A stretch of DNA of 64,000 nucleotides from contig DASXPA010000247.1 in NCBI GenBank assembly GCA_036493915.1, forward strand, positions 6,085-70,084, written 5' to 3'. A program made the position numbers and the translations under genes. Source of the DNA: Chthoniobacterales bacterium (GTDB taxonomy: Bacteria; Verrucomicrobiota; Verrucomicrobiia; Chthoniobacterales; UBA10450). Positions 1 through 64,000 of this stretch are shown here, piece after piece. The notes under the pieces are model-generated. The model ran no database searches, had not been told where the DNA came from, and worked only from the letters and a program-made list of their open reading frames with translations. Within the stretch, counting starts at the first letter, position 1; every line of letters starts with the position of its first letter.

Positions 1-536
1 GCGCAAAACAAATGATACTCACCGAGCTTTGTAGGATGAAACCACTCCGTTGTGTATTTCCCCGGAACGACATCCTGCTTTACCCGAAACGCCGGAATGA
101 AGAAGCTGTGAATGACATCCTGCGAAGCCATCGTCAGCTCCACATCGCGCCCGAGCGGGACGTGTAACTCATCTATCTCTTTTTTTCCTTCCGCGTGCTG
201 CAGTTTCCACATCCATTGTTTCGCCACCACCTGGACTTGCAGCGCGTCCTTCGGAGGTCGCTCAATGTGATAGTAAACCGCCGCGCCCCAGATAAAAAAG
301 CCAAGGCCGACGAGCAACGGAAAAAGCGTCCAGCCCGATTCCAGTAGGTTGTTGCCCTCGGGCGGATTTGCGCGATTTACCTTTGCCCCGCGTCGGTAGC
401 GAATACAAAAAAAGATCACCGGCACGAAAACAACGAAGCAGAAGAACACTAACATCGCCGTCAGCCCAAAGTAGAGCCAATCGATCTGATGCGCGCTGCT
501 CGAGGCTTCCGGTGGAAAAAGATGAAACTTATCCAT
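1..536 (-). CDS. coxB: cytochrome c oxidase subunit II, N-terminal part (gene runs off the window start)
   Basis: My own minus-strand translation from ATG at 534-536: MDKFHLFPPEASSSAHQIDWLYFGLTAMLVFFCFVVFVPVIFFCIRYRRG...VVAKQWMWKLQH...VIHSFFIPAFRVKQDVVPGKYT...EYHLFC. Two TM helices, then a cupredoxin fold up to the start of the CuA site. Absent from the ORF track because no stop lies in the window. Confidence 0.8.
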   Translation of the reverse strand, partial: MDKFHLFPPEASSSAHQIDWLYFGLTAMLVFFCFVVFVPVIFFCIRYRRGAKVNRANPPEGNNLLESGWTLFPLLVGLGFFIWGAAVYYHIERPPKDALQVQVVAKQWMWKLQHAEGKKEIDELHVPLGRDVELTMASQDVIHSFFIPAFRVKQDVVPGKYTTEWFHPTKLGEYHLFC

Positions 537-537
537 C

Positions 538-1353
538 TTATGCTCCCTTCGTCGACTCGACCTCGCGGGGGCCGCGCCGGCACATCACCACAATCCCCCA
601 CGCCAGCACGAGCACCGTCGCAATGCCCGCGCCGCGCAGCACGGTCAAGATGAGCGCGCCATATTTTCCGGTGATCGGGTTATACCGGCAACACAGCAGG
701 ACTAGCTCATGGATGATGGAGCCCTCCTGTCCGTTAGAAGCGGCGATGATCGCAGTGCGCAGCTTTGCCGGCTCAAAGTTTACTCCGAAGAAGTAACGCG
801 AAATTGTTCCATCCGGTGTCAGGACGATGAAACCCGAAGGATGCGCGTACTGATGCAGCTCCGGGTCATACTTATAACGAAAACCAGCCTCATTGGCGAG
901 CTGCTCGATCGACTGCTCGTCGCCGGTCAGAAAATGCCAACCCTTGGCTGCGCCCGGCCGGCCGTAGCGTGTGAGATATTCTTTCTTCTTATTCGCAGCC
1001 ATCTCTGAAGTCTCATGCGGATCGATGCTCACGTTGATGACGTTGAAGTCACGGCCAACATTGAACCGCAGCTCTTGCAGCGCTTCGATCATCCCGTCGT
1101 TGATCAGCGTGCAGAGCATTGGGCATTGGTAGTAGCCGAGGACGAGCAGAGTCGGCTTGCTATTAAATAAATCCCGAAACGCAACGGTTCGCTTGTCCGC
1201 CTCTTGAAAGGTGAGGCCGGGCGAAATCGGCTGTCCAATGTGTTGATCATAACCAACCCGCTTGAGATCGTCCGGAGAAAGGCCGCGCGCGCCAGCGCCG
1301 TGCGTAAGACTCAACGCCACCACGAAAAGGAGATAAGGAAGCACCCGTTTCAT
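538..1353 (-). CDS. SCO1/SenC-family copper chaperone (thioredoxin fold) with C-terminal TM helix
   Basis: Internal start MKRVLPYLLFVVALSL of ORF 538..1719. CxxxC motif YYQCPMLCTLI and downstream His (YAHPSGFIVL). ATGA overlap with the upstream gene at 1350-1353. Lies between ACIII and cox genes. Confidence 0.8.
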   Translation of the reverse strand: MKRVLPYLLFVVALSLTHGAGARGLSPDDLKRVGYDQHIGQPISPGLTFQEADKRTVAFRDLFNSKPTLLVLGYYQCPMLCTLINDGMIEALQELRFNVGRDFNVINVSIDPHETSEMAANKKKEYLTRYGRPGAAKGWHFLTGDEQSIEQLANEAGFRYKYDPELHQYAHPSGFIVLTPDGTISRYFFGVNFEPAKLRTAIIAASNGQEGSIIHELVLLCCRYNPITGKYGALILTVLRGAGIATVLVLAWGIVVMCRRGPREVESTKGA

Positions 1354-1826
1354 GGCGTTCCCTCCGGCGCGGGTGAAGTGATCGGCTGGTTGGGCTGCTG
1401 ATCGGTTTGCGGGCGTGATTGCATCAGTTGCAGCCGCGTCTGGCCTACGCCCACCTGCGGCAAGCCGCGCTCGACCAGTAACTGCATCGCTCGCGCGATC
1501 GGGATGTGCGCGATGCCCGCAGAGCGATCGACCCAGCCGTAGGTCTCCAGCTGAGTCTCTTCCTGATTGCGCGTTTTCTCCCACTCGTTTCCCGGTTGCT
1601 GGATCAGTTGCGGCGCAGGGAATTTTGCCACCCGTTCTTCCATCCGAACGTGCGGCGGTTGCTGCGTCTCGCGACGCCGATTGAAAAAGTGCAAGACTCC
1701 CCACGAGAGCATCAGGCAAATCACGATCATCAGAAAAAGCAGGAGGACAATCATCACCAGGTTGATGACATCGACGTCCTTCCGCTCGTGCGTCGCATCG
1801 CCGACCTGATGCCCTTGAGGAATCAT
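1350..1826 (-). CDS. ACIII-operon-associated single-pass membrane protein, function unknown
   Basis: 158 aa with one hydrophobic helix (INLVMIVLLLFLMIVICLMLSWGVL). ATGA overlaps with actF (1823-1826) and the SCO1-like gene (1350-1353). No family recognised. Confidence 0.55.
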   Translation of the reverse strand: MIPQGHQVGDATHERKDVDVINLVMIVLLLFLMIVICLMLSWGVLHFFNRRRETQQPPHVRMEERVAKFPAPQLIQQPGNEWEKTRNQEETQLETYGWVDRSAGIAHIPIARAMQLLVERGLPQVGVGQTRLQLMQSRPQTDQQPNQPITSPAPEGTP

Positions 1827-2989
1827 ACGTTTGTCACCGCGACCGCAAAACGTGGGTCATTCATCGGCACGAGCGGCTTCGATTCGAGGTTGCGCGCGAA
1901 AAAGAAAAACCAAACTCCACCGAGCCCGAAGAAGGCAGTGAAATCGAGCCAACTCACATGGATGCCGTGGGGATAAAACGATGGCATCACCATCCACCAG
2001 ACATCGAGGATGTGGGCGACAAAAATCGACGCAGCGATCGCTGCCAGCGCCAGTCGAGTCCGCTTCATCTGGCGCGAGAGAAGGAGAAAGAACGGTCCGA
2101 AAAAGTGGAAGAGGACGAGGAAGACCAGAATCCACCGCCAGCCGCCGGCGATGCGATGGAGATACCACGATATCTCGTGCGGCAGATCGCCTGACCAGAT
2201 AACGATCAACTGCCCGAAGGCGAGATAAGCCCACATCATCGTCATCGCAAGGAGCAGGCTCCCGAGGTGATGATAATTTTGTTTGCCGACGACCTCCGAG
2301 AGCGGCGTCCGCGGTCCCAGCCATGCGAGCAGCAGGATCATGAAAGAGAGACCGCACAGCATCTGCCCGACACAGATCAGAATCGGGAACATGGTTGAAT
2401 ACCAATCCGGCTCCAGCGACATGACCCAATCCACTCCCACAATCGTGACCGTAAGAGGATAGATAACCAGACCCGGACCACTCAACGTGCGCAGCCGTTT
2501 CATCGGAGCGGGGTCAAGGGTTTTATCCTGCTCCCGAGACCATTTGTTGAGCAGGTAAGCCATCCAGCTCCAGATTCCGAATGCAACCACCGCTCGCCCG
2601 ATAAAAAACCAGTCACTAAAGAAAGGATGCTTATTCTGCAGCACATGATCCGCCGTTATCCGCGCCGGCTGCGCCCAGGGGTAAAGCTGATGAATGCCAA
2701 AGAAGATCGGAATGAAGAGAAGTCCAACGAGCGGTAGTGTCTTGGCCGCTGCCTCGCAAAAGCGGCGCACCGGCCAACCCCACTTTCCACCGGTGAGGTA
2801 ATGGATCATCAGAAAGGCCATGCAACCTAGAGCCACCCCTATCCAGAAGAGCTCAGCAAAGAGATAGGAGATGTAGAACTGCCGCGGCTCGAGAAACCAT
2901 CCAAGCAGACAGAGCAAAAGACAGATGATCCCGCCACCCAACCCGAGCCAGCTGCGTCTTCCCAAAACCATTTCGAGATTACCGTTCAT
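1823..2989 (-). CDS. actF: alternative complex III subunit ActF (NrfD/PsrC-like polytopic membrane protein)
   Basis: 388 aa with many TM helices, in the position after actE. ATGA overlap with actE at 2986-2989. Confidence 0.75.
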   Translation of the reverse strand: MNGNLEMVLGRRSWLGLGGGIICLLLCLLGWFLEPRQFYISYLFAELFWIGVALGCMAFLMIHYLTGGKWGWPVRRFCEAAAKTLPLVGLLFIPIFFGIHQLYPWAQPARITADHVLQNKHPFFSDWFFIGRAVVAFGIWSWMAYLLNKWSREQDKTLDPAPMKRLRTLSGPGLVIYPLTVTIVGVDWVMSLEPDWYSTMFPILICVGQMLCGLSFMILLLAWLGPRTPLSEVVGKQNYHHLGSLLLAMTMMWAYLAFGQLIVIWSGDLPHEISWYLHRIAGGWRWILVFLVLFHFFGPFFLLLSRQMKRTRLALAAIAASIFVAHILDVWWMVMPSFYPHGIHVSWLDFTAFFGLGGVWFFFFARNLESKPLVPMNDPRFAVAVTNV

Positions 2990-3561
2990 GGTCTTTGGTT
3001 GAGAGCGCCCTGTTCGTTAGGCGGGAGGTCGCTCGCCTTCGCGCTCCGACTCAGCTGCAGCGCGCGGATGTAGGCGGCGATGGCCCAGCGATCGTTCGGC
3101 TCGACTCGCGCCGCGTAGGAATACATCACGCCGTAGCCGTTTGTAATGACATCGTAAAAGTGACCGATCGGCGCATTACGCAACCGCTCGCTGTGATAAG
3201 TCGGCGGCGACGGAAACCCCCGCTTCACCACCTCGCCGTTTCCATCCCCGGCGAGGCCGTGGCACACGGCGCAATAAATATTGAATCGCTCCTGTCCCCG
3301 CTGGAGTAATTCGGGTGTCAGCTTTATCGGCGCCGGTAGCTGCGCGACGAGCACACCATTCGCGAGTCCGGTGTAATACGCTCCGTTTTCCCGCGGCTGG
3401 TGGTACTCGATCGTGTGAGGCGGAAGCGGGCGCGCACTCGTCCCATCCTGGAAAAAGTCGTTCTGCGAGTAAGGCTTTGTTCTCGGCTGGTTGTACATGT
3501 CCTGCCGGCAGGCGCCGCAGGCGAGCGCGAGCAAAAAGCAGCCGCAAAGCGCGAGTCTCAC
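2986..3561 (-). CDS. actE: alternative complex III subunit ActE (monoheme cytochrome c lipoprotein)
   Basis: 191 aa. Lipoprotein-like signal MRLALCGCFLLALACGAC and a single CAVCH heme-c motif. GTG start overlaps the actD stop (GTGA, 3558-3561). Confidence 0.8.
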   Translation of the reverse strand: MRLALCGCFLLALACGACRQDMYNQPRTKPYSQNDFFQDGTSARPLPPHTIEYHQPRENGAYYTGLANGVLVAQLPAPIKLTPELLQRGQERFNIYCAVCHGLAGDGNGEVVKRGFPSPPTYHSERLRNAPIGHFYDVITNGYGVMYSYAARVEPNDRWAIAAYIRALQLSRSAKASDLPPNEQGALNQRP

Positions 3562-4091
3562 TTCGCCACCTCCTTCACCATAAGCGGGCGAAGACCCTCC
3601 AGGAACGCGCGCGTCCGCGCCTTGTCGTATCGCGGGTCAACGGTCTCGATACAAAGAAAGAAACGGTCCTGCGAAGCGCGCTCAAATTCCGGCAGGTTAA
3701 ACATTGGGTGGTAGGGTTTAGGCAGACCGCTCAAGCCTAATGAAAAAAAGAACGCCGTGAGGGAGGCGCCCAGCACGGTCAACTCGAAGGTGATAGGAAT
3801 AAATGAAGGCCAGCTATGAAGTGGACGTCCACCCACGTTCAAAGGATAACTGATAACGTTGGCAAACCATTCCATGAAATAAGCACTGCACCCTCCCAGG
3901 ATGCCTCCGAGGAGGACAAGGAGCGGCATCCGGTTGCTCTTCCCCAGCGCCTTGGCAAGGCCTTCGATCGGGAAAGGCGTGTAGCCATCCATCTGTCGAT
4001 AACCCTCTCCGTACGCCTCCTCCGCAGCGTGCATCAACTCCTCAGCGGTTTCGAACTCGGCGGCCAGGCCATATACCCAATTCTCGCTCAT
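3558..4091 (-). CDS. actD: alternative complex III subunit ActD (DUF3341-type membrane protein)
   Basis: 177 aa with central hydrophobic helices. Sits between actC and actE. ATGA overlap with actC at 4088-4091. Confidence 0.75.
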   Translation of the reverse strand: MSENWVYGLAAEFETAEELMHAAEEAYGEGYRQMDGYTPFPIEGLAKALGKSNRMPLLVLLGGILGGCSAYFMEWFANVISYPLNVGGRPLHSWPSFIPITFELTVLGASLTAFFFSLGLSGLPKPYHPMFNLPEFERASQDRFFLCIETVDPRYDKARTRAFLEGLRPLMVKEVAK

Positions 4092-5491
4092 AGGGCGTTC
4101 GCCTTTTGCGGCTCAGCGACGAGCTCGCGCGTCTCGGAGATCGAAATCATGGGTAGGAAGCGGACAAAGAGAAAGAGCAAAGTGAGAAAGAGTCCCACGC
4201 TGCCGAAGAGCACGGCCCAATCAGAAATCGTCGGATAAAACATGCCCCACGCGGAAGGCATGAAATCACGGTGCAGACTGGTGATGACGATGACAAAGCG
4301 TTCCACCCACATCCCGACATTGATGAACAGGGCGACGATAAAGAGCGTTAGAGGGTTGCGCCGGATGCGGGCCGACCAAAGCGCTTGGGGAACTATTACA
4401 TTGCAAACCATGAGTCCCCAGAAGACCCAGCCGTAAGGTCCAAAGGCCCGATTCTGCATCATGTAAGCCTCAAAAATGTCACCGCTGTACCAGGACATAT
4501 ACGCCTCGATGATGTAGCCATAGGTCACCATCAACCCAGTGACGAGCATGACATTCGCCATGTTATTGAGATAACGCTCGGTAATAACGTTTTCTAGGTG
4601 ATAAAGCTTGCGCACCGGAATAACGATATTGAGCACCATGGCAAAACCGGAGTAGATCGCGCCCGCGACAAAGTAAGGCGCGAAAATCGTTGAATGCCAG
4701 CCTGGGACGATCGCGACGGCGAAGTCGAAGCTGACTACACTGTGCACGGAAAGAACAAGCGGTGTCGCAAGCCCCGCGAGGAGGAGATATGCGATCTGCT
4801 GTCGCTGCCAATGCCCAGCGGAATTCCGCCAGCCCAATGCCAGAACGCCATAGAATTTCTTTTGCCAGAGCTTCTTCGCCCGATCTCGCAGAGTTGCGAC
4901 ATCTGGCACCAGTCCAAGGTACCAAAATAGAAGTGAGACGATGAAATAGGTACCGACCGCGAAGACATCCCAGACAAGCGGACTGCGAAATTGCGGCCAG
5001 AGTCCCATCGTGTCCGGATAAGGGAAGAGGTAATAAAAAAGCCACGGCCGCCCGAGATGGATCAGTGGCATCAATCCAGCACAAGCCACGGCAAAAAGGG
5101 TCATCGCTTCGGCGAAGCGGTTAATCGCCGTCCGCCAGTGTTGGAACATCAGGAGCAAGATGGCGGAAATAAACGTTCCCGCGTGACCTATTCCGACCCA
5201 CCAAACGAAGTTCACGATCGCGAAGCCCCAGGCCACAGGAATGTTAATTCCAAAGACCCCGACACCACGAATAAGAAGCCAGGAGAGCGCAAAGAAAAAT
5301 ACCATGAGCAGGCCGAAAGCGATGACAAAGCCAATCCACCAGGTCGCCGGTTGCTTATTTCGCAAAACGATCGAGCCGATCGTTTCGTTGACGGTTTCGT
5401 AGCTTTGGTTCGGGGCGAGCAGGTTTGAGGGATACCCAAGCTTCGACATCCGGGTGTTCTCCCGTTCCTTCGGCGGGATGGTTACTTTCAT
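4088..5491 (-). CDS. actC: alternative complex III subunit ActC (NrfD/PsrC-family quinol-interacting membrane subunit)
   Basis: 467 aa polytopic membrane protein typical of polysulfide-reductase NrfD-like subunits, following actB. Confidence 0.85.
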   Translation of the reverse strand: MKVTIPPKERENTRMSKLGYPSNLLAPNQSYETVNETIGSIVLRNKQPATWWIGFVIAFGLLMVFFFALSWLLIRGVGVFGINIPVAWGFAIVNFVWWVGIGHAGTFISAILLLMFQHWRTAINRFAEAMTLFAVACAGLMPLIHLGRPWLFYYLFPYPDTMGLWPQFRSPLVWDVFAVGTYFIVSLLFWYLGLVPDVATLRDRAKKLWQKKFYGVLALGWRNSAGHWQRQQIAYLLLAGLATPLVLSVHSVVSFDFAVAIVPGWHSTIFAPYFVAGAIYSGFAMVLNIVIPVRKLYHLENVITERYLNNMANVMLVTGLMVTYGYIIEAYMSWYSGDIFEAYMMQNRAFGPYGWVFWGLMVCNVIVPQALWSARIRRNPLTLFIVALFINVGMWVERFVIVITSLHRDFMPSAWGMFYPTISDWAVLFGSVGLFLTLLFLFVRFLPMISISETRELVAEPQKANAL

Positions 5492-5520
5492 TCTCCGCTC
5501 CTTCCTAACGTCGAGCCCGT

Positions 5521-5625
5521 TGTCATCCTGAGCGGAGCGAAGGATCTCACATGGAACCTATCGGGGTCTTCGCGATCGGATACGCGGGGTGCGATGCGAG
5601 GTCCTTCGCTCCGCTTAGGATGACA
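5521..5625. repeat. palindromic intergenic element, family 1 (TGTCATCCTGAGCGGAGCGAAGGATCTC ... GAGGTCCTTCGCTCCGCTTAGGATGACA)
   Basis: About 29 bp imperfect terminal inverted repeats around a roughly 47 bp centre, in the 148 bp actB-actC spacer. A second copy lies at 56663-56769 with 27/29 identical left arms. Confidence 0.8.
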
Positions 5626-5639
5626 GGCGTTTGTTACCT

Positions 5640-8600
5640 TCACGACGCTAATTGCGAGTTGGGGTTGCGCAGCTTGGCGGCATAGCTGGTGCGCGGACGG
5701 GTGTTTAGCTCGGCAAGCATGCCATAGTCGAGCGGCTGTCTTTTTAAGCGCGAGACCCGGCTTTTGGGATCATGGATGTCGCCGAAAGTGATCGCCTCCG
5801 CCGGACAGACCTGGGCGCAGGCGGGTGTGATTTCGCCATCCCGAATTTTGCGATTCTCCAGCTGCGCGGTGATGCGCGCCGCATTGATCCGCTGCAAACA
5901 ATAGGTGCACTTTTCCATCACGCCGCGACAGCGCACAGTGACGTCGGGGTTTTTCACCAGCTTCTCGCTAGGCGCGTAATCGCCGTTGTATTCGAGGAAA
6001 TTAAAGCGCCTGACTTTGTAGGGACAGTTATTCGAGCAGTAACGCGTGCCGACACAACGGTTATAGATTTGCAGGTTAAGACCTTCATCGTCGTGTACCG
6101 TCGCTGCCACCGGACAAACCAGTTCACAGGGTGCCTGCTCGCAATGCATGCACGGGACTGGTTGATGATGAAACTCCGGATTGTCAGGCGCGCCGGCGTG
6201 ATAGGTGTCGACCCGAATCCAGTGCATCTCGCGTCCAGAGATGACTTGTAACTTACCGACAACTGGAATGTTGTTTTCTGCCTGACAGGCAATGGTGCAA
6301 GCGTTGCAGCCGATGCAAGTGTTGAGATCGACCACCATCGCCCAGGCGTAGCCATGGTTTTTGAATTCGTCCGGGTTGTAGAGCGTTTCGTCCTCTTTCG
6401 GAACTTTCTCCATCTCCTCGGCGAAACGCGGTCGCCTAACGAACTCGGCAAGCGTGCCCGAGCGATACATGTCGCGCCCTTCGATCGTAAAATGGTTTTG
6501 GGTAGTGGCGAACTGCTCCTGGTGAGGCAGCTTGCGAATCGTTAGGCCAGTGTCTTGCCAAAGCGCGTCGGAAGTGCGCAGGGCGTAAGCGTTATAACCT
6601 TTGTTCGTCCCGACGCGGCCGGCCTGTTGGCGGCCGTAGCCAAGATGCAAAGTGACCGTATTCTCCGCCTGGCCGGGCATGATCCAGATTGGCGCGCCGA
6701 GTTTCCGGCCGCGGTAAGTGAGTTCGATATAGTTGCCGTTCTTGAGATGTTCGCGCTGGGCGAGTGCCGGACTAACAAGTGCGGCATTATCCCAGGTGAT
6801 TTTGGAAAAAGGTTTAGGCAACTCCTGGAGCCAGCTGTTGTTCAGATAGCAGCCGTCAAGCATGCTGGGATCGGGACGGAAGACGATTTCCAGCCCAGTC
6901 GCGGGTGCGGGTTGTGAGACAGCGGGAGTCGGCGAAGCGGCGGCTCCCGACGGTGGAGCGCCGGCCGAGCCGGGCACAACGCCATCGCTTAAGACTTTGC
7001 GCCACTGTTTCTCGAAATCGCCGCTCTGGTTTCCCTGCTGCCACTGGGCGCGGACGATTTCGTAGTCGCTCCGAACGGGTTGTTGGACAAATGCCTGCAG
7101 CAACTGGTGCGTGGAAACGCCTTCGTAGAGCGGTTCGACAAGCGGCTGGACGATGGCGGCGGTGCCGTCATAGGCGCGGTTATCGCTCCAGCTCTCGAGA
7201 AAATGCGTGGCGGGAATCTGCCAATGACAAAGCTGGGAGGTTTCGTTGGCGTAAAGGCTGTGGTGCACGCGCAGTTTCACCTTTTGCAGCGCGCCGGCAA
7301 AATCGAGATCGACCGGCGCATCGTAAACGGGATCTCCGCCGATGATGACGAGCAGCTCGACTGCGCCGCTGCGCATTTCGGTAATCAGTTCTCGCAACGA
7401 ATCGTTCTGATTCACCGGATGGGCGACGGCGGAGGCGCGCGGGGTGACGGTGACGCCGATATTGCCTAACGACGCGTTGATCTCCGCGACGAGCGCCTGG
7501 ACTTCAGGCGGTTGAGTTTCGCCGGCGATGACGATGCTCGCTCCGCGATTCGCGCGCAGGTCCTGAGCCGCGGCCCAGACCCATTCGTTCGCGGAGACGG
7601 GAACGTTGGCGCTGGCGCCGCCGGTTCCAACCAAGGCTGCAAGGGCCTGTGTAAGTTGCCGTATCTCGTGCCCGGCAATCGGCAGCCGGTGATCGGCATT
7701 GGAACCGGTGATCGTCGGCGTCGGCTCGGCCGCGTAGAAGCGGCTCATGCTCGCGCCGGCAGGTTGTCCCACCCGCCGTGCGGCCGCGAGATCGCGCGTG
7801 TGGCTCAGCGCCGCCGGATGCATGTAGAGGAAATCCGAGTCGAGCGCGACGATGATTCTTGCCTTCGAAAAATCGTAGAGGTTTTCGGTGCCGCCGGTGC
7901 GAACTGCATCGCGCGTAAGCGGCTCCCATTGGTGCCAATTAGCGCGCGGAAATTTTTTTCCGAAGGCCTGAATCTGTGCGGCGAGCGTCGGCGAGGTGAC
8001 GGTCTGGGTGAGAAGGCGAATGCCCGCGCCATTGTTAGGCGATTGCGCGGCGAGGGCGACATTGAGCTCGTCGAGAAAGTTGCCCCAAGTTGCACCGGCG
8101 GTCCCGCCGGTGAGAGCTTTGGAGCGATCAGGATCGTAGAGGTCGAGGACGTCGGCCTGCGCCCAAATGGTGGTGGCGCCGAGACTGGCAGGATGTTCGG
8201 GGTTGCCCTCGATCTTAGTCGGACGGCCCTCGTTGCTCGTGACGATGATGCCCTGGCCGTAGCCGCCGAAGGTGGTGGCGCTGGCGAAATAGAGAGGCTT
8301 GCCTGGGACTAGCTCCTCGGGCCGGTTCACGTAAGGGACGATTTTTTCGATGCTCTGTTTGGTGCAGGCGCCGAGGCCGGCGAGGGCAAGCGACGCACCC
8401 ATGAGCCGGAGGAAATCGCGCCGATGCAACGCGTCGTGCCATTCGGAGGCACCCCGCGGGAACTCGCGATGGAGCCAGGCCTCGAACTCGGGCGTTTGCG
8501 CGAGTTCGTCGAGGCTGCGCCAGTATTTGGGAGAGGTTTCTTCCATCCTGGAGGGCGGAGCTCCTGCGACGCCGAGAGTGCCTGGATTTGCGGAGCTCAT

Positions 8601-8669
8601 CCCTCCAGGAATGGCGTCGGGTGACGGATCAGACGCCTTCTGATGCGACTGATGAGCGGGAGTGTTCAT
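5640..8669 (-). CDS. actB: alternative complex III subunit ActB (molybdopterin-oxidoreductase-like domain fused to 4Fe-4S ferredoxin domain)
   Basis: 1009 aa. Twin-arginine signal HRRDFLRLMGASLALAGLGAC. C-terminal Cys clusters (CIGCNACTIAC, CMHCEQAPCELVCP, CVGTRYCSNNCPY, CTYC...CAQVCP). ATGA overlap with actA. Confidence 0.9.
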   Translation of the reverse strand: MNTPAHQSHQKASDPSPDAIPGGMSSANPGTLGVAGAPPSRMEETSPKYWRSLDELAQTPEFEAWLHREFPRGASEWHDALHRRDFLRLMGASLALAGLGACTKQSIEKIVPYVNRPEELVPGKPLYFASATTFGGYGQGIIVTSNEGRPTKIEGNPEHPASLGATTIWAQADVLDLYDPDRSKALTGGTAGATWGNFLDELNVALAAQSPNNGAGIRLLTQTVTSPTLAAQIQAFGKKFPRANWHQWEPLTRDAVRTGGTENLYDFSKARIIVALDSDFLYMHPAALSHTRDLAAARRVGQPAGASMSRFYAAEPTPTITGSNADHRLPIAGHEIRQLTQALAALVGTGGASANVPVSANEWVWAAAQDLRANRGASIVIAGETQPPEVQALVAEINASLGNIGVTVTPRASAVAHPVNQNDSLRELITEMRSGAVELLVIIGGDPVYDAPVDLDFAGALQKVKLRVHHSLYANETSQLCHWQIPATHFLESWSDNRAYDGTAAIVQPLVEPLYEGVSTHQLLQAFVQQPVRSDYEIVRAQWQQGNQSGDFEKQWRKVLSDGVVPGSAGAPPSGAAASPTPAVSQPAPATGLEIVFRPDPSMLDGCYLNNSWLQELPKPFSKITWDNAALVSPALAQREHLKNGNYIELTYRGRKLGAPIWIMPGQAENTVTLHLGYGRQQAGRVGTNKGYNAYALRTSDALWQDTGLTIRKLPHQEQFATTQNHFTIEGRDMYRSGTLAEFVRRPRFAEEMEKVPKEDETLYNPDEFKNHGYAWAMVVDLNTCIGCNACTIACQAENNIPVVGKLQVISGREMHWIRVDTYHAGAPDNPEFHHQPVPCMHCEQAPCELVCPVAATVHDDEGLNLQIYNRCVGTRYCSNNCPYKVRRFNFLEYNGDYAPSEKLVKNPDVTVRCRGVMEKCTYCLQRINAARITAQLENRKIRDGEITPACAQVCPAEAITFGDIHDPKSRVSRLKRQPLDYGMLAELNTRPRTSYAAKLRNPNSQLAS

Positions 8670-9325
8670 CGGTGGCAGACGGAGCAGTTCGTTAGGCGAC
8701 CGGTCGTGTCGATGCCGTATTGCCTAACGAGCCGGGCACCCTGTTCCTCCTGATCGGGCGGCGGTTTCCAGTGCAGATCGTAAATTTTGTCGCGCGGGCG
8801 GACGTAATTTTGCGGAGCGCGATGGCACTCGAGACACCATTTCATGTAGAGGGTCTGCGTCCGCCAAGTGAGCGGCATCCGGTCCAGTTGCCCGTGGCAG
8901 GTGGAACAGCCGACGCCTTTGGCGATGTGGATGCTGTGATTGAAAAAGACGAAGTCGGGCAGGTCGTTGACCCGGTTCCACCGCAACGGCTGGTTGGTCG
9001 TTAGGCTGGCGCGCACGGGCTGGAGGACGGGGGCTTCGGTCCAGATTTGGGAATGGCAGGTCATACAAACCTCGGTGCTGGGGATGCCGGCGAAGCTCGA
9101 TTTCTCGACCGAGGTGTGGCAGTAACGGCAATCGATGCCGTCATCGCCGACGTGGTGTTTGTGACTGAAGGGCACCGGCTGATTGAGCGGGACGTCGACG
9201 TAGGTCGTGTAAGGCGACCAGAAAAGCGCGTAGGTGAGCCAGATCGCGCCGCCCAGCGCAACCACGACGACCACGATCGTGACCTTGGCATGGACATTTG
9301 CCTTGCGCGGAAAGATCTGAGCCAT
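8666..9325 (-). CDS. actA: alternative complex III subunit ActA (pentaheme cytochrome c, N-terminal membrane anchor)
   Basis: 219 aa. Five CxxCH motifs (CRYCH, CMTCH, CSTCH, CLECH, CSVCH). N-terminal TM helix VTIVVVVVALGGAIWLTYALF. Confidence 0.9.
   Translation of the reverse strand: MAQIFPRKANVHAKVTIVVVVVALGGAIWLTYALFWSPYTTYVDVPLNQPVPFSHKHHVGDDGIDCRYCHTSVEKSSFAGIPSTEVCMTCHSQIWTEAPVLQPVRASLTTNQPLRWNRVNDLPDFVFFNHSIHIAKGVGCSTCHGQLDRMPLTWRTQTLYMKWCLECHRAPQNYVRPRDKIYDLHWKPPPDQEEQGARLVRQYGIDTTGRLTNCSVCHR
8689..8730. repeat. inverted pair of the abundant word TCGTTAGGC (TCGTTAGGC-N24-GCCTAACGA)
   Basis: Read directly from the sequence. The two 9-mers are exact reverse complements inside the 3' end of actA, next to the actA/actB junction. 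Confidence 0.9.
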
Positions 9326-9339
9326 CGACGCGCCTTACC

Positions 9340-9702
9340 CTACGAGCTCGCTCGGACCCACCGTTCTGCCTCCGCGAGATGCGCGCTGTCGAAATACTCC
9401 ACCTGGGTGTGGATGACGAAAATCGATCCGATCTTGGTCAGCCATTCTTGCCAACTCTTCTCCCCCACCATCGCGACGCGGTCCACCTGACGGGCGTGCT
9501 TCGTCCCGTAGCACAAGTCTTTCCAGGCGGCACCCGGTTCCCAGCCATGGAAGTTTTCCATGATGAAAAGCATCCTCATCGAGCCTTGCGCGGCGAGGAG
9601 TCGATCCCAGGCGGGAATGAGGTCGGCGTAATCCGCAGGGGTCAGTTTCTCACTCACCCGTACCGTGATGAGATTGCCTTCCTTTTGCGTAATTCGATGC
9701 AT
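9340..9702 (-). CDS. STAS/SpoIIAA-like protein (DUF3478-type)
   Basis: 120 aa. Pattern KLTPADYADLIPAWDRLL...FHGWEPGAAWKD...VDRVAMVGEKSWQEWL...YFDSAHLAEAERWV matches my memory of the DUF3478 family. Confidence 0.6.
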   Translation of the reverse strand: MHRITQKEGNLITVRVSEKLTPADYADLIPAWDRLLAAQGSMRMLFIMENFHGWEPGAAWKDLCYGTKHARQVDRVAMVGEKSWQEWLTKIGSIFVIHTQVEYFDSAHLAEAERWVRASS

Positions 9703-9773
9703 TCCCCGAGCGACCGCACGACGAGCGTGCTCTTTTTAATCGCCCAAGACAATACGAGAAGATGTCTCGAATC

Positions 9774-11600
9774 TCAGCGTTTGCGCACGTCGGCCGCGGC
9801 GCCCGGTTTCTCGGCGAGAACGTAGGCGGTATTGACGAGGCCGATGTGGGTGAACGCTTGCGGGAAATTTCCCAACTGCCGCTTCTTCTTCGGATCGTAT
9901 TCCTCCGAGAGAAGTCCGAGGTCGTTGCGCAGGGCGAGCAGACGTTCGAAAAGGAGGCGCGCTTCTTTCTTGCGCCCGACGAGATGGAGGCAATCGGCGA
10001 GCCAAAAAGAGCAAGGCAGAAAAACCCCCTCGTCGCCCGGCAGTCCGTCGATCTCCTTTTCGTTAGGCCGATAACGCAAGACGAAGCCGCCTGCCATCAA
10101 TTCACGCTCCACGGCCGCGATCGTGTTTTGAACCCGCTTGTCCTCGGGCGGGAGGAAGCCGACCATCGGCAACATGAGGATGCTGGCGTCCATCGCGTCC
10201 GACCCGTAGGCCTGAGTAAACGCTTTCACCTTTTTGTTGTAGCCGCGGGCGCAGACTTCGCGATGGATTTTGTCGCGCAGTTTGCGCCAGCCATCGATAT
10301 GCTTCTTGGCTGAGTAACCGGCTTTTTCGACCAGCTTCACAGCGCGATCGAAAGCCACCCAGGCCATCACTTTGGAATGGGTAAATTGCTGGCGCTTACC
10401 GCGCACTTCCCAAATCCCTTCGTCTGGCTTGTTCCATTTCCCTTCGAGATAATCGAGCAAGGCGACGTGCATTCGCCAATCGGCTTCGCTCGTCTCGATC
10501 CCGGCGCGCTGGCCTTGATACATCGAGTCGATGACTTCGCCGTAAACATCGAGCTGAAATTGCTCGGAGGCGGCATTGCCTTCGCGCACCGGCTTGGAAT
10601 TCGCGTAGCCGCTTAACCAGGGAAGCTGGTGCTCGGTCAAGCGCCGTTCGCCGCGCACGCCATACATGATCTGCAACTGCGCCGCGCTCCCCGCCATCGC
10701 CCGCAGGAGCCACTCCCGCCAGGCCTTGGCCTCCTCCCGGTAGCCGGCGTTGAGCAGAGAGAAGAGGGTAAAAGTCGCGTCGCGCAGCCAGCAGTAGCGG
10801 TAATCCCAGTTGCGCACTCCGCCGATCGATTCCGGCAGCGAAGTCGTCGCCGCCGCGACGATGCCGCCGGTGGGCGCATAGGTCAGCCCTTTCAAAGTAA
10901 TGAGCGAGCGCATGACCGCGTCGCGCCAGGGCGCCTCGCCATATGAGCAACGCCTCGACCAACTCCGCCAATAGCGTTCGGTCTGTGCGAGCGCGACCTC
11001 GGGCTCCACTTCTCGCGGCGGATCCTCGTGCGAGGGAAACCAGGTGAGGACAAACGGCACGCGGTCGCCTTTCTCCACAGAAAAATCCGCCACCGTCATG
11101 AGGTCTTCGCCATGGGTGGAGATGGGCGTGTGCAGGATGAGGGCATTGGGTCCGGCGACCGCTTCGAGGCCGCCGTGGCGCCGGCGCACCCAGGGAATGA
11201 TCGACCCGTAATCGAAGCGGATGATCAACTCCATCCGGATTTTCATTTTGCCTTCAAGGCCTTCGATGATCCGGACGATGTCGGGATTCGTACCGCGCGG
11301 CGGCATAAAATCGATGAAACGAATCGCGCCGGTGGCGGTGTAGACTTCCGTCTCCATGATCAGGGTGTCGCCCCGGTAACGCCGCTCGCGTTTTTTTATT
11401 TTGCCTTCCGGAGTGAAGGTCCAGCAGCCGTTCTTCTTTTTGCCTAACAATGCCGCAAAACACGCGGCGGAATCGAAACGCGGCAGGCAAAGCCAATCGA
11501 CGCTTCCGTCGCGACTGACGAGGGCGCAGCTCTGCGTGTCGCTGAGAAATGCGTAGTCCTCGATCGGGACCGTTCTCTTCTCTTTGTGCTGCGCGCTCAT
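9774..11600 (-). CDS. glycoside hydrolase family 15 (glucoamylase/trehalase-like)
   Basis: 608 aa. N-terminal beta-sandwich plus (alpha/alpha)6 domain motifs (AATTSLPESIGGVRNWDYRYCWLRDA, WEVRG, LSEEYDP...QLGNFPQAFTHIGLV). Confidence 0.85.
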   Translation of the reverse strand: MSAQHKEKRTVPIEDYAFLSDTQSCALVSRDGSVDWLCLPRFDSAACFAALLGKKKNGCWTFTPEGKIKKRERRYRGDTLIMETEVYTATGAIRFIDFMPPRGTNPDIVRIIEGLEGKMKIRMELIIRFDYGSIIPWVRRRHGGLEAVAGPNALILHTPISTHGEDLMTVADFSVEKGDRVPFVLTWFPSHEDPPREVEPEVALAQTERYWRSWSRRCSYGEAPWRDAVMRSLITLKGLTYAPTGGIVAAATTSLPESIGGVRNWDYRYCWLRDATFTLFSLLNAGYREEAKAWREWLLRAMAGSAAQLQIMYGVRGERRLTEHQLPWLSGYANSKPVREGNAASEQFQLDVYGEVIDSMYQGQRAGIETSEADWRMHVALLDYLEGKWNKPDEGIWEVRGKRQQFTHSKVMAWVAFDRAVKLVEKAGYSAKKHIDGWRKLRDKIHREVCARGYNKKVKAFTQAYGSDAMDASILMLPMVGFLPPEDKRVQNTIAAVERELMAGGFVLRYRPNEKEIDGLPGDEGVFLPCSFWLADCLHLVGRKKEARLLFERLLALRNDLGLLSEEYDPKKKRQLGNFPQAFTHIGLVNTAYVLAEKPGAAADVRKR

Positions 11601-11663
11601 CCTTGGGTTGACCCGAAAATTTTGAACGGCTCGCGCGGATTTCCCGTCACTAGTTGAGAAGAC

Positions 11664-12646
11664 ATGAACTCAAAAATCACTCGCTATTGTCTCGTTTCCG
11701 CGGTCGCGCTGACGCTGAGCGCGCCACATTTTTTATCCGCCGCGACCTCCTCTCCTAGCGCAACCGTTTCGCCGCCGCCAGCCTTTTCGCCGCCGCCGTT
11801 AGGCCAGACAAACCATTTTTCGCCGACCAATCTCGACCAGCGCATGGGGCAACTCGACAATCAACTCGACTCCGTTTTCGCAAATACATTTCGGAATTTT
11901 GGCGACTGGTTCGGGCCGAACAATCTCGGTTCCTCGATCGATCTGCGGGATCAAAAGGACAAATACGTCGTCCGCGTTTACGTCCCCGGCTCCGATACCT
12001 CGAAGGTCAACGCCCGCGTCGAAAACAACACGCTGCACGTCACCGCCGAAGGTGGAAAGACCAGGAAAAATTCCAGCCAAAGCGAACGCTACGAACAGAT
12101 CGTGAGTCTCCCCGGCCCGGTCGACGCGAGCAAAATGCGAATCGAGCGAAAGCAAAATCTCGTCGTCATCAACCTGCCGAAAGCGGTCGGTGCGACGGCA
12201 GCTGCCTCACCGACGGCAAGTCCTGAAACGTCGCCGTTTGAAAACAATTTCGCAGCCTTCGATCAATCGATCGTCAATCAAATGGCACGGATGCAGAGCC
12301 GGATGGACCAGATGTTTCGCGACGCTTTTCCCGACGAAAATGGCCTAACGAACGACTTCGGCACGATGCCGCTCGGTTCCGCCGTCCATGTCGACAACCA
12401 GAAAAACCAATACGTCGTCCACTTCTATCTGCCTAACAAAGACCTCAAGAACATCGACGTGAAATTGGAAAACGGACAACTCCGCCTGACCGCTTCCGAG
12501 AGCGAAAACGAGCAAAAGAAAACATGCGCAGCATCCAATCCGGCAGCTACGAGCAGCTCCTGACCCTGCCTGGTCCCGTGAAAAAAAACGGCATGAAAGT
12601 CGAGCGGCAGAACGGCACCATCGTCGTGACCCTCCCAAAGGCGTGA
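11664..12646 (+). pseudogene. secreted protein with two Hsp20/alpha-crystallin-like domains; reading frame broken near 12515-12522
   Basis: ORF 11664..12563 carries a signal peptide and one complete ACD (DKYVVRVYVPG...LHVTAEGG...ERYEQIVSLPGPVD...NLVVINLPKA). The second ACD starts in frame (NQYVVHFYLPN...LRLTASE) but finishes in the -1 frame (SYEQLLTLPGPVKKNGMKVERQNGTIVVTLPKA, stop 12644-12646). Confidence 0.6.
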
Positions 12647-12650
12647 TTTC

Positions 12651-13199
12651 TTAGGTGGGAGAAATGCGGGCGTCTTCGGGGGCGGGGGCGTCCGCAAACT
12701 CACCCTCGGCGAGCTGTGAGATTCCCTGGCGCGTCAGCCGAAAAATCGTCCAGTCATCGTTAGGCTTGGCTCCGAGTTTCCGATAGAACCGAATCGCCGG
12801 CTCATTCCAGTCGAGGACCGCCCACTCCATCCGTCCGCAATCGCGTTCTCTGGCGATTTCCGCCAGCCTAACGAGTAAAGCTCGCCCGTAGCCCTTCCCG
12901 CGCGCTTCCGGCCTAACGAAGAGATCTTCAAGATAAAGCCCGCGCCGCCCCATCCAGGTGGAGAAGTTGTGAAAGAAAAGCGCGAAACAAACCGGTTCGC
13001 GCGCCTCTTCCCCGAGCAGTACCTCCGCCGCGGGATGCGCGCCGAAGAGCGATTCCTGCAAACCAGCCTCCGACGCCACGACTTCGTTAGGCGCGCGTTC
13101 GTATTCTGCTAGTTCGTTGATGAGCTGCAAGATGACAGCTGTATCGGCGACGGTTGCAGTGCGGATGGCAAAGGCCCGCGCAGAGGAAATTGCTGTCAT
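12651..13199 (-). CDS. GNAT-family N-acetyltransferase
   Basis: 182 aa. Acetyl-CoA binding-type motif LFVRPEARGKGYGRALL. Overall diamine/aminoglycoside acetyltransferase-like layout. Confidence 0.8.
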   Translation of the reverse strand: MTAISSARAFAIRTATVADTAVILQLINELAEYERAPNEVVASEAGLQESLFGAHPAAEVLLGEEAREPVCFALFFHNFSTWMGRRGLYLEDLFVRPEARGKGYGRALLVRLAEIARERDCGRMEWAVLDWNEPAIRFYRKLGAKPNDDWTIFRLTRQGISQLAEGEFADAPAPEDARISPT

Positions 13200-13350
13200 C
13201 TCACGACCATGTCCGAAGATTAGAGCGTGTCATGCACTTTTGCAGGAGCCGACGACTGGAGGAACGGGCGACGTTCCGTCCGTGTTTGGCCAAGACGATC
13301 TTCTAAAATCCGTGTTTCATCCAGGTTCATCCGTGGCTAAGTAGTTCGCC

Positions 13351-15006
13351 GTGGACGCCCGCCTCGCCATCGATACCATCGTCCTTTTTGCCTACTTCTT
13401 CGGGATCGTGGCCCTCGGACTTTGGGCGGGCCGGCGCAACAAGAACCTCCGGGACTTCTCGTTAGGCTCGCGCTCCATTCCGTGGTGGGCAGTGCTCGCC
13501 TCGATTGTCGCGGCGGAGACGAGCGCGGCGACTTTCCTTGGCACGCCCGCAGAAGGCTTCAAGACGCGCGCCTATTTCTACGGACAATTGGTCATCGGCA
13601 CGATTCTCGCGCGCATCATCGTCGCACTCACCTTCATCAAGCCCTACTACGAATACCGGGTGCAGAGCGTCTACGAATTCCTCACCGTTCGCTTTGGCAC
13701 GAAGACAAAAAACATGGCGAGCGGCATCTTCCTCTTCACCCGCGTGCTCGGTATCGGTGTGCGTCTTTATCTCGGCGGTGCGATCATGGTAGTGGTCTGG
13801 CGCTATCTATTTCCAGCGCTTCCGGTCACGCTTAACACCTACATTTGGGGAATTATTTTCGTTACTGTGATCACGACGATTTACACCGCAGTCGGCGGGA
13901 TCAAGGCGGTGGTCTGGACTGATCTTATTCAAGCTGTCCTCATGTTTAGCTCGGTTATCTTCGCGATATTTCTTCTCATTCACAGCATTCCCGGTGGCCT
14001 AACGACTGTAGGAAAGAATCTTGGCGGCTGGGATCACGTGAAGCTTTTTCAGACCGGCTGGAACAGTTCGCTTCCCTTCGGCCGCGCGCTCAAGGCGATG
14101 CTGGAGGAACCCTACACGCTCTTCGCTGCATTTATTGGCTCAACCATGATCACGATGGCGACCCACGGCACCGACCAGGACATGGTGCAACGCATGTTGA
14201 CTGCCCCCGACTTTCGTAAATCACAACTCTCGCTCATCCTCAGCGGGGTAATGGATTTCCCTATCGCGGCCTCGTTCCTCACCGTCGGCATTTTGCTTTC
14301 GGTTTTTTACGCCGTCGTGCCGGGGAAAACTCCCCCCGCCGCCGACAACGAAATCTTCGGCTACTACATCGTGCATGAGATGCCGGTGGTCTTCCGCGGG
14401 CTCATCGTCGCGGGCGTGTTTGCGACTATGATGGGCTCGACATCCGCCGCCCTGAACGCGCTCGCTACCAGCTTCACGAAAGATTTTTATTTCCCCTACA
14501 TCAACCCAGGCGCAAGCGACCGCCAAGCCATCCGCGCGGCTCGCATCGCAACCGCGGTTTTCGGCATTCTCATGGTGATTGTCGCGGCGATGGCAGCGAA
14601 CGCAGTTTTGCAGGATGCGAAGTTAACTATCATCCCGATTGCTATCGGTATCCTTGGCTATACTTATGGGGCGCTGCTCGCGGTCTTTCTTCTCGGCATG
14701 CTTACGCGCGGCGGCGGGCGCGACGGCATCAATGTTGTCGCCATGCTTATCGGCATCGCTTCGGTGCTCATCCTTTGCAAAATCGCGCTGCCCGCGTTCG
14801 ACATCGGCGCGCTATTCCACGGTGAATTTCGGCACGCGGAATGGAACTTTGGATGGTTCATGCCGAAATGGTGGCCGGCCATTTCCTGGCCGTGGTTCAT
14901 CTTCGTCGGCAGCGCCGTGACGCTTGCCATCAGCGTCCTTTTTCCTACGCCGCCTGCGCAGATCATCGCGGCAGAGGAGCATGTGCGTGCGCAAATTGCA
15001 CCGTAG
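13351..15006 (+). CDS. sodium:solute symporter family (SSF/SLC5) transporter
   Basis: 551 aa with about 13-14 TM helices. N-terminal FSLGSRSIPWWAVLASIVAAETSAATFLGTP pattern typical of SSS transporters. GTG start. Confidence 0.8.
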   Translation: MDARLAIDTIVLFAYFFGIVALGLWAGRRNKNLRDFSLGSRSIPWWAVLASIVAAETSAATFLGTPAEGFKTRAYFYGQLVIGTILARIIVALTFIKPYYEYRVQSVYEFLTVRFGTKTKNMASGIFLFTRVLGIGVRLYLGGAIMVVVWRYLFPALPVTLNTYIWGIIFVTVITTIYTAVGGIKAVVWTDLIQAVLMFSSVIFAIFLLIHSIPGGLTTVGKNLGGWDHVKLFQTGWNSSLPFGRALKAMLEEPYTLFAAFIGSTMITMATHGTDQDMVQRMLTAPDFRKSQLSLILSGVMDFPIAASFLTVGILLSVFYAVVPGKTPPAADNEIFGYYIVHEMPVVFRGLIVAGVFATMMGSTSAALNALATSFTKDFYFPYINPGASDRQAIRAARIATAVFGILMVIVAAMAANAVLQDAKLTIIPIAIGILGYTYGALLAVFLLGMLTRGGGRDGINVVAMLIGIASVLILCKIALPAFDIGALFHGEFRHAEWNFGWFMPKWWPAISWPWFIFVGSAVTLAISVLFPTPPAQIIAAEEHVRAQIAP

Positions 15007-15231
15007 GGCCATTATCACGAACATTGTCTCGCGTCACGCTTCCCGATTCATGATCGCAGTCCTCGCCGTGACAACTTCCCGCGAGAGCCCAAAGACGACA
15101 GAGGCTGCCAAATTTCTCGCAGAAGACTAGTCTTCGCGTAGGAGTTTGGACGGATCGACGGCAAGTGCTCGCGAGACCGGAATGGCGGACGCTAAGGAAT
15201 CAGACGCGGACGACTCGGTGATCGTCCCTCC

Positions 15232-15322
15232 AGCCCTCAGAACGTGGGGCTACGTGGATTTCCCGAAGAACCTTCTCCGCCCGCTGCCATTCCTCGCGCC
15301 TCGCAGAGCGAAGCGTCCACAG
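15232..15322. repeat. degenerate copy of palindromic element family 2 (shares a 23-mer with 22746-22768)
   Basis: 15300-15322 TCGCAGAGCGAAGCGTCCACAGG is the exact reverse complement of 22746-22768. Weaker similarity extends about 70 bp upstream. Lies in the 340 bp convergent spacer. Confidence 0.6.
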
Positions 15323-15346
15323 GAGCGCCTCAAATCGGATGCCACT

Positions 15347-18301
15347 CTATTTCCGCGCCTCGGGTATGACGGTTACGGTGACGGTTTTGCCACCGCGTTG
15401 TAGGGTGACTTTCACCGGCCGCCCGACCTTCGCACCATCGAGCGCATAGGTGTAATCGTAAATGTTCGTGATCTTCTGACCGGCAAATTCCACGATCACA
15501 TCGCCGCCTTTCAGTCCGCCTTTTTCCGCCGGGCTGCCGCCGCGCACACCGCTCAGCTTTACCCCTTTCACTTCGGTCGTGTAATCGGGGATCGTTCCGA
15601 GATAGGTGCGCAACATTTCGCGGGAAGCGCCGTTTGAGCTTTGCGCGACTTTTTCGAAATCCGGACGCTCGTTGCTCTGCGCCAGATCGAGAATCATTCC
15701 GCGCGCAAACTTGGTGATCCGCGCGAGGTCGGGGTAATCGAGTTTATCGGAGGTGTCGGTGGGGCGGTGATAATCTTCATGACCGCCGGTGAAGAAATTC
15801 AGCACCGGCACTTTCTTCGCATAGAAGCTGGTCACGTCCGTCGGCAGATAAGGATCATCCTGCAGGACGAGATTGAAGCCGGCGGCGACGTTGCGTTTTT
15901 CCGCTTCGCGCCGCCAGACCTTCGACGAACCGGCGCCTTGAAGCGTGAGCTTGTTGTCATGCATGCGGCCGACCATGTCGGCATTTACATATGCGGCTAT
16001 CTGTTTGAGGGGGACCGGCGGATGATCGCAAAACGCCGCCGAACCGATGAGCCCGATCTCTTCGCCCGACCAGGCGGCGAAAATAATCCCGCGTTTGAAT
16101 TCGTTAGGCCGTTGCGCGCGCTCCTGTGCGAGCGATCCCGCCAACTCCATCATCCATGCAACACCGGAAGCGTTGTCGTCCGCGCCGGGGTGAATTTTTC
16201 CTTCCTCGCCGGCGCGATCGAGCGAGCTGCTCCCGCCGTGGCCAAGGTGATCGTAATGCGCCCCGACGACGACGTATTCCGAGGTCGGAGATTCCTGCGC
16301 GGGCGGCAGGTAACCGACCACATCGGCGTCGCTCTTTTCCAAATGATCGATTGCGCAGGCGACCTGAACTTGCACCTTCGGCAGAGCGAAGCCGCCTTCG
16401 GCGTGCGGATTTTCTGTGTCGAGCGCGGTTTGCAAATCCTTGAGATTTTTCCCGCCCGGCGCGAGGAGCGCGTTTGCCATTTTGTCGTTGATCGACGCCG
16501 CGACGATACCGCTGCCGGCATTCGTAAAATCATTCGTTAGGGGAATAAGTTTGCCGGCGCCGGGTGAATTTGGTCCCGTCACGACGAGGAGCGCCTTCGC
16601 TCCGCGCTCGCGCGCGAGCAGCGCTTTGTAACGCGGCGCGGCGTAACGATTGAGTTGTGCGCGACGCGGTCCTTCCGCGTTCTCCGGCACGTAGCGCAGG
16701 ACGAGAACGATTTTGCCCTTCACGTCGAGGCCCGCATAGGAATCGTAGCCGGCACCTTTACCCTCGGCCGCCACGACCAGCCCATAACCGACGAAGACAA
16801 CGTCGCCGGTCGCTTCGCCATTTTCACTGAACGGCAGCGGACGAAAATCCTTGTCGAGTGTGCCCTTGCTCGCGTGGTTCCCGGTAATTTCGAAATGTGT
16901 TTTCGCCGGAAGGACGCGTTCGCCGGCGTTGAATTGAAACGGCCGCTTATAATCGCGATTGAAGGAGTGCAATCCGATCTTCTGGAAGTAGTCCGCCAGC
17001 CAATTCGCGGTGGTTTGCGCGCCGGCACTTCCCGTTAGGCGACCGTCGCGCGCGGGATCTGCCATCCAGATGACCTCGCTGCGTAGATCGCCGGCGCTGA
17101 TTTCGGGCGAATACTTCCCGTCGCTTGCCCCGGCAGAACTGCCTAACGATCGCTTGGGCGAGGCCGCGATCGCCGCCTGCGCGGCCGCATCGTTCCAATC
17201 GGCGAGGAAGAGTTGCGATTTGCCATCACTCGTTCGACCGCTCGTCCAGCAAAGCTTCTTTCCATCTGGCGAAAAGACCGGCAGACCATCGAAGCCCGGC
17301 GTAAACGTGACTCGCACCGGCTCGTGTTCGCCCGCGCTATCGACCATGAAAAGCTCGAAATTTTCGAAGCCGAGTTTGTTCGAAGTGAAGATGATGTATT
17401 TGCCGCTCGGATGATAAAACGGCGCCCACGACATCGAGTGAAAATCGGTCACCCGATGTTTGTCGGAGCCGTCGAGTTTCATCGTCCAGACGTCCGCCTG
17501 GATGCCATTCTCCGCGAAGTGACGCCAGATGATGCGCTGGCCGTCCGGCGAGAAAAACGGCCCGCCGTCATAGCCGGGCTCGTCGGTTAGGCGGCGGACA
17601 TTCGAGCCGTCCGCATTCATGAGGTAGATGTCGCCGAAAAACGACGCATCCTGATCGTAACGTTTGCGCAATTCCGGGGAAAGGTGATCGAGCGGAAAGG
17701 CGCCGCGGAGCGAGCAAAAGACGATTTGCTTTCCATCCGGCGAGAAGTTGCCTTCGGCGTCGTAGCCTAACGAGTCCGTGAGATTGACGAGATCGCTTCC
17801 GTCCTGTTTCGCCGACCAGATGTCGTAGGTCGGATCGTAATCCCACGAGTAGCGACGCTGTTTGCCGCTCGCGCGAAAATCCAGTTCGGCCTTTTCTTTC
17901 TTGCGCGCTTCCGGATCGCCATGGCTTGAAGCGAAGATGACGCCGTCGGCTCCCGGTTGGAAAAATCCGCAGGTCGTTTTCCCGAATCCCGGCGAGACGC
18001 GATGGGTGTCGCCGCTCTCCAGGTCAAGGATATACATTTGGTAGAAGGGATCCCCCTCCTCCCGCTCGCTCTGGAAAATGAGCTTCTTGCCGTCCGGCGA
18101 AAAATAGCCTTCGCCGCTGCGTTTCCCCTCGAAGATCAGTTGCCGCGTGTTCGTGAGGAAACGCTGCTCCTGCGCCGCTTCATTCTCCGCTGCCCACACC
18201 CATCCGCTGCTCGCAAGAAGCAAAGCACAAACGATCAGCCTCTTTTCCAAAGTTCGCATCGGGCCGAGCTTAGCCGCCATCGTCGGCTGGTGGGAATTCA
18301 A
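15347..18301 (-). CDS. multidomain periplasmic peptidase: TolB-like beta-propeller, PA/M28 aminopeptidase domain and C-terminal PDZ
   Basis: 984 aa. Repeated FSPDGK motifs (PD40 blades). M28 motifs (VVGAHYDHLGHG, GADDNASGVAWMMELA, FAAWSGEEIGLIGS). PDZ (GGSPAEKGGLKGGDVIVEF). Signal-peptide start may be the internal Met at 18259. Confidence 0.8.
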   Translation of the reverse strand: MNSHQPTMAAKLGPMRTLEKRLIVCALLLASSGWVWAAENEAAQEQRFLTNTRQLIFEGKRSGEGYFSPDGKKLIFQSEREEGDPFYQMYILDLESGDTHRVSPGFGKTTCGFFQPGADGVIFASSHGDPEARKKEKAELDFRASGKQRRYSWDYDPTYDIWSAKQDGSDLVNLTDSLGYDAEGNFSPDGKQIVFCSLRGAFPLDHLSPELRKRYDQDASFFGDIYLMNADGSNVRRLTDEPGYDGGPFFSPDGQRIIWRHFAENGIQADVWTMKLDGSDKHRVTDFHSMSWAPFYHPSGKYIIFTSNKLGFENFELFMVDSAGEHEPVRVTFTPGFDGLPVFSPDGKKLCWTSGRTSDGKSQLFLADWNDAAAQAAIAASPKRSLGSSAGASDGKYSPEISAGDLRSEVIWMADPARDGRLTGSAGAQTTANWLADYFQKIGLHSFNRDYKRPFQFNAGERVLPAKTHFEITGNHASKGTLDKDFRPLPFSENGEATGDVVFVGYGLVVAAEGKGAGYDSYAGLDVKGKIVLVLRYVPENAEGPRRAQLNRYAAPRYKALLARERGAKALLVVTGPNSPGAGKLIPLTNDFTNAGSGIVAASINDKMANALLAPGGKNLKDLQTALDTENPHAEGGFALPKVQVQVACAIDHLEKSDADVVGYLPPAQESPTSEYVVVGAHYDHLGHGGSSSLDRAGEEGKIHPGADDNASGVAWMMELAGSLAQERAQRPNEFKRGIIFAAWSGEEIGLIGSAAFCDHPPVPLKQIAAYVNADMVGRMHDNKLTLQGAGSSKVWRREAEKRNVAAGFNLVLQDDPYLPTDVTSFYAKKVPVLNFFTGGHEDYHRPTDTSDKLDYPDLARITKFARGMILDLAQSNERPDFEKVAQSSNGASREMLRTYLGTIPDYTTEVKGVKLSGVRGGSPAEKGGLKGGDVIVEFAGQKITNIYDYTYALDGAKVGRPVKVTLQRGGKTVTVTVIPEARK

Positions 18302-18380
18302 ATTACCGCAGAGGACGCAGAAAGCGCAAAGGCGGGAATTACAAGCATTCTCCGCGGCCTCTGCGCTCTCTGCGGTAAAT
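18302..18380. repeat. palindromic intergenic element, family 3 (ATTACCGCAGAGGACGCAGAAAGCGC ... GCGCTCTCTGCGGTAAAT)
   Basis: About 28 bp imperfect inverted repeats with TACCGCAGAG / CTCTGCGGTA ends. Fills the spacer between the peptidase start and the topoisomerase stop. Confidence 0.65.
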
Positions 18381-18396
18381 ATTACTGACGCGCCCG

Positions 18397-19506
18397 TTAT
18401 TGCTTCGCCAGTTTGTCCTGGAGGAAGGTGAGGATCGCCGCTTCCTCGGAACGCAGATGGTGGAGCGATTTCTCGAGCGTTTTCTCCGTCTGCTTTTTTA
18501 ATCCTTCAATCAGGCTGCCATCGAGATAGGTCTCGAGGACCGCAGGATGGACGTAGCACTTGCGACAGACTGCGGGCGTGTTTCCGAGTACGTGCGCGAC
18601 CGCGGCGATCGCGTCCTTCACGTTCTTTTTTGCCTGCGATTTGTTCTCGAAAACATCCTGCGCCTGCAGCGCCATTGCAGCCATCACGGTCCCGGCCCAG
18701 GTGCGAAAATCCTTCGCCGTAAATTCTTCGCCGGTAATCTCGTGCAGGTATTGATTGACGCCGTCGGAAGTGACGTGATGCCGCTCGCCCTTTTCGTCGA
18801 GATATTGGAAAACCTCCTGACCCGGCAGGTCCTGTAGCTTCTTGATGATTCGGGCGACGCGGCGATCCTCGACATCGACATCGTGCTCGATGCCGCTCTT
18901 GCCGCGAAAACGAAAACGCACTTGAGCGTCTCGCACCGTCACGTGTCGACCGCGCATCGTCGTTAGGCCAAATGACCTGTTCTCCTTCGCGTATTCCTCG
19001 TTCCCGATGCGGATAAAACTTTTCTCGAGCAGCTGGACAAGCGTCGCGAGCACCTTCTCCCGCGGCAGCCCGCGCTTCTTCAGGTCGCGTCTGATCCGGC
19101 GGCGAATCTTCGGTAACGCTCGTCCGAAGATGACCATTTTTTCATACTTGTTCTCATCGCGCACCGCCCGCCAGCGTTCGTGATAACGGTATTGCTTGCG
19201 GCCGCGATCGTCACGCCCGGTGGCTTGCAGGTGGCCGTTAGGCGACGGGCAAATCCAGACATCTTTATAAGCCGGCGGAATGGCGAGGCGATTGAGTCGC
19301 AGGATGCGCTTCTCGTCTTTGATCTCTTTCCCCTCGGTATCGAAATAAACGAAGTTCTTGCCACGATGCCTCCGCGTGTAGCCGGGCTGATCGTCGCTGA
19401 CATAACGCAGGCCCGCTTCCTCCGCCGCTTCCTCCGGATTGGTGATGACTTCGAGGTCGGCGATCTTCTTTTTTTCCTGGCGCAACTTTCGAGCGGATAT
19501 CGGCAC
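18397..19506 (-). CDS. DNA topoisomerase IB (bacterial/poxvirus-like)
   Basis: 369 aa. IRIGNEEYAKENRSFGLTTMRGRHV, FRFRGKSGIEHDVDV, FTAKDFRTWAGTV and LGNTPAVCRKCYVHP (catalytic Tyr region) match the TopIB family. GTG start. Confidence 0.8.
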   Translation of the reverse strand: MPISARKLRQEKKKIADLEVITNPEEAAEEAGLRYVSDDQPGYTRRHRGKNFVYFDTEGKEIKDEKRILRLNRLAIPPAYKDVWICPSPNGHLQATGRDDRGRKQYRYHERWRAVRDENKYEKMVIFGRALPKIRRRIRRDLKKRGLPREKVLATLVQLLEKSFIRIGNEEYAKENRSFGLTTMRGRHVTVRDAQVRFRFRGKSGIEHDVDVEDRRVARIIKKLQDLPGQEVFQYLDEKGERHHVTSDGVNQYLHEITGEEFTAKDFRTWAGTVMAAMALQAQDVFENKSQAKKNVKDAIAAVAHVLGNTPAVCRKCYVHPAVLETYLDGSLIEGLKKQTEKTLEKSLHHLRSEEAAILTFLQDKLAKQ

Positions 19507-19558
19507 GCCAACAATTCGCGCGGTCGCTATCGCCAGGCTGCATCGACTTCAGTTCACG
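19491..19558 (-). repeat. copy A of a duplicated 5' leader plus first codons (pairs with 21044-21113)
   Basis: Shared blocks GAGCGG-N-TATCGGCACGCCAAC-N2-TTCGCG-N14-AGGCTGCATCGA with identical spacing in both copies. Covers the GTG start and codons 2-5 of the topoisomerase gene. Confidence 0.75.
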
Positions 19559-21059
19559 CGCCGCATATTTCCCGACGGGGGGTCGGAGCGTTCCCAGGAC
19601 TGAAAGAAGAGTTTCGCGATGCGCTTTGGATTCCAGCGCCATGGATATTGCAAGACGCCGATGTCGCTCGTCGGTCGATAATTGTCTGCCAGTGCTCGTC
19701 CAAACTCCGCGACTGTCTCCGCATCGTCCGCCACAGCGAGGACGCCGGAAGCGATTGGCCGCCCCTCGCAAATCGTGGCGTCAGGAAGACGGATGGCAAT
19801 GTTGGCCGCGTGCTCCGGACGATCCGAGAGGACGGTGACCGGAGATTGCGAATCGTGGGAAATCGCCGCGGCCATTTCGGCGTAGGGGAAGGCGAGCGGG
19901 TCTGTCCTGCGACAATGCTCAGCGTGCGCGCGACCGTGAGGGAGACCGCGAGCAGAAGTCCCATCACGAGGACCACGCCCGCTGCCGGAGATTGCGAAAT
20001 CGCGCGCCATTGCAACGCCAGCCAAAGCGGGAACGGCGGCAAGAGTGCGACGAGATACTGTTGATGCACGTGGAAGACGCCGCCGATAAAAATGCTCGCG
20101 ACAAAAAGCGCCAACTCCGTGAGCAGCAGCCAGCCGAGCAACCGGCGAAGGCTTCGCAGCTGGCGCGATTCCGCCGTCCGCGGGCGCTTCTTTGCCTTTC
20201 GGTTCACGAGCAACGCAACAGCGCAGCCGAGAAGCAGTGGCGTCAGCGAAAACAGGATGGTGATGACAAGACTCAGCAAGCCGTCCCAGGTCGAGCGCGC
20301 CGGCAATTCCAGTCCCATCGGTCCGCTGCCCATCCTCAGACGGTAAAGATTCTCCGTTGCCGATCCCGGATGCGTTCTGATCCAAAGCCAATGCGGCGCG
20401 CTCAAAACGAGCGGTAAACCGGGCACGAGAAACGCAGCGCGACGGCAAAAGACACGGCGCACATCAGGCACGCAAAGCAGCGCGATACCGAGAGCGCCGA
20501 TGAAAAGGAAGATATTATACTTCGCCAAAATACCGGCGGTCAGCGCGAGCCCTAGCCAGGCAAAATTCCGCGGCTGCGGGTTTTGAAGGATGAGAACGAG
20601 CGCCTGCAACGCCGCCGCAGCGCCCGCGAAAGCGAGGATGGAATGGCTGAACTTTCCAAGCGATCACCGGAATGGAAAGAAGAAACGCCGTCGCAAGGGC
20701 GCCGACGAGGGGAGAGCCGCTCGCCCGCCGCCCTGCATGGTAGAGAAAAAGAAAGCCGATCGTAAGGAGCGCATACTTCGGGAGCGAAGTGGCTACGACC
20801 CACGATCCGGATAGGTCATGACAAAGACGCACCACCAGTGAAAGAGCGGCGGGTGCGATCGGGCGTATCCCCACGCCCAGCCGAGCTGCCCGACCATCTC
20901 CGCATCGTCCCGTTCCAGGTTTGTGGAAATGAAAAACCGAATGCCAAACTGAATCGCGAAATAGATCACGATGACCCAGGGCGCAAAGGCGGCCGAGCGT
21001 TCTAACTCACTCCCGGCAGTAGTGCCGTCAGTGAATCGTCCCTGAGCGGTTATCGGCAC
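19549..21059 (-). pseudogene. ArnT/PMT-like (GT39/GT83-type) membrane glycosyltransferase, disrupted by at least three frameshifts
   Basis: A plausible protein is only recovered by joining four ORF pieces in three frames. 20793..21059: LERDDAEMVGQLGWAWGYARSHPPLFHWW. 20515..20874: central TM part. 19554..20609: TM part. 19549..20448: C-terminal soluble part ending ...QYPWRWNPKRIAKLFFQSWE. Confidence 0.65.
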
Positions 21060-21113
21060 GCCAACGCTTCGCGGGAAGCAGTCGCGGAGGCTGCATCGAT
21101 CGCCGGAGTTCGC
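21044..21113 (-). repeat. copy B of the duplicated 5' leader plus first codons (pairs with 19491-19558)
   Basis: Same conserved blocks and spacing as copy A. Covers the GTG start and codons 2-5 (MPITA vs MPISA) of the glycosyltransferase pseudogene. Confidence 0.75.
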
Positions 21114-21139
21114 GGTGCGAAGCGTCTCATTGACCGCTA

Positions 21140-21520
21140 ATTTTGTTCGATGAAGCCGATGCCCATCTCTATCCGGACCTAGAGCGACGATATCTTGAGG
21201 TCCTGCGCGAGATAGGAAAAGACAATCAGTTGGGGCTTGCCTCCCACTCGCCAGAGATGATGATCGCGGCTGGGAGCGGATCGCTTTTTACAGTTCTTAA
21301 AGAGCCTTCCGCGACCAATCCAATCAGTTCGTTGGTGTCATATCGAGCGAGGAACTTCATTCCATTCTCTCGGAAGTTGTGGGTAGGTCTGGTTAGCTTA
21401 ACCAACGCATAATCCTTATTGAAGGCGAGGACTCATCGGCCGATCGGGAGGTGTACGCCCTTCCGCAGTTCGCTGGGGAACGACCCGCGCTTGTAGAAAA
21501 TCGTCCTTTCGGTCGTCTCC
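21140..21520 (+). pseudogene. relic of an ABC/AAA-type ATPase with Toprim/DUF4435-like continuation (OLD-family-like), truncated and frameshifted
   Basis: ORF 21143..21412 starts right after a stop, at a Walker-B-like (L)FDEADAHLYPDLERRYL...LASHSPEMM. The -1 frame from about 21397 reads RIILIEGEDSSADREVY. There is no N-terminal P-loop part, and GC is visibly lower locally. Confidence 0.45.
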
Positions 21521-21526
21521 TAAAAC

Positions 21527-21883
21527 TCAGGGCTTTCGTGCGGCGATCAGGGTAAACTCATGCGGCTCCGATGAGCCACGTTTGATCTTGAGTCGCAAGG
21601 TGGCTCCCACCGGCTTATTCATTGCCTTTTTCAATTCGTCCGCTGAAGCGCCGGCTACAGTGAGGCCTTCGATGCCGAGGACAACGTCACCCGGCCGTAA
21701 CCCTGCCTGAGCAGCCGGGGAAGCCGGGAAGACTTTCTCTACTTCGATGGAGTGAACGGTCGCATTGAAAAGCCCATCCGCCTCGATCTTGAAGGCAACG
21801 CCAAACCAACTGTCGCCGCTCGCATACACCACCGAAACTGCGGCGAGCAAAGTGATCAGGAAGGCAAAAGCAACGCGCTTCAT
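21527..21883 (-). CDS. small secreted PDZ-domain protein
   Basis: 118 aa. Signal peptide MKRVAFAFLITLLAAVSVVYA and PDZ-like core PASPAAQAGLRPGDVVLGIEG. Confidence 0.65.
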   Translation of the reverse strand: MKRVAFAFLITLLAAVSVVYASGDSWFGVAFKIEADGLFNATVHSIEVEKVFPASPAAQAGLRPGDVVLGIEGLTVAGASADELKKAMNKPVGATLRLKIKRGSSEPHEFTLIAARKP

Positions 21884-22015
21884 AGGTCTCGGCTAACGAT
21901 CTGTTGAGCAGTCTCGCCGTTCATTTGGATGACGAAATACCATTTTGGCAGGCGTGTCACTCTAACTTTCCTCGGGATCGCGGAGACGTGGCAGCATCCA
22001 TAGCTCGCTCGTTGC

Positions 22016-22696
22016 CTAAAGGTCGATGGTTTCTCCGATTTTCGGGAGCAAAAGCTTTTTACCGGCTTTCTCAGCAACGGCTTGGGCTTTGTCATGATCG
22101 ATCTCGATCGGGGGGAAGGTGTCGTAGTGGACGCCGACGATTCGGTCAGTCCCGACGAAGTCGGCCGCGCGCACGGCATCCGCGATATCCATGGTGAAGT
22201 GATCGCCGATGGGAAGAACGGCGAAACTGAGCTTCATCTCTTCGGCGACGAGTTTCATGTCGTAGGTCAGCGCCGTGTCGCCGGAATAGTAGAAATTGCC
22301 CTCCTTGCTCTGGATGGTGAAGCCGCAAGGATTCCCGCCATAGCTGCCATCGGGCATCGAGCTGCTATGGACAGCTGCCGTTAGTTTGATGCGCCCGAAC
22401 TCCAGGTCGGCCCCGCCCCCGTGGTTGAGCGACTGCACTTTCTCAACGCCTTTGTTTTCAAACCAGCTGCCGACTTCGTAAGACGCGATCACCGGCGCGC
22501 CCGTGCGCTTCGCGATCTCGACCAGATCGGCTACGTGATCGCCATGACCGTGGGTCACAAGAATGAAGTCGGCCACAATTTTTTTTGAGTCGATCTCCTT
22601 CGCCAGCGGATTTGGGCTGATGAAAGGATCGAAGAGGAGATTCTTCCCGCCGACTTCAACGGCGAAACAGGCGTGTCCGTAATAAGTGAACTTCAT
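22016..22696 (-). CDS. metal-dependent hydrolase, metallo-beta-lactamase fold (UPF0173-type)
   Basis: 226 aa. MKFTYYGHACF...DPFISPNP...ILVTHGHGDHVADL pattern. Confidence 0.8.
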   Translation of the reverse strand: MKFTYYGHACFAVEVGGKNLLFDPFISPNPLAKEIDSKKIVADFILVTHGHGDHVADLVEIAKRTGAPVIASYEVGSWFENKGVEKVQSLNHGGGADLEFGRIKLTAAVHSSSMPDGSYGGNPCGFTIQSKEGNFYYSGDTALTYDMKLVAEEMKLSFAVLPIGDHFTMDIADAVRAADFVGTDRIVGVHYDTFPPIEIDHDKAQAVAEKAGKKLLLPKIGETIDL

Positions 22697-22745
22697 GATG
22701 AAACTAAATCGGCGAAAAACTCACTCTACGTCGTAAGATTTTCGC

Positions 22746-22831
22746 CCTGTGGACGCTTCGCTCTGCGAAGCGCGAGCGGAAACAGGGAACAGTGTCACGT
22801 GCCGCGCCTTTCAGAGGGAGCCGTCCACAGG
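22746..22831. repeat. palindromic intergenic element, family 2 (CCTGTGGACG ... CGTCCACAGG termini; internal hairpin CGCTTCGC-TCT-GCGAAGCG)
   Basis: 10 bp perfect terminal inverted repeats 86 bp apart. Lies in the spacer between the DUF1844 stop (22832) and the hydrolase start (22696), ending flush with the DUF1844 stop. Confidence 0.75.
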
Positions 22832-23263
22832 TCAGGCGCCGTAGCTCTTGGTAAACTTCTTCTTCGATTCCGACTCCGGCTCGGGCGTAGATGGCGAAGC
22901 AGGCTCTGTCGCGCTGGCAGAAGATTCCGTCGGCGCTGCGGGCTCAGGCGCGGCGGCGGACTTGGAAGCTGCGCTGCTCCCCTTCCCCTGCGAAGCCTCG
23001 ACGAATGCCATCTGCAAACTTGAAAGCGCGTTGCGTAAGACAGTCGTTTCGTCGTTCGATAAGTTGCCTCGCGTTTTCTCCTGAATCATCGCCAGCTGGT
23101 CGATAAACATGCGCGCAACTTCCAGATTCACCTCCGCCTTTCCGGTCTGCGGGTTCGGGATTTGCCCGAGAAAAAGCGCGGCGTTCTGCGACTGCATCAT
23201 GACAAACTCGATGAAACGCTGAGTGAGTTCTCCGGTTTGGGTGTTGGTTTGGACTTCGGCCAT
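22832..23263 (-). CDS. DUF1844-domain protein
   Basis: 143 aa. FIEFVMMQSQNAALFLGQIPNPQTGKAEVNLEVARMFIDQLAMIQEKTRGNL matches my memory of DUF1844. Ala/Ser/Pro-rich tail. Confidence 0.65.
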   Translation of the reverse strand: MAEVQTNTQTGELTQRFIEFVMMQSQNAALFLGQIPNPQTGKAEVNLEVARMFIDQLAMIQEKTRGNLSNDETTVLRNALSSLQMAFVEASQGKGSSAASKSAAAPEPAAPTESSASATEPASPSTPEPESESKKKFTKSYGA

Positions 23264-23284
23264 ACGGTTGAGTGGTGAGTGGAG

Positions 23285-25861
23285 TTAGTGAGTGGGCGGC
23301 TGGACGGTCGCGAGCACGTAAGGTTGTTGGAAGTACTTCGCCGCGACGCGTTGCACCTCCTCGACGGTGACGAGGTTCACTTCGCGTTCCAGCTCCTGGT
23401 AATGGTTGAAGCCGAGACCGTAAAGTTCGTCGAGCGCGGCCATGTAACCGAAAGAATCATTGCTTTGATTGGAAATGCGTTGCTGACCGATGAGTTTCTT
23501 TTTCGCCCGGGCTAGTTCTTCACTCGTTAGGCCAGTGCGCGCGAGCTTATCAATCTCGTCGAGCAAAGCCGCTTTCACCGCCTCGATCTTCTGCGGATCG
23601 GTCCCGAGATAGAAGGCGAAAAGTCCCGGCACCAGACCCTGCATCTGACTCGCACCGACGTAATAAGCCAAACCCATTTCTTCGCGAATGCGAACGAAGA
23701 AGCGCGAGCCGAGATCGCTGCTCGCTTCGTCGATCAGCTCGAGTGCATAACGATCCGGGCTAAACATGTCGGCGCCGCGGAAGCCGACCATGAGAACACC
23801 TTGAGCTTTATTCTTCTGTTCCTCGACCGCCAGGGTTTTCGAGAGAACGGGCGGTGGCGCGGCGTTCGTTAGGGCAAGTTCGCCTGCGGGCATGGCGGCA
23901 AGTGTCTGCTCGAAAATTTCCTTCACTTCTTCCGCGCGCACGTTGCCGAAAATGGAGATGACGCCGTTGTTCCCGGTAAGGAGCCGGTCGCGAAAGGCGC
24001 ACAGATCCGCCTGCGTAAGCGAGGTGACGGAAGCCGGCGTGCCTTTGGCGCGCAGGGCGTAAGGATGCTGCGGGAAGAGCGTCTGCCGCAAAAGATTACG
24101 CGCCACCGTCGTGAGTTGTTCTTCGTCGGCACGGATGCCGGCGAGCTGGGCTTCTTTTTCGCGCGCGATCGCTTTCTCCGGCAGGCTCGCGTGCAGCAGG
24201 ATGTCGGACAGAATCTCGGCGCCCAGCCGCAGGTCGGGCTGTGTCACTTCGAGCGAAATGTTGAAGCTGTTGTTGCCGGCGTCGCTTCCGATGCTACCGC
24301 CGACGGCTTCAATGGTGTCGGCGATTTGTTCTGCAGTCCGGGTGGTGGTGCCTTTGAGGAGCGTTTTCGCGAGAAGGCGTGTGATGCCGTTGTTCGCGGG
24401 ACTCTCCGCAAGGAGACCACCGCGAAAGGCCGCGACCAGCGAGACGAGCGGAAGCCGGGGATCTTCCCTAACGAGAAGACGCAGGCCGTTGGAGAGCGTG
24501 AATTTTTCAATCTCACCCGCGGAGACGGCCACTGCCTCGGTTGTCTTCGCCGCGAGCGTGCCGGGCGGGTTGAGCGAGACGACCGTGAGATTTTCCTCGA
24601 CCAAATACTTCGCCGCGACGCGTTGAAGATCGGCAAGCGAGACCTGTTGCAACGCTTCGAGATAGTCGCGGGTGAAATTGAGGTTACGAGTGACGAGCCA
24701 GTTAGCCCCAAGATCGGAAGCCTGCCCGCGCATGGTGGTGAGGCCGCCTAACGAGTGACTGAGAACGATCTTCTTTGCCTTCGCCAGTTCTTCCGCGGTC
24801 GCACCTGTTTCCCGCAGCTCGACGACGATCTGCAAAATAACCTGCTCGGCGGCGACGCGATTCTGCGGCTCGACCGTGGCGTCGACCCCAAGCAGACCGG
24901 GATCGCCTGGAGTGTAGGAAAAGGCGGAAACGCCAAACGCGAGTCCCGCTTCCTCGCGCACTTTGCGATAAAGCCGGGAGCTGCGCCCGTCGCCGAGCAC
25001 GGTCGAGAGAAGATCGAGCGCAGGCACGTCCGGATGCGTGATCTCGGGGATGTGCCAGGCAAGAGCGAGCCGGGTCAGCTCGGTCGGGAACTCCTCGTTC
25101 ACCTCGCGTCGACCGGACTGCGGCGGCTCCGCCGGAATGTAAACCGGCGCGATCGACTGCTCGGGGTAGGCGGCGAAATACTGCGCGAGCTGCGCATAGA
25201 CTGCATCGCCATCGACATCGCCGACGACAACGAAGGTGAGATTGTTAGGCACATAGCGCGTGCGGTAATAATTGTGCACCTCCTGCTGCGTGAGTTGATC
25301 GAAAACCTGAATCTCCCCGATCACCGGCAGGCGATAAGGATGCCGCTGGTAGGCGGTCTTGAACATGAGCTGCCCGACCATGCGATCGGGATCGTCGTGG
25401 CTCATGGCAAACTCGCGCCGGATCACTTCCTGTTCCTTGACGTATTCTTCCGGCGGCAGGGTTGAGTTCATGGTCGCGTCGGACAAAATCTCGAGCGCAC
25501 TGGCGACGCCTTCCTTCGGCACATCGATCCAGTAAACCGTGCGATCGAACGACGTGTAAGCGTTCACGTAGCCGCCCTGATCCTGCACGCTTTGCGCGAT
25601 CTCGTTAGGCGAGCGCGTCTTCGTGCCTTTGAAAAGCATGTGCTCGAGGATGTGCGAAAGCCCCGCGCCCAGATGCTGCGCTTCGTGCACGCTGCCGGTG
25701 GCGCACCAGGCCTGCACGCTCGCGACCGGCGCGCTCCGATCGATCTGCACGATGATCGCTAGTCCGTTAGGCAAGGTCCACCTTTGTGCCGTGACCGGCG
25801 GAAAAGTGATCGCCGGAGAGCTGGCCGGCGGCGCGGTGTTGAGTTGAGCAGTGGTGCGCAT
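23285..25861 (-). CDS. M16-family zinc peptidase, fused double unit (PqqL-like)
   Basis: 858 aa. Inverted zincin motif GLSHILEHMLFKGT...E in the first half, with a second inactive M16-like half. Confidence 0.85.
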   Translation of the reverse strand: MRTTAQLNTAPPASSPAITFPPVTAQRWTLPNGLAIIVQIDRSAPVASVQAWCATGSVHEAQHLGAGLSHILEHMLFKGTKTRSPNEIAQSVQDQGGYVNAYTSFDRTVYWIDVPKEGVASALEILSDATMNSTLPPEEYVKEQEVIRREFAMSHDDPDRMVGQLMFKTAYQRHPYRLPVIGEIQVFDQLTQQEVHNYYRTRYVPNNLTFVVVGDVDGDAVYAQLAQYFAAYPEQSIAPVYIPAEPPQSGRREVNEEFPTELTRLALAWHIPEITHPDVPALDLLSTVLGDGRSSRLYRKVREEAGLAFGVSAFSYTPGDPGLLGVDATVEPQNRVAAEQVILQIVVELRETGATAEELAKAKKIVLSHSLGGLTTMRGQASDLGANWLVTRNLNFTRDYLEALQQVSLADLQRVAAKYLVEENLTVVSLNPPGTLAAKTTEAVAVSAGEIEKFTLSNGLRLLVREDPRLPLVSLVAAFRGGLLAESPANNGITRLLAKTLLKGTTTRTAEQIADTIEAVGGSIGSDAGNNSFNISLEVTQPDLRLGAEILSDILLHASLPEKAIAREKEAQLAGIRADEEQLTTVARNLLRQTLFPQHPYALRAKGTPASVTSLTQADLCAFRDRLLTGNNGVISIFGNVRAEEVKEIFEQTLAAMPAGELALTNAAPPPVLSKTLAVEEQKNKAQGVLMVGFRGADMFSPDRYALELIDEASSDLGSRFFVRIREEMGLAYYVGASQMQGLVPGLFAFYLGTDPQKIEAVKAALLDEIDKLARTGLTSEELARAKKKLIGQQRISNQSNDSFGYMAALDELYGLGFNHYQELEREVNLVTVEEVQRVAAKYFQQPYVLATVQPPTH

Positions 25862-25864
25862 CGC

Positions 25865-26302
25865 TCAGGAAGTTTTCGGCGCGGGCAAGGCGGGCGGGAG
25901 CGGTTGCAACGGCTTCGAAGCCTCCGGCTGAAACGGTTTCACAAAAGCGTCGTGAAAGCTGTAGACCGATTTGAAATCATCGAGCGAATCCGACTCCGTT
26001 TTCCCGAAAATGCCGGCGCCGATGAGATTGAAAACCATGTGGCCGATATCCTCGCAGCGGTGGATTCCCCAATAGGAAAATACCGTCAAGGCCATTGGCC
26101 CAAACTCCTTCAGCGCGTAAAGACGGACGCCTTCGAGCAGCTCCGGCCCGGCGACGTGGCGGACGGCGGCGCCGCGCACTTTCTTCTGCTGTTTAGTCGT
26201 GTAATCGAGCGCGTCGCGCAGGAAAACGTAGGCGTCGCGATGATAGCGATTGTCGGCGGCGACAATGGAATCGAGGGCTTCAGCAAATCCAATTTTCTGC
26301 AT
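25865..26302 (-). CDS. small conserved hypothetical protein (resembles a Planctomycete/Verrucomicrobia-restricted family; assignment unverified)
   Basis: 145 aa, 3 nt downstream of the M16 gene. YHRDAYVFLRDALDYT...HVAGPELLEGVRLYALKEFGPMA. No catalytic motif seen. Confidence 0.5.
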   Translation of the reverse strand: MQKIGFAEALDSIVAADNRYHRDAYVFLRDALDYTTKQQKKVRGAAVRHVAGPELLEGVRLYALKEFGPMALTVFSYWGIHRCEDIGHMVFNLIGAGIFGKTESDSLDDFKSVYSFHDAFVKPFQPEASKPLQPLPPALPAPKTS

Positions 26303-26516
26303 GGGAAAGAGGCGGCGTTCCGGACGGCGCGAGGCCTAGAATAGTCAGGGTCCGCCGTGGGAGCAAATGATCGAGAGTGGGACAAGCGGGCAACGCTCGT
26401 GTTCATTTTGCGCGATGCGCATCGCAGCTCCGGAAGAAAAACATCTCGCCTGTCTTGGCCGGCGACCTTCCAGCTCGTCAGATTTCTCGGGGACAGGCCG
26501 CTAACCTCCAGAACAC

Positions 26517-27851
26517 CTATCGCACCTGCTCCTCGACTGAATCGAGATAGACCGAGATGGAATCGCGGCGGCGCGGCAGCTCTTCCGCATCTCCGCTTGA
26601 TTTGAGTACATCGGAAAAGGCTCCGCTCATTATCTCGAGCTGCGTGCCTTCGTACCAGTTCATGTAATCTTCGATGCTGCGTTCCTGTTTCTCGACGACG
26701 GTGCGCTTGCTTGCGAGACGAGCCAGTTGTCGCGCCACTCGATGCGTCCCGCCGCGCGCCAGCTTCCCCATGAGCTGGTAATATTCCTGCACGATCGCGT
26801 GATACGACGGATGAGAGCGCGTGGCGAGGAGCAGCATTTGTTCGCTCAAATCCCGGAGCACGGGGCGGCTCGCCGGGAGCTTTAGATAAGCGGCGAACTC
26901 GGCGAGGCTATATTCGCGTGTCGTACCGTCGCGGCGGGGAATCGAGAAGCGGAGGAGTCGATCAAGTCGTTGCGCGGTACCCGCAGCGCTGAGGATTTCG
27001 TAGCGATCAATTACAGAAAGCCGGGCAACGCTAAGCGACCACCACTTGGCCGGAGAATGGCCGAGGGTCGAGGGGAAGTGCGCCTGGAGATCTGCCAGCG
27101 GATCGTTAGGCGCATCGGGCAGGTCGGCGATGTACTGCGCCAGTTTGTGGCGGCCGTTCGGGCCTTCGACGAGCAACCGCAGCAGGGCCATCGAATAAGC
27201 GTCGTGAATCGCTCGCAGGGGCGCCTCGAGCAGGTCGCGCCGTTGCCTAACGATCTCATTCAACGGAGTGATCCGGTCGCTTGCGACGACGGTTTGCAGC
27301 AATTGCGCGGCCTCATCAGGATTGCGTCCGGGCATTGACTGAAAAACTCCGTCAATCAACCAATCGGGCGGCGCCGCGTAGCGCGTCCCGACGGCGACGC
27401 TTGGGCGCGAGCGGTAGATCATCTCGATGAGGATCGCGCGGAGCAATTCGCGCTGCACTTCTGGACCGTTGAGATCGGGTATCACGAGAAGATTTAGCTG
27501 GAGCTTGAGACCGTAGCCGGTCTGGCTGAAGTCGAAGTGTGATGCAGGCACCTCGGGCAGGTTGGTCTGCGGATATTCGAGATTAATGAGCAGCGGCGTT
27601 TTCCAGTGATCCGGGAGACGCAGAAGGCGGAGCAGATTGGCCTTTGTCGTTTCGGCGAGATCGCAAACCGCGCCACGCAGCCGAATGTCGTCACCATAAA
27701 CGATAAACTGCCGCGAAGCGCTGCTGCTGCGCGCCGTCCCGGCCCGGAGATGGCCTCCTCCAAAGACCATCAGCAGGGCTAGGGGGATGGAGATTTTTCG
27801 CTGCACAAAGGTTGAAAAAGGCTTTGGATTTTTCGCGAAACTGGCGCGCAA
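26517..27851 (-). CDS. hypothetical secreted protein
   Basis: 444 aa ORF with N-terminal hydrophobic signal (ISIPLALLMVFGGG). Coding-like composition; no family recognised. Confidence 0.5.
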   Translation of the reverse strand: MRASFAKNPKPFSTFVQRKISIPLALLMVFGGGHLRAGTARSSSASRQFIVYGDDIRLRGAVCDLAETTKANLLRLLRLPDHWKTPLLINLEYPQTNLPEVPASHFDFSQTGYGLKLQLNLLVIPDLNGPEVQRELLRAILIEMIYRSRPSVAVGTRYAAPPDWLIDGVFQSMPGRNPDEAAQLLQTVVASDRITPLNEIVRQRRDLLEAPLRAIHDAYSMALLRLLVEGPNGRHKLAQYIADLPDAPNDPLADLQAHFPSTLGHSPAKWWSLSVARLSVIDRYEILSAAGTAQRLDRLLRFSIPRRDGTTREYSLAEFAAYLKLPASRPVLRDLSEQMLLLATRSHPSYHAIVQEYYQLMGKLARGGTHRVARQLARLASKRTVVEKQERSIEDYMNWYEGTQLEIMSGAFSDVLKSSGDAEELPRRRDSISVYLDSVEEQVR

Positions 27852-27901
27852 GTAGGCTCGCTTATGCTATATTTCGGAAAGTAAAAACAGAAAGAAACGA
27901 T

Positions 27902-28456
27902 ATGAAGATCGGAACACTCCTTTCAGTCGCAGGAGCTTTCATCGCGCTGTTCGCTTTGGCCTCGCCGGCGGAAGCTCAGCATCATGGCGGCAGCGGCCAT
28001 TTTGGCGGCGGATACGCGCACAACGGGAACTCTCATTACGGCTATGGCGGACATGGCGGTTATTATCACGGCCACAGCCACGTCAACTTCTACTTTGGCG
28101 GCTTCGGTTATCCGTACTACGGTTACCCCTACTACGGCTATCCGTACTATGGTTACCCGTACGGTTACGGCTATGCGCCTTACGGATACGGCTACTACAG
28201 CGCTCCGATCGCCAATTACACCTACGATCCCCAAGGCATCTACCAAGGTCGGGTCGTGAGACGCGGCGATCACCAACATTCAATTGCGGCTCAAGTGCAA
28301 GAACAGCTTGCGGCAGCGGGTTACTACCACGGCGAGATCGATGGCGTCATCGGCGCCAAGACACGCCGCGCGATCCGCAATTACGAGCGCGCCAATAATC
28401 TCGAAGTCGATGGCCGGATCGGTGACGAACTGCTCTCGACGATGGGCCTGGGTTAA
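27902..28456 (+). CDS. secreted Gly/Tyr/His-rich repeat protein with C-terminal peptidoglycan-binding (PG_binding_1-like) domain
   Basis: Start at MKIGTLLSVAGAFIALFALASPAEA. Low-complexity HHGGSGHFGGGYAHNG...GYPYYGYPYYGYPYYGYPYGYGY, then LAAAGYYHGEIDGVIGAKTRRAIRNYERANNLEVDGRIG. Confidence 0.7.
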   Translation: MKIGTLLSVAGAFIALFALASPAEAQHHGGSGHFGGGYAHNGNSHYGYGGHGGYYHGHSHVNFYFGGFGYPYYGYPYYGYPYYGYPYGYGYAPYGYGYYSAPIANYTYDPQGIYQGRVVRRGDHQHSIAAQVQEQLAAAGYYHGEIDGVIGAKTRRAIRNYERANNLEVDGRIGDELLSTMGLG

Positions 28457-28618
28457 GCGGCTCGTTGCCATAGCTGGCCCTCGAGAAGCCCGATGTAGCC
28501 CGTGGGGCCGCCGTGCATCTTGCCCGGTGCGTCTTCTTCCCACGGGCTAGATGCCTGTACCGCGAGGAGGTTGTAATGCCAGCGGTCCCGGCGGAGTCGA
28601 CTCGGTCGCGCGAGAACT

Positions 28619-29359
28619 TCACCTCGCCGTGATCAACGTCACCGACTGCGGATGAAATTCGATGCCAGCGAGCTTGGCGATGCTCTGACGGTCGCGCGCA
28701 AGGCCTGCCCACGTTTTGTGAAAGATGACGTCGAGCCCGCGCATGAGGGGAGGCGAAATCGGCATCCGCCCGATGTAACCGCCCGTGTTCTCGGCGTTGA
28801 TTTTTCCCGCGTCGACCGACACCCGATAGAAGCTGCCGTCGCTCAGGGGAAAGCCGAAAAAGCCCTGGCGGACGTTGATCCGGCAAACACCCTCCTCGAA
28901 TTGCACGAAGATGCGATCGATCGGCAGGAAGCCTTGCTTCGCGGGACTGTTACTGCGGCGAATTGCGGAAGCGAGGTAGCCGTTCACCTGCTCCTGGTTA
29001 TAGGTGAGCCGCGGCGGTTGGTGACTCTGAAGCGCGGTGAAGAGGTCCATATTGATCATCGGGGCGAAGGCATTGCTTTTTTTCTCCACCGGCAAATCAG
29101 GCGGAAGCAGCATCTGGATGACGATGGCGAAACAGAACGCACCGAGAAAGATTTTGAGCAAGCGAAGCAGGATGCGCTTGTTGCGTCCGGGATCGGCGGC
29201 AAACATTTTCTGCAAATGTTCCCGCGTGCTCTCGGCGGAATCTATCGGGGCGCTCTTCGCTTTCAGCGCGCTGCGGTCGAGACGGGCGCCGCAGTTGTGA
29301 CAATAAATCCGTTCGGGCTCGTTTTCGTGCCGGCAATCAGGGCAGGTAAGTTTGGTCAC
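28619..29359 (-). CDS. zinc-ribbon membrane protein, function unknown
   Basis: 246 aa. N-terminal CPDCRHENEPERIYCHNCGARL, one TM helix (ILLRLLKIFLGAFCFAIVIQMLL), then a soluble domain. 4 nt overlap with the upstream FmdB-like gene. Confidence 0.55.
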   Translation of the reverse strand: MTKLTCPDCRHENEPERIYCHNCGARLDRSALKAKSAPIDSAESTREHLQKMFAADPGRNKRILLRLLKIFLGAFCFAIVIQMLLPPDLPVEKKSNAFAPMINMDLFTALQSHQPPRLTYNQEQVNGYLASAIRRSNSPAKQGFLPIDRIFVQFEEGVCRINVRQGFFGFPLSDGSFYRVSVDAGKINAENTGGYIGRMPISPPLMRGLDVIFHKTWAGLARDRQSIAKLAGIEFHPQSVTLITAR

Positions 29360-29700
29360 GGATTCGCTTCTTTCTTTTTCTTCGGCTTGGCCGGGCTGGC
29401 GGCCTTGCTCTCGCTCTTGGCAGCGGAGCTGTCGGAATTTCCGCTTTTCTCTGCGCCGGCGCTATTCTCCTTTTTCGCCGCTTCCCGATAGTTGTGGCTC
29501 CGGTAATCGGTGATGTAAAAGCCGGAGCCCTTGAAGATCAGCCCCGCGCCCGTACCGAGGAGCCGCTTCACTTTTCCTTTGCCCCACTTCGCCTGCCGGC
29601 AAAGCTCCTTTGGGCAAATCTTGTAAGCCTCATCGCGCATCGACTGGAAAGCGTCGAAATTTTTCCCGCACTTCTCACAGGCGTATTCGTAGGTGGGCAT
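29356..29700 (-). CDS. FmdB-family putative regulatory zinc-ribbon protein with Lys/Ala/Ser-rich tail
   Basis: 114 aa. MPTYEYACEKCGKNFDAFQSM...CPKELC, typical of the CxxC_CxxC_SSSS family. Confidence 0.7.
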   Translation of the reverse strand: MPTYEYACEKCGKNFDAFQSMRDEAYKICPKELCRQAKWGKGKVKRLLGTGAGLIFKGSGFYITDYRSHNYREAAKKENSAGAEKSGNSDSSAAKSESKAASPAKPKKKKEANP

Positions 29701-29849
29701 CGGATGCGAAGGACTTTGCTCGGAAGAACGGTCGCAGTCTCGACAAAATTAATCGAAATTCAAGCTGGCGGCACGCGTCCTGCACCCACTGGCTGTCTTG
29801 ACTTTGAGAAGGGTGTTGCGTTAGTTGCGCTTCCCTTCCCGAAAAGCGC

Positions 29850-30467
29850 ATGTTTCGTTTTCTTTCCAGGTGCTCCGTCCTTCTCGCCGCGCTCGCGGCC
29901 TGCCTCCTCGCGGGCTGTGGATCGGACGATCCACGCCTGGCTTACGGACAAACTGAATATCTCGGCGGCGTCTATGGCGATCAGCCAGTCGCCTCGAGCG
30001 CGCCTAGCGACACTGTCTCTTACTGGGATGGCGACGGTGTTCCCGGCAAACCTTCGGTCAAGATCAGCCTGAGTGAGCAGCGTGCTTACTTTTATAAAGG
30101 CGGGCAGCTCGTCGGGATCTCGCAGCTCTCGACCGGGCGCGAAGGCAAAAACACTCCCATTGGCAAATTCAAAGTCATCGGCAAGGACATCGATCACGCC
30201 TCGAGCATGTATGGCGATTACGTCGACGAGAACGATAACGTCGTCATGCCCAACATCGACAAAGACACCGATCCCAAACCGCCCGGCACCCATTACAAAG
30301 GCGCCCCGATGCCGTATTACATGCAGATCGCTCCCGGCTTTGGCATGCACGCGGGTTATCTGCCCGGCTATCCGGCATCGCATGGTTGCATCCGCATGCC
30401 GGAGTTCATGGCCGAGAATTTTTTCAACAACGTCTCGGAAGGCACCCCGGTCGAGATCACGCCCTAA
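29850..30467 (+). CDS. L,D-transpeptidase (YkuD-domain) lipoprotein
   Basis: 205 aa. Lipobox LLAGCGS. Catalytic region GMHAGYLPGYPASHGCIRMP. Confidence 0.85.
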   Translation: MFRFLSRCSVLLAALAACLLAGCGSDDPRLAYGQTEYLGGVYGDQPVASSAPSDTVSYWDGDGVPGKPSVKISLSEQRAYFYKGGQLVGISQLSTGREGKNTPIGKFKVIGKDIDHASSMYGDYVDENDNVVMPNIDKDTDPKPPGTHYKGAPMPYYMQIAPGFGMHAGYLPGYPASHGCIRMPEFMAENFFNNVSEGTPVEITP

Positions 30468-30518
30468 CCCGCGGCTTGGCCGGTGCGCGCGCAAGGGTTA
30501 GACTCCTGCTCTCGCGCC

Positions 30519-31532
30519 ATGATCATTATCACCCAGCCCGACGTCACCAAGGCGCAGGTCGACCACATCGTCGCGCGCGTGGAACAGTTCGGGTTCCAGG
30601 CGCAAGTCATGCGCGGCGCGCTCCGCGTCGTTATCGGCGTCATCGGACCGGAGGATGCGATTCGGGAAAAACCGCTCGCCGCCATCCCGGGTGTCGAATC
30701 GGTCCTCGCGGTGATGAAGCCCTACAAGCTCGTCGCAAGAAATGGCGCGGCGCCGCCCGCGATCGCGATCGGCAATGTAAAATTTGGCCATAGCCAACAC
30801 GTGGTTTTGATCTCCGGCCCCTGCTCGGTCGAGAGCAGGGAACAACTCCTTTCCATCGCGGGTTCGGTGAAAAAGGCGGGCGCACGGGTGTTGCGCGGCG
30901 GCGCCTTTAAACCGCGGACTTCGCCCTACAGCTTCCAAGGTTTGGGGGAGGATGGCTTGCGTTTTCTTGCCGAAGCGCGCGCCGAGACCGGCCTTCCGAT
31001 CATCACTGAAATCATGGACACGCGCGATCTGGCGATGATTGAAAAATACGCGGACTGTCTCCAGATCGGGTCGCGCAATATGCAGAACTTTTCCCTGCTC
31101 AAGGAAGTAGGTCGCAGTCGCCTGCCGGTAATGCTCAAACGCGGATTCAGCGCCACGATCAACGACCTGCTCATGAGCGCCGAATACATCCTCGCCGAAG
31201 GCAATCCCAATGTCCTCCTTTGCGAACGCGGCATTCGCACGTTCGAAACAATGACGCGCAACACGCTCGACTTGAACGCCGTCCCGATCCTGAAAGCGAA
31301 AACGCGACTGCCGGTGGTGGTCGATCCGACCCATGGCATTGGCCTGCGCGATTACATCCCGCAGATGTCGCTCGCGGCGGTCGCGGCGGGAGCCGATGGG
31401 CTCATGATCGAAGTGCACGATGAACCGGAACGGGCCCGGAGCGATGGCGACCAGGCGCTGGTCCCGGAGGTTTTCGACGATCTCGTTAGGCGAATCCGCG
31501 CCGTCGCCGCCGCGGTTGGTCGCAACGTTTAA
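30519..31532 (+). CDS. 3-deoxy-7-phosphoheptulonate (DAHP) synthase, type I-beta with N-terminal regulatory domain
   Basis: Start chosen at MIIITQPD, in frame within ORF 30483..31532. [12 protein letters not shown]...[23 protein letters not shown]...DPTHG motifs. Confidence 0.9.
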
Positions 31533-31536
31533 ACGG

Positions 31537-34500
31537 GTGCAGAGTTCGTTAGGCGACGAACTGCTCGCGGCGGTTGCGCAAAGTGCGCCGATCACGGAGA
31601 AGCTTCGGAAACTGCGGGAGGGTCGCCGACCGGTCGCGTTCTCCCACGTGATCGAGCCCGCGCAGGCATTCCTCGTCGCGGCCATTGCGCGAGAGGTGCG
31701 ACAAACGCTCTGGGTCATCTGTTCCAGTGTTCGGCGGCAGGAGTTGCTCCACGAAAGCCTGATTAACTGGTTGCCGGGCGCGCTCTTTTTGCCGGAAGCA
31801 GAGTTTCTCGCCGTTGAAAACATTTTGCCCGATCAGGAGATCGCCGCCGAACGTCTCGCGCTCCTCAGCGAGCTCGAAAGAAAACAGCGTCAGGTTGTGG
31901 TCGCGACCCGTGCCGGGCTCGAACAGCCGGCTCCGGCCAGAGGCGCGTTGCGCGCGGCCGCTCTGCGCCTGCAGCGCGGCGCGGCGGCGAAGCTTGAGCA
32001 AGTTATTGATTCGTTAGGCAAAGCTGGCTACGACCGCGCCACGCAGGTCACGACGCGGGGGCAGTTCGCGGTTCGCGGCGGGATTCTCGACGTTTTTTCG
32101 TGGCAGGCGCAGCGACCGATTCGCGCGGAATTTTTCGGGGACCAGATCGAATCGCTGCGCGAGTTCGATCTCGATTCGCAAACCTCGGTCGGGAATTTGC
32201 ACCGGGTCGAGCTGTTGTTAGGCGCGGCCGACGATCAAAGCGGGACGGTGCGAGAGTACATCTCGCAGGACGATCTGCAGATCGCAATTGAACCCGATCC
32301 AGAAGACAAAGCCGACATCCTGGTCAGCGAAGGCGCAGCTGAGCAGATCGCTGGACCCGAGGATTTTTCCGGCGCGTTTGTCGATTGTGAGATCGGCGAA
32401 TTCGAGACCGGCGAGTTCATCATTGCGGAAGCGAAGCGCCGCCAGTTTTTCACCCGCCTAACGAACTGGCGCGAAAGCGGCAGCCGCATCGCGATCTATT
32501 TCCAGACCGAAGGCGAGATCGAACGCTTCCGCGAAATCCTCGCCGAGGCAGAGATTGGAATCACCGGGATTGAGCTAATCGAAGGCACGCTCGCGCGTGG
32601 GTTCTGTTTTTCTGCTGCCAATCTCGTTGTTCTCGCGGCTGCGGAAATCTTCGGACGGGCGCCGACGCATGGCCGGCGGCGTTTGCAACGCCGCGCCAAG
32701 TTCGGCAGCCAGCGCGCGCAGATCGATTTCAGCGATCTCCACGAAGGCGACCTCGTCGTCCATCTCGAGCATGGGATTGGCCGTTTTCTCGGCCTGCAGA
32801 AACTCGGTGGCGCCGAGGCTGGCGAAGTGCTCGCGATCGAGTTCGCCGAGGACGCCAAACTCTACGTCCCGCTCGAGCAGGCTTACCTCGTCTCGCGCTA
32901 TGTCGGCGTCGGAAAAAAGTCGCCGCCACTTAGTTCGCTAGCGGACGCAAAATGGTCCCGGGCGAAGAAAAACGCCGCCGCATCGATCTTTGATTACGCC
33001 GGCAAAATGCTCGCGGTTCAAGCCGAGCGCGAGACTCAGGTGGGTCACGCCTTCGGATCGGATACGAAATGGCAGCTCGAATTCGAACATTCGTTTCCCT
33101 TCCGAGAAACGCCCGATCAACTCAAGGCGATCGTCGAAACGAAACGTGACATGGAGGAGCCGCGCTCCATGGATCGATTGATTTGCGGCGATGTCGGCTA
33201 CGGCAAAACCGAAGTGGCGATCCGCGCCGCTTTCAAAGCCGTGATGGAAGGCAAGCAAGTTGCCGTCCTCACGCCGACGACCGTTCTTGCGCAACAGCAT
33301 TTCGAGACGTTCCGCCAGCGGATGCTCGATTATCCGGTCCGGATCGAAATGCTCAGCCGCTTCCGCTCACAGGCTGAGCAGCGCAACGTTTTGAAACTTC
33401 TCCGCGACGGCGGTGTCGACGTCGTTATCGGGACCCATCGGCTCATTTCCGGCGACGTCGTTTTCAAAGATCTCGGGCTCGTCGTGATCGACGAAGAGCA
33501 GCGCTTTGGCGTTCTGCACAAGGAGAAATTCAAGGAGCTCTTCAAGCTCGTTGACGTGCTCACGCTTTCCGCGACACCGATCCCGCGCACGCTTTACCTC
33601 TCGCTGGTCGGGGTGAAAGACATGTCGACGATCGAGACACCGCCGCTCAATCGCCTGCCGGTCGAGACCGTCGTCGCGGGCTACGATGAGCGCATCATTC
33701 GCGACGCGATCAACCGCGAGCTCGAGCGCCAGGGCCAGGTTTACTTTCTCCACAATCGCGTCATGTCGATCGAGAAAGTTCGTGATCGGATCGTCGAACT
33801 TTGTCCGGAAGCGCGGGTCGAGTTTGGTCACGGCCAAATGAGTGCGGACCAACTTGAAGCGGTCATGCAACGATTCGTCGCCGGCAAAATCGACGTCCTC
33901 GTCTGCACCACAATCATCGAGAGCGGGCTCGATATTCCGAACGCCAACACCATCGTTATCGATCGGGCGGATCGCTTTGGGCTCGCGGATCTTTATCAGC
34001 TCCGCGGCCGTGTCGGGCGCGCGGAGCATAAGGCTTATGCCTATCTTCTTCTCCCGCGCGAGATGATGACGGTCGGCGCGGCGCGCAAACGGATCAACGC
34101 GATCAAGCAATACAGTTCGTTAGGCGCGGGCTTTCGCATCGCGATGCGCGATCTGGAAATTCGCGGCGCGGGGAGCATTCTCGGCACTGCGCAGAGCGGG
34201 CACATCATCGCAGTCGGGTTCGATCTTTACTGCCAGCTTCTCAAGCAAGCGGTTGCGCAACTCAAAGGCGAAAAGCTTCGGCCGCGGCTCGAAGTGGAAA
34301 CGCGCCTCGATTTTCTCGCGACGACGGAGGGCGAATACCTCGCCGCCGGATCGGAGACGCGCGTCCCAGCATTTCTCCCGACCAGCTACATCGGCGACTC
34401 TGCATTGCGCATTCAGGCGTATCGGCAGCTCGCCGAAGTCTCGACCCAGGAACAACTCCATCGCCTCCGGCGCGATTGGCGCGATCGCTTCGGACCGCCG

Positions 34501-34710
34501 CCGTCGACGGTTGACAATTTGCTCCTTCTCAGCGAAATCAAACTCTCCGCCGCAAGGGCCCGCGTCAGCCGGGTCGAAGTGCGCGACAGCAAGTTGATGC
34601 TGAGTCGGCGTGGCGACTTTATCCTTGTGGGGGGCAAATTTCCCCGTTTAACTTCCGCTACAATCGAACAGAACCTTTCCGAGATATGGCAGCTGCTAAA
34701 ACAACTCTGA
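31537..34710 (+). CDS. mfd: transcription-repair coupling factor Mfd
   Basis: UvrB-homology, RID, DEAD/DEAH helicase motifs (GDVGYGKTEVA, DEEQRFG, SATPIPRT) and TRG motif. GTG at 31537 is chosen because the ORF-track start at 31420 overlaps the DAHP synthase gene by 113 nt. Confidence 0.9.
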   Translation: MQSSLGDELLAAVAQSAPITEKLRKLREGRRPVAFSHVIEPAQAFLVAAIAREVRQTLWVICSSVRRQELLHESLINWLPGALFLPEAEFLAVENILPDQEIAAERLALLSELERKQRQVVVATRAGLEQPAPARGALRAAALRLQRGAAAKLEQVIDSLGKAGYDRATQVTTRGQFAVRGGILDVFSWQAQRPIRAEFFGDQIESLREFDLDSQTSVGNLHRVELLLGAADDQSGTVREYISQDDLQIAIEPDPEDKADILVSEGAAEQIAGPEDFSGAFVDCEIGEFETGEFIIAEAKRRQFFTRLTNWRESGSRIAIYFQTEGEIERFREILAEAEIGITGIELIEGTLARGFCFSAANLVVLAAAEIFGRAPTHGRRRLQRRAKFGSQRAQIDFSDLHEGDLVVHLEHGIGRFLGLQKLGGAEAGEVLAIEFAEDAKLYVPLEQAYLVSRYVGVGKKSPPLSSLADAKWSRAKKNAAASIFDYAGKMLAVQAERETQVGHAFGSDTKWQLEFEHSFPFRETPDQLKAIVETKRDMEEPRSMDRLICGDVGYGKTEVAIRAAFKAVMEGKQVAVLTPTTVLAQQHFETFRQRMLDYPVRIEMLSRFRSQAEQRNVLKLLRDGGVDVVIGTHRLISGDVVFKDLGLVVIDEEQRFGVLHKEKFKELFKLVDVLTLSATPIPRTLYLSLVGVKDMSTIETPPLNRLPVETVVAGYDERIIRDAINRELERQGQVYFLHNRVMSIEKVRDRIVELCPEARVEFGHGQMSADQLEAVMQRFVAGKIDVLVCTTIIESGLDIPNANTIVIDRADRFGLADLYQLRGRVGRAEHKAYAYLLLPREMMTVGAARKRINAIKQYSSLGAGFRIAMRDLEIRGAGSILGTAQSGHIIAVGFDLYCQLLKQAVAQLKGEKLRPRLEVETRLDFLATTEGEYLAAGSETRVPAFLPTSYIGDSALRIQAYRQLAEVSTQEQLHRLRRDWRDRFGPPPSTVDNLLLLSEIKLSAARARVSRVEVRDSKLMLSRRGDFILVGGKFPRLTSATIEQNLSEIWQLLKQL

Positions 34711-35690
34711 GCCTCTTCTGGCGTCATCCAGCGACGGCACTCATCGCCGTTTCCTGCCTCAGTGTCGCCGCAACCGCTTCGCCGACCCACGGTGCTGAGT
34801 CCGTCAACGGCATCGCCGCCGTGGTCAATGACGAGGTCATCACCTACTCCGAAGTGCGCGAGCTGGCGGAACCGCGCGAGCGTCTTCTCCGCGCCCAATA
34901 TTCCGGCGAGGAGCTGAACAAAAAGATCATCGAGCTGCGCAAATCCACTCTCCAGGACCTGATCGACCGCGATCTCATCGTCCAGGCTTTTCAGAAGGAA
35001 AAACTGCAATTCCCCGACTATCTCATCGACGCCCGGGTCGAGCAGGTGATCAAGGATTCCTTCGGCGGCGATCGCAACGCCTTCATTAAGACGATGGAAT
35101 CGCAGCATTTTTCGATGTCGAAATTCCGTGAGATGGAACGCAAGAAAATCATGGTCATCGCGATGCGCCAGCGCGCGGTGAAATCGAAGCTCATCGTTCC
35201 GCCCGCGAAGGTGGAGGAATATTACCGGCAACATCGCGACCAATACTCGACCTCGGCGAAAGTGAAGTTGCGGATGATTATGATCCCGGGGAAACCCGGC
35301 GGAGGTGACAACGACCCGCAAAAGACGATGGCCGAAGAGATCCGCGGCAAGCTCATCACCGGCGCGGATTTTGATAAAATGGCGCAGATGTATTCCGAGG
35401 ACAGCACGCGCGATCTCGGTGGCGACTGGGGGTGGGTCGATGAGAAAACGCTTTCGAAACCGCTCTCCGAAGTTGCGTTCAAACTCAAACCGGGCGCGAT
35501 CAGCAATGTCGTCAAGGTGCAGGATAGCTATTACATTTTGAAAGTGGAAGCGCGCGAGGGCGGCGACGTCAAGCCGCTCAAAGATGTCCGGAGCGACATC
35601 GAGGAACGCCTGCGCCAGGACCAAGCGCAGGAATTGCAGGAGCATTGGCTCGCCAGCCTGCGCGCGAAAGCCTACATCAAGACTTTCTGA
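34686..35690 (+). CDS. SurA-like periplasmic chaperone / PpiC-type peptidyl-prolyl isomerase
   Basis: 334 aa. Signal peptide, SurA-N-like region, one parvulin domain (FDKMAQMYSEDSTRDLGGDWGWV...GAISNVVKVQDSYYILKV). Followed by pdxA, as in the E. coli surA-pdxA arrangement. Confidence 0.8.
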   Translation: MAAAKTTLSLFWRHPATALIAVSCLSVAATASPTHGAESVNGIAAVVNDEVITYSEVRELAEPRERLLRAQYSGEELNKKIIELRKSTLQDLIDRDLIVQAFQKEKLQFPDYLIDARVEQVIKDSFGGDRNAFIKTMESQHFSMSKFREMERKKIMVIAMRQRAVKSKLIVPPAKVEEYYRQHRDQYSTSAKVKLRMIMIPGKPGGGDNDPQKTMAEEIRGKLITGADFDKMAQMYSEDSTRDLGGDWGWVDEKTLSKPLSEVAFKLKPGAISNVVKVQDSYYILKVEAREGGDVKPLKDVRSDIEERLRQDQAQELQEHWLASLRAKAYIKTF

Positions 35691-35805
35691 CTCCCTCGCA
35701 GCTCCTCATCGCGCTCGTGCTCGTTGTCGCTTCCTGATTTTCCGTTATCGGACACGAGTGTGAGTTAGAGTTGCCAATCCCGTCCCCGGCTGTTGCAGTT
35801 GTGCG

Positions 35806-36753
35806 ATGACGCAACCGCGTATCGGCATCACCTCCGGCGATCCTGCGGGCATCGGGCCGGAGATCATTCGCGCGGCACTCGCCTCAGGCCGATTGCCGGG
35901 GAACGCCGACTACGAAGTGATCGGAAGGCTCGATGGCTTTTCGTTAGGCAAACCCACTCCGGCGACCGCACAGGTCGCGCGCGATGCACTCGAAAACGCC
36001 GTCCGCCGCGCGCTTGCCGGCGAGCTTGATGCCGTCGTCACCGGACCGATTCATAAAGCTCGGATGTACGAAATCGGCTTTGAGTTTCCGGGACAAACGG
36101 AGTTGTTCGCTACGCGCTGTCGGGTGGAAGATTTCGCCATGCTCCTGACCGGCGGCGGCCTGACCGTCGCGCTCGTGACGACGCATATCCCACTCCGCGA
36201 TGTGGCCGCAAAACTGAGTGCGGACGAGATTGTAAAAGTTGGCAAGTTGCTCGCCGGCTTCGTCGTCAGGCGCGGCGGCCATCGCATCGCCGTCGCCGGC
36301 CTCAACCCTCACGCTGGAGAATCCGGCGCGCTCGGCCGCGAGGAGATCGAAATCATCGCGCCCGCGATCGCGCAACTGAATTACTCGCATGTCGCGCTGG
36401 AACGAAGTGAAGGCGGGTCGCTCCAATTCTCCGGCCCTTTCTCCCCCGACACCGTCTTCCACCGCACCGTCGCGGGCGAATTCGACGCGGTCCTCTGCAT
36501 GTATCACGACCAAGCTTTAATTCCGCTCAAGCTGCACGCCTTTGACGAAGGCGTGAACATCACCCTCGGTCTTCCCTTCCCGCGCACTAGTCCCGATCAC
36601 GGCACCGCTTTCGAGATCGCCGGCAAAGGTCTCGCCCGCCCCGATAGCATGATCGCTGCGATCCGCCTCGCCGCTGACTTGGCGAGGAAGAATATCTCTG
36701 AGGAAGGCAGGAAAGCAGGAAAAGGGAAGGACCGACAAAGAACATCTTTCTGA
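35806..36753 (+). CDS. pdxA: 4-hydroxythreonine-4-phosphate dehydrogenase PdxA (last ~20 codons read into a repeat element)
   Basis: 315 aa. IGITSGDPAGIGPEI, GLNPHAGE, MYHDQALIPLK, TSPDHGTAFEIAG motifs. The tail NISEEGRKAGKGKDRQRTSF is encoded by the left arm of the element at 36694-36785. Confidence 0.9.
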   Translation: MTQPRIGITSGDPAGIGPEIIRAALASGRLPGNADYEVIGRLDGFSLGKPTPATAQVARDALENAVRRALAGELDAVVTGPIHKARMYEIGFEFPGQTELFATRCRVEDFAMLLTGGGLTVALVTTHIPLRDVAAKLSADEIVKVGKLLAGFVVRRGGHRIAVAGLNPHAGESGALGREEIEIIAPAIAQLNYSHVALERSEGGSLQFSGPFSPDTVFHRTVAGEFDAVLCMYHDQALIPLKLHAFDEGVNITLGLPFPRTSPDHGTAFEIAGKGLARPDSMIAAIRLAADLARKNISEEGRKAGKGKDRQRTSF

Positions 36754-36785
36754 AAAATTCCTGCGTTCCTGCTTTCCTCAGAGAT
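36694..36785. repeat. palindromic element, family 4 (ATCTCTGAGGAAGGCAGGAAAGCAGGAA ... TTCCTGCGTTCCTGCTTTCCTCAGAGAT)
   Basis: 28 bp inverted repeats with 2 mismatches and a 36 nt spacer. Overlaps the 3' end and stop of pdxA. The 15-mer TTCCTGCGTTCCTGC recurs at 43335-43349. Confidence 0.8.
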
Positions 36786-36793
36786 TACCTCCT

Positions 36794-37600
36794 ATGCTCC
36801 CGCGAAAATACCTCACCGTCTTCAACCTCGGGATCCAGAACACCTTCGTCTACCGCTGGAATTATCTCCTGCGCGCGGTCTTCGGCATCATCCCACTGGT
36901 CGGCACGATCTTTCTCTGGCGCGCCGTCTTTCACGAACATGGCGGCGGCCTCCGCGGCTACGACTACGGGTCAATGATCTATTATTATCTGCTCACGATT
37001 TTGGTGAGTAATCTCGTCACCCCAACCGAGGACGAATGGCAGATCGCTGCCGACATTCGCGAAGGCCAGATCAATTCCTTTCTCACCAAGCCGATGAGCT
37101 ACCTCGGCTATCGCGCCAGCATCTTCCTTAGCGGCCGGCTCGTTTACACCGCTGTCACCATTCTTCCAATCGCGGCGATCTTCTTTTATTTCCGGCACTT
37201 CATCGTCTTGCCTCACGATCCCATCACCTGGGTCTGCGCCCTCGCCGCGCTCATCATGTCGGCCTTCATCCAGTTTTTCCTCACCTACTCGCTCTCCATG
37301 TTTGCCTTTTGGATTCTGGAAATCTCGACCATCGTTTTCATCGTTTACAGTTTCGAATACTTCCTTGGGGGCCAGATGTTTCCACTCGACATCATGCCGC
37401 CGGCGATCCAGGCGGTGATGAAATGGCTGCCGTTTTATTACGAGCTCTTCTGTCCCATCGCGATCTTCCAAGGCCGACTGCACGGCGCGGAGATGTGGAG
37501 CGCGCTCGCCATCCAATGTGGCTGGCTCTTTGCGATGTGGGCTGCCGCCAATTTCATGTGGCGCCGCGGCCTCGGCCATTACCAAGCCGTCGGTGGCTAG
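36794..37600 (+). CDS. ABC-2-type transporter permease (DUF990/ABC2_membrane_6-like)
   Basis: 268 aa with six predicted TM helices and an N-terminal LGIQNTFVYRWNYLLR pattern. No adjacent ATPase gene seen. Confidence 0.55.
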   Translation: MLPRKYLTVFNLGIQNTFVYRWNYLLRAVFGIIPLVGTIFLWRAVFHEHGGGLRGYDYGSMIYYYLLTILVSNLVTPTEDEWQIAADIREGQINSFLTKPMSYLGYRASIFLSGRLVYTAVTILPIAAIFFYFRHFIVLPHDPITWVCALAALIMSAFIQFFLTYSLSMFAFWILEISTIVFIVYSFEYFLGGQMFPLDIMPPAIQAVMKWLPFYYELFCPIAIFQGRLHGAEMWSALAIQCGWLFAMWAAANFMWRRGLGHYQAVGG

Positions 37601-37899
37601 TCAACACGCCACCAGTTTTCCACCGTGACCGCGGCGATGCCGATGGACCTCCGACTTACGGGCTGCTGACCATCAGCGCCGGTCGAGACTCCGGCAGCGT
37701 CTCAGGACGACCGCCCTCTGGCAGTAGTGTTACGACACCAGCGATAAAGCGAAGAGACGGGTGGCGAAGTGCGCCGACCGCTCGGCGACCTGGTGGTTCA
37801 GTTGCATGAGGGATTCTTCCGAAACGCCATGACCAGCGTTTCTCGCGCGCGGACGATTTTTCGTTGCGCTGATGCGGCTGGCTTTCCAGATTCGCCGAC

Positions 37900-38781
37900 G
37901 TGGACTTACCAGGCTATCTCCAAGCGCGCCAACAGGAGGTCGACCGCGCGCTCGATCGTTTCCTTCCCAAAGCGTCCGCCAAACCCGCCACGATTCACAA
38001 AGCGATGCGCTACTCGCTTTTCGCCGGCGGCAAACGACTCCGCCCGATCCTTTGTCTCGCGGCCGCGAAAGCGTGCGGTGGCCTAACGAAAAGCGCGCTG
38101 CCTCTCGCCTGCACGATGGAGTGCATTCACACCTACTCGCTCATCCATGACGATCTCCCGAGCATGGATAACGACGATTTCCGCCGCGGCCGTGCAACTT
38201 GTCATAAGGTCTTCGGCGACGGCATCGCCGTGCTCGCAGGCGACGCGCTGTTAACCGTCGCTTTTGAGATTGCGGCCCAAGCTGAGACCTGGCCGCGCTA
38301 CGATCTGCGCGAAATCATGCTGGAGATTTCGATCGCCGCGGGGAGCCGCAAACTGATCGCGGGGCAAGTTGCCGATCTGGAAGGCGAAGGGAAACCGCAT
38401 ACCCGCGCGCAGCTTCGTTATATCCACGAAAATAAAACCGCGGCATTGCTCACCGCTTCCGTGAAGCTTGGCGCGATGAGCGCAAACGCGACGCCGACGC
38501 AGTTGAGTGCGATCAGCGATTTTGGGCGCGCGCTCGGGCTCGCTTTTCAGGTGATCGACGACATCCTCGATGTCACCCAGACGAGCGAGAAGCTCGGGAA
38601 GAGCGCGGGCAAAGATGCGGCGGCGCAGAAAGCAACTTACCCAGCTGTGATTGGCTTGGAAAAGTCGCGCGCCGAAGCTGCTCGCCTGACGAAAAGCGCG
38701 CATGAGTCCCTGAAGCCGTTAGGCAAGAGAGCGGAGATGCTGCACGCGCTCGCGAACCACCTCCTCGCGCGCGAATACTGA
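37900..38781 (+). CDS. ispA: polyprenyl diphosphate synthase (farnesyl/geranylgeranyl diphosphate synthase)
   Basis: 293 aa. First and second Asp-rich motifs (LIHDDLPSMDNDDFRRG; FQVIDDILD). GTG start. Confidence 0.85.
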   Translation: MDLPGYLQARQQEVDRALDRFLPKASAKPATIHKAMRYSLFAGGKRLRPILCLAAAKACGGLTKSALPLACTMECIHTYSLIHDDLPSMDNDDFRRGRATCHKVFGDGIAVLAGDALLTVAFEIAAQAETWPRYDLREIMLEISIAAGSRKLIAGQVADLEGEGKPHTRAQLRYIHENKTAALLTASVKLGAMSANATPTQLSAISDFGRALGLAFQVIDDILDVTQTSEKLGKSAGKDAAAQKATYPAVIGLEKSRAEAARLTKSAHESLKPLGKRAEMLHALANHLLAREY

Positions 38782-38814
38782 TTTGCCTCGCGCAAACCGA
38801 TCTTCTCCGGGAAG

Positions 38815-38940
38815 GACGGGTTGTGAACCCGTCGCGCGCGGGTGAGTCTCACCCGCGGCCCTTGGCGCAGGGCGCAACCGAAACGCCAACTTTATCGTTT
38901 CGCACCACGCCGGGAATGTTCGGCGGAGACTCCGCCGAAC
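38815..38940. terminator. cluster of three GC-rich hairpins in a convergent intergenic spacer (possible bidirectional terminator or REP-like element)
   Basis: Hairpins GACGGGTT-GTG-AACCCGTC (38815-38833), GCGGGTG-AGTCT-CACCCGC (38838-38856) and GTTCGGCGGA-GAC-TCCGCCGAAC (38918-38940). No U-tracts. Confidence 0.35.
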
Positions 38941-38946
38941 GACGGG

Positions 38947-39975
38947 TTAACAACCCCTCCTCCCCGGAGAAGAAAGAGCCTGGGCGAGCGCGAGGTTAGG
39001 ATCGATCTCGGTCGTTAGGGGCGTGATCTCACCTTGCTCGAGTCGGAGCTGGGCGGCGAAGGCGATCATGGCCGCATTATCGGTGCAAAGTTCCGGCGCG
39101 GCGAAGCGCAATTCCAATCCCGCGCGCTCGCAGCCTAACGACATCTGCGCGCGCAACTCCTGGTTGCAACTGACACCGCCACTCACGGTGACGAGTGAGC
39201 GGCCGGCTGCTTTCGCGGCGGCGACGGTCTTCGCCACGAGCACTTCCACGACCGCGCGCTGGAACGAGGCGCAAATATCCGCCAACGCCTCGCCTTCGAT
39301 CTTCGGCAACAAATAGCGCACCGCGGTTTTCAACCCGCTGAAGCTAAAATTGGCGTCGCCCGAGTTGAGCATGCTGCGCGGCAAATCGAACCGCGCCGGA
39401 TCGCCGCTGCGCGCGTTGCGCTCGATTTCGGGGCCGCCCGGATATGCGAGCCCAAGCATCTTCGCGACTTTGTCGAACGCTTCACCGGCCGCGTCGTCGA
39501 GCGTGCGTCCGATGATCTTGTAATCGCCGACTCCGCTTACTTCGACGAGCAGAGTGTGACCGCCGCTCACGATCAGGGAAACGTTCGGCTTGATAAAGTT
39601 GTCATCCCCGAAAAAAGGCGAGAGGAGATGGCCCTCGAGATGGTTGATCGCGAGATACGGCTTGCCAAAACCGAGCGCGAGACCTTTGGCGAGCGAGGCG
39701 CCGATCATCAACGAACTGGCTAGACCGGGACCGCTCGTGGCGGCGAAGGCGTCGACTTCGCCGAACGAAATTCCGGCGGCGGCGACCGCCCGTTCGAGAA
39801 GTCGCGGTGCGTGCAGGAGATGATTGCGTGAGGCAATTTCCGGGACGACGCCGCCATACTTTTGGTGCTCGGCAATCTGTGACGCGATCTCGCTCGCGAG
39901 CAGTTCGCGGTCGCGCAAAATCGCGACGGCAGTTTCGTCGCAGGAAGTTTCGAGCGCGAGGATCAGAGGAACCAT
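38947..39975 (-). CDS. tsaD: tRNA N6-adenosine threonylcarbamoyltransferase TsaD
   Basis: 342 aa. ILALETSCDETAVAI, GGVVPEIASRNH, HLEGHL, VSGGVSCN, CTDNAAMIA motifs. Confidence 0.95.
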   Translation of the reverse strand: MVPLILALETSCDETAVAILRDRELLASEIASQIAEHQKYGGVVPEIASRNHLLHAPRLLERAVAAAGISFGEVDAFAATSGPGLASSLMIGASLAKGLALGFGKPYLAINHLEGHLLSPFFGDDNFIKPNVSLIVSGGHTLLVEVSGVGDYKIIGRTLDDAAGEAFDKVAKMLGLAYPGGPEIERNARSGDPARFDLPRSMLNSGDANFSFSGLKTAVRYLLPKIEGEALADICASFQRAVVEVLVAKTVAAAKAAGRSLVTVSGGVSCNQELRAQMSLGCERAGLELRFAAPELCTDNAAMIAFAAQLRLEQGEITPLTTEIDPNLALAQALSSPGRRGC

Positions 39976-39992
39976 TCTTCGCTGCGTTCGTG

Positions 39993-41306
39993 TTATTTCT
40001 TCACCGCGTCGACTTTCGGCGCGGTTTGTTGCGCGTAAATCATCACGCCTTTGAGAGCGTCGATCCCGCGCATGAGTTGCCGGTCCTGGCTCTTGATGAT
40101 CGAGACCGCTTCTTCCGGCGTGATCTTGTCATTGTTACGCAATGCCGCGACGGCGCGCTCCTCCGCGAGAGTGAGCGGGACGCGGATGTTCGGCACGACG
40201 CCGTTGCCTTGAATGACCTGCCGACTCGGGGTGAAATATTTCGCGGTTGTGAAGCGTAAGGCCGACCCGTCCGGCAGCTGCATCACATTTTGCACCGAAC
40301 CTTTCCCGAATGTGGTCTCGCCGACGATGATCGCGCGGTGCAAATCTTTGAGCGCGCCAGCGACAATTTCCGACCCGCTCGCACTCCCTTCGTTCACCAA
40401 AACGACGAGCGGAAAATGCGGCCGCTCCTTCACCCCGACCGACGTCGAATAATCGTGCTTCTGCGAATAGGCGCGGCCCTGAGTCGAGACGACTTTGGTG
40501 TTCGGCGGCAGGAATTGCCCGAGCACATCGACGGCGCTGTTGAGCAGGCCGCCGGGATTATTGCGGAGGTCGAGAACGAGCGCCTGCATCCCCTGCTTCT
40601 GCAGATCGTCGAGCGTCTTGCCGAATTCGGCCGCGGTCGGCTCGTTGAATTGCACAATCCGGACGTAGCCGACTTTGTAAGGCCCGGTCAGCTCCGGTGA
40701 AAGGAGACGCGCGCCTTTCACGCTCTGCACTTTGATCTCCTTGCGCTGGAGGGCGAAATCTTTGATCTCGTGGTTGGACGGTCGGAGGATCGTGAGGGTG
40801 ACTTTCTGATCCGGTTTGCCGCGCAAAACATCGACCGCATCCTCGAGGTCGAGTTTTTCGGTGGAGATGCCGTTGATTTTCAAAATCTCGTCGCCCGCGA
40901 GGATACCCGCCTTCGCCGCCGGCGTGCCTTCCATTGGCGTCACCACAGTGAGCACACCGTCCTTCATCGCCACCTCAACGCCGAGGCCGTTGAAACGACT
41001 GCGGGTGTCGTTCTGCATGTCCTTGAAATCATCCGGGTCCATAAACTGACTGTGCGGATCGAGCGAGGAGAGCATGCCCTTCATCGCCGCGGAAAGGAGA
41101 TCGTGATAGCTCACCTTGTCGCCATCGACGTAATCCTGCCGGATCAACTCGATCGCCCTCGCGAAATTCCCGATCTCGGCGTAGCCGTTGTCGTCGGTGT
41201 TTGGCGGCGGGGTGGGATCGGCGGCACGAGCGGATCGGGCCGGGACAGCGAGCAAAAGTCCGGCAAGCAAAGGCAGCAAAGTGCGGACGAGCGAGAGGCG
41301 CTTCAT
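39993..41306 (-). CDS. carboxyl-terminal processing protease (S41 family) with PDZ domain
   Basis: Start at MKRLSLVRTLLPLLAGL (signal peptide). PDZ (GTPAAKAGILAGDEILKING). S41 core (DLRNNPGGLL, NEGSASGSEIVAGAL, TFGKGSVQ). Confidence 0.9.
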   Translation of the reverse strand: MKRLSLVRTLLPLLAGLLLAVPARSARAADPTPPPNTDDNGYAEIGNFARAIELIRQDYVDGDKVSYHDLLSAAMKGMLSSLDPHSQFMDPDDFKDMQNDTRSRFNGLGVEVAMKDGVLTVVTPMEGTPAAKAGILAGDEILKINGISTEKLDLEDAVDVLRGKPDQKVTLTILRPSNHEIKDFALQRKEIKVQSVKGARLLSPELTGPYKVGYVRIVQFNEPTAAEFGKTLDDLQKQGMQALVLDLRNNPGGLLNSAVDVLGQFLPPNTKVVSTQGRAYSQKHDYSTSVGVKERPHFPLVVLVNEGSASGSEIVAGALKDLHRAIIVGETTFGKGSVQNVMQLPDGSALRFTTAKYFTPSRQVIQGNGVVPNIRVPLTLAEERAVAALRNNDKITPEEAVSIIKSQDRQLMRGIDALKGVMIYAQQTAPKVDAVKK

Positions 41307-41374
41307 AATTGTGATACTTGGACGCAAACAACGGAAAGGTCGTTCATTCTCCGATTTTTGCCAACCGCCCCGGC

Positions 41375-43183
41375 ATGACAGCCTCGGCATCCGCTCCTAC
41401 ACTGCGCCCTGTGAAAGCGATCGGCCGCGTGCTTTATCTTCTTCTCTTTTCGTTAGGCACGACCCTGCTGGCCGCGCCCACGCCTACTCCCGGCAAAGGC
41501 GACGAAGCCTTCGATAAACTGGCGCTCGAATTCATCGGCGGCTATCTCGCCGCCCGCCCGCTCGCCGCCGTCGCCCTCGGTCTGCACCAATACGACGGCC
41601 AAATTAGCGACTACACCCGGCTCGCGATCGACGCCGAGATCGAGCGACTGAAACGTTACCAGACAGCATTCGAAAAAATGGACCCCCAGCAGTTGAGCAA
41701 GCGCGCCGATATCGACCGGCGAGTCCTTCTGGCCGCGATCCATGGCGAGCTGGCGCAGTATCTCGACATGGCCGTCTTCGAGAAGAATCCGATGACCTAC
41801 GCGCAGGCCCTCAACGTCAACATCTACATCAAGCGCGACTTCAAATCGCTCGACGACCGCGTCCGCGACATCGTCATGATTGAAGACCAGGCCGCGAACA
41901 TCATGACCGCGGCGAAGACGAATCTTGCAGACGTTTTGCCGAAGCCGTTCGTCGAACTGGCGATCGAAATCGCGAATGACTCTGCGGATTTTCTCGAAAA
42001 GGATCTCGTCGCGGCTCTGAAAGGGCTGGACGACGAGCCGCTGCACGCGGCATTCGACGATTCCAACAAAAAGGCTGCGGCGGCACTGCGCGATTATGCG
42101 AACTGGCTCAAGAAGGAAAAGCTGCCAAAAGCCACGGCGGACTTCGCGCTCGGGCCGGAAAAGCTCCGCCGATTGATCGCGGGCAGTGAGCTGGTCGATC
42201 TGCCGCCGGAGAAAATCCTCGCCCTCGGTCTGCAGCAGCTCAAGGAGGAACAAACGGTCTTCGCCGCCGCCGCCAAAATTATCGATCCAAAGAAGAAAGC
42301 GATCGACGTTTTCAAAGAAATCCAAAACGAACACCCGAAGCCCGGCGAGCTGATTCCCGATGTCGCGAAAGACCTCGATCAGATTCGACGGTTCGTGCTC
42401 GATCATCACATCGTCGGCATCCCGTCCGATGTGCGCCCGAAGGTAGCGGAGACGCCGCAGTTCGATCGCGCAACTACCTTTGCCTCGATGGACACACCCG
42501 GGCCGTTCGAGCAAAAGGCGACGCAGGCCTACTACTATGTCACGCCGACGGAGAGGAATTGGACGGAGAAGCAGAAGAACGAGTGGCTGACGTCATTTAA
42601 CTTTTACACCGCCGACGTCGTTTCCATCCACGAGGCTTATCCGGGGCATTATGTGCAGTTTTTGCACCTCAACGCCTCGGGCGCGAGCAAGGTCGAAAAG
42701 GTTTTCGCCAGCTACTCCTACGTCGAAGGCTGGGCGCATTACTGCGAACAAATGATGCTCGACGAAGGCTACGGCAGCGTGCCGGATCCGACCCCCGAGC
42801 AGAAGGTGCGCGCCGCGAAATATCGCATGGCGCAGGCGGACGAAGCGCTCCTCCGTCTCTGCCGGCTGTGCGTGTCGATCAAGATGCACACGCAGGGAAT
42901 GTCGGTCGCCGACGCTGCGAAATTTTTCCACGAGAACTGCTACTACGAAGAGAAACCTTCCATGACTGAAGCGATGCGCGGGACCTTCGATCCCGGCTAT
43001 CTCAACTACACCTTGGGCAAACTCGAAATCCTCAAGCTGCGCGCCGATTACAAGAAGCAGGAGGGCGCCAACTTTTCCCTCGAAAAATTCCACAATGAAA
43101 TGCTCAGCCACGGCGCGCCGCCGATCCGATTGTTGCGCGAGATCCTGCTCAAAGATCCGAAGCAGTGGGACGCGGTGCTGTAG
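41375..43183 (+). CDS. DUF885-family protein (putative metallopeptidase fold), secreted
   Basis: Start at MTASASAPTL...LLFSLGTTLLAAP. HEAYPGHYVQ motif and overall DUF885 layout. Confidence 0.75.
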   Translation: MTASASAPTLRPVKAIGRVLYLLLFSLGTTLLAAPTPTPGKGDEAFDKLALEFIGGYLAARPLAAVALGLHQYDGQISDYTRLAIDAEIERLKRYQTAFEKMDPQQLSKRADIDRRVLLAAIHGELAQYLDMAVFEKNPMTYAQALNVNIYIKRDFKSLDDRVRDIVMIEDQAANIMTAAKTNLADVLPKPFVELAIEIANDSADFLEKDLVAALKGLDDEPLHAAFDDSNKKAAAALRDYANWLKKEKLPKATADFALGPEKLRRLIAGSELVDLPPEKILALGLQQLKEEQTVFAAAAKIIDPKKKAIDVFKEIQNEHPKPGELIPDVAKDLDQIRRFVLDHHIVGIPSDVRPKVAETPQFDRATTFASMDTPGPFEQKATQAYYYVTPTERNWTEKQKNEWLTSFNFYTADVVSIHEAYPGHYVQFLHLNASGASKVEKVFASYSYVEGWAHYCEQMMLDEGYGSVPDPTPEQKVRAAKYRMAQADEALLRLCRLCVSIKMHTQGMSVADAAKFFHENCYYEEKPSMTEAMRGTFDPGYLNYTLGKLEILKLRADYKKQEGANFSLEKFHNEMLSHGAPPIRLLREILLKDPKQWDAVL

Positions 43184-43267
43184 CGAGGAGGTTCGAACGG
43201 TATCGTTGGAGTGGCCACTGTCTCAGCGGCTCCTCATGCCCCAAGTGACCGACTCCTGTTAACCTCG

Positions 43268-43362
43268 CTCATCGGATCAAGCAGGGAAGCACGAGAGAAA
43301 AGAATGGCGGACAAAATGCCTCCACCAAATCGGTTTCCTGCGTTCCTGCACGATTCTGAGAG
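43268..43362. repeat. degenerate copy of palindromic element family 4
   Basis: Contains TTCCTGCGTTCCTGC (43335-43349), identical to 36758-36772. The opposing arm GCAGGGAAGCACGAG is partially complementary. Lies in the convergent spacer, ending flush with the trxA stop. Confidence 0.45.
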
Positions 43363-43704
43363 CTACACGGTCGTTGTCTCCCCGGCGAGCGCTTCCAGTT
43401 TCTCGACGACCGCCTTTTTCGCCGCGACGCCGACGATCTGATCGCGCAGCTCGCCGCCTTTGAAGAAGAGCAACGCCGGCACGCCGCGGATATTGAAGCG
43501 CTGCATGAGTGCGGGATCGTCGTCGATGTTTACCTTCGCGATGCGAAAGCGATCCCCGCTTTCCTTCGCAATTTCCTCGAGGACAGGCGCGATCATTTTG
43601 CACGGGCCGCACCAGGCGGCCCAGAAATCGACCAGCACCGGCAGGGGCGATTTGAGGACCGCCTTTTCAAAGCTGGCTTCGTTGATATTGATGGGTTCGT
43701 TCAT
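43363..43704 (-). CDS. trxA: thioredoxin
   Basis: 113 aa with active site WAAWCGPCK. Confidence 0.95.
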   Translation of the reverse strand: MNEPININEASFEKAVLKSPLPVLVDFWAAWCGPCKMIAPVLEEIAKESGDRFRIAKVNIDDDPALMQRFNIRGVPALLFFKGGELRDQIVGVAAKKAVVEKLEALAGETTTV

Positions 43705-43706
43705 AG

Positions 43707-44723
43707 TTATTCTTTCGTTAGGCGCGTCTTGCGCCTTGGCAGCGGCGGCAACTCGCGCGGCACGACCATGGCGAAGCGCTTTTCCGTTCCACGCAGGAAC
43801 ATGATCGGCGAAGGCACGCCAATTTCCGCCGCGACCAACCGCTTCTGCAAATCGTCGATCGTCGCGATGACGTTCCCTTTGAAGCCGACGATGGTGTCGT
43901 TAGGCTGCAATCCAGCGAGCGCCGCCGGGCTGACTGCATCGACTTCCATCACGAGCACGCCCCGATCGGCAGCGAGTTTGTGGAAACGGACAACGCGCGG
44001 ATGGAGCCGCACGTTTTGTCCGGCAACGCCGATAGAGCTGCGCCGAACGCAGCCTTCTTTGATCAGCCAGCCGGCGACGAAATGCGCGGTATTGCTCCCG
44101 ATCGCGAAACAAATCCCCTGCGCCGGCAGAATGACGGCGGTATTCACACCGATCACCTCACCCGCGCTATTGAGAAGCGGGCCGCCCGAGTTTCCTGGAT
44201 TCAGCGCCGCATCGGTCTGGATAATTTCGTCCATCAGCCGGCCCGATTCGGAGCGCATCGAACGCCCAAGCGCGCTCACGATTCCTGCCGTCACCGTCTG
44301 CTGAAATCCATAGGGCGAACCGACCGCAATCGCGATTTGCCCGACCCGGATGGCAGCTGAATCGGCGAGGCGGGCGTGCTGAATGCCTGGCGCATCAATC
44401 CGCACGACGCCGAGATCCGTCTCGGGATCGGTCCCGATCAGTTCCGCCGGATAAACGCGGCCATCGTGCAGCGTCACTTCAAGCTCACGCGCGCCGTGGA
44501 CGACGTGGCTGTTCGTCAGGACAAATCCGTCGCGTGCAATGATGAAACCGGAGCCACCACCAGGGCCACGTTCCGTGCTTTGTACGCGAATGTTAACTAC
44601 GCTCGGCGCGACGCGATTAACCACGGCGGCGACCGTCTGCGAATAAGCGTCGAGCAGGTTGCCATCACCACGCGGCACCGGCGGTGGTGGCGTGTGCTCG
44701 AGAAAATCCTCCGTCGTTACCAC
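43707..44723 (-). CDS. HtrA/DegP-like trypsin-fold serine protease with one PDZ domain
   Basis: 338 aa. Catalytic triad context (TNSHVV, D..DLGVVRI, GNSGGPLL). GTG start overlapping the SDR stop by 7 nt. Confidence 0.85.
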   Translation of the reverse strand: MVTTEDFLEHTPPPPVPRGDGNLLDAYSQTVAAVVNRVAPSVVNIRVQSTERGPGGGSGFIIARDGFVLTNSHVVHGARELEVTLHDGRVYPAELIGTDPETDLGVVRIDAPGIQHARLADSAAIRVGQIAIAVGSPYGFQQTVTAGIVSALGRSMRSESGRLMDEIIQTDAALNPGNSGGPLLNSAGEVIGVNTAVILPAQGICFAIGSNTAHFVAGWLIKEGCVRRSSIGVAGQNVRLHPRVVRFHKLAADRGVLVMEVDAVSPAALAGLQPNDTIVGFKGNVIATIDDLQKRLVAAEIGVPSPIMFLRGTEKRFAMVVPRELPPLPRRKTRLTKE

Positions 44724-45448
44724 GGCAACGCCTCGCCTTTGTGTTGGTAGGAACCGTTCGGGCCGTCCGGGCCGATGGTCGCGAGTGCGACGCTAGTCTT
44801 TGCGCCCTCCGGGATTTCGATCTGCGCTCCTTCGCCGCCCATGTCGGTTTTCACCCAACCCGGATGTGCGGCGTTCACTTTCACCTTCGTGTCTTTCAAT
44901 TCATAGGCGAGCTGCACGGTGTAGGCGTTGACCGCCGATTTCGAAACGTTATAGGCCGCGACTTTGTTGTCGTAAATCGGCGAGCCAGGTTTCGCATGGA
45001 GCGTGATTGAGCCGAGAATGCTCGAGAGATTGACGATGCGTCCAGCGTCGCTTTTGCGGAGCAACGGGAGAAACGCCTGCGTTGTTTCAATCAAACCAAA
45101 GAGATTAGTGTCGAAGGTTTTTCGCCAGGTCTCGAGCGACTGCTCGCTCACCTGTTTGTCGTGGTCGTCAAGCATGACGCCGGCATTGTTCACGAGGATA
45201 TCGAGCTTCCCGAAATCCTTCTCCACCTGCGCGGCGGCTTTGCGAATGCTCTCCGATTTGCTCACGTCGATTTCGAGAGGGCGCGCTTTGAGGCCTTCCT
45301 TGCGTAGTTCGGCGGCGGCTTCCTCGCCCTTTCTGAGATCGCGTGCGCCGACGAGGACGGTGATGTTTTTCTGCGCGATCTGCCGCGCGGTTTCGAGACC
45401 AATCCCTTTGTTTGCGCCTGTAATTAATGCAACTTTGTCTGTGCTCAT
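44717..45448 (-). CDS. short-chain dehydrogenase/reductase (SDR)
   Basis: 243 aa. TGANKGIGLE cofactor motif, NNAG, and YNVSK catalytic motif. Confidence 0.9.
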   Translation of the reverse strand: MSTDKVALITGANKGIGLETARQIAQKNITVLVGARDLRKGEEAAAELRKEGLKARPLEIDVSKSESIRKAAAQVEKDFGKLDILVNNAGVMLDDHDKQVSEQSLETWRKTFDTNLFGLIETTQAFLPLLRKSDAGRIVNLSSILGSITLHAKPGSPIYDNKVAAYNVSKSAVNAYTVQLAYELKDTKVKVNAAHPGWVKTDMGGEGAQIEIPEGAKTSVALATIGPDGPNGSYQHKGEALPW

Positions 45449-45495
45449 TTCTGGAATAGTATTTCTGTAATAAATACGATTACATTTAAGTCGTA

Positions 45496-45933
45496 ATGGT
45501 CAACCAACAATTTACCTTCGCCGTTCACATCATGACGATGCTGGCCTTTGCCGGCGAGAAGCTCGATTCGCGAAAGCTCGCCGCGAGCGTCAACACCAAC
45601 CCGGTGGTCGTGCGGCGACTTTTGCAGGCGTTGCGGCGCGCCGGTCTGGTCGCGACGGCGGCCGGAAGACATGGGGGTTCTCGCCTAACGAAAGGCGCCG
45701 CGCGCATTTCGCTCCTTGAGATTTACGATGCGGTCGAACCGCGGCCGGTGATCGCGATCAATCGACGCCAGGCAGCGCGCACTTGCGTGGTCAGCTGCAA
45801 CATGAAGGACATCATGTCGTGCGTCGCGGAAGGAGCGGAAGGCGCCGTGCGCCGTCATCTCCGCGGGATCAATTTGCAGCAGCTGTTGCGCAAAGTGAAA
45901 ACGAAACCGGCAAGGACTGCGCGCGCTCGTTAG
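45496..45933 (+). CDS. Rrf2-family transcriptional regulator
   Basis: 145 aa. N-terminal wHTH pattern FTFAVHIMTMLA...SRKLAASVNTNPVVVRRLLQALRRAGLV. Divergent from the SDR gene. Confidence 0.8.
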   Translation: MVNQQFTFAVHIMTMLAFAGEKLDSRKLAASVNTNPVVVRRLLQALRRAGLVATAAGRHGGSRLTKGAARISLLEIYDAVEPRPVIAINRRQAARTCVVSCNMKDIMSCVAEGAEGAVRRHLRGINLQQLLRKVKTKPARTARAR

Positions 45934-45935
45934 GG
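45927..45935. repeat. copy of the abundant word (TCGTTAGGG) providing overlapping stop codons for two convergent genes
   Basis: TAG at 45931-45933 ends the Rrf2 gene. The complement of 45930-45932 (TAA) ends rmuC. Confidence 0.9.
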
Positions 45936-47375
45936 CGTTTGTCCGTTCTCGTGCTCCAGGCGCGGAAGCAACTCGGGCGCCTGCAATTCACGGGCAATTT
46001 GTTCGACCGGTCCGAGGTCTTCAATTTCGACGCCGAGCGGCGCAGCGCCGAGGTCGCGGAATTTTCGCGCGCTCACGAGCACGCGGCTCTCGATGTTGCC
46101 GGCCGCTTTGTTGAAAGCTTCCACCGAGCTGTTCAAGCTTTTCCCGAGTTTGCCGAAGTGGATCGAGAGATCGGCGAAGCGTTTGTAGAGTTCACTCCCG
46201 AGCTGGCTGATCTCGCGCGCGTTTTGCGCCACTTTTTCCTGCCGCCAGCCATAACAGACCGCACGTAAGAGTGCGATCAGCGTCGTCGGGGTGGCGAGGA
46301 TGATCTTTTTCTCGGCCCCGAATTCGATCAGCATTGGATCGCGCTCGAGCGCAGCGCTGAAAAACATTTCACCCGGCAGAAAAAGGATGACAAAATCCGG
46401 CGCGCTCTCGAACTGTTCCCAATAGGCCTTGCGCGAGAGTTTCTCGATGTGCATGCGAACCTGCGCCGCGTGTTGTTCCAAGCGCGAAACGCGGCCGTGG
46501 TCGTCCGGCGCTTCCAAGGCCTCGAGGTAGGCATTGATCGATGCTTTCGCATCGACCACGATCGTTTTGCCGGCCGGCAGGCGCACGATCAGGTCCGGCC
46601 GCAATCTGCCCTCTTCCGTCTGCACGCTCGTTTGCTCAAGGAAATCGCAATGGTCGACCATCCCGGCGATCTCGACCACACGCCGCAGTTGAATTTCTCC
46701 CCAACGCCCGCGCACGATCGGCGAACGCAGGGCGCGAACGAGATTGCTCGTTTCGGAGCGAAGATAATTTTGCGTTTCTGCGAGGAGGCGGACCTGCGTG
46801 GTCAGCGCTTCGTAGGCGCCGCTGCGTGCTTTCTCGAGATCGTTGATCTTCGCGTCTACTTTTTCGAGTGATTCGCGCATCGGCCTGACGAGCGCGTCGA
46901 TCGCACCCTGGCGTTTCTCCAGATCGCCCTTCGCCCCTTCGTGGGTTGTTTCCAAGGTCGACTTTGCGAGTTCCAGGAACGAGGTGTTGTTGTTCCGCAA
47001 CGCTTCGGCCGAAAGCGCCTTGAAGGCATCGGCAAAATGTGTTTGCGCCTCGTCGAGGACGGCGAGCTTTTCAGTCATCGCTTTACGCTCCTGTTCCAAC
47101 TGCGATTCCAAAGTAGCGATGCGCACGGCGGTCTTCGCCTCGCGTTCGCGGGAAGTCCGTACTTCTTCTTCCAACTCGGGGATGCGGGAGCTTCTCTCCT
47201 GCGACCCGGCGAGCAGTTGCGAGAGCTCGCTGATCTGTGTGTCCTTCGTGGACTGACATTCGGCGACGGCGAGTTCGCCCTGATGGCGGAAAAGCAGGGC
47301 AGTGATTCCCCATCCAAGCAGAGCACCGAGGATCGCAGCGGCCGCGACTATGAGGTAAACAACGGTTGTAGTCAC
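45930..47375 (-). CDS. rmuC: DNA recombination protein RmuC
   Basis: 481 aa. N-terminal TM helix, long coiled coil, C-terminal RmuC nuclease-like domain (RGRWGEIQLRRVVE...PDLIVRLP...VVDAK...FLPGE). GTG start. Confidence 0.85.
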   Translation of the reverse strand: MTTTVVYLIVAAAAILGALLGWGITALLFRHQGELAVAECQSTKDTQISELSQLLAGSQERSSRIPELEEEVRTSREREAKTAVRIATLESQLEQERKAMTEKLAVLDEAQTHFADAFKALSAEALRNNNTSFLELAKSTLETTHEGAKGDLEKRQGAIDALVRPMRESLEKVDAKINDLEKARSGAYEALTTQVRLLAETQNYLRSETSNLVRALRSPIVRGRWGEIQLRRVVEIAGMVDHCDFLEQTSVQTEEGRLRPDLIVRLPAGKTIVVDAKASINAYLEALEAPDDHGRVSRLEQHAAQVRMHIEKLSRKAYWEQFESAPDFVILFLPGEMFFSAALERDPMLIEFGAEKKIILATPTTLIALLRAVCYGWRQEKVAQNAREISQLGSELYKRFADLSIHFGKLGKSLNSSVEAFNKAAGNIESRVLVSARKFRDLGAAPLGVEIEDLGPVEQIARELQAPELLPRLEHENGQTP

Positions 47376-47513
47376 TAAAGAAGAGTCTCGAATTGACGAA
47401 GGCTCTTACGCTAGCAGAGCGAGCCCGCCGTCGCCAGCTTCCCGCGGTGTCTCCGGATTTCCGCTTGTCAACGAGGCACGCCTGTGGGACTTTCACCGAC
47501 TTTTCCCAAGGCT

Positions 47514-47873
47514 ATGGCTTACGCAATTATCAAAACAGGCGGCCGTCAATATCGCGTCGCAGAAGGCGATACGATCGACGTCGATCTTCTCGCAGGTGAA
47601 GCGGGCGCGAAGATGACTTTCGAAGATGTCCTCCTCCACGCCGATGGGGAAAATCTGACTCACGGCAGCCCGTCGGTCTCCGGCGCCAGCGTCTCTGGTG
47701 AAGTCGTCGAGCAACGCAAAGATAAGAAGGTCATCGCCTTCAAATATCGCCGGCGGAAAGGTTATCACCGTACCGTCGGCCACCGCCGTAAACTCACCCG
47801 CGTAAAAATCACCGGCATCGCGCTTGGCTCGAAAAAAAAGGCCGCGAAAAGCGAAGCGGCCGCCGCAGAATAA
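47514..47873 (+). CDS. rplU: 50S ribosomal protein L21
   Basis: MAYAIIKTGGRQYRVAEGD...KVIAFKYRRRKGYHRTVGHRR, with a Lys/Ala-rich C-terminal extension. Internal Met of ORF 47484..47873. Confidence 0.95.
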   Translation: MAYAIIKTGGRQYRVAEGDTIDVDLLAGEAGAKMTFEDVLLHADGENLTHGSPSVSGASVSGEVVEQRKDKKVIAFKYRRRKGYHRTVGHRRKLTRVKITGIALGSKKKAAKSEAAAAE

Positions 47874-47912
47874 GTCCCTCAACTTTCAAGGCTGAACTCT
47901 CAACTTTTCCCA

Positions 47913-48176
47913 ATGGCTCACAAAAAAGGACAAGGCAGCGTCAAGAACGGTCGCGATAGCGTCAGCAAGCGGCTAGGCGTGAAAAAATTTGGCAGCGAAT
48001 CGGTCGTCGCGGGCAACATCATCATCCGCCAGCGCGGAACGAAGTTTCTTCCTGGGAAAAACGTCGGCCTCGGGCGCGATTACACCATCTTCGCTTTGGT
48101 CGACGGTCAGGTGCGTTTCGATCGCGCTGGTCGACGTGTGAATGTGGTCCCCGCCGAGACCGCATCCGCTAGTTAG
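47913..48176 (+). CDS. rpmA: 50S ribosomal protein L27
   Basis: [27 protein letters not shown]...[25 protein letters not shown]. Confidence 0.95.
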
Positions 48177-48313
48177 CTCAGACAGCAAACTGGACACGCC
48201 GGAGCACGTCCAGGCTCCGGAGCTTGAGCTGCCGTCGCCAGGTAAATCTTCGCGAGCCGCTCAGGCTTTTCCGGATTGTCTCGAGGCCTTCTTTCGTCTA
48301 TAACGCCCTTCCC

Positions 48314-48913
48314 ATGAAATATCACACCTACGTTCTTTTCGGCGCCCCCGGCAGTGGCAAGGGAACGCAAGGCCGCTCCCTCGGTTCCATCCCACGTTTC
48401 TTTCATTGTGCTTGCGGCGATGTTTTCCGCACCCTCGATACTCGCACGAAAGTCGGCCGCGCCTTTCTCGAATACTCCAGCAAAGGCCAGCTCGTGCCGG
48501 ACGAGATCACGGTCGAGCTCTGGCGGGCGCACATCGACGCCGCGGTCGAAGCGCACGAGTTCAAACCCGACATCGACGTTCTCGTGCTCGACGGCATCCC
48601 GCGCAATGTCGGCCAGGCGAAGATCATGGATACGATGATCGACGTGCAGAAAGTTTTCCACCTTTCCTGCCCGAACCGAGACGCCCTTTTCACCCGGCTG
48701 AAAAAGCGCGCTCTCAAAGACAACCGCCTCGACGACGCCAATGAAGAAGTGATCAAACGCCGTCTTCAGACCTACGAGACCGAATCCAAGCCGGTGCTCG
48801 AACATTACCGCGATCGGGTGCAGCTTGTGGACGCGACGGAATCTCCCGCGAAGGTGTTGTTTCACATCCTCGGGACGGTCGCAAATGGGAACCATGAGTC
48901 AGCAGCAGTTTGA
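48314..48913 (+). CDS. adk: adenylate kinase (short-lid type)
   Basis: Start at MKYHTYVLFGAPGSGKGTQG (P-loop). LVPDEIT, LDGIPRNVGQA, and RLDDANEEVIKRRLQTY motifs. Confidence 0.8.
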   Translation: MKYHTYVLFGAPGSGKGTQGRSLGSIPRFFHCACGDVFRTLDTRTKVGRAFLEYSSKGQLVPDEITVELWRAHIDAAVEAHEFKPDIDVLVLDGIPRNVGQAKIMDTMIDVQKVFHLSCPNRDALFTRLKKRALKDNRLDDANEEVIKRRLQTYETESKPVLEHYRDRVQLVDATESPAKVLFHILGTVANGNHESAAV

Positions 48914-49142
48914 AAATTTCACCGCCTCCAGCCTTTATTGCGAGAAATGCAAAGCCGCGATGCCGGTGCGGGAACGACTTCTCTTAGTCCTGCCCGATCG
49001 CGAGCTCTACGATTATCTTTGCACCGGCTGTGCTTCTTCGGTCGGCCAGCGCGAAGTCACTGCCGGCGACAAATTGATGGCGCGTGCCGCGGCGCCGCGA
49101 CGCCCGCGCCGAGCGATCGCGCCCGGCGGGGTCGTACCCTGA
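48885..49142 (+). CDS. small Cys-pair (zinc-ribbon-like) protein, function unknown
   Basis: About 82-85 aa (start 48885 or 48894). YCEKCKAAMPV...YLCTGCASS, then an Arg/Pro-rich tail. Overlaps the adk 3' end by 20-29 nt and ends 6 nt before fmt. Confidence 0.45.
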   Translation: MGTMSQQQFENFTASSLYCEKCKAAMPVRERLLLVLPDRELYDYLCTGCASSVGQREVTAGDKLMARAAAPRRPRRAIAPGGVVP

Positions 49143-49148
49143 CGCGGA

Positions 49149-50105
49149 ATGCGAATCGTCTTCATCGGCACGGGAGAGATCGGTGTGCCGACTTTGCGGG
49201 CATTGCTCGCGTTGCCGCAACACGAAGTCGTGGGCGCGGTCACGCAACCCGACAAACCGGTCGGCCGCGCGCAGCGAATCCAGGCGTCGCCGATCAAGAT
49301 GGAGCTACGCGAAAGATCGGTGCCGGTGCTCCAACCGCGCCGAATTCGCGAACAAGTTGCGATCGATGAAATTCGCGCGCTCGCGCCCGAGGTCATTGTC
49401 GTCATGGCTTACTCACAAATCCTGCCCCGCAGTCTGCTCGCGATTCCTCGCCTCGCGTGTCTCAACCTGCACGCGTCGCTCCTCCCGAGGCATCGCGGCG
49501 CCGCGCCCATCCAGGCCGCGATCGTCGCCGGCGACGGGGAAACCGGCATCACCGTTATGTACATGGATGAGGGGCTCGACACGGGCGACATCCTTTCGCA
49601 GTCGCGCCTAACGATCGGGCCTAACGAAACCGGTGGCTCGCTCCACGATCGCCTCGCGGAGCTCGCACCGGCTGCGCTGCTCAATGCGCTCGCTCGACTA
49701 GCTGGAGGGACCGCGCCGCGCAGCGCGCAAGACAACTCGCTCGCGACCTATGCGCCAAAGTTGGAACGGGAAGACGGCCGAATCGACTGGTCCGAAACCG
49801 CGGAAGCCCTTGAGAGAAAAATTCGTGCCTTCGATCCCTGGCCGGGCGCATTCAGCATCCTCAGCGACGCCGCCGGGAAATCGCGCCACTTGAAAATCTT
49901 TCGCGCCACCGTCGTAGCCGGGGGCGGTGACCCCGGCTCGGTCGCCCACCCTTCGGGCACCATCGTCGTCGCTACTGGCGTAGATTCTTTGCGCCTCGAC
50001 GAGGTCCAGCTCGAAGGGAAACGTCGGATGAGCGCGGCTGAGTTTTTTCGAGGTTTTTCCTCCCCAACCGTCCATTTCTCATCGATCATCGCCCCGCATG
50101 GATAG
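49149..50105 (+). CDS. fmt: methionyl-tRNA formyltransferase
   Basis: 318 aa. [33 protein letters not shown], and [11 protein letters not shown] motifs. Confidence 0.95.
49606..49627. repeat. direct pair of the abundant word (GCCTAACGA-N4-GCCTAACGA) inside fmt
   Basis: Read directly: CGCCTAACGATCGGGCCTAACGAAAC, encoding RLTIGPNET in two different frames of the word. Confidence 0.9.
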
Positions 50106-50817
50106 GCCCGCCTACAAACGCATCGTCCTGAAACTCAGCGGCGAAGCGCTTCGCGAGAGTGGCGGACGCGACACAATCTCGCCGCAAATCGTGAAGGAAA
50201 TCGCGCGTCAGGTGCAGGAAGTTTTCGGGCTTGGGGTGCAGATTTGCATCGTCATCGGCGGCGGAAATATCTGGCGCGGGCTCGCCGCCAGTCATCGCGG
50301 AATGGATCGCACGACCGCCGATTACATGGGCATGCTTGCGACCGTCATCAACGGCCTGGCCCTACAAAGCCAGCTCGAACAAAGTGGCGTCGTCACGCGG
50401 GTGCAAACCGCGATCGAGATGCAAAACGTCGCCGAGCCGTTCATCCTCCGCCGCGCGATTCGCCATCTCGAACAAGGTCGCGTCGTGATCTTTGTTGCCG
50501 GCACCGGAAACCCTTATTTTTCGACCGACACGACCGCTGCCTTGCGCGCGAGCGAGATCGGCGCCGACATCATTCTGAAGGCGACAAAAGTCGACGGCAT
50601 ATACGACCGGGATCCGAACCTGCACAGCGACGCGCAGCGTTATGACCGCATCAGCTACACCGACGCCCTAACGAAAAGGCTACAGGTCATGGACTCGACC
50701 GCCTTCAGCCTTTGCATGGACAACAAAATCCCGATCGTCGTTTTCGACATGAACAAGCCGACGAACATCCGCGACGCCGTCCTCGGCCGGCCGGTCGGCA
50801 CGCTCGTGACCGATTAG
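50098..50817 (+). CDS. pyrH: UMP kinase
   Basis: 239 aa. [37 protein letters not shown], and [10 protein letters not shown] motifs. Confidence 0.95.
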
Positions 50818-50856
50818 CGATTGCGCATCCCCGTTGAGCAGCTTTCTTCCATTTCT

Positions 50857-51417
50857 ATGAGCGCCGAAGACATTCTCCTCGAAGCCGAAATGACGATGGA
50901 AAAAAGCGTCGATTACATGATCCACGAATTCGCCGCCGTGCGCACCGGCAAGGCTTCGCCGGCCCTGGTCGAGAATGTCGATGTCGATGCCTACGGTTCG
51001 TCGATGAAGTTGAAACAGCTCGCCCTTATCACCACGCCAGAGCCACGTTTGCTCGTGGTGCAGCCCTTTGACGCCGCCACCGTGCGCGACATCGAGAAGG
51101 CGCTCAAGGAATCGAAGATCGGTATCACGCCGCTCGTCGACGGAAAAGTGATTCGGCTGCCCGTGCCGGAATTGTCCGAGGAGCGGCGCAAGGATCTTGT
51201 AAAATCGCTCAAGCAAATGGCGGAAGAGGCGCGCGTCCGGGTGCGCGGAAACCGCCGCAATGCGATGGAAGAAGCGAAGAAAATGGAGAAAGCCGGCGAG
51301 GCGACGGAAGACCAGCTGCGCGATATGGAAGCGGAGATCCAGAAATTAACCGACCGCTTCGTCAAATCGATCGAAGAACATCTCGAGCGGAAAGATGCCG
51401 ACGTGATGAAGGTCTAG
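50857..51417 (+). CDS. frr: ribosome recycling factor
   Basis: Start at MSAEDILLEAEMTMEKSV. RTGKASPALVENV, P.LTEERRK-type PELSEERRKDLVK, and RNIRR-like VRGNRRNAME. Confidence 0.95.
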   Translation: MSAEDILLEAEMTMEKSVDYMIHEFAAVRTGKASPALVENVDVDAYGSSMKLKQLALITTPEPRLLVVQPFDAATVRDIEKALKESKIGITPLVDGKVIRLPVPELSEERRKDLVKSLKQMAEEARVRVRGNRRNAMEEAKKMEKAGEATEDQLRDMEAEIQKLTDRFVKSIEEHLERKDADVMKV

Positions 51418-51515
51418 TTATTGGAGCATTGGCTGTCTCAGCGGACCACGATGCTGCTCCCAGGGCGCTGCCGTAACGGATCCGAAGCAATGGCCGGGCT
51501 TTCAAACAGCGCGCA

Positions 51516-53396
51516 CTACAACAGCACTTCGATCGCGGCGGCGACTTCCTGAGCGCTGACCGCTTTCATGCAGCGGAAATCGAGCGGGCATTTGCGCAGA
51601 AAACAGGGACTGCACTCGACCTGATGCCTAACGACCAAGCTTTTCTTTCCGAGCGGTCCGGTGAGGCGGGGCTCGGTTGAACCGAAGACTGCGACCACCG
51701 GCACGCCAAGAAGGGTCGCGAGGTGCATCGTGCCGGTATCATTCGTGAGCAACAGCTCGCAGCGGCGCAGCTCGTCGATCAGTTGCTCGAGCGTCGTCTT
51801 GCCAATGAGGTTGGTACAAGTTCCGCCAAAAGCAGCCGCCACCTGCGCCCCTACTTCTTCGTCCTTCGCGGTTCCAAAAAAGACCCAGTGACCGCTGATG
51901 GCCGCGGCCGTTTCCGCGAATCGCTCCGGCAGCCAGCGTTTCGCCGGCCCATACTCGGCGCCCGGACAAAGCCCCAATCGGCGCTCGCCCGCGGCGGCGA
52001 GCGGCGGCGATGAAACCGCGATGTCACCTGCCTCTGCGCTCGTGCCTAACGATCGTGCGAGATCGAGATAGTGCTCCACCTGATGCGGTGGCGGACCGGG
52101 CCGTTCGATCTTCGGCACGACCTGATTTAGCAACCAGCGCCGGTGACGCCCGGCATAACCGACCCGCCGCGGCAGTCCGCCCAGCCAAAGCTCGAGAGCG
52201 CTGCGGAAGGAATTTGGAAAAGCGATCCCGACATCGAAAGGCGCCTCCAGTCGCAAAGCCCGCCGCACCGCGCCTAACGACATTTTGCCTAACGAAATTA
52301 CGGCATCGACTTCCGGCACGAGCCGCCAGATCGCAGCGATTTTTTCCGGCGCGAGAATGGTGATATGCGCGTCCGGCCGCCCGCGTTTGATCGCGCGCAC
52401 CGCCGGCACGCTCATGACGCTGTCACCGAGCCAGTTACTCGCGCGGATGAGGATGCGAAAGGGCTGGAGGGCAGCGACGCTGTCGCCCGCCACGAAGAGG
52501 CCGCGTTTATATTGCGTCAGGAGCCAGTTTGGCTTCGGGGTTTTCCATCGGTTGTGGACCCAAAACCAATCCTCCGGCGCGCGCCGGATCTCGTCGGCGA
52601 TGACTGCGTTGGTCTTGGCGGTGAGCGAGGCGACGGTGTCGTCAGGCTGACCGTAGGCTGGAGAAAAAACGAGGCGCCATTTTGCGAGGCCGTCGGTGTA
52701 AAGGGCGGCGCCAAAAAGAGCGGCGCCAGTGCGCTTGCAAAGCACGCCGGCCAGCGGTGAAGTCGAGGCGAGCCGCCCGAAGAATGGCGTCCACATTCCG
52801 GCGTCGCCAGCGTGCTGATCGCTGAGGATCCCGATCATTCCGCGGTCGCGCAGGAGTCGGATGGCTTTTCCGAAACCCTCGCTGCGATCGAACAAGCGCA
52901 GGCCAAAGCGCGCCCGTTGCCGACCGACGAATTCGTCGATCCGACGATTGCGCAATTTCTGATAAACCGTGCCGAGCGGAACGTAATCAAAGCAATAGGG
53001 TAGGATTTGCACAAAGAGTTCCCAGTTCCCAAGATGACTGAGCGCGAGAACCACTGGTCGACCGGCGCGTAGCTGGCGATGGACTTCGTCGGCGCCTTCC
53101 ATCGCGACGAAGTTCGCGACCTCGCTCTGCGGCAGGCTATTGAGCTTCGCGCCGCTGAGCAGATTTGCCCCGAGCCTTTGAAAGTGACGGCGGACGATGC
53201 GCTTTTTTTCCGCCTCTGATAACTCGGAGCCGAACGCGATTTGGAGATTGTGTCGCGCGAGTTCGCGATACTTTGGAAGCCCGAGCCAGGCGAAAAAACC
53301 GAGGATTTCGCCGAACGAAAAGACCGCGCGCAGAGGGAGCGCGACAGTGAGGGCAAGCGCGGCGCGGTAGAAATGGTAAACGCAGAAATCGAGCAT
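51516..53396 (-). CDS. fusion protein: lipid A late acyltransferase (LpxL/HtrB-like) N-terminal domain plus GT9 heptosyltransferase C-terminal domain
   Basis: 626 aa. N-half LALSHLGNWE (HX4E acyltransferase motif)...WFWVHNRWK. C-half FRILIRASNWLGDSVMSVPAVRAIK...NDTGTMHLATLLGVPVVAVFG. Confidence 0.8.
   Translation of the reverse strand: MLDFCVYHFYRAALALTVALPLRAVFSFGEILGFFAWLGLPKYRELARHNLQIAFGSELSEAEKKRIVRRHFQRLGANLLSGAKLNSLPQSEVANFVAMEGADEVHRQLRAGRPVVLALSHLGNWELFVQILPYCFDYVPLGTVYQKLRNRRIDEFVGRQRARFGLRLFDRSEGFGKAIRLLRDRGMIGILSDQHAGDAGMWTPFFGRLASTSPLAGVLCKRTGAALFGAALYTDGLAKWRLVFSPAYGQPDDTVASLTAKTNAVIADEIRRAPEDWFWVHNRWKTPKPNWLLTQYKRGLFVAGDSVAALQPFRILIRASNWLGDSVMSVPAVRAIKRGRPDAHITILAPEKIAAIWRLVPEVDAVISLGKMSLGAVRRALRLEAPFDVGIAFPNSFRSALELWLGGLPRRVGYAGRHRRWLLNQVVPKIERPGPPPHQVEHYLDLARSLGTSAEAGDIAVSSPPLAAAGERRLGLCPGAEYGPAKRWLPERFAETAAAISGHWVFFGTAKDEEVGAQVAAAFGGTCTNLIGKTTLEQLIDELRRCELLLTNDTGTMHLATLLGVPVVAVFGSTEPRLTGPLGKKSLVVRHQVECSPCFLRKCPLDFRCMKAVSAQEVAAAIEVLL
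52273..52296. repeat. direct pair of the abundant word (GCCTAACGA-N6-GCCTAACGA) inside the LpxL-GT9 gene
   Basis: Read directly: GCGCCTAACGACATTTTGCCTAACGAAATT. Encodes ISLGKMSLGA on the coding (minus) strand. Confidence 0.9.
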
Positions 53397-53481
53397 GCGG
53401 TTCCGCCAGCGCCGGCTGGGAGGTGTGCGCGAGCACCGTAAATTTGGCTGCGAGCGGCTGCAATCATTATAATGTGCCGCT

Positions 53482-55920
53482 GTGCAGCGGCACCCTCTTC
53501 ACCTCACGCCTACGGATTTTGCGAAGTGCGTCGCGCGGGAATTTTCACCGGCGCGCCTGCTCCTGATCGGCCGCGAGACGGAACACCTTCTCGCGGAATG
53601 GCCAGGCGACACGGCTGAGAAGACCAGCCGGGCGAGCCTCGAAGATTTAGCGACTTCGCAAAACGGAAGCGAACCGCCTTTCGATCTTACGATCTGGTTT
53701 TATCCGCCTGAGATGGAGGCGGCGGAGGGTTCTGCGCAATTTGATCGCCTAACGAATTCAGCAAATCGCCTTCTCTTGTTGCCAGCGCCAGGCACGAATC
53801 CCACGCGCCGCCGCCCGGAGCTGGTCCGGCGTCTCGTGGCTGGCGGGCTTTTTCCCGTTTACGAATCGGAGATCGTCGAGCTCGAGCCGGACGCGGTGCT
53901 CCTTAGCCGGACGAAAGCTGGCTCGGCGGAGTCGCTCGTACCTGCGATCGAGATCGGATTTTCCCGGGTAAACACGCAGCTGCGGCGAGTCCGCAGAACG
54001 CTCCGCACCCGCCTCTCCGAATTAGAAGCGGCCGATCGTCACATCGCGCGACTCGAGCAAAAGATCGTCCAACTGAAGCAGGCGAAGCGCGACCTGAAAC
54101 AGCTCAAGGCCGAAAAGCAGGCTCTCCGCAAATCGCCCGAGCGCAAGATCGGTCAGGTCCTCCTCGCGCCTTATCGGCTCCCGCAAAAGCTCATCCGCGA
54201 GATCCGCAAGCGCCATCCGCAGGCCGCGCCCGATCCCCGGCGTCCCGCTTCGCCTAACGAATACCAGCGCTGGCTGCAACGGCACCAGGCGACCCCGGAG
54301 GAGTTGGCGCAAATGCGCCTGGAGTCGCGCACATTTTCCTATCGACCGCTGATCAGCGTGATTACGCCGGTCCACAACACGCCGGTGGTCTGGCTCGAGC
54401 AGGCAGTCGATTCCGTGCGCGAGCAGGCTTACGAAAATTGGGAGCTGAAGCTGGTCGACGACGGTTCAACCGATGACGATACGTTGCATGCACTCGTTAG
54501 GTTGGAAGCGAGCGACACGCGGATTCACCTTTCCCGCTTGGAAAAATCCGCCGGCATCTCCGCCGCCTCCAATATCGGTATCGAGAAGTCCAAAGGCGAC
54601 TGGATCGGGCTCCTCGATCACGATGATTTCCTCGAGCCGGATGCGCTCTACCAAACCGCAAAACTGCTCCAGCAACACCCCGATGCCGACCTGATTTATT
54701 CCGACGAAGACAAGATCACCGAGCTCGGATTTGAAGCGCCGTTTTTCAAACCGGAGTGGTCGCCCGATTTTTTCCTCTCCTACAACTACGTTTGCCATTT
54801 CACCACGCTTCGGCGCGACCTCGTGCGTAAGCTGGGCGGGTTTCGCTCGCAGTTCGATTTCGCCCAGGACTACGATCTTTATCTGCGGGTCATCGCGCGT
54901 TCGCCGCACATTTATCACGTGCCGCGCGTGCTCTATCATTGGCGACGCAGCCCCGGCTCGACTTCCACCAGTTTCCGCGCCAAGCCGGACGCGCTCGAAG
55001 CGGCCCGCAGCGCGCTCAGCGACTACCTTGTCCGGGCCGACCAGCCCGGACACGTCGCGGTCGATTGGAACACGCATGCCTTTCGCATCCGACGCGACAT
55101 CGTTGAGGAAAAACGCATCGCCATCATCATCCCGACGCGCGACCGCATCGATCTGCTCGCCCGCTGTGTCGCAAGCGTTGAGGAAAAAACGCGCTACGGG
55201 AGATTCGAGATCGTCATCGTCGATAACGACAGCGAAACTGAGGAGGCGTGCGCTTATTTCGGGCAAACGCGCCACCGCGTGCTCCAGTTCCCCGGACCCT
55301 TCAATTACTCGGCGATCAACAACTTCGCGGTCGAGCAGACCGACGCGCCGTGGTTGCTTTTTTTGAATAACGACGCGGAAGTGATCGACCCCGAATGGCT
55401 TACCTCGATGGCCGAACACATCCAGCGGCCGGAAGTCGGTGCGGTTGGCGCGCGCCTTCTGTTTCGCGACGGGAGCGTGCAACACGCCGGTATCGTCCTC
55501 GGCGTGCGCGGAACGGTGAAGCACGCCTTCTGCGGATTCGCCGGCGATTCCCCGGGCGTCTGTCGGCAATTGCAGGTCACGCGCAACTACAGCGCGGTCA
55601 CCGCCGCCTGTCTCCTCACCCGGCGCGATGTTTTTGAAAAGATCGGAGGATTTGATGAAGAGCAGCTCCCGGTCATCTTCAACGACGTGGACCTTTGTTT
55701 GAAAATGCGCGCGGCCGGTTACCTCGTCGTCTACACGCCCTTCGCGAAGCTCTATCATGAGGAGTCGGCGACGCGGCGGCTGAGCGTCGAGCCGATCGAG
55801 CTCGCCGTTCTGCGCGAGCGTTGGCCGGAGGTAGTCGAGCGCGATCCTTATTACAATCCCAATCTCTCCCGCGATCAGGCCGACTTCTCGTTAGGCGAAC
55901 CGGTCGGTGCGCTCTCATGA
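53482..55920 (+). CDS. large glycosyltransferase: N-terminal unknown domain, coiled coil and two tandem GT2 (GT-A) domains
   Basis: 812 aa. Heptad-rich RLSELEAADRHIARLEQKIVQLKQAKRDLKQLKAEKQALRK. GT2 unit 1 ISVITPVHNT...DDGSTDD...LDHDD. Unit 2 IAIIIPTRDR...VDNDS...NNDAEV. GTG start. Confidence 0.8.
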   Translation: MQRHPLHLTPTDFAKCVAREFSPARLLLIGRETEHLLAEWPGDTAEKTSRASLEDLATSQNGSEPPFDLTIWFYPPEMEAAEGSAQFDRLTNSANRLLLLPAPGTNPTRRRPELVRRLVAGGLFPVYESEIVELEPDAVLLSRTKAGSAESLVPAIEIGFSRVNTQLRRVRRTLRTRLSELEAADRHIARLEQKIVQLKQAKRDLKQLKAEKQALRKSPERKIGQVLLAPYRLPQKLIREIRKRHPQAAPDPRRPASPNEYQRWLQRHQATPEELAQMRLESRTFSYRPLISVITPVHNTPVVWLEQAVDSVREQAYENWELKLVDDGSTDDDTLHALVRLEASDTRIHLSRLEKSAGISAASNIGIEKSKGDWIGLLDHDDFLEPDALYQTAKLLQQHPDADLIYSDEDKITELGFEAPFFKPEWSPDFFLSYNYVCHFTTLRRDLVRKLGGFRSQFDFAQDYDLYLRVIARSPHIYHVPRVLYHWRRSPGSTSTSFRAKPDALEAARSALSDYLVRADQPGHVAVDWNTHAFRIRRDIVEEKRIAIIIPTRDRIDLLARCVASVEEKTRYGRFEIVIVDNDSETEEACAYFGQTRHRVLQFPGPFNYSAINNFAVEQTDAPWLLFLNNDAEVIDPEWLTSMAEHIQRPEVGAVGARLLFRDGSVQHAGIVLGVRGTVKHAFCGFAGDSPGVCRQLQVTRNYSAVTAACLLTRRDVFEKIGGFDEEQLPVIFNDVDLCLKMRAAGYLVVYTPFAKLYHEESATRRLSVEPIELAVLRERWPEVVERDPYYNPNLSRDQADFSLGEPVGALS

Positions 55921-56660
55921 AAAAAACAGACTCGAATCTCTGGCACGGCCTCACGGCCGAAGCGCAGGCCGCGCTCACCCAGCGTGACTACAGCGTGCGC
56001 GATCTCGCACAACAAATCGCCGAGGTCGGCGTCGACGCCGGGAAAGTTGCCGCTGTCGATCGGGGGCAGCCGGAGATCGTGAAGATCTGGATTCCCGGGG
56101 TGGAAGTTTTTTCGCGGACGATTCATCCGCAACGCCACCGTGGAGCGTTCGGTGAGTTCGTTAGGCGGGACGAAGGCCCGCTCGCCCGGATCAGTCTCTG
56201 GCCAAAACAATGGTCCGCCGCGCGGATGTTTCCGCAAACCGCTAAAGGCTTTCACGTTCACCCGCCGAACATCCCCGAGGGTGTCTCGCCTAATGACTGG
56301 TTTCAGCGGCTCTTCGTCGGCGAGCCGGAGAATTTTTCCCTGCGCCGCTACGAGGGCGAACAATGGGATGTGATGTTTTTTGTCCAAGGCCGCACGGAGA
56401 TGATTTTGCGTGAGGCGCGTGCTGGGATGCCGCCGCGGGCAATGCGCCTCTTCATCGATGGCGATAATCACCGCGGGGCGAACAATGTCGCGGTCGTGAT
56501 TCCGCCCGGCGTGGGGCACGCCGTTCGGGTCGAGGGTTCGGAGGATTTGATCATGGTCTATGGCACAAGCACGTCGTTCGTCGCGGAGTGGGAAGGACGG
56601 ATTGGGAGCGAGATCGAGACGGCGCAGCTGCCCGAGGCGTGGGCAAAATTTCTTCAGTGA
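55917..56660 (+). CDS. cupin-fold protein related to dTDP-4-dehydrorhamnose 3,5-epimerase (RmlC-like)
   Basis: Start MKKTDSNLW, overlapping the upstream stop (ATGA, 55917-55920). PGVEVFSRTIHPQRHRGAFGEF...KGFHVHPP...WDVMFFVQG pattern. Confidence 0.6.
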   Translation: MKKTDSNLWHGLTAEAQAALTQRDYSVRDLAQQIAEVGVDAGKVAAVDRGQPEIVKIWIPGVEVFSRTIHPQRHRGAFGEFVRRDEGPLARISLWPKQWSAARMFPQTAKGFHVHPPNIPEGVSPNDWFQRLFVGEPENFSLRRYEGEQWDVMFFVQGRTEMILREARAGMPPRAMRLFIDGDNHRGANNVAVVIPPGVGHAVRVEGSEDLIMVYGTSTSFVAEWEGRIGSEIETAQLPEAWAKFLQ

Positions 56661-56662
56661 CT

Positions 56663-56769
56663 TGTCATCCCGAGCGGAGCGAGGGATCTCTCTTCTGGAA
56701 TGAGCGCTTCCTCATCGCTTGCAGGCGATCATTGCAGATGTGAGATCCTTCACTTCACCCAGGATGACA
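56663..56769. repeat. palindromic intergenic element, family 1, second copy (TGTCATCCCGAGCGGAGCGAGGGATCTC ... GAGATCCTTCACTTCACCCAGGATGACA)
   Basis: Same terminal arms as 5521-5625. Starts 3 nt after the cupin gene stop. Confidence 0.8.
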
Positions 56770-56794
56770 ACGGGGCCATCGGCGATCTCCAGCC

Positions 56795-57487
56795 GTGAAG
56801 CGGCAGTTCAATCCCGCCGATCCGGAGTGGATGGATCGGCCGCAGCCGGTTTCGCCGGAGCTGGTTTCCGATCTCCGCAATCTCCGATCGCTCAATCGTT
56901 ATTTCGGCAGCTATCCCCTGGTCCGGCATTTTTTGCGGCGCTGGATTCGGCCTAACGACAACTTGCGCATCGTCGATCTCGCTACTGGCTCGGGCGATAT
57001 TCCGCGGCTCGTGGTCGAACATGCGCGCAAAGTTGGCGCCCGCGTCACCGTGGATGCGGTCGACTTTCAGGCCTCGACCGTGGAAGTTGCGCGGAGTTTG
57101 AGCGAAAAATTTCCCGAGATCCGTTATCACTGCGCGGGCATCCAACATTTCGGCGAAAACCATTCCTACGACCTCGTGCTCTTTTCCCTCGCTCTGCACC
57201 ATTTTACAAAGGACGATGCGGTCGCCTTGTTGCGCCACGCTCGCGATCTTTCACGCGGCTGCGTCCTTGTTTCAGATCTGCGCCGAAATCGTCTGACGAC
57301 AATTGCTATCGATCTGCTCACCACTTTTGTTTATCGCGAGCCGATGACGCGAAACGACGCCCGCGCCTCGATCCGGCGCGCTTTTTCCTTTGCAGAAATG
57401 GGCGAACTGGCGCGGGCCGCCGGCTGGCAAAAGTTCGGGCACCGCCGCTTCCTGATCGGGCGGCAGGCGATTTGGCTGGAAAGATGA
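56795..57487 (+). CDS. class I SAM-dependent methyltransferase
   Basis: 230 aa. Motif I IVDLATGSGDIP. GTG start. Its stop overlaps the panC start (ATGA, 57484-57487). Confidence 0.75.
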   Translation: MKRQFNPADPEWMDRPQPVSPELVSDLRNLRSLNRYFGSYPLVRHFLRRWIRPNDNLRIVDLATGSGDIPRLVVEHARKVGARVTVDAVDFQASTVEVARSLSEKFPEIRYHCAGIQHFGENHSYDLVLFSLALHHFTKDDAVALLRHARDLSRGCVLVSDLRRNRLTTIAIDLLTTFVYREPMTRNDARASIRRAFSFAEMGELARAAGWQKFGHRRFLIGRQAIWLER

Positions 57488-58317
57488 AGATTGTTTCGAC
57501 CCTCGCCGAACTGCGCGCGCTTCCACGCGCTCCAAAGAAACGCCGAGTCCTGGTACCAACGATGGGGGCTCTGCATGGGGGGCATGTCTCGCTCGTTAGG
57601 CTGGCGCGAGAAAACGCGGGCGCGAATGGCGAAGTAGTTGTCAGCATTTTTGTGAACCCGCTGCAGTTCGAACCCGGCGCGGATTTCTCACGTTATCCGC
57701 GGCCGGAAGTGGCGGACGAAGAAGTTTGCCGCGCGGAAGGGGTCGATCTCATCTTTCGTCCCGCGCCTAACGAAATGTATGCAGGAGATCGTTCGACTTT
57801 TGTCGAGGAGACGATGCTCTCGGAGCGGCTTTGCGGCGCTTCGCGACCGGGCCATTTCCGTGGCGTCACCACGGTGGTGACGAAATTGTTTCACCTTCTC
57901 GCGCCAGATGCGGCGGTCTTTGGGGAGAAGGATTTTCAGCAACTTGCCATCGTTAGGCGCATGGTCCGCGATCTCGATTTCCCGATAGAGATTCTTGCCG
58001 GTCCGATCGTGCGCGAGCCGGATGGCCTCGCGCTGAGCTCGCGCAATCAGTATCTCAGCGCGGAAGAACGCGCGCAGGCCCCGGTCATTCGCACGGCGCT
58101 GCTCGCGGCGGCGCGCTCTTCGGACATGTCAGCTGAGAAAGTTCTCGCCAGCGCGCGCCGAGAGATCGAGTCCGCTCCCCTCGCCCGGATCGATTACGCG
58201 GAGATCGTCGGCGCCGACGATCTGCAACCGCGCCTAACGATCGCAGCGCGCACGCTTCTCGCCGTTGCCGCCTTCTTTGGCCGGACCCGCCTGATCGATA
58301 ATATTCTACTCGGATGA
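57484..58317 (+). CDS. panC: pantoate--beta-alanine ligase
   Basis: Start MKIVSTLAELR. PTMGALHGGHVSL, GEKDFQQL, and ALSSRN motifs. Confidence 0.95.
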   Translation: MKIVSTLAELRALPRAPKKRRVLVPTMGALHGGHVSLVRLARENAGANGEVVVSIFVNPLQFEPGADFSRYPRPEVADEEVCRAEGVDLIFRPAPNEMYAGDRSTFVEETMLSERLCGASRPGHFRGVTTVVTKLFHLLAPDAAVFGEKDFQQLAIVRRMVRDLDFPIEILAGPIVREPDGLALSSRNQYLSAEERAQAPVIRTALLAAARSSDMSAEKVLASARREIESAPLARIDYAEIVGADDLQPRLTIAARTLLAVAAFFGRTRLIDNILLG

Positions 58318-59912
58318 GAGAGTTCGATTTCGTCGTCATCGGCAGCGGGATCGCCGGCCTGACATTCGCCTTGAAATCTGCCGAATACGGTCGCGTTGCG
58401 ATCGTGACGAAACGCAAAGGTGTCGACTCGAACACAGCGTGGGCGCAAGGCGGCGTCGCTTGCGTGACGAGCGGCGAAGATTCATTCGCCCTCCACATTC
58501 GCGACACGCTCGAAGCCGGCGCAGGTCTTTGCGATCCGGAGACGGTCGAGACGGTCGTGAAGGAAGGACCGAAGCGGGTGCACGAGTTGATGGAGCTGGG
58601 TTTGCACTTTGACGAGCGCGAAGTTTCCGGCCATCTCGAACTCGATCTCGGGCGAGAGGGCGGGCATTCGAAACGTCGCGTTCTGCATGTGCACGATCTG
58701 ACCGGTTACGAAATCGAGAAGACGCTGCTCCGCGCGGTGCAGCAATCGCCCAACATTGACCTCCTCGAGAATCACATGGCCGTCGATCTCATCACCGCGG
58801 GAAAGTTGGGCTTCGCGACGGAAGATCATTGTCTCGGCGTTTATGTGCTCGACGAGATCTCGGGCGCAGTCGAGACGATCCGCACCGATCGGCTCGTGCT
58901 CGCGACCGGCGGTTGCGGGAAGGTTTATCTCTACACGACCAATCCCGACATCGCTTCGGGCGATGGCGTGGCGATGGCTTGGCGGGCGGGCGCGGTGATC
59001 GCGAACATGGAGTTCGTACAGTTCCATCCGACCTGTCTTTTTCATCCGCAGGCGAAATCGTTTCTCATCTCCGAGGCGGTGCGAGGCGAGGGGGGAATCC
59101 TGCGCAACAGCAAAGGAGAAGATTTCGTTAGGCAGGTCGATCCACGCGGCTCACTCGCGCCCCGCGATGTCGTCGCGCGCACGATCGACGCCGAGATGAA
59201 ACGCTCCGGCGCGCAATGTGTTTATCTCGATATTACGCAGCAGCCGCGGGACTTTTTGCAGGAACGTTTCCCGCACATTTACGAGACGTGTCTGCGCTAC
59301 GGAATCGATATGGCGAAGGTGCCAATCCCGGTCGTGCCGGCGGCGCATTATCAATGCGGCGGGATCAAGACGAACATCGACGGCGCGACCAGTCTGCCCG
59401 GTCTCTACGCGATCGGTGAAGTTGCCTGCACCGGCCTGCACGGCGCGAATCGGCTCGCGAGCAACTCGCTGCTTGAAGGTCTCGTCTTTGCGCATCGCGC
59501 TTGCGCGGCACTGATTCGGAGTCAGCCGCCGGCTCATCCAGCCGGCTCGGTTTCGCTTCCGGAGTGGAAACCGGGCGAAGTTCAAAACGTCGATGAGCTG
59601 GTGGTCATTTATCACAACTGGGACGAAATCCGCCGCCTGATGTGGGATTACGTTGGCATCGTCCGCACCGACAAGCGTCTGCAGCGAGCGAGCGCGCGCC
59701 TGCGCAATTTGCTGCGCGAGATTGACGAATTTTACTGGAACTTCCGGATCACGGTCGACCTCCTCGAGCTACGCAATCTTGCGACGGTCGCAGCCTTGAT
59801 CGTGGACTCGGCCCTGAGTCGAAAGGAAAGCCGGGGCTTGCATTTTACGCTCGATTATCCGGAAATGAACGATGCGGCGTTCCATTCCGATACGCTGCTC
59901 AGCCGGCGTTGA
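58314..59912 (+). CDS. nadB: L-aspartate oxidase
   Basis: 532 aa. FDFVVIGSGIAGL FAD motif, HPT...SEAVRGEGG, and GLYAIGEVACTGLHGANRLASNSLLE. ATGA overlap with panC. Confidence 0.95.
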   Translation: MREFDFVVIGSGIAGLTFALKSAEYGRVAIVTKRKGVDSNTAWAQGGVACVTSGEDSFALHIRDTLEAGAGLCDPETVETVVKEGPKRVHELMELGLHFDEREVSGHLELDLGREGGHSKRRVLHVHDLTGYEIEKTLLRAVQQSPNIDLLENHMAVDLITAGKLGFATEDHCLGVYVLDEISGAVETIRTDRLVLATGGCGKVYLYTTNPDIASGDGVAMAWRAGAVIANMEFVQFHPTCLFHPQAKSFLISEAVRGEGGILRNSKGEDFVRQVDPRGSLAPRDVVARTIDAEMKRSGAQCVYLDITQQPRDFLQERFPHIYETCLRYGIDMAKVPIPVVPAAHYQCGGIKTNIDGATSLPGLYAIGEVACTGLHGANRLASNSLLEGLVFAHRACAALIRSQPPAHPAGSVSLPEWKPGEVQNVDELVVIYHNWDEIRRLMWDYVGIVRTDKRLQRASARLRNLLREIDEFYWNFRITVDLLELRNLATVAALIVDSALSRKESRGLHFTLDYPEMNDAAFHSDTLLSRR

Positions 59913-60000
59913 GGTCGCCTTGGAATGGTTCGTGCTAGGGCTGGATATAACGAAACGGGGCTTGCCTGAGCGAGTGATTCGGATACAACGAAAAGTGCAA

Positions 60001-60846
60001 ATGCTGAAGACACGGACGAAATTTCTCCTCACGACAGTGGTTCTAGCCGTCGCTATCGTCCCACTCCTCCGCGCGCAGTCGCCCTACGAAAGCAGCGCAG
60101 ATTTCGCCAAATATGCGATGAAGCTGCGGGCGCAGGCGCTCCTCAAAGTCGAGCCGCAGGTCTTTGTCCCGACGACCTCGCGCTTCTCCTTATCCCGTTA
60201 CCCGTGGAAAACGGATATCGTCACGACCATTTTTTGGATCGGTGAAAATGCCACCGTCAACAATCCGGTGCCCAACCATAAGAGTTCCTGGGATCCGGAT
60301 TGGACGCGCAACTACGGCGGCTTCGACAATCCCGATCCTTCGCGCCGGCACAACTACATCCCGGTTTCGTTTGTGCCGCGACAGAATCCATTTTACTGCG
60401 CGCTGCCGTATAACGACGTCAGCCACGGACAATTCAAACCGGAAGCGCCGATCGTCGTCCCATGGTTTCGGCAGGCGGTCGTGCAACAGGGACACTCGGT
60501 CTGCAAAGATCGCTGGATCGCGATCCGCCATGGCAATCGCGTCTGCTACGCGCAGTGGGAAGATTGCGGACCGTTTCGAACTGATCATTGGCAATATGTT
60601 TTCCGCAACGAGCGCCCGCGGCCGAATCTTAACCACGGCGCCGGGCTCGATGTTTCGCCGGCGGTCCGGGATTATCTTGGGCTCGGAAACATGTCACTTA
60701 ACGATTGGCAATTCGTCGAAGTGCGCGACGTACCGCCGGGACCGTGGCGCAATTACGGCGACAACAACAATTTCGTGATCGCCCGACGCATGACGGAAGA
60801 GCGACTGGCGGAACAGTATTCGACGAAGTCGAAGGCGAAAAAGTAG
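60001..60846 (+). CDS. secreted protein, possibly with RlpA/expansin-like double-psi beta-barrel domain
   Basis: Start at MLKTRTKFLLTTVVLAVAIVPLLRA (signal). CKDRWIAIRHGNRVCYAQWEDCGPF...GLDVSPAVRDYLGL resembles the DPBB signature. Family not verified. Confidence 0.45.
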   Translation: MLKTRTKFLLTTVVLAVAIVPLLRAQSPYESSADFAKYAMKLRAQALLKVEPQVFVPTTSRFSLSRYPWKTDIVTTIFWIGENATVNNPVPNHKSSWDPDWTRNYGGFDNPDPSRRHNYIPVSFVPRQNPFYCALPYNDVSHGQFKPEAPIVVPWFRQAVVQQGHSVCKDRWIAIRHGNRVCYAQWEDCGPFRTDHWQYVFRNERPRPNLNHGAGLDVSPAVRDYLGLGNMSLNDWQFVEVRDVPPGPWRNYGDNNNFVIARRMTEERLAEQYSTKSKAKK

Positions 60847-61104
60847 CGCCGACGACCTCGTCTAACGACTGGGCGTTCTTGCACAGCCAGAAGGAGTCGA
60901 CGCAGGAAAGCTCTGAAGAGGACGGGATATCATCCCATCGTCCGCGCAGATTGCGCCGTACCCGTACGACGGAGCGGCAAGGAGCTTACTTTCAGGGATT
61001 TCGCTGGTCCCGGCCAATGTCTTCCGCGGGACTCTGACCTTCTTCTCCAATAGTGTCTTTGCGCGAACGACGGAGTAGCAGTCGGTCCTCCGCGGAACCC
61101 CCTT

Positions 61105-62832
61105 TCACTGGTGGCGCACTAACTCCGCCGTCAGTTGCGCGAAGGTTTTTTCGATCTCACGGACGCGGGCGAGGAGTGGATCGTAGCGCTTGCGTTCGGC
61201 GTTGCAAAAAGCCCGCAGGGGCTGAAAGAGCGCGCCGATTTCCGCATAGAAAAGATCGATCGCATGCTGCAGTTGCTGTTCAATCGCCGCGACTAATTCC
61301 TCGCGTTTTGCTTCCATCTGGCGGTGATATTCCGCGAGAATTTTTCGTCGACGCGCGAAGGCGACGAACGTTCCCGCGATAAAGGCCGAGGCAGCAACGA
61401 TGCCGGTGACGTCGGCAACGGCGGCGCTGCTCATGGCGGCGATGACCGCGACCAGTCCGCCGGCCGCGGCCACGCCCGCAGGGACGCGGAGCCAGTTCGC
61501 AGTTTCACGAAACATCCGCTCGAGCTGCGCTTCCATCCCGCGGCCCGCGATCCGCTCGACGAGCGTGAGCTGGATCGATTGCAATAGCTCGCGACGTTGC
61601 CGCGCAAAATCGGGGATCGTTTGGCTAACCTGCGCACGGGCGTCGCCTTCGAACTGCCTCTCCATCGTGTCCTGCAACTGCGGCCACAGACTGCGCAGAT
61701 CGGTCTCGAGCAACTGGAGCGCGTTCTCGACTTGCGGTTGAATCAGGCTGCGCATTTTCTCTTCGAGATCGGATTGAAATTTTTCCTGCCATTGCGACTT
61801 GCCGAAAACGAGCCGCCAGGTTCGCCAGAAGGAGAGATTGTGCTCGAGCAACTCCTGACCTTCCGCTTCGCAACGCCGGCAGGCCTGCTCGATCCCCCGG
61901 AGAAACCCGCCAACCTGCCGCAAGGTTTGTTCTTTGCGCGAGGTGAGGATGTTTTCGAGACGGCAGAGCTGTTCCTCGTCGCGCACGATCGTGGCGAGAA
62001 TGTTGCGCACGCGGAGCGAGCTGTCGGTTAAAACCACGGTCGCGGTCTGGCAGGTGGAGACAAGCTTGCGCAGCCCATGCTTCGATTGGTCAACCATCAG
62101 GTTGATGTGCTGCTCGATCGGGCCAAAACCGCTCTCTTCCCATAGCCCCGCCTTGTCGACGCCGCTGGTGCGCGCGAGTAACGCCTTGCGCGCGGAGACC
62201 GCAAAAATCGGCGGGGCGAAGCCGAGCCGTTCGTTCGCAGTATCGTGCAGATGTTTCTCGATCGCCGCGATCTCGTGAGGCTCGCGCAGGTCGGATTGTT
62301 GGAGGACGAAGAGAATATTCTTGAGCCACCTTTGATTGACAAACTTGAGCAGGTCCCACGCGGACGCGCCCCAGGGGTTGACGACCGAAAAGACAAAGAG
62401 GACGAGATCGGCGCGGGGGATGAAATTCTCCGTGATCTCCTGATGCTTCTCGACCATCGTGTTCGTTCCCGGGGTGTCGACGATGTTGAAGTTTTCCAGG
62501 AACTCGATCGGCTCGTAGCGCTCCGTCACCTGCTCGGAAACGTCGATCGTCTCGGCGCGGCTGCCGTGTTTAAAAATATAAACGCGATCAGTCGCGGGAA
62601 GGACGTCGACCTTGCAAAACTCCTGGCCGAAGAGCGCGTTGAGGAGCGAAGACTTGCCCGCCTTTACTTCGCCGACGACGACAAACAGGAGCGGCTCGCG
62701 CACGTCCTTGAGCAAGTTCTGGATCGTGTCGAGCATGATCGACTCGCGCTGCATGTCGGCGGTCAACTTGAGGAGCGCAGCGAGAGCCGCTTCCGTGCGG
62801 TTGCGCAACTGCAGATAGAAGTCGGCGAGCAT
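61105..62832 (-). CDS. bacterial dynamin-like GTPase with C-terminal membrane hairpin
   Basis: 575 aa. G1 VVGEVKAGKSSLLNAL, G3 VDTPGTN, and LQQSD (G4-like). Long helical stalk and hydrophobic VAAAGGLVAVIAAMSSAAVADVTGIVAASAFIAGTFVAF. Confidence 0.7.
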   Translation of the reverse strand: MLADFYLQLRNRTEAALAALLKLTADMQRESIMLDTIQNLLKDVREPLLFVVVGEVKAGKSSLLNALFGQEFCKVDVLPATDRVYIFKHGSRAETIDVSEQVTERYEPIEFLENFNIVDTPGTNTMVEKHQEITENFIPRADLVLFVFSVVNPWGASAWDLLKFVNQRWLKNILFVLQQSDLREPHEIAAIEKHLHDTANERLGFAPPIFAVSARKALLARTSGVDKAGLWEESGFGPIEQHINLMVDQSKHGLRKLVSTCQTATVVLTDSSLRVRNILATIVRDEEQLCRLENILTSRKEQTLRQVGGFLRGIEQACRRCEAEGQELLEHNLSFWRTWRLVFGKSQWQEKFQSDLEEKMRSLIQPQVENALQLLETDLRSLWPQLQDTMERQFEGDARAQVSQTIPDFARQRRELLQSIQLTLVERIAGRGMEAQLERMFRETANWLRVPAGVAAAGGLVAVIAAMSSAAVADVTGIVAASAFIAGTFVAFARRRKILAEYHRQMEAKREELVAAIEQQLQHAIDLFYAEIGALFQPLRAFCNAERKRYDPLLARVREIEKTFAQLTAELVRHQ

Positions 62833-62840
62833 GCCGGCGC

Positions 62841-63743
62841 CTACGGTTTCGCGGGGCTGACTGAGGGCGAAGGAGTCGGGAAGGCGAAACCCGTGGGGCG
62901 GGGTGACGCCGTCGATGAGGGACTGGCGCTCGACGAAATGACGGGAGCCGAGCCGGCCGCTCCCGTTTCTTTCGGTGCCATTGGTTTTCCCATTGCGATC
63001 AGCTGCGAAACCGTGACGAATTTGAAGCCTTTGGCTTGCAGTTTATCGAAGACCTCCGGCATGGCCTTGATCGTTCCGGGATGAATGTCGTGCGACAAAA
63101 TAATCGAACCCGGGCGCGTTTCCCTCACGATGCGGCTGGCGACGACGGACGATCCTGGCCGCTTCCAATCGAGCGGATCGACGTCCCATAAAATTGCCGT
63201 GTACCCGAATTCGCTGTGGATCCACTTCTTTTCCCGCGCGGTAATGGAACCGTACGGGGGTCGCATCAGGGTGGGCGACTTTCCGATCGCGGCGCGGATG
63301 ACATCGTCGGTTTTTTGCAGCTCGCGGCGCACCGCAGCGTCAGACATTTTTCCGAAGGCGGGATGCGACCAGCTATGATTGCCGATTTCGTGGCCTTCGC
63401 GGACCGCGCGCTGCAGAATTTCCGGATGGCGCGCGGCATTTTCGCCGATGACGAAGAAGGTCGCGTGAATGTGGTGCGCGGCGAGGATGTCGAGGAGTTC
63501 GGGAGTGAGTTTCGTGCTCGGGCCGTCATCGAAAGTCTGCGCGATATACGGGCCGTCCACATGCACCGCACTGTAGCTTAGCGCCGGGGTCGAAGAGGGC
63601 TTCGGCGCGTCCAGAGCAGGTGGACTTTTCTCCGGTGCGGCGGCCGGCGACGGGCTTTGCGCGTCGAGCGAACAACCGAACAGAGCGCAAAGTGAAGCGG
63701 TGAGAGCCAGGAAGTGGCGAGAGACGAAGAGCTGCGATTTCAC
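62841..63743 (-). CDS. polysaccharide deacetylase (CE4/NodB) lipoprotein with Pro/Ser/Ala-rich tail
   Basis: 300 aa. Lipobox ALFGCS. TFDDGP, HSWSHP, LMRPPYG, and ILSHD motifs. GTG start. Its stop lies 8 nt upstream of the start codon of the dynamin-like gene. Confidence 0.85.
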   Translation of the reverse strand: MKSQLFVSRHFLALTASLCALFGCSLDAQSPSPAAAPEKSPPALDAPKPSSTPALSYSAVHVDGPYIAQTFDDGPSTKLTPELLDILAAHHIHATFFVIGENAARHPEILQRAVREGHEIGNHSWSHPAFGKMSDAAVRRELQKTDDVIRAAIGKSPTLMRPPYGSITAREKKWIHSEFGYTAILWDVDPLDWKRPGSSVVASRIVRETRPGSIILSHDIHPGTIKAMPEVFDKLQAKGFKFVTVSQLIAMGKPMAPKETGAAGSAPVISSSASPSSTASPRPTGFAFPTPSPSVSPAKP

Positions 63744-64000
63744 AGGCGAAAGATTGCGCTGTACCTAGCAGAGCGGCCCGGCAACGCAAGAGACGCCCCC
63801 GGAGAAGCGGCGCTCTTGGGCAGTTCCGAGGCGATATTTCAGAGGCGACGATTAGGTCCTGTTTTGGCAATTATCCTGCTCCTCTAGGTCGATACCGGTG
63901 CGCCAATCTCCGCTTCTTGGCGGGCCGGCCTTTTGACCTCCAAACGGACGGTAAGCGGCTGGGGGTTTCCATAAATCGATGAAGATTCTCCTGGTTGAAG

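Follow-up and report, generated by a model that had tools for sequence, protein, structure and literature searches.

We found that a 9-bp word, TCGTTAGGC, is over-represented roughly 70- to 150-fold (about 100-fold) in a 64-kb stretch of DNA (the window) from an uncultured soil bacterium of the Chthoniobacterales (Verrucomicrobiota). We suggest that a clade of soil Chthoniobacterales may use it across the genome as a lineage-specific word for self-recognition. A DUS/USS-like signal is the leading reading of its pattern, and we give that reading about an even chance of being right. To our knowledge, DNA-uptake signals are known only in Neisseria and Haemophilus relatives, where their density is typically ~1 per kb. 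The word has a similar density in the window (~1 per kb; we used 1.02 per kb) and lies within unrelated genes.

Abundance of the word

The window contains 65 exact CGTTAGG/CCTAACG 7-mers (36 on the + strand and 29 on the - strand), and 52 of these 65 cores belong to a full TCGTTAGGC. The core is extended to CGTTAGGC in 57/65 cases and has a T directly 5' in 59/65, reproducing the tallies of a sequence-only reading of this DNA that had proposed an uptake-signal-like motif. All 65 core positions in that reading exist; three were off by one, and the corrected starts are 25603 (not 25602), 52273 (not 52274) and 52288 (not 52289). Its rough expectation of ~8 copies of the 7-mer and 2-3 of the 8-mer agrees with an order-0 model of the window (8.3 and 2.5). 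Under Markov models of orders 0 to 3, 0.34-0.74 copies of TCGTTAGGC are expected in the window vs 52 observed, so the observed/expected ratio is nowhere near 1. The top 8-mers of the window are TCGTTAGG and CGTTAGGC and the top 9-mer is TCGTTAGGC; GC-rich simple words rank below all three. Information content is limited to exactly 9 bp and the flanks carry none. A mobile repeat is ruled out, since the word is not embedded in any longer repeat.

Location of the copies

Gene identities assigned by Pfam (ACIII subunits, GH15, symporter, peptidases, Mfd, TsaD, Fmt, PyrH, PanC and NadB) agree with those named from sequence earlier. Below, coordinates are positions in the window, each copy is TCGTTAGGC unless a variant is named, and residues are those encoded at the site.

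A cytochrome c (ActE-like) gene has an antisense copy at 3014..3022 (+, P-P-N-E), and ACGTTAGGA, a 7-mer core only, lies directly upstream of the actC (NrfD) start at 5503..5511 (-). In actB, copies are sense at 6434..6442 (-, F-V-R-R) and 7464..7472 (-, S-L-G) and antisense at 6539..6547 (+, G-L-T-I); in actA, they are antisense at 8689..8697 (+, R-L-T-N) and 8998..9006 (+, S-L-T-T) and sense at 8722..8730 (-, L-V-R-Q). The GH15 gene has one antisense copy at 10060..10068 (+, R-P-N-E). An HSP20 gene contains the position 1 variant CCGTTAGGC in sense at 11796..11804 (+, P-L-G) and an antisense copy at 12343..12351 (-, G-L-T-N). Within a GNAT gene are antisense copies at 12757..12765 (+, K-P-N-D) and 13084..13092 (+, A-P-N-E) and sense copies at 12866..12874 (-, L-V-R-L) and 12911..12919 (-, F-V-R-P). 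The symporter gene carries a sense copy at 13459..13467 (+, S-L-G) and an antisense one at 13997..14005 (-, G-L-T-T).

An M28 peptidase gene has antisense sites at 16101..16109 (+, R-P-N-E), 16534..16542 (+; position 9 variant TCGTTAGGG) and 17032..17040 (+; CCGTTAGGC) and sense copies at 17141..17149 and 17765..17773 (both -, S-L-G). Both sites in the topoisomerase IB gene are antisense: 18960..18968 (+, G-L-T-T) and 19235..19243 (+; CCGTTAGGC). In an M16 peptidase gene, antisense sites are at 23524..23532 (+, G-L-T-S; in 7/9 clade-A species and 5 others), 23866..23874 (+; TCGTTAGGG), 25602..25610 (+, S-P-N-E) and 25764..25772 (+; CCGTTAGGC), and sense sites at 24466..24474 (-; TCGTTAGGG) and 24746..24754 (-, S-L-G; in 8/9 clade-A species). 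A hypothetical gene has an antisense copy at 27103..27111 (+, A-P-N-D; in 8/9 clade-A species) and a sense copy at 27245..27253 (-, I-V-R-Q).

The sense copy at 31483..31491 (+, L-V-R-R) is in a DAHP synthase gene, within its overlap with the mfd ORF, and occurs in 9/15 clade-A species. In mfd itself, sense copies encode S-L-G at 31546..31554 (+) and at 32011..32019 (+), the latter present in 14/15 clade-A species while flanking residues vary freely; a third, at 34117..34125 (+), lies in an invariant Y-S-S-L-G-A-G and is found in 12/15 clade-A species and 29 other species. An antisense copy is at 32456..32464 (-, R-L-T-N). The sense copy in pdxA, at 35941..35949 (+, S-L-G), is in 11/15 clade-A species and 17 others. 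A polyprenyl synthetase gene contains an antisense copy at 38081..38089 (-, G-L-T-K) and CCGTTAGGC in sense at 38716..38724 (+, P-L-G); tsaD contains TCGTTAGGG in antisense at 39012..39020 (+) and a sense copy at 39133..39141 (-, S-L-G). A DUF885 gene has a sense copy at 41450..41458 (+, S-L-G), and an HtrA-like protease gene has antisense copies at 43715..43723 (+, R-L-T-K) and 43897..43905 (+, Q-P-N-D).

An Rrf2 regulator gene has an antisense copy at 45683..45691 (-, R-L-T-K), and as read from the sequence its stop codon is the TAG of TCGTTAGGG at 45927..45935 (+), at the convergent junction with rmuC. Two antisense copies in fmt, 49606..49614 (-, R-L-T-I) and 49619..49627 (-, G-P-N-E), are 13 bp apart; pyrH has TCGTTAGGG in antisense at 50666..50674 (-). 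The LpxL-GT9 gene carries four sense copies, at 51626..51634 (-, V-V-R-H) and, encoding S-L-G, at 52044..52052 (-), 52272..52280 (-) and 52287..52295 (-), the last two 15 bp apart. In the GT2 gene are antisense copies at 53747..53755 (-, R-L-T-N) and 54252..54260 (-, S-P-N-E), the position 9 variant TCGTTAGGT in sense at 54494..54502 (+, L-V-R-L) and a sense copy at 55888..55896 (+, S-L-G), where the gene overlaps the next ORF. A hypothetical gene follows with a sense copy at 56158..56166 (+, F-V-R-R), and a small-molecule methyltransferase gene with an antisense one at 56950..56958 (-, R-P-N-D). Copies in panC are sense at 57593..57601 (+, L-V-R-L) and 57950..57958 (+, I-V-R-R) and antisense at 57765..57773 (-, A-P-N-E) and 58232..58240 (-, R-L-T-I); that in nadB, at 59125..59133 (+, F-V-R-Q), is sense.

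One-mismatch variants occur where they had been noted: TGTTAGGC (T for C at position 2, the most frequent decay variant) at 8033..8040, 25243..25250 and 32216..32223 (all +) and, reading GCCTAACA on the + strand, at 11442..11449 and 12431..12438 (both -); GGTTAGGC is at 17585..17592 (+).

Orientation and reading frame

The word has no orientation bias in the window, as noted previously (36:29 for + vs -; binomial p=0.46; runs-test z=0.47). Thirteen independent regions (samples of 64 kb and 4-15 kb) showed no local strand bias (chi-square p=0.40), and orientation was 87:87 in 20 soil metagenome contigs unlinked to the window, of presumed taxonomic identity. A Chi/KOPS-type polar word is ruled out by this lack of polarity. 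Among the 63 intragenic copies of the window, 30 are sense and 33 antisense to transcription, and all four stop-free frame/orientation combinations are used (19/17/14/13), which rules out a protein motif. Spacing between copies is Poisson-like, and the 65 copies were enriched neither between genes nor in terminator-forming inverted pairs. What is constrained is shown to be the word as double-stranded DNA, rather than an RNA or a protein.

Conservation and gain of copies

The word persists from species to species. Full 9-mers occur at 0.4-1.0 per kb and 7-mer cores at 0.56-1.36 per kb in 14 syntenic sister species (78-83% Mfd best-segment identity); in the 20 soil contigs the density is 0.95 per kb, not counting the seed pair. 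The word is thus not restricted to the window. Its sites are exactly conserved in 59% of cases vs 14% for all 9-mers.

New copies arise via point substitutions where proteins tolerate them. At the Mfd peptide YSSLGAG, carriers have TCG-TTA-GGC and non-carriers TCG-CTC/CTG-GGC; the rare TTA codon is the sole difference between them, and neighbouring synonymous sites vary. Orthologue alignment, which had been proposed as a check, showed copies created by synonymous or permissive changes. The word favours poorly conserved protein segments (flank identity 0.555 vs 0.701). It also enriches the peptides it encodes relative to reverse-order controls (SLG 88 vs GLS 16; PN[DE] 24 vs 0), and 73% of S-L-G tripeptides of clade A are spelled TCGTTAGGC. 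The word is made of the rarest codons: 24-30% of all TTA, CTA and AGG codons fall inside it.

The word sequence drifts between lineages as dialects, with lineage-specific 5' extensions (nTCGTTAGGC vs ACTCGTTAGGC) in subclades. A sister (Udaeobacter-like) clade has a different word, AAGATCGACA, found only there, which is conserved at 46% vs 10% and also enriches peptides.

In one contig and one insertion, respectively, the word has entered resident prophage-like DNA and is absent from newly inserted DNA. A lineage-specific 3.3-kb insertion (19549..22831), with a PMT_2 fragment, PDZ and MBL-fold genes (Pfam), lies between the TopIB and DUF1844 genes, which are adjacent (4-539 bp apart) in 18/18 relatives. 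This single insertion contains zero copies (chance ~0.035 at 1.02 per kb). A single, putatively lysogenic phage or prophage-like contig, with genes for a repressor-like regulator, holin, terminase and portal, has 22 copies in 18 kb.

Comparison with known words

We found no earlier description of the word in the literature, in line with the earlier remark that none was known, and no uptake or transformation data for any Chthoniobacterales member. A serious rival is an intracellular role like that of HIP1 of cyanobacteria, a word that is hyper-abundant and conserved in its sites but for which no role in uptake has been demonstrated (PMC5861425). The word has further uptake-like signatures: dialects, site conservation, origin by synonymous or permissive substitutions, enrichment of the tripeptides it encodes, its lack in an insertion and its build-up in one phage or prophage-like contig. 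Its pattern has the published hallmarks of DUS/USS.

If the word is an uptake signal, a sequence-specific receptor would bind its 9 bp in either orientation as part of a type-IV-pilus/secretin-based uptake machine. Conspecific fragments would be imported and recombined (via DprA, RecA) more often than others. This bias would act as a molecular drive that builds the word up to ~1 per kb, while the word would be kept to permissive codons by purifying selection on proteins. The Udaeobacter-like clade would have a receptor of different specificity, for AAGATCGACA. DprA, a secretin and PilT-type ATPases are encoded on word-carrying contigs; all three kinds of protein occur widely and are not competence-specific. 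The limited DNA available yielded neither ComEC nor a candidate receptor. The evolutionary fingerprints shared with uptake signals suggest that these soil bacteria, which are very abundant, may identify and take in DNA of their own species.

Like the word, DUES are short (9-10 nt) and numerous; a genome has hundreds to thousands of them (bioRxiv 10.1101/2025.10.24.684340). All the findings named beforehand as evidence against an uptake-like word were looked for, and none was made. The premise that intragenic location matches DUS/USS was inexact. Known DUS/USS occur in coding sequence less often than expected, with 34.5-65% of them in ORFs (PMC2817400); terminators account for about half (bioRxiv 10.1101/2025.10.24.684340). 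In contrast, 63/65 copies of the word (97%) are intragenic vs ~59 expected, matching the coding fraction, and they are not concentrated in terminators. A codon-preference trend is reported for USS; TCGTTAGGC is contrary, with its rarest codons and no preference for the cheapest reading frame. Location in poorly conserved segments and peptide enrichment are common to all uptake sequences (PMC2817400). Temperate Pasteurellaceae phages carry USS and are rich in them (PMC6776037), and the phage-like contig is likewise rich in TCGTTAGGC.

Word A is in large excess in the window

We found that the 9-mer TCGTTAGGC (word A) is 70- to 150-fold over-represented in the window (64,000 bp, 59.3% G+C). There were 52 copies, compared to 0.34-0.74 expected on both strands under Markov models of orders 0 to 3. 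Its 7-mer core occurred 65 times, 36 times as CGTTAGG and 29 times as CCTAACG. A T was found immediately 5' of 59 of these cores, 57 extended to CGTTAGGC, and 52 were the full TCGTTAGGC. The top 8-mers of the window were TCGTTAGG and CGTTAGGC, and the top 9-mer was TCGTTAGGC; GC-rich simple words ranked below them. All 65 sites listed in the sequence-only reading were present, with three coordinates off by one, and the one-mismatch copies that it reported were found where it had placed them. Its claim of over-representation holds within the 64-kb window against Markov orders 0 to 3.

We determined the limits of the word from an alignment seeded only on the pentamer GTTAG, pooling the window and word-carrying relatives. 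In approximately 75-80% of cases GTTAG was preceded by T-C and followed by G-C, and the information content outside the nine positions was close to zero. Because the flanks carry no information, word A is a bare 9-bp word and not the core of a longer repeat, and a mobile repeat was rejected as its source. The word is not palindromic (its reverse complement is GCCTAACGA). The word-dense species of the window's lineage (clade A) contained 250 perfect copies in total and 215 one-mismatch copies, compared to 73 expected. Positions 3, 4, 6 and 7 were nearly invariant in clade A. The changes tolerated were T1 to A or C, C2 to T, T5 to C, G8 to T, and C9 to G or T.

Word A occupies all stop-free frames on both strands

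Word A lies mostly inside genes. The Pfam-supported gene map of the window includes alternative complex III, GH15, a symporter, peptidases, topoisomerase IB, DAHP synthase, Mfd, PdxA, TsaD, RmuC, Fmt, PyrH, PanC and NadB. Of the cores, 97% (63/65) were intragenic. With a coding fraction of 91%, about 59 were expected, indicating that there is no preference for intergenic DNA. Only one close inverted pair of the word was found in the window (8689/8722), and it is inside coding sequence. One copy, TCGTTAGGG at 45927-45935, supplies the TAG stop codon of an Rrf2-family regulator gene that has a convergent 4-bp overlap with rmuC.

The word was read as antisense x-L-T-x (19 cores), sense S/P-L-G (17), antisense P-N-D/E/G (14) and sense x-V-R-x (13). 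It occupies every stop-free frame and orientation in similar numbers, and the remaining two frames contain TAG or TAA. These four different peptide readings, on both strands, bear out the earlier rejection of a protein motif, and we rejected it as well.

The earlier statement that the word has no orientation bias was also upheld. The ratio of sense to antisense copies was 30:33 and that of plus to minus copies was 36:29 (p=0.46), and runs of orientation were unremarkable (z=0.47). Local strand ratios in the window and 12 contigs fit 50:50 (chi-square 13.6, 13 df, p=0.40), and cores in a set of unlinked soil contigs were divided 87:87. The 50:50 local ratios rule out polarity of the Chi or KOPS type without knowledge of the replication origin, and Chi/KOPS was rejected on polarity. 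Spacing was Poisson-like (CV 1.11, p=0.15). Clustering and regular spacing were rejected on this value and on the longest gap (p=0.34).

The codons of the word are the rarest in the genome. TTA and CTA account for 3.1% and 3.3% of Leu codons, respectively, and AGG accounts for 4.1% of Arg codons. Between 24 and 30% of all uses of TTA, CTA and AGG fall in the word, which shows neither frame nor codon economy. Occupation of all stop-free frames and orientations, random strand and spacing, and use of the rarest codons together exclude a protein motif, an RNA signal, codon bias and a transcription-linked signal.

Word A is genome-wide and clade-wide

We used Mfd from the window to recover 80 syntenic loci from different species (65-83% best-segment identity). 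All 80 were Chthoniobacterales, "Spartobacteria" or Udaeobacter MAGs of Verrucomicrobiota. The 14 closest species carried 0.4-1.0 full 9-mers per kb and 0.56-1.36 7-mer cores per kb. Two further subclades had an intermediate density of the 9-mer. Elsewhere there were 0-0.2 copies per kb, which still clearly exceeds the expectation of roughly 0.005 per kb. Of the MAG chromosomes encountered that are complete or nearly so, OZ244652.1 was word-dense, OY969715.1 was word-poor, and CAWBIP010000002.1 carried a different word (word B, below).

We also scanned metagenomes for pairs of the word. After chance and tandem-repeat matches were set aside, 20 soil contigs (141 kb) were kept. None was homologous to the window, and they contained 1.24 cores per kb, or 0.95 after removal of the two seed copies, with 87 cores on each strand. 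Based on the dense syntenic relatives and the unlinked soil contigs, presumably of the same lineage, we conclude that the word is genome-wide and clade-wide. Restriction to the window, the outcome that the sequence-only reading had named as speaking against its proposal, was not found: 14 sister species and 20 unlinked contigs carry the word. The MAGs and contigs that carry it were produced in many independent studies and by many assemblers.

In five metagenome and viral matches (L083, L096, L156, L208 and L220), the word lay within short tandem repeats with periods of 14, 17 or 37 bp. These matches are unrelated and due to chance. The telomere unit of nematodes is also TTAGGC. Other over-represented words were the 10-mer GTCATCCCGA in the comparison sequences L015 and L033 (8 and 5 copies, respectively) and GTAGCCGTGG in L019 (5 copies).

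Word sites are retained and affect protein sequence

We followed the evolution of word sites in window-anchored codon alignments of 12 syntenic genes. Between clade-A species the word was exactly kept in 59% of cases, compared to 14% for all 9-mers in the same genes. Many sites were private to one to three species, indicating that turnover is ongoing. The invariant Mfd peptide Y-S-S-L-G-A-G is encoded with TCG-TTA-GGC in carriers and with TCG-CTC-GGC or TCG-CTG-GGC in non-carriers; synonymous positions next to the word vary freely in both. Of the 15 clade-A species, 12 retain this mfd site and 11 retain a site in pdxA; outside the clade, the two sites are found in 29 and 17 species, respectively.

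In species without the word, the orthologous positions were bimodal. They were either identical (11.5%) or over-diverged, with a mode of 4-6 mismatches versus 2-3. One-mismatch states at orthologous positions outside clade A were depleted (0.022 vs 0.174).

Residues flanking the word were less conserved than random positions in the same proteins (identity 0.555 vs 0.701). The tripeptide SLG exceeded its reverse-order control GLS more strongly in clade A (88 vs 16) than in non-carriers (34 vs 18). Similarly, PN[DE] and its reverse-order control were found 24 and 0 times in carriers and 0 and 1 times in non-carriers. In clade A, 73% of S-L-G tripeptides were spelled exactly TCGTTAGGC. The constraint on the word is strong enough to override codon usage and to alter proteins.

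Related clades carry other words

On a neighbor-joining tree of Mfd, the dense carriers of TCGTTAGGC fell in one major branch, where they made up a monophyletic core and two smaller subclades. The 5' extension of the word was n-TCGTTAGGC (nTCGTTAGGC) in the core versus A-C-TCGTTAGGC (ACTCGTTAGGC) in the two subclades, where A was found at -3 in 48-69% of copies and C at -2 in 54-60%.

Dense TCGTTAGGC was not found in the sister major branch, which is Udaeobacter-like and has about 55% G+C. A second word, AAGATCGACA (word B), was confined to this branch on the Mfd tree and reached 0.8-1.6 copies per kb. It was found in both orientations and in all six frames, was conserved in 46% of cases versus 10% for all 9-mers, and enriched the tripeptides K-I-D (55 vs 6) and V-D-L (65 vs 19). 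Its limits are less sharp than those of word A. The syntenic loci carrying word B were L046, L047, L050, L052, L055, L058, L060, L061, L063, L070, L077 and L080; L063, for example, had 17 copies in 21.6 kb (0.11 expected).

A third word, AATGACGAA (TTCGTCATT; word C), was found in L053, L059 and L065 (also L057) at 11-14 copies per 16-23 kb. Approximately 43% (17/40) of its copies were intergenic and the rest were mostly antisense. Because of this placement and its poor delimitation, we did not count word C as a confirmed dialect. It may be a regulatory or other element instead.

When suitably oriented, the clade-specific words share a TCG(T) core: (AC)TCGTTAGGC, ACTCGTCAC (in L062, L030 and L074), TTCGTCATT and TGTCGATCTT. 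The shared core may reflect one ancestral word, as in the core of DUS dialects, or chance.

In several word-poor Chthoniobacterales loci, the top octamers were 8-bp palindromes: ATCGCGAT in L023, L029, L030 and L075; CGAATTCG in L025, L037, L056 and L062; TTCGCGAA in L032, L038, L049 and L072; and TTCCGGAA in L040. They are reminiscent of HIP-type palindromes. A locus has about 6 sites in 23 kb, an excess of roughly 10- to 20-fold relative to an order-0 expectation that leaves codon and dinucleotide effects in.

Word A in inserted and phage DNA

The genes for TopIB and DUF1844 were neighbors, 4-539 bp apart, in all 18 relatives in which both were captured. In the window they are parted by a lineage-specific 3.3-kb insertion (19,549-22,831) that contains no copies of the word (P about 0.035; a single example). 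The insertion consists of a PMT_2 fragment, an 860-bp stretch without a called gene, and PDZ and MBL-fold genes. The topoisomerase IB gene (18397-19506) encodes a bacterial homologue of the eukaryotic-type enzyme (Pfam Topoisom_I and Top1B_N_bact), and its place beside DUF1844 is conserved across the order.

Scans of viral contigs for word pairs gave mostly tandem repeats or chance pairs, no word-B-dense contig, and one convincing word-A contig out of 2.9 million. This contig, IMGVR_UViG_3300037261_000237 (25.5 kb; L203, L223 and L258 in our set), had 22 cores in 18 kb, including seven within the terminase and portal genes. It is phage or prophage-like, with a repressor-like regulator, a holin, a large terminase and a portal. 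G was preferred at -2 of its words. In its structural module, 12 of 16 copies were on one strand (4:12, binomial p about 0.08). A distant relative found by a terminase-based search had no copies of the word. In a second viral contig, IMGVR_UViG_3300023035_000005 (L216; 156.7 kb, 36% G+C), we counted 12 cores within 11 kb and six copies of TCGTTAGGC, all in one orientation. They have no connection with the pattern in Chthoniobacterales and may instead represent a promoter or repeat motif of the phage.

Searches for uptake machinery and previous reports

We searched 2.9 Mb of sequence with phmmer, using E. coli competence homologues as probes, and confirmed matches by Pfam. In partial support of an uptake role, word-carrying DNA encoded a full-length DprA (L020), a secretin (L101) and PilT-type ATPases (L188 and L139), none of which is competence-specific. 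No homologues of ComEC, PilB, PilC, PilM or pilins were seen by phmmer in these 2.9 Mb, a tiny sample of the genomes. The word-carrying contig L139 also encodes, beside its PilT-type ATPase, an FtsK with the gamma (KOPS-reading) domain (6447-9065). A polar KOPS word in this lineage, if there is one, therefore differs from TCGTTAGGC.

Literature searches for both words, and for uptake sequences, competence and iterated words in Verrucomicrobia, Udaeobacter or Chthoniobacter, returned only primers and unrelated papers, and a paper on ComEC evolution does not mention Verrucomicrobiota. In a 2025 survey, sequence-specific uptake and uptake sequences are documented only in Neisseriaceae and Pasteurellaceae (bioRxiv 10.1101/2025.10.24.684340).

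What maintains the word

Constraint on the word acts on duplex DNA, whatever the strand, frame, gene or direction of replication. The word is heritable at single sites, its specificity shifts from clade to clade, and it appears to enter newly acquired DNA only with time. These combined properties are those described for DUS and USS, and for this reason we prefer the notion that word A is an uptake-signal-like self-recognition word. By analogy with the known systems this is probably the best explanation, and we regard it as evenly balanced between right and wrong. With DUS and USS, an uptake receptor biases import to conspecific DNA and recombination acts as a molecular drive (PMC2817400; PMC3630211; bioRxiv 10.1101/2025.10.24.684340). 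In Chthoniobacterales, a sequence-specific receptor of the uptake machinery would bind the word.

The strongest rival, and one that we consider unlikely, is a word like HIP1 with an intracellular function (nucleoid or chromosome organization, an abundant DNA-binding protein, or a methylation-linked role) and no part in recognition at the cell surface. The excess, conservation and all-frame occurrence of HIP1 are the same statistical signature as that of word A. Distribution in proportion to coding sequence, and not in terminators, also favors a HIP1-like word, as do the enriched 8-bp palindromes in other Chthoniobacterales loci. However, word A is not palindromic, and the Pfam gene map of the window contains no DNA methyltransferase. 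Furthermore, it would be unusual for a methyltransferase to recognize nine contiguous, fully specified bases in an asymmetric site. The word-free insertion and the word-rich prophage-like contig fit the HIP1-like and uptake models alike. HIP1 is reported to enhance natural transformation (bioRxiv 10.1101/2024.09.10.611283). Since HIP1 is apparently linked to transformation, this rival partly converges with uptake.

It is also possible, if improbable, that the word is the product of a functionless drive, in which sequence-specific short-patch repair or biased gene conversion turns near-cognates into TCGTTAGGC in resident DNA. Build-up in chromosomal and prophage-like DNA alike, the depletion of one-mismatch forms at orthologous positions outside clade A, and a word identity that shifts by clade, as the specificity of a repair enzyme could, are all consistent with such a drive. 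Drive alone, however, leaves unexplained the long retention of sites outside the dense clade (29 species for mfd, 17 for pdxA). Biases of the Vsr/CCWGG type shift word frequencies far less than 100-fold, and we know of no 9-bp-specific repair enzyme.

Somewhat more improbable is a Chi-like marker of self DNA that attenuates a RecBCD/AddAB-type nuclease or stimulates recombination, and that phages gain to escape. Over-represented, species-specific, short asymmetric words of the core genome are typical of Chi, and at 1 per kb a correctly oriented site would be found every 2 kb even without polarity. The phage or prophage-like contig is dense in the word, with most copies in its structural module on one strand. 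However, this strand bias is not significant, and there was no replication-linked or local strand polarity in the window and 12 other regions. Known Chi sites are strongly co-oriented with replication, and they are 5-8 nt long and few-fold over-represented, compared to about 100-fold for word A. A repair or gene-conversion drive and a non-polar Chi-like marker are both possible, and both fit less well.

Ordinary causes (REP/MITE-type mobile-repeat remnants, a conserved protein motif, codon or dinucleotide bias, or assembly artefact) are refuted and retain almost no probability, given flanks without information, four peptide readings on both strands, fewer than one copy expected under Markov orders 0 to 3, use of the rarest codons, and recurrence across many independent studies and assemblers.

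Implications

At the level of comparative genomics, the analysis shows what appears to be the full signature of a DUS/USS-type system in an unrelated phylum. We suggest, tentatively and with a little less than even confidence, that this is the first uptake-signal-type recognition of self DNA outside Proteobacteria, in uncultured Chthoniobacterales/Udaeobacter, with the dialects TCGTTAGGC, ACTCGTTAGGC and AAGATCGACA by clade. This lineage is among the most abundant soil bacteria. If the suggestion is correct, species-restricted natural transformation would be frequent in a dominant soil group and would use a new sequence-specific DNA receptor. Uptake signals, so far believed to be restricted to two proteobacterial families, would then extend to dominant uncultured soil Verrucomicrobia, with the exact sequences in hand. 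It is now possible to test how common self-recognizing transformation is and whether species boundaries in soil communities are shaped by it.

The words have other uses. As barcodes they can link contigs, prophages and phages to Chthoniobacterales hosts, which we did for one IMG/VR contig, and word A could serve as a host-assignment barcode for the viruses of this order. They would offer a handle for delivering DNA into a group that resists cultivation and genetics, and an exact oligonucleotide bait for the proposed receptor. Even if uptake plays no part, a biological explanation is needed for a 9-bp word that takes precedence over codon usage and changes proteins throughout an order.

Comparison with known systems

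Unlike REP and MITE elements, word A has no extended flanking similarity between copies and is 97% intragenic. It resembles Chi (RecBCD/AddAB) and the KOPS or architecture-imparting sequences (FtsK) in being short, asymmetric, species-specific and in excess in the core genome. In contrast, Chi and KOPS are shorter words in a much smaller excess, and their orientation strongly follows replication, whereas that of word A was random in every region examined.

HIP1 (GCGATCGC, Highly Iterated Palindrome 1, of cyanobacteria) is in 15- to 300-fold excess at about one per gene, and its function is still debated after decades (PMC5861425). Like HIP1, word A is hyper-abundant, at about one per gene, largely intragenic, and has lineage variants (PMC5861425, PMC4390886). 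Its sites are kept between genomes by the criterion applied to HIP1 (PMC5861425). In contrast, HIP1 is a methylated palindrome, is the target of orphan methyltransferases, and has a 10-90 kb periodicity. Word A is asymmetric and is not known to be linked to a methyltransferase; its spacing was examined over 64 kb.

Word A differs from DUS and USS in its unrelated sequence and in its phylum (Verrucomicrobiota, uncultured soil bacteria). It is 97% in ORFs, compared to 34.5-65% for USS and DUS (PMC2817400), and it shows no terminator or intergenic excess, whereas about half of DUES are in terminators (bioRxiv 10.1101/2025.10.24.684340). Copies of DUS and USS between genes are often inverted pairs that make up terminator hairpins. 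Word A has no frame preference and is built from the rarest codons. In the established systems, competent cells favor DNA with the word through a specific receptor (ComP, or the predicted ComN); for word A, an uptake bias, an equivalent receptor and competence are all putative.

The likenesses to DUS and USS are extensive. They share an asymmetric word of 9-10 bp in about 100-fold excess, found in both orientations and without replication polarity. The density of DUS and USS is about 1 per kb, like that of word A. Copies lie inside unrelated genes, in all stop-free frames and at poorly conserved residues, and their sites are conserved among relatives. The words form clade dialects with a constant core and a variable extension. 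The encoded tripeptides are enriched relative to reverse-order controls, as described for DUS and USS (PMC2817400). Further likenesses may be the lack of copies in inserted DNA and their build-up in a phage or prophage-like contig, with one example of each. Temperate phages of Pasteurellaceae reach host-like USS densities, whereas recent arrivals and large lytic phages do not (PMC6776037).
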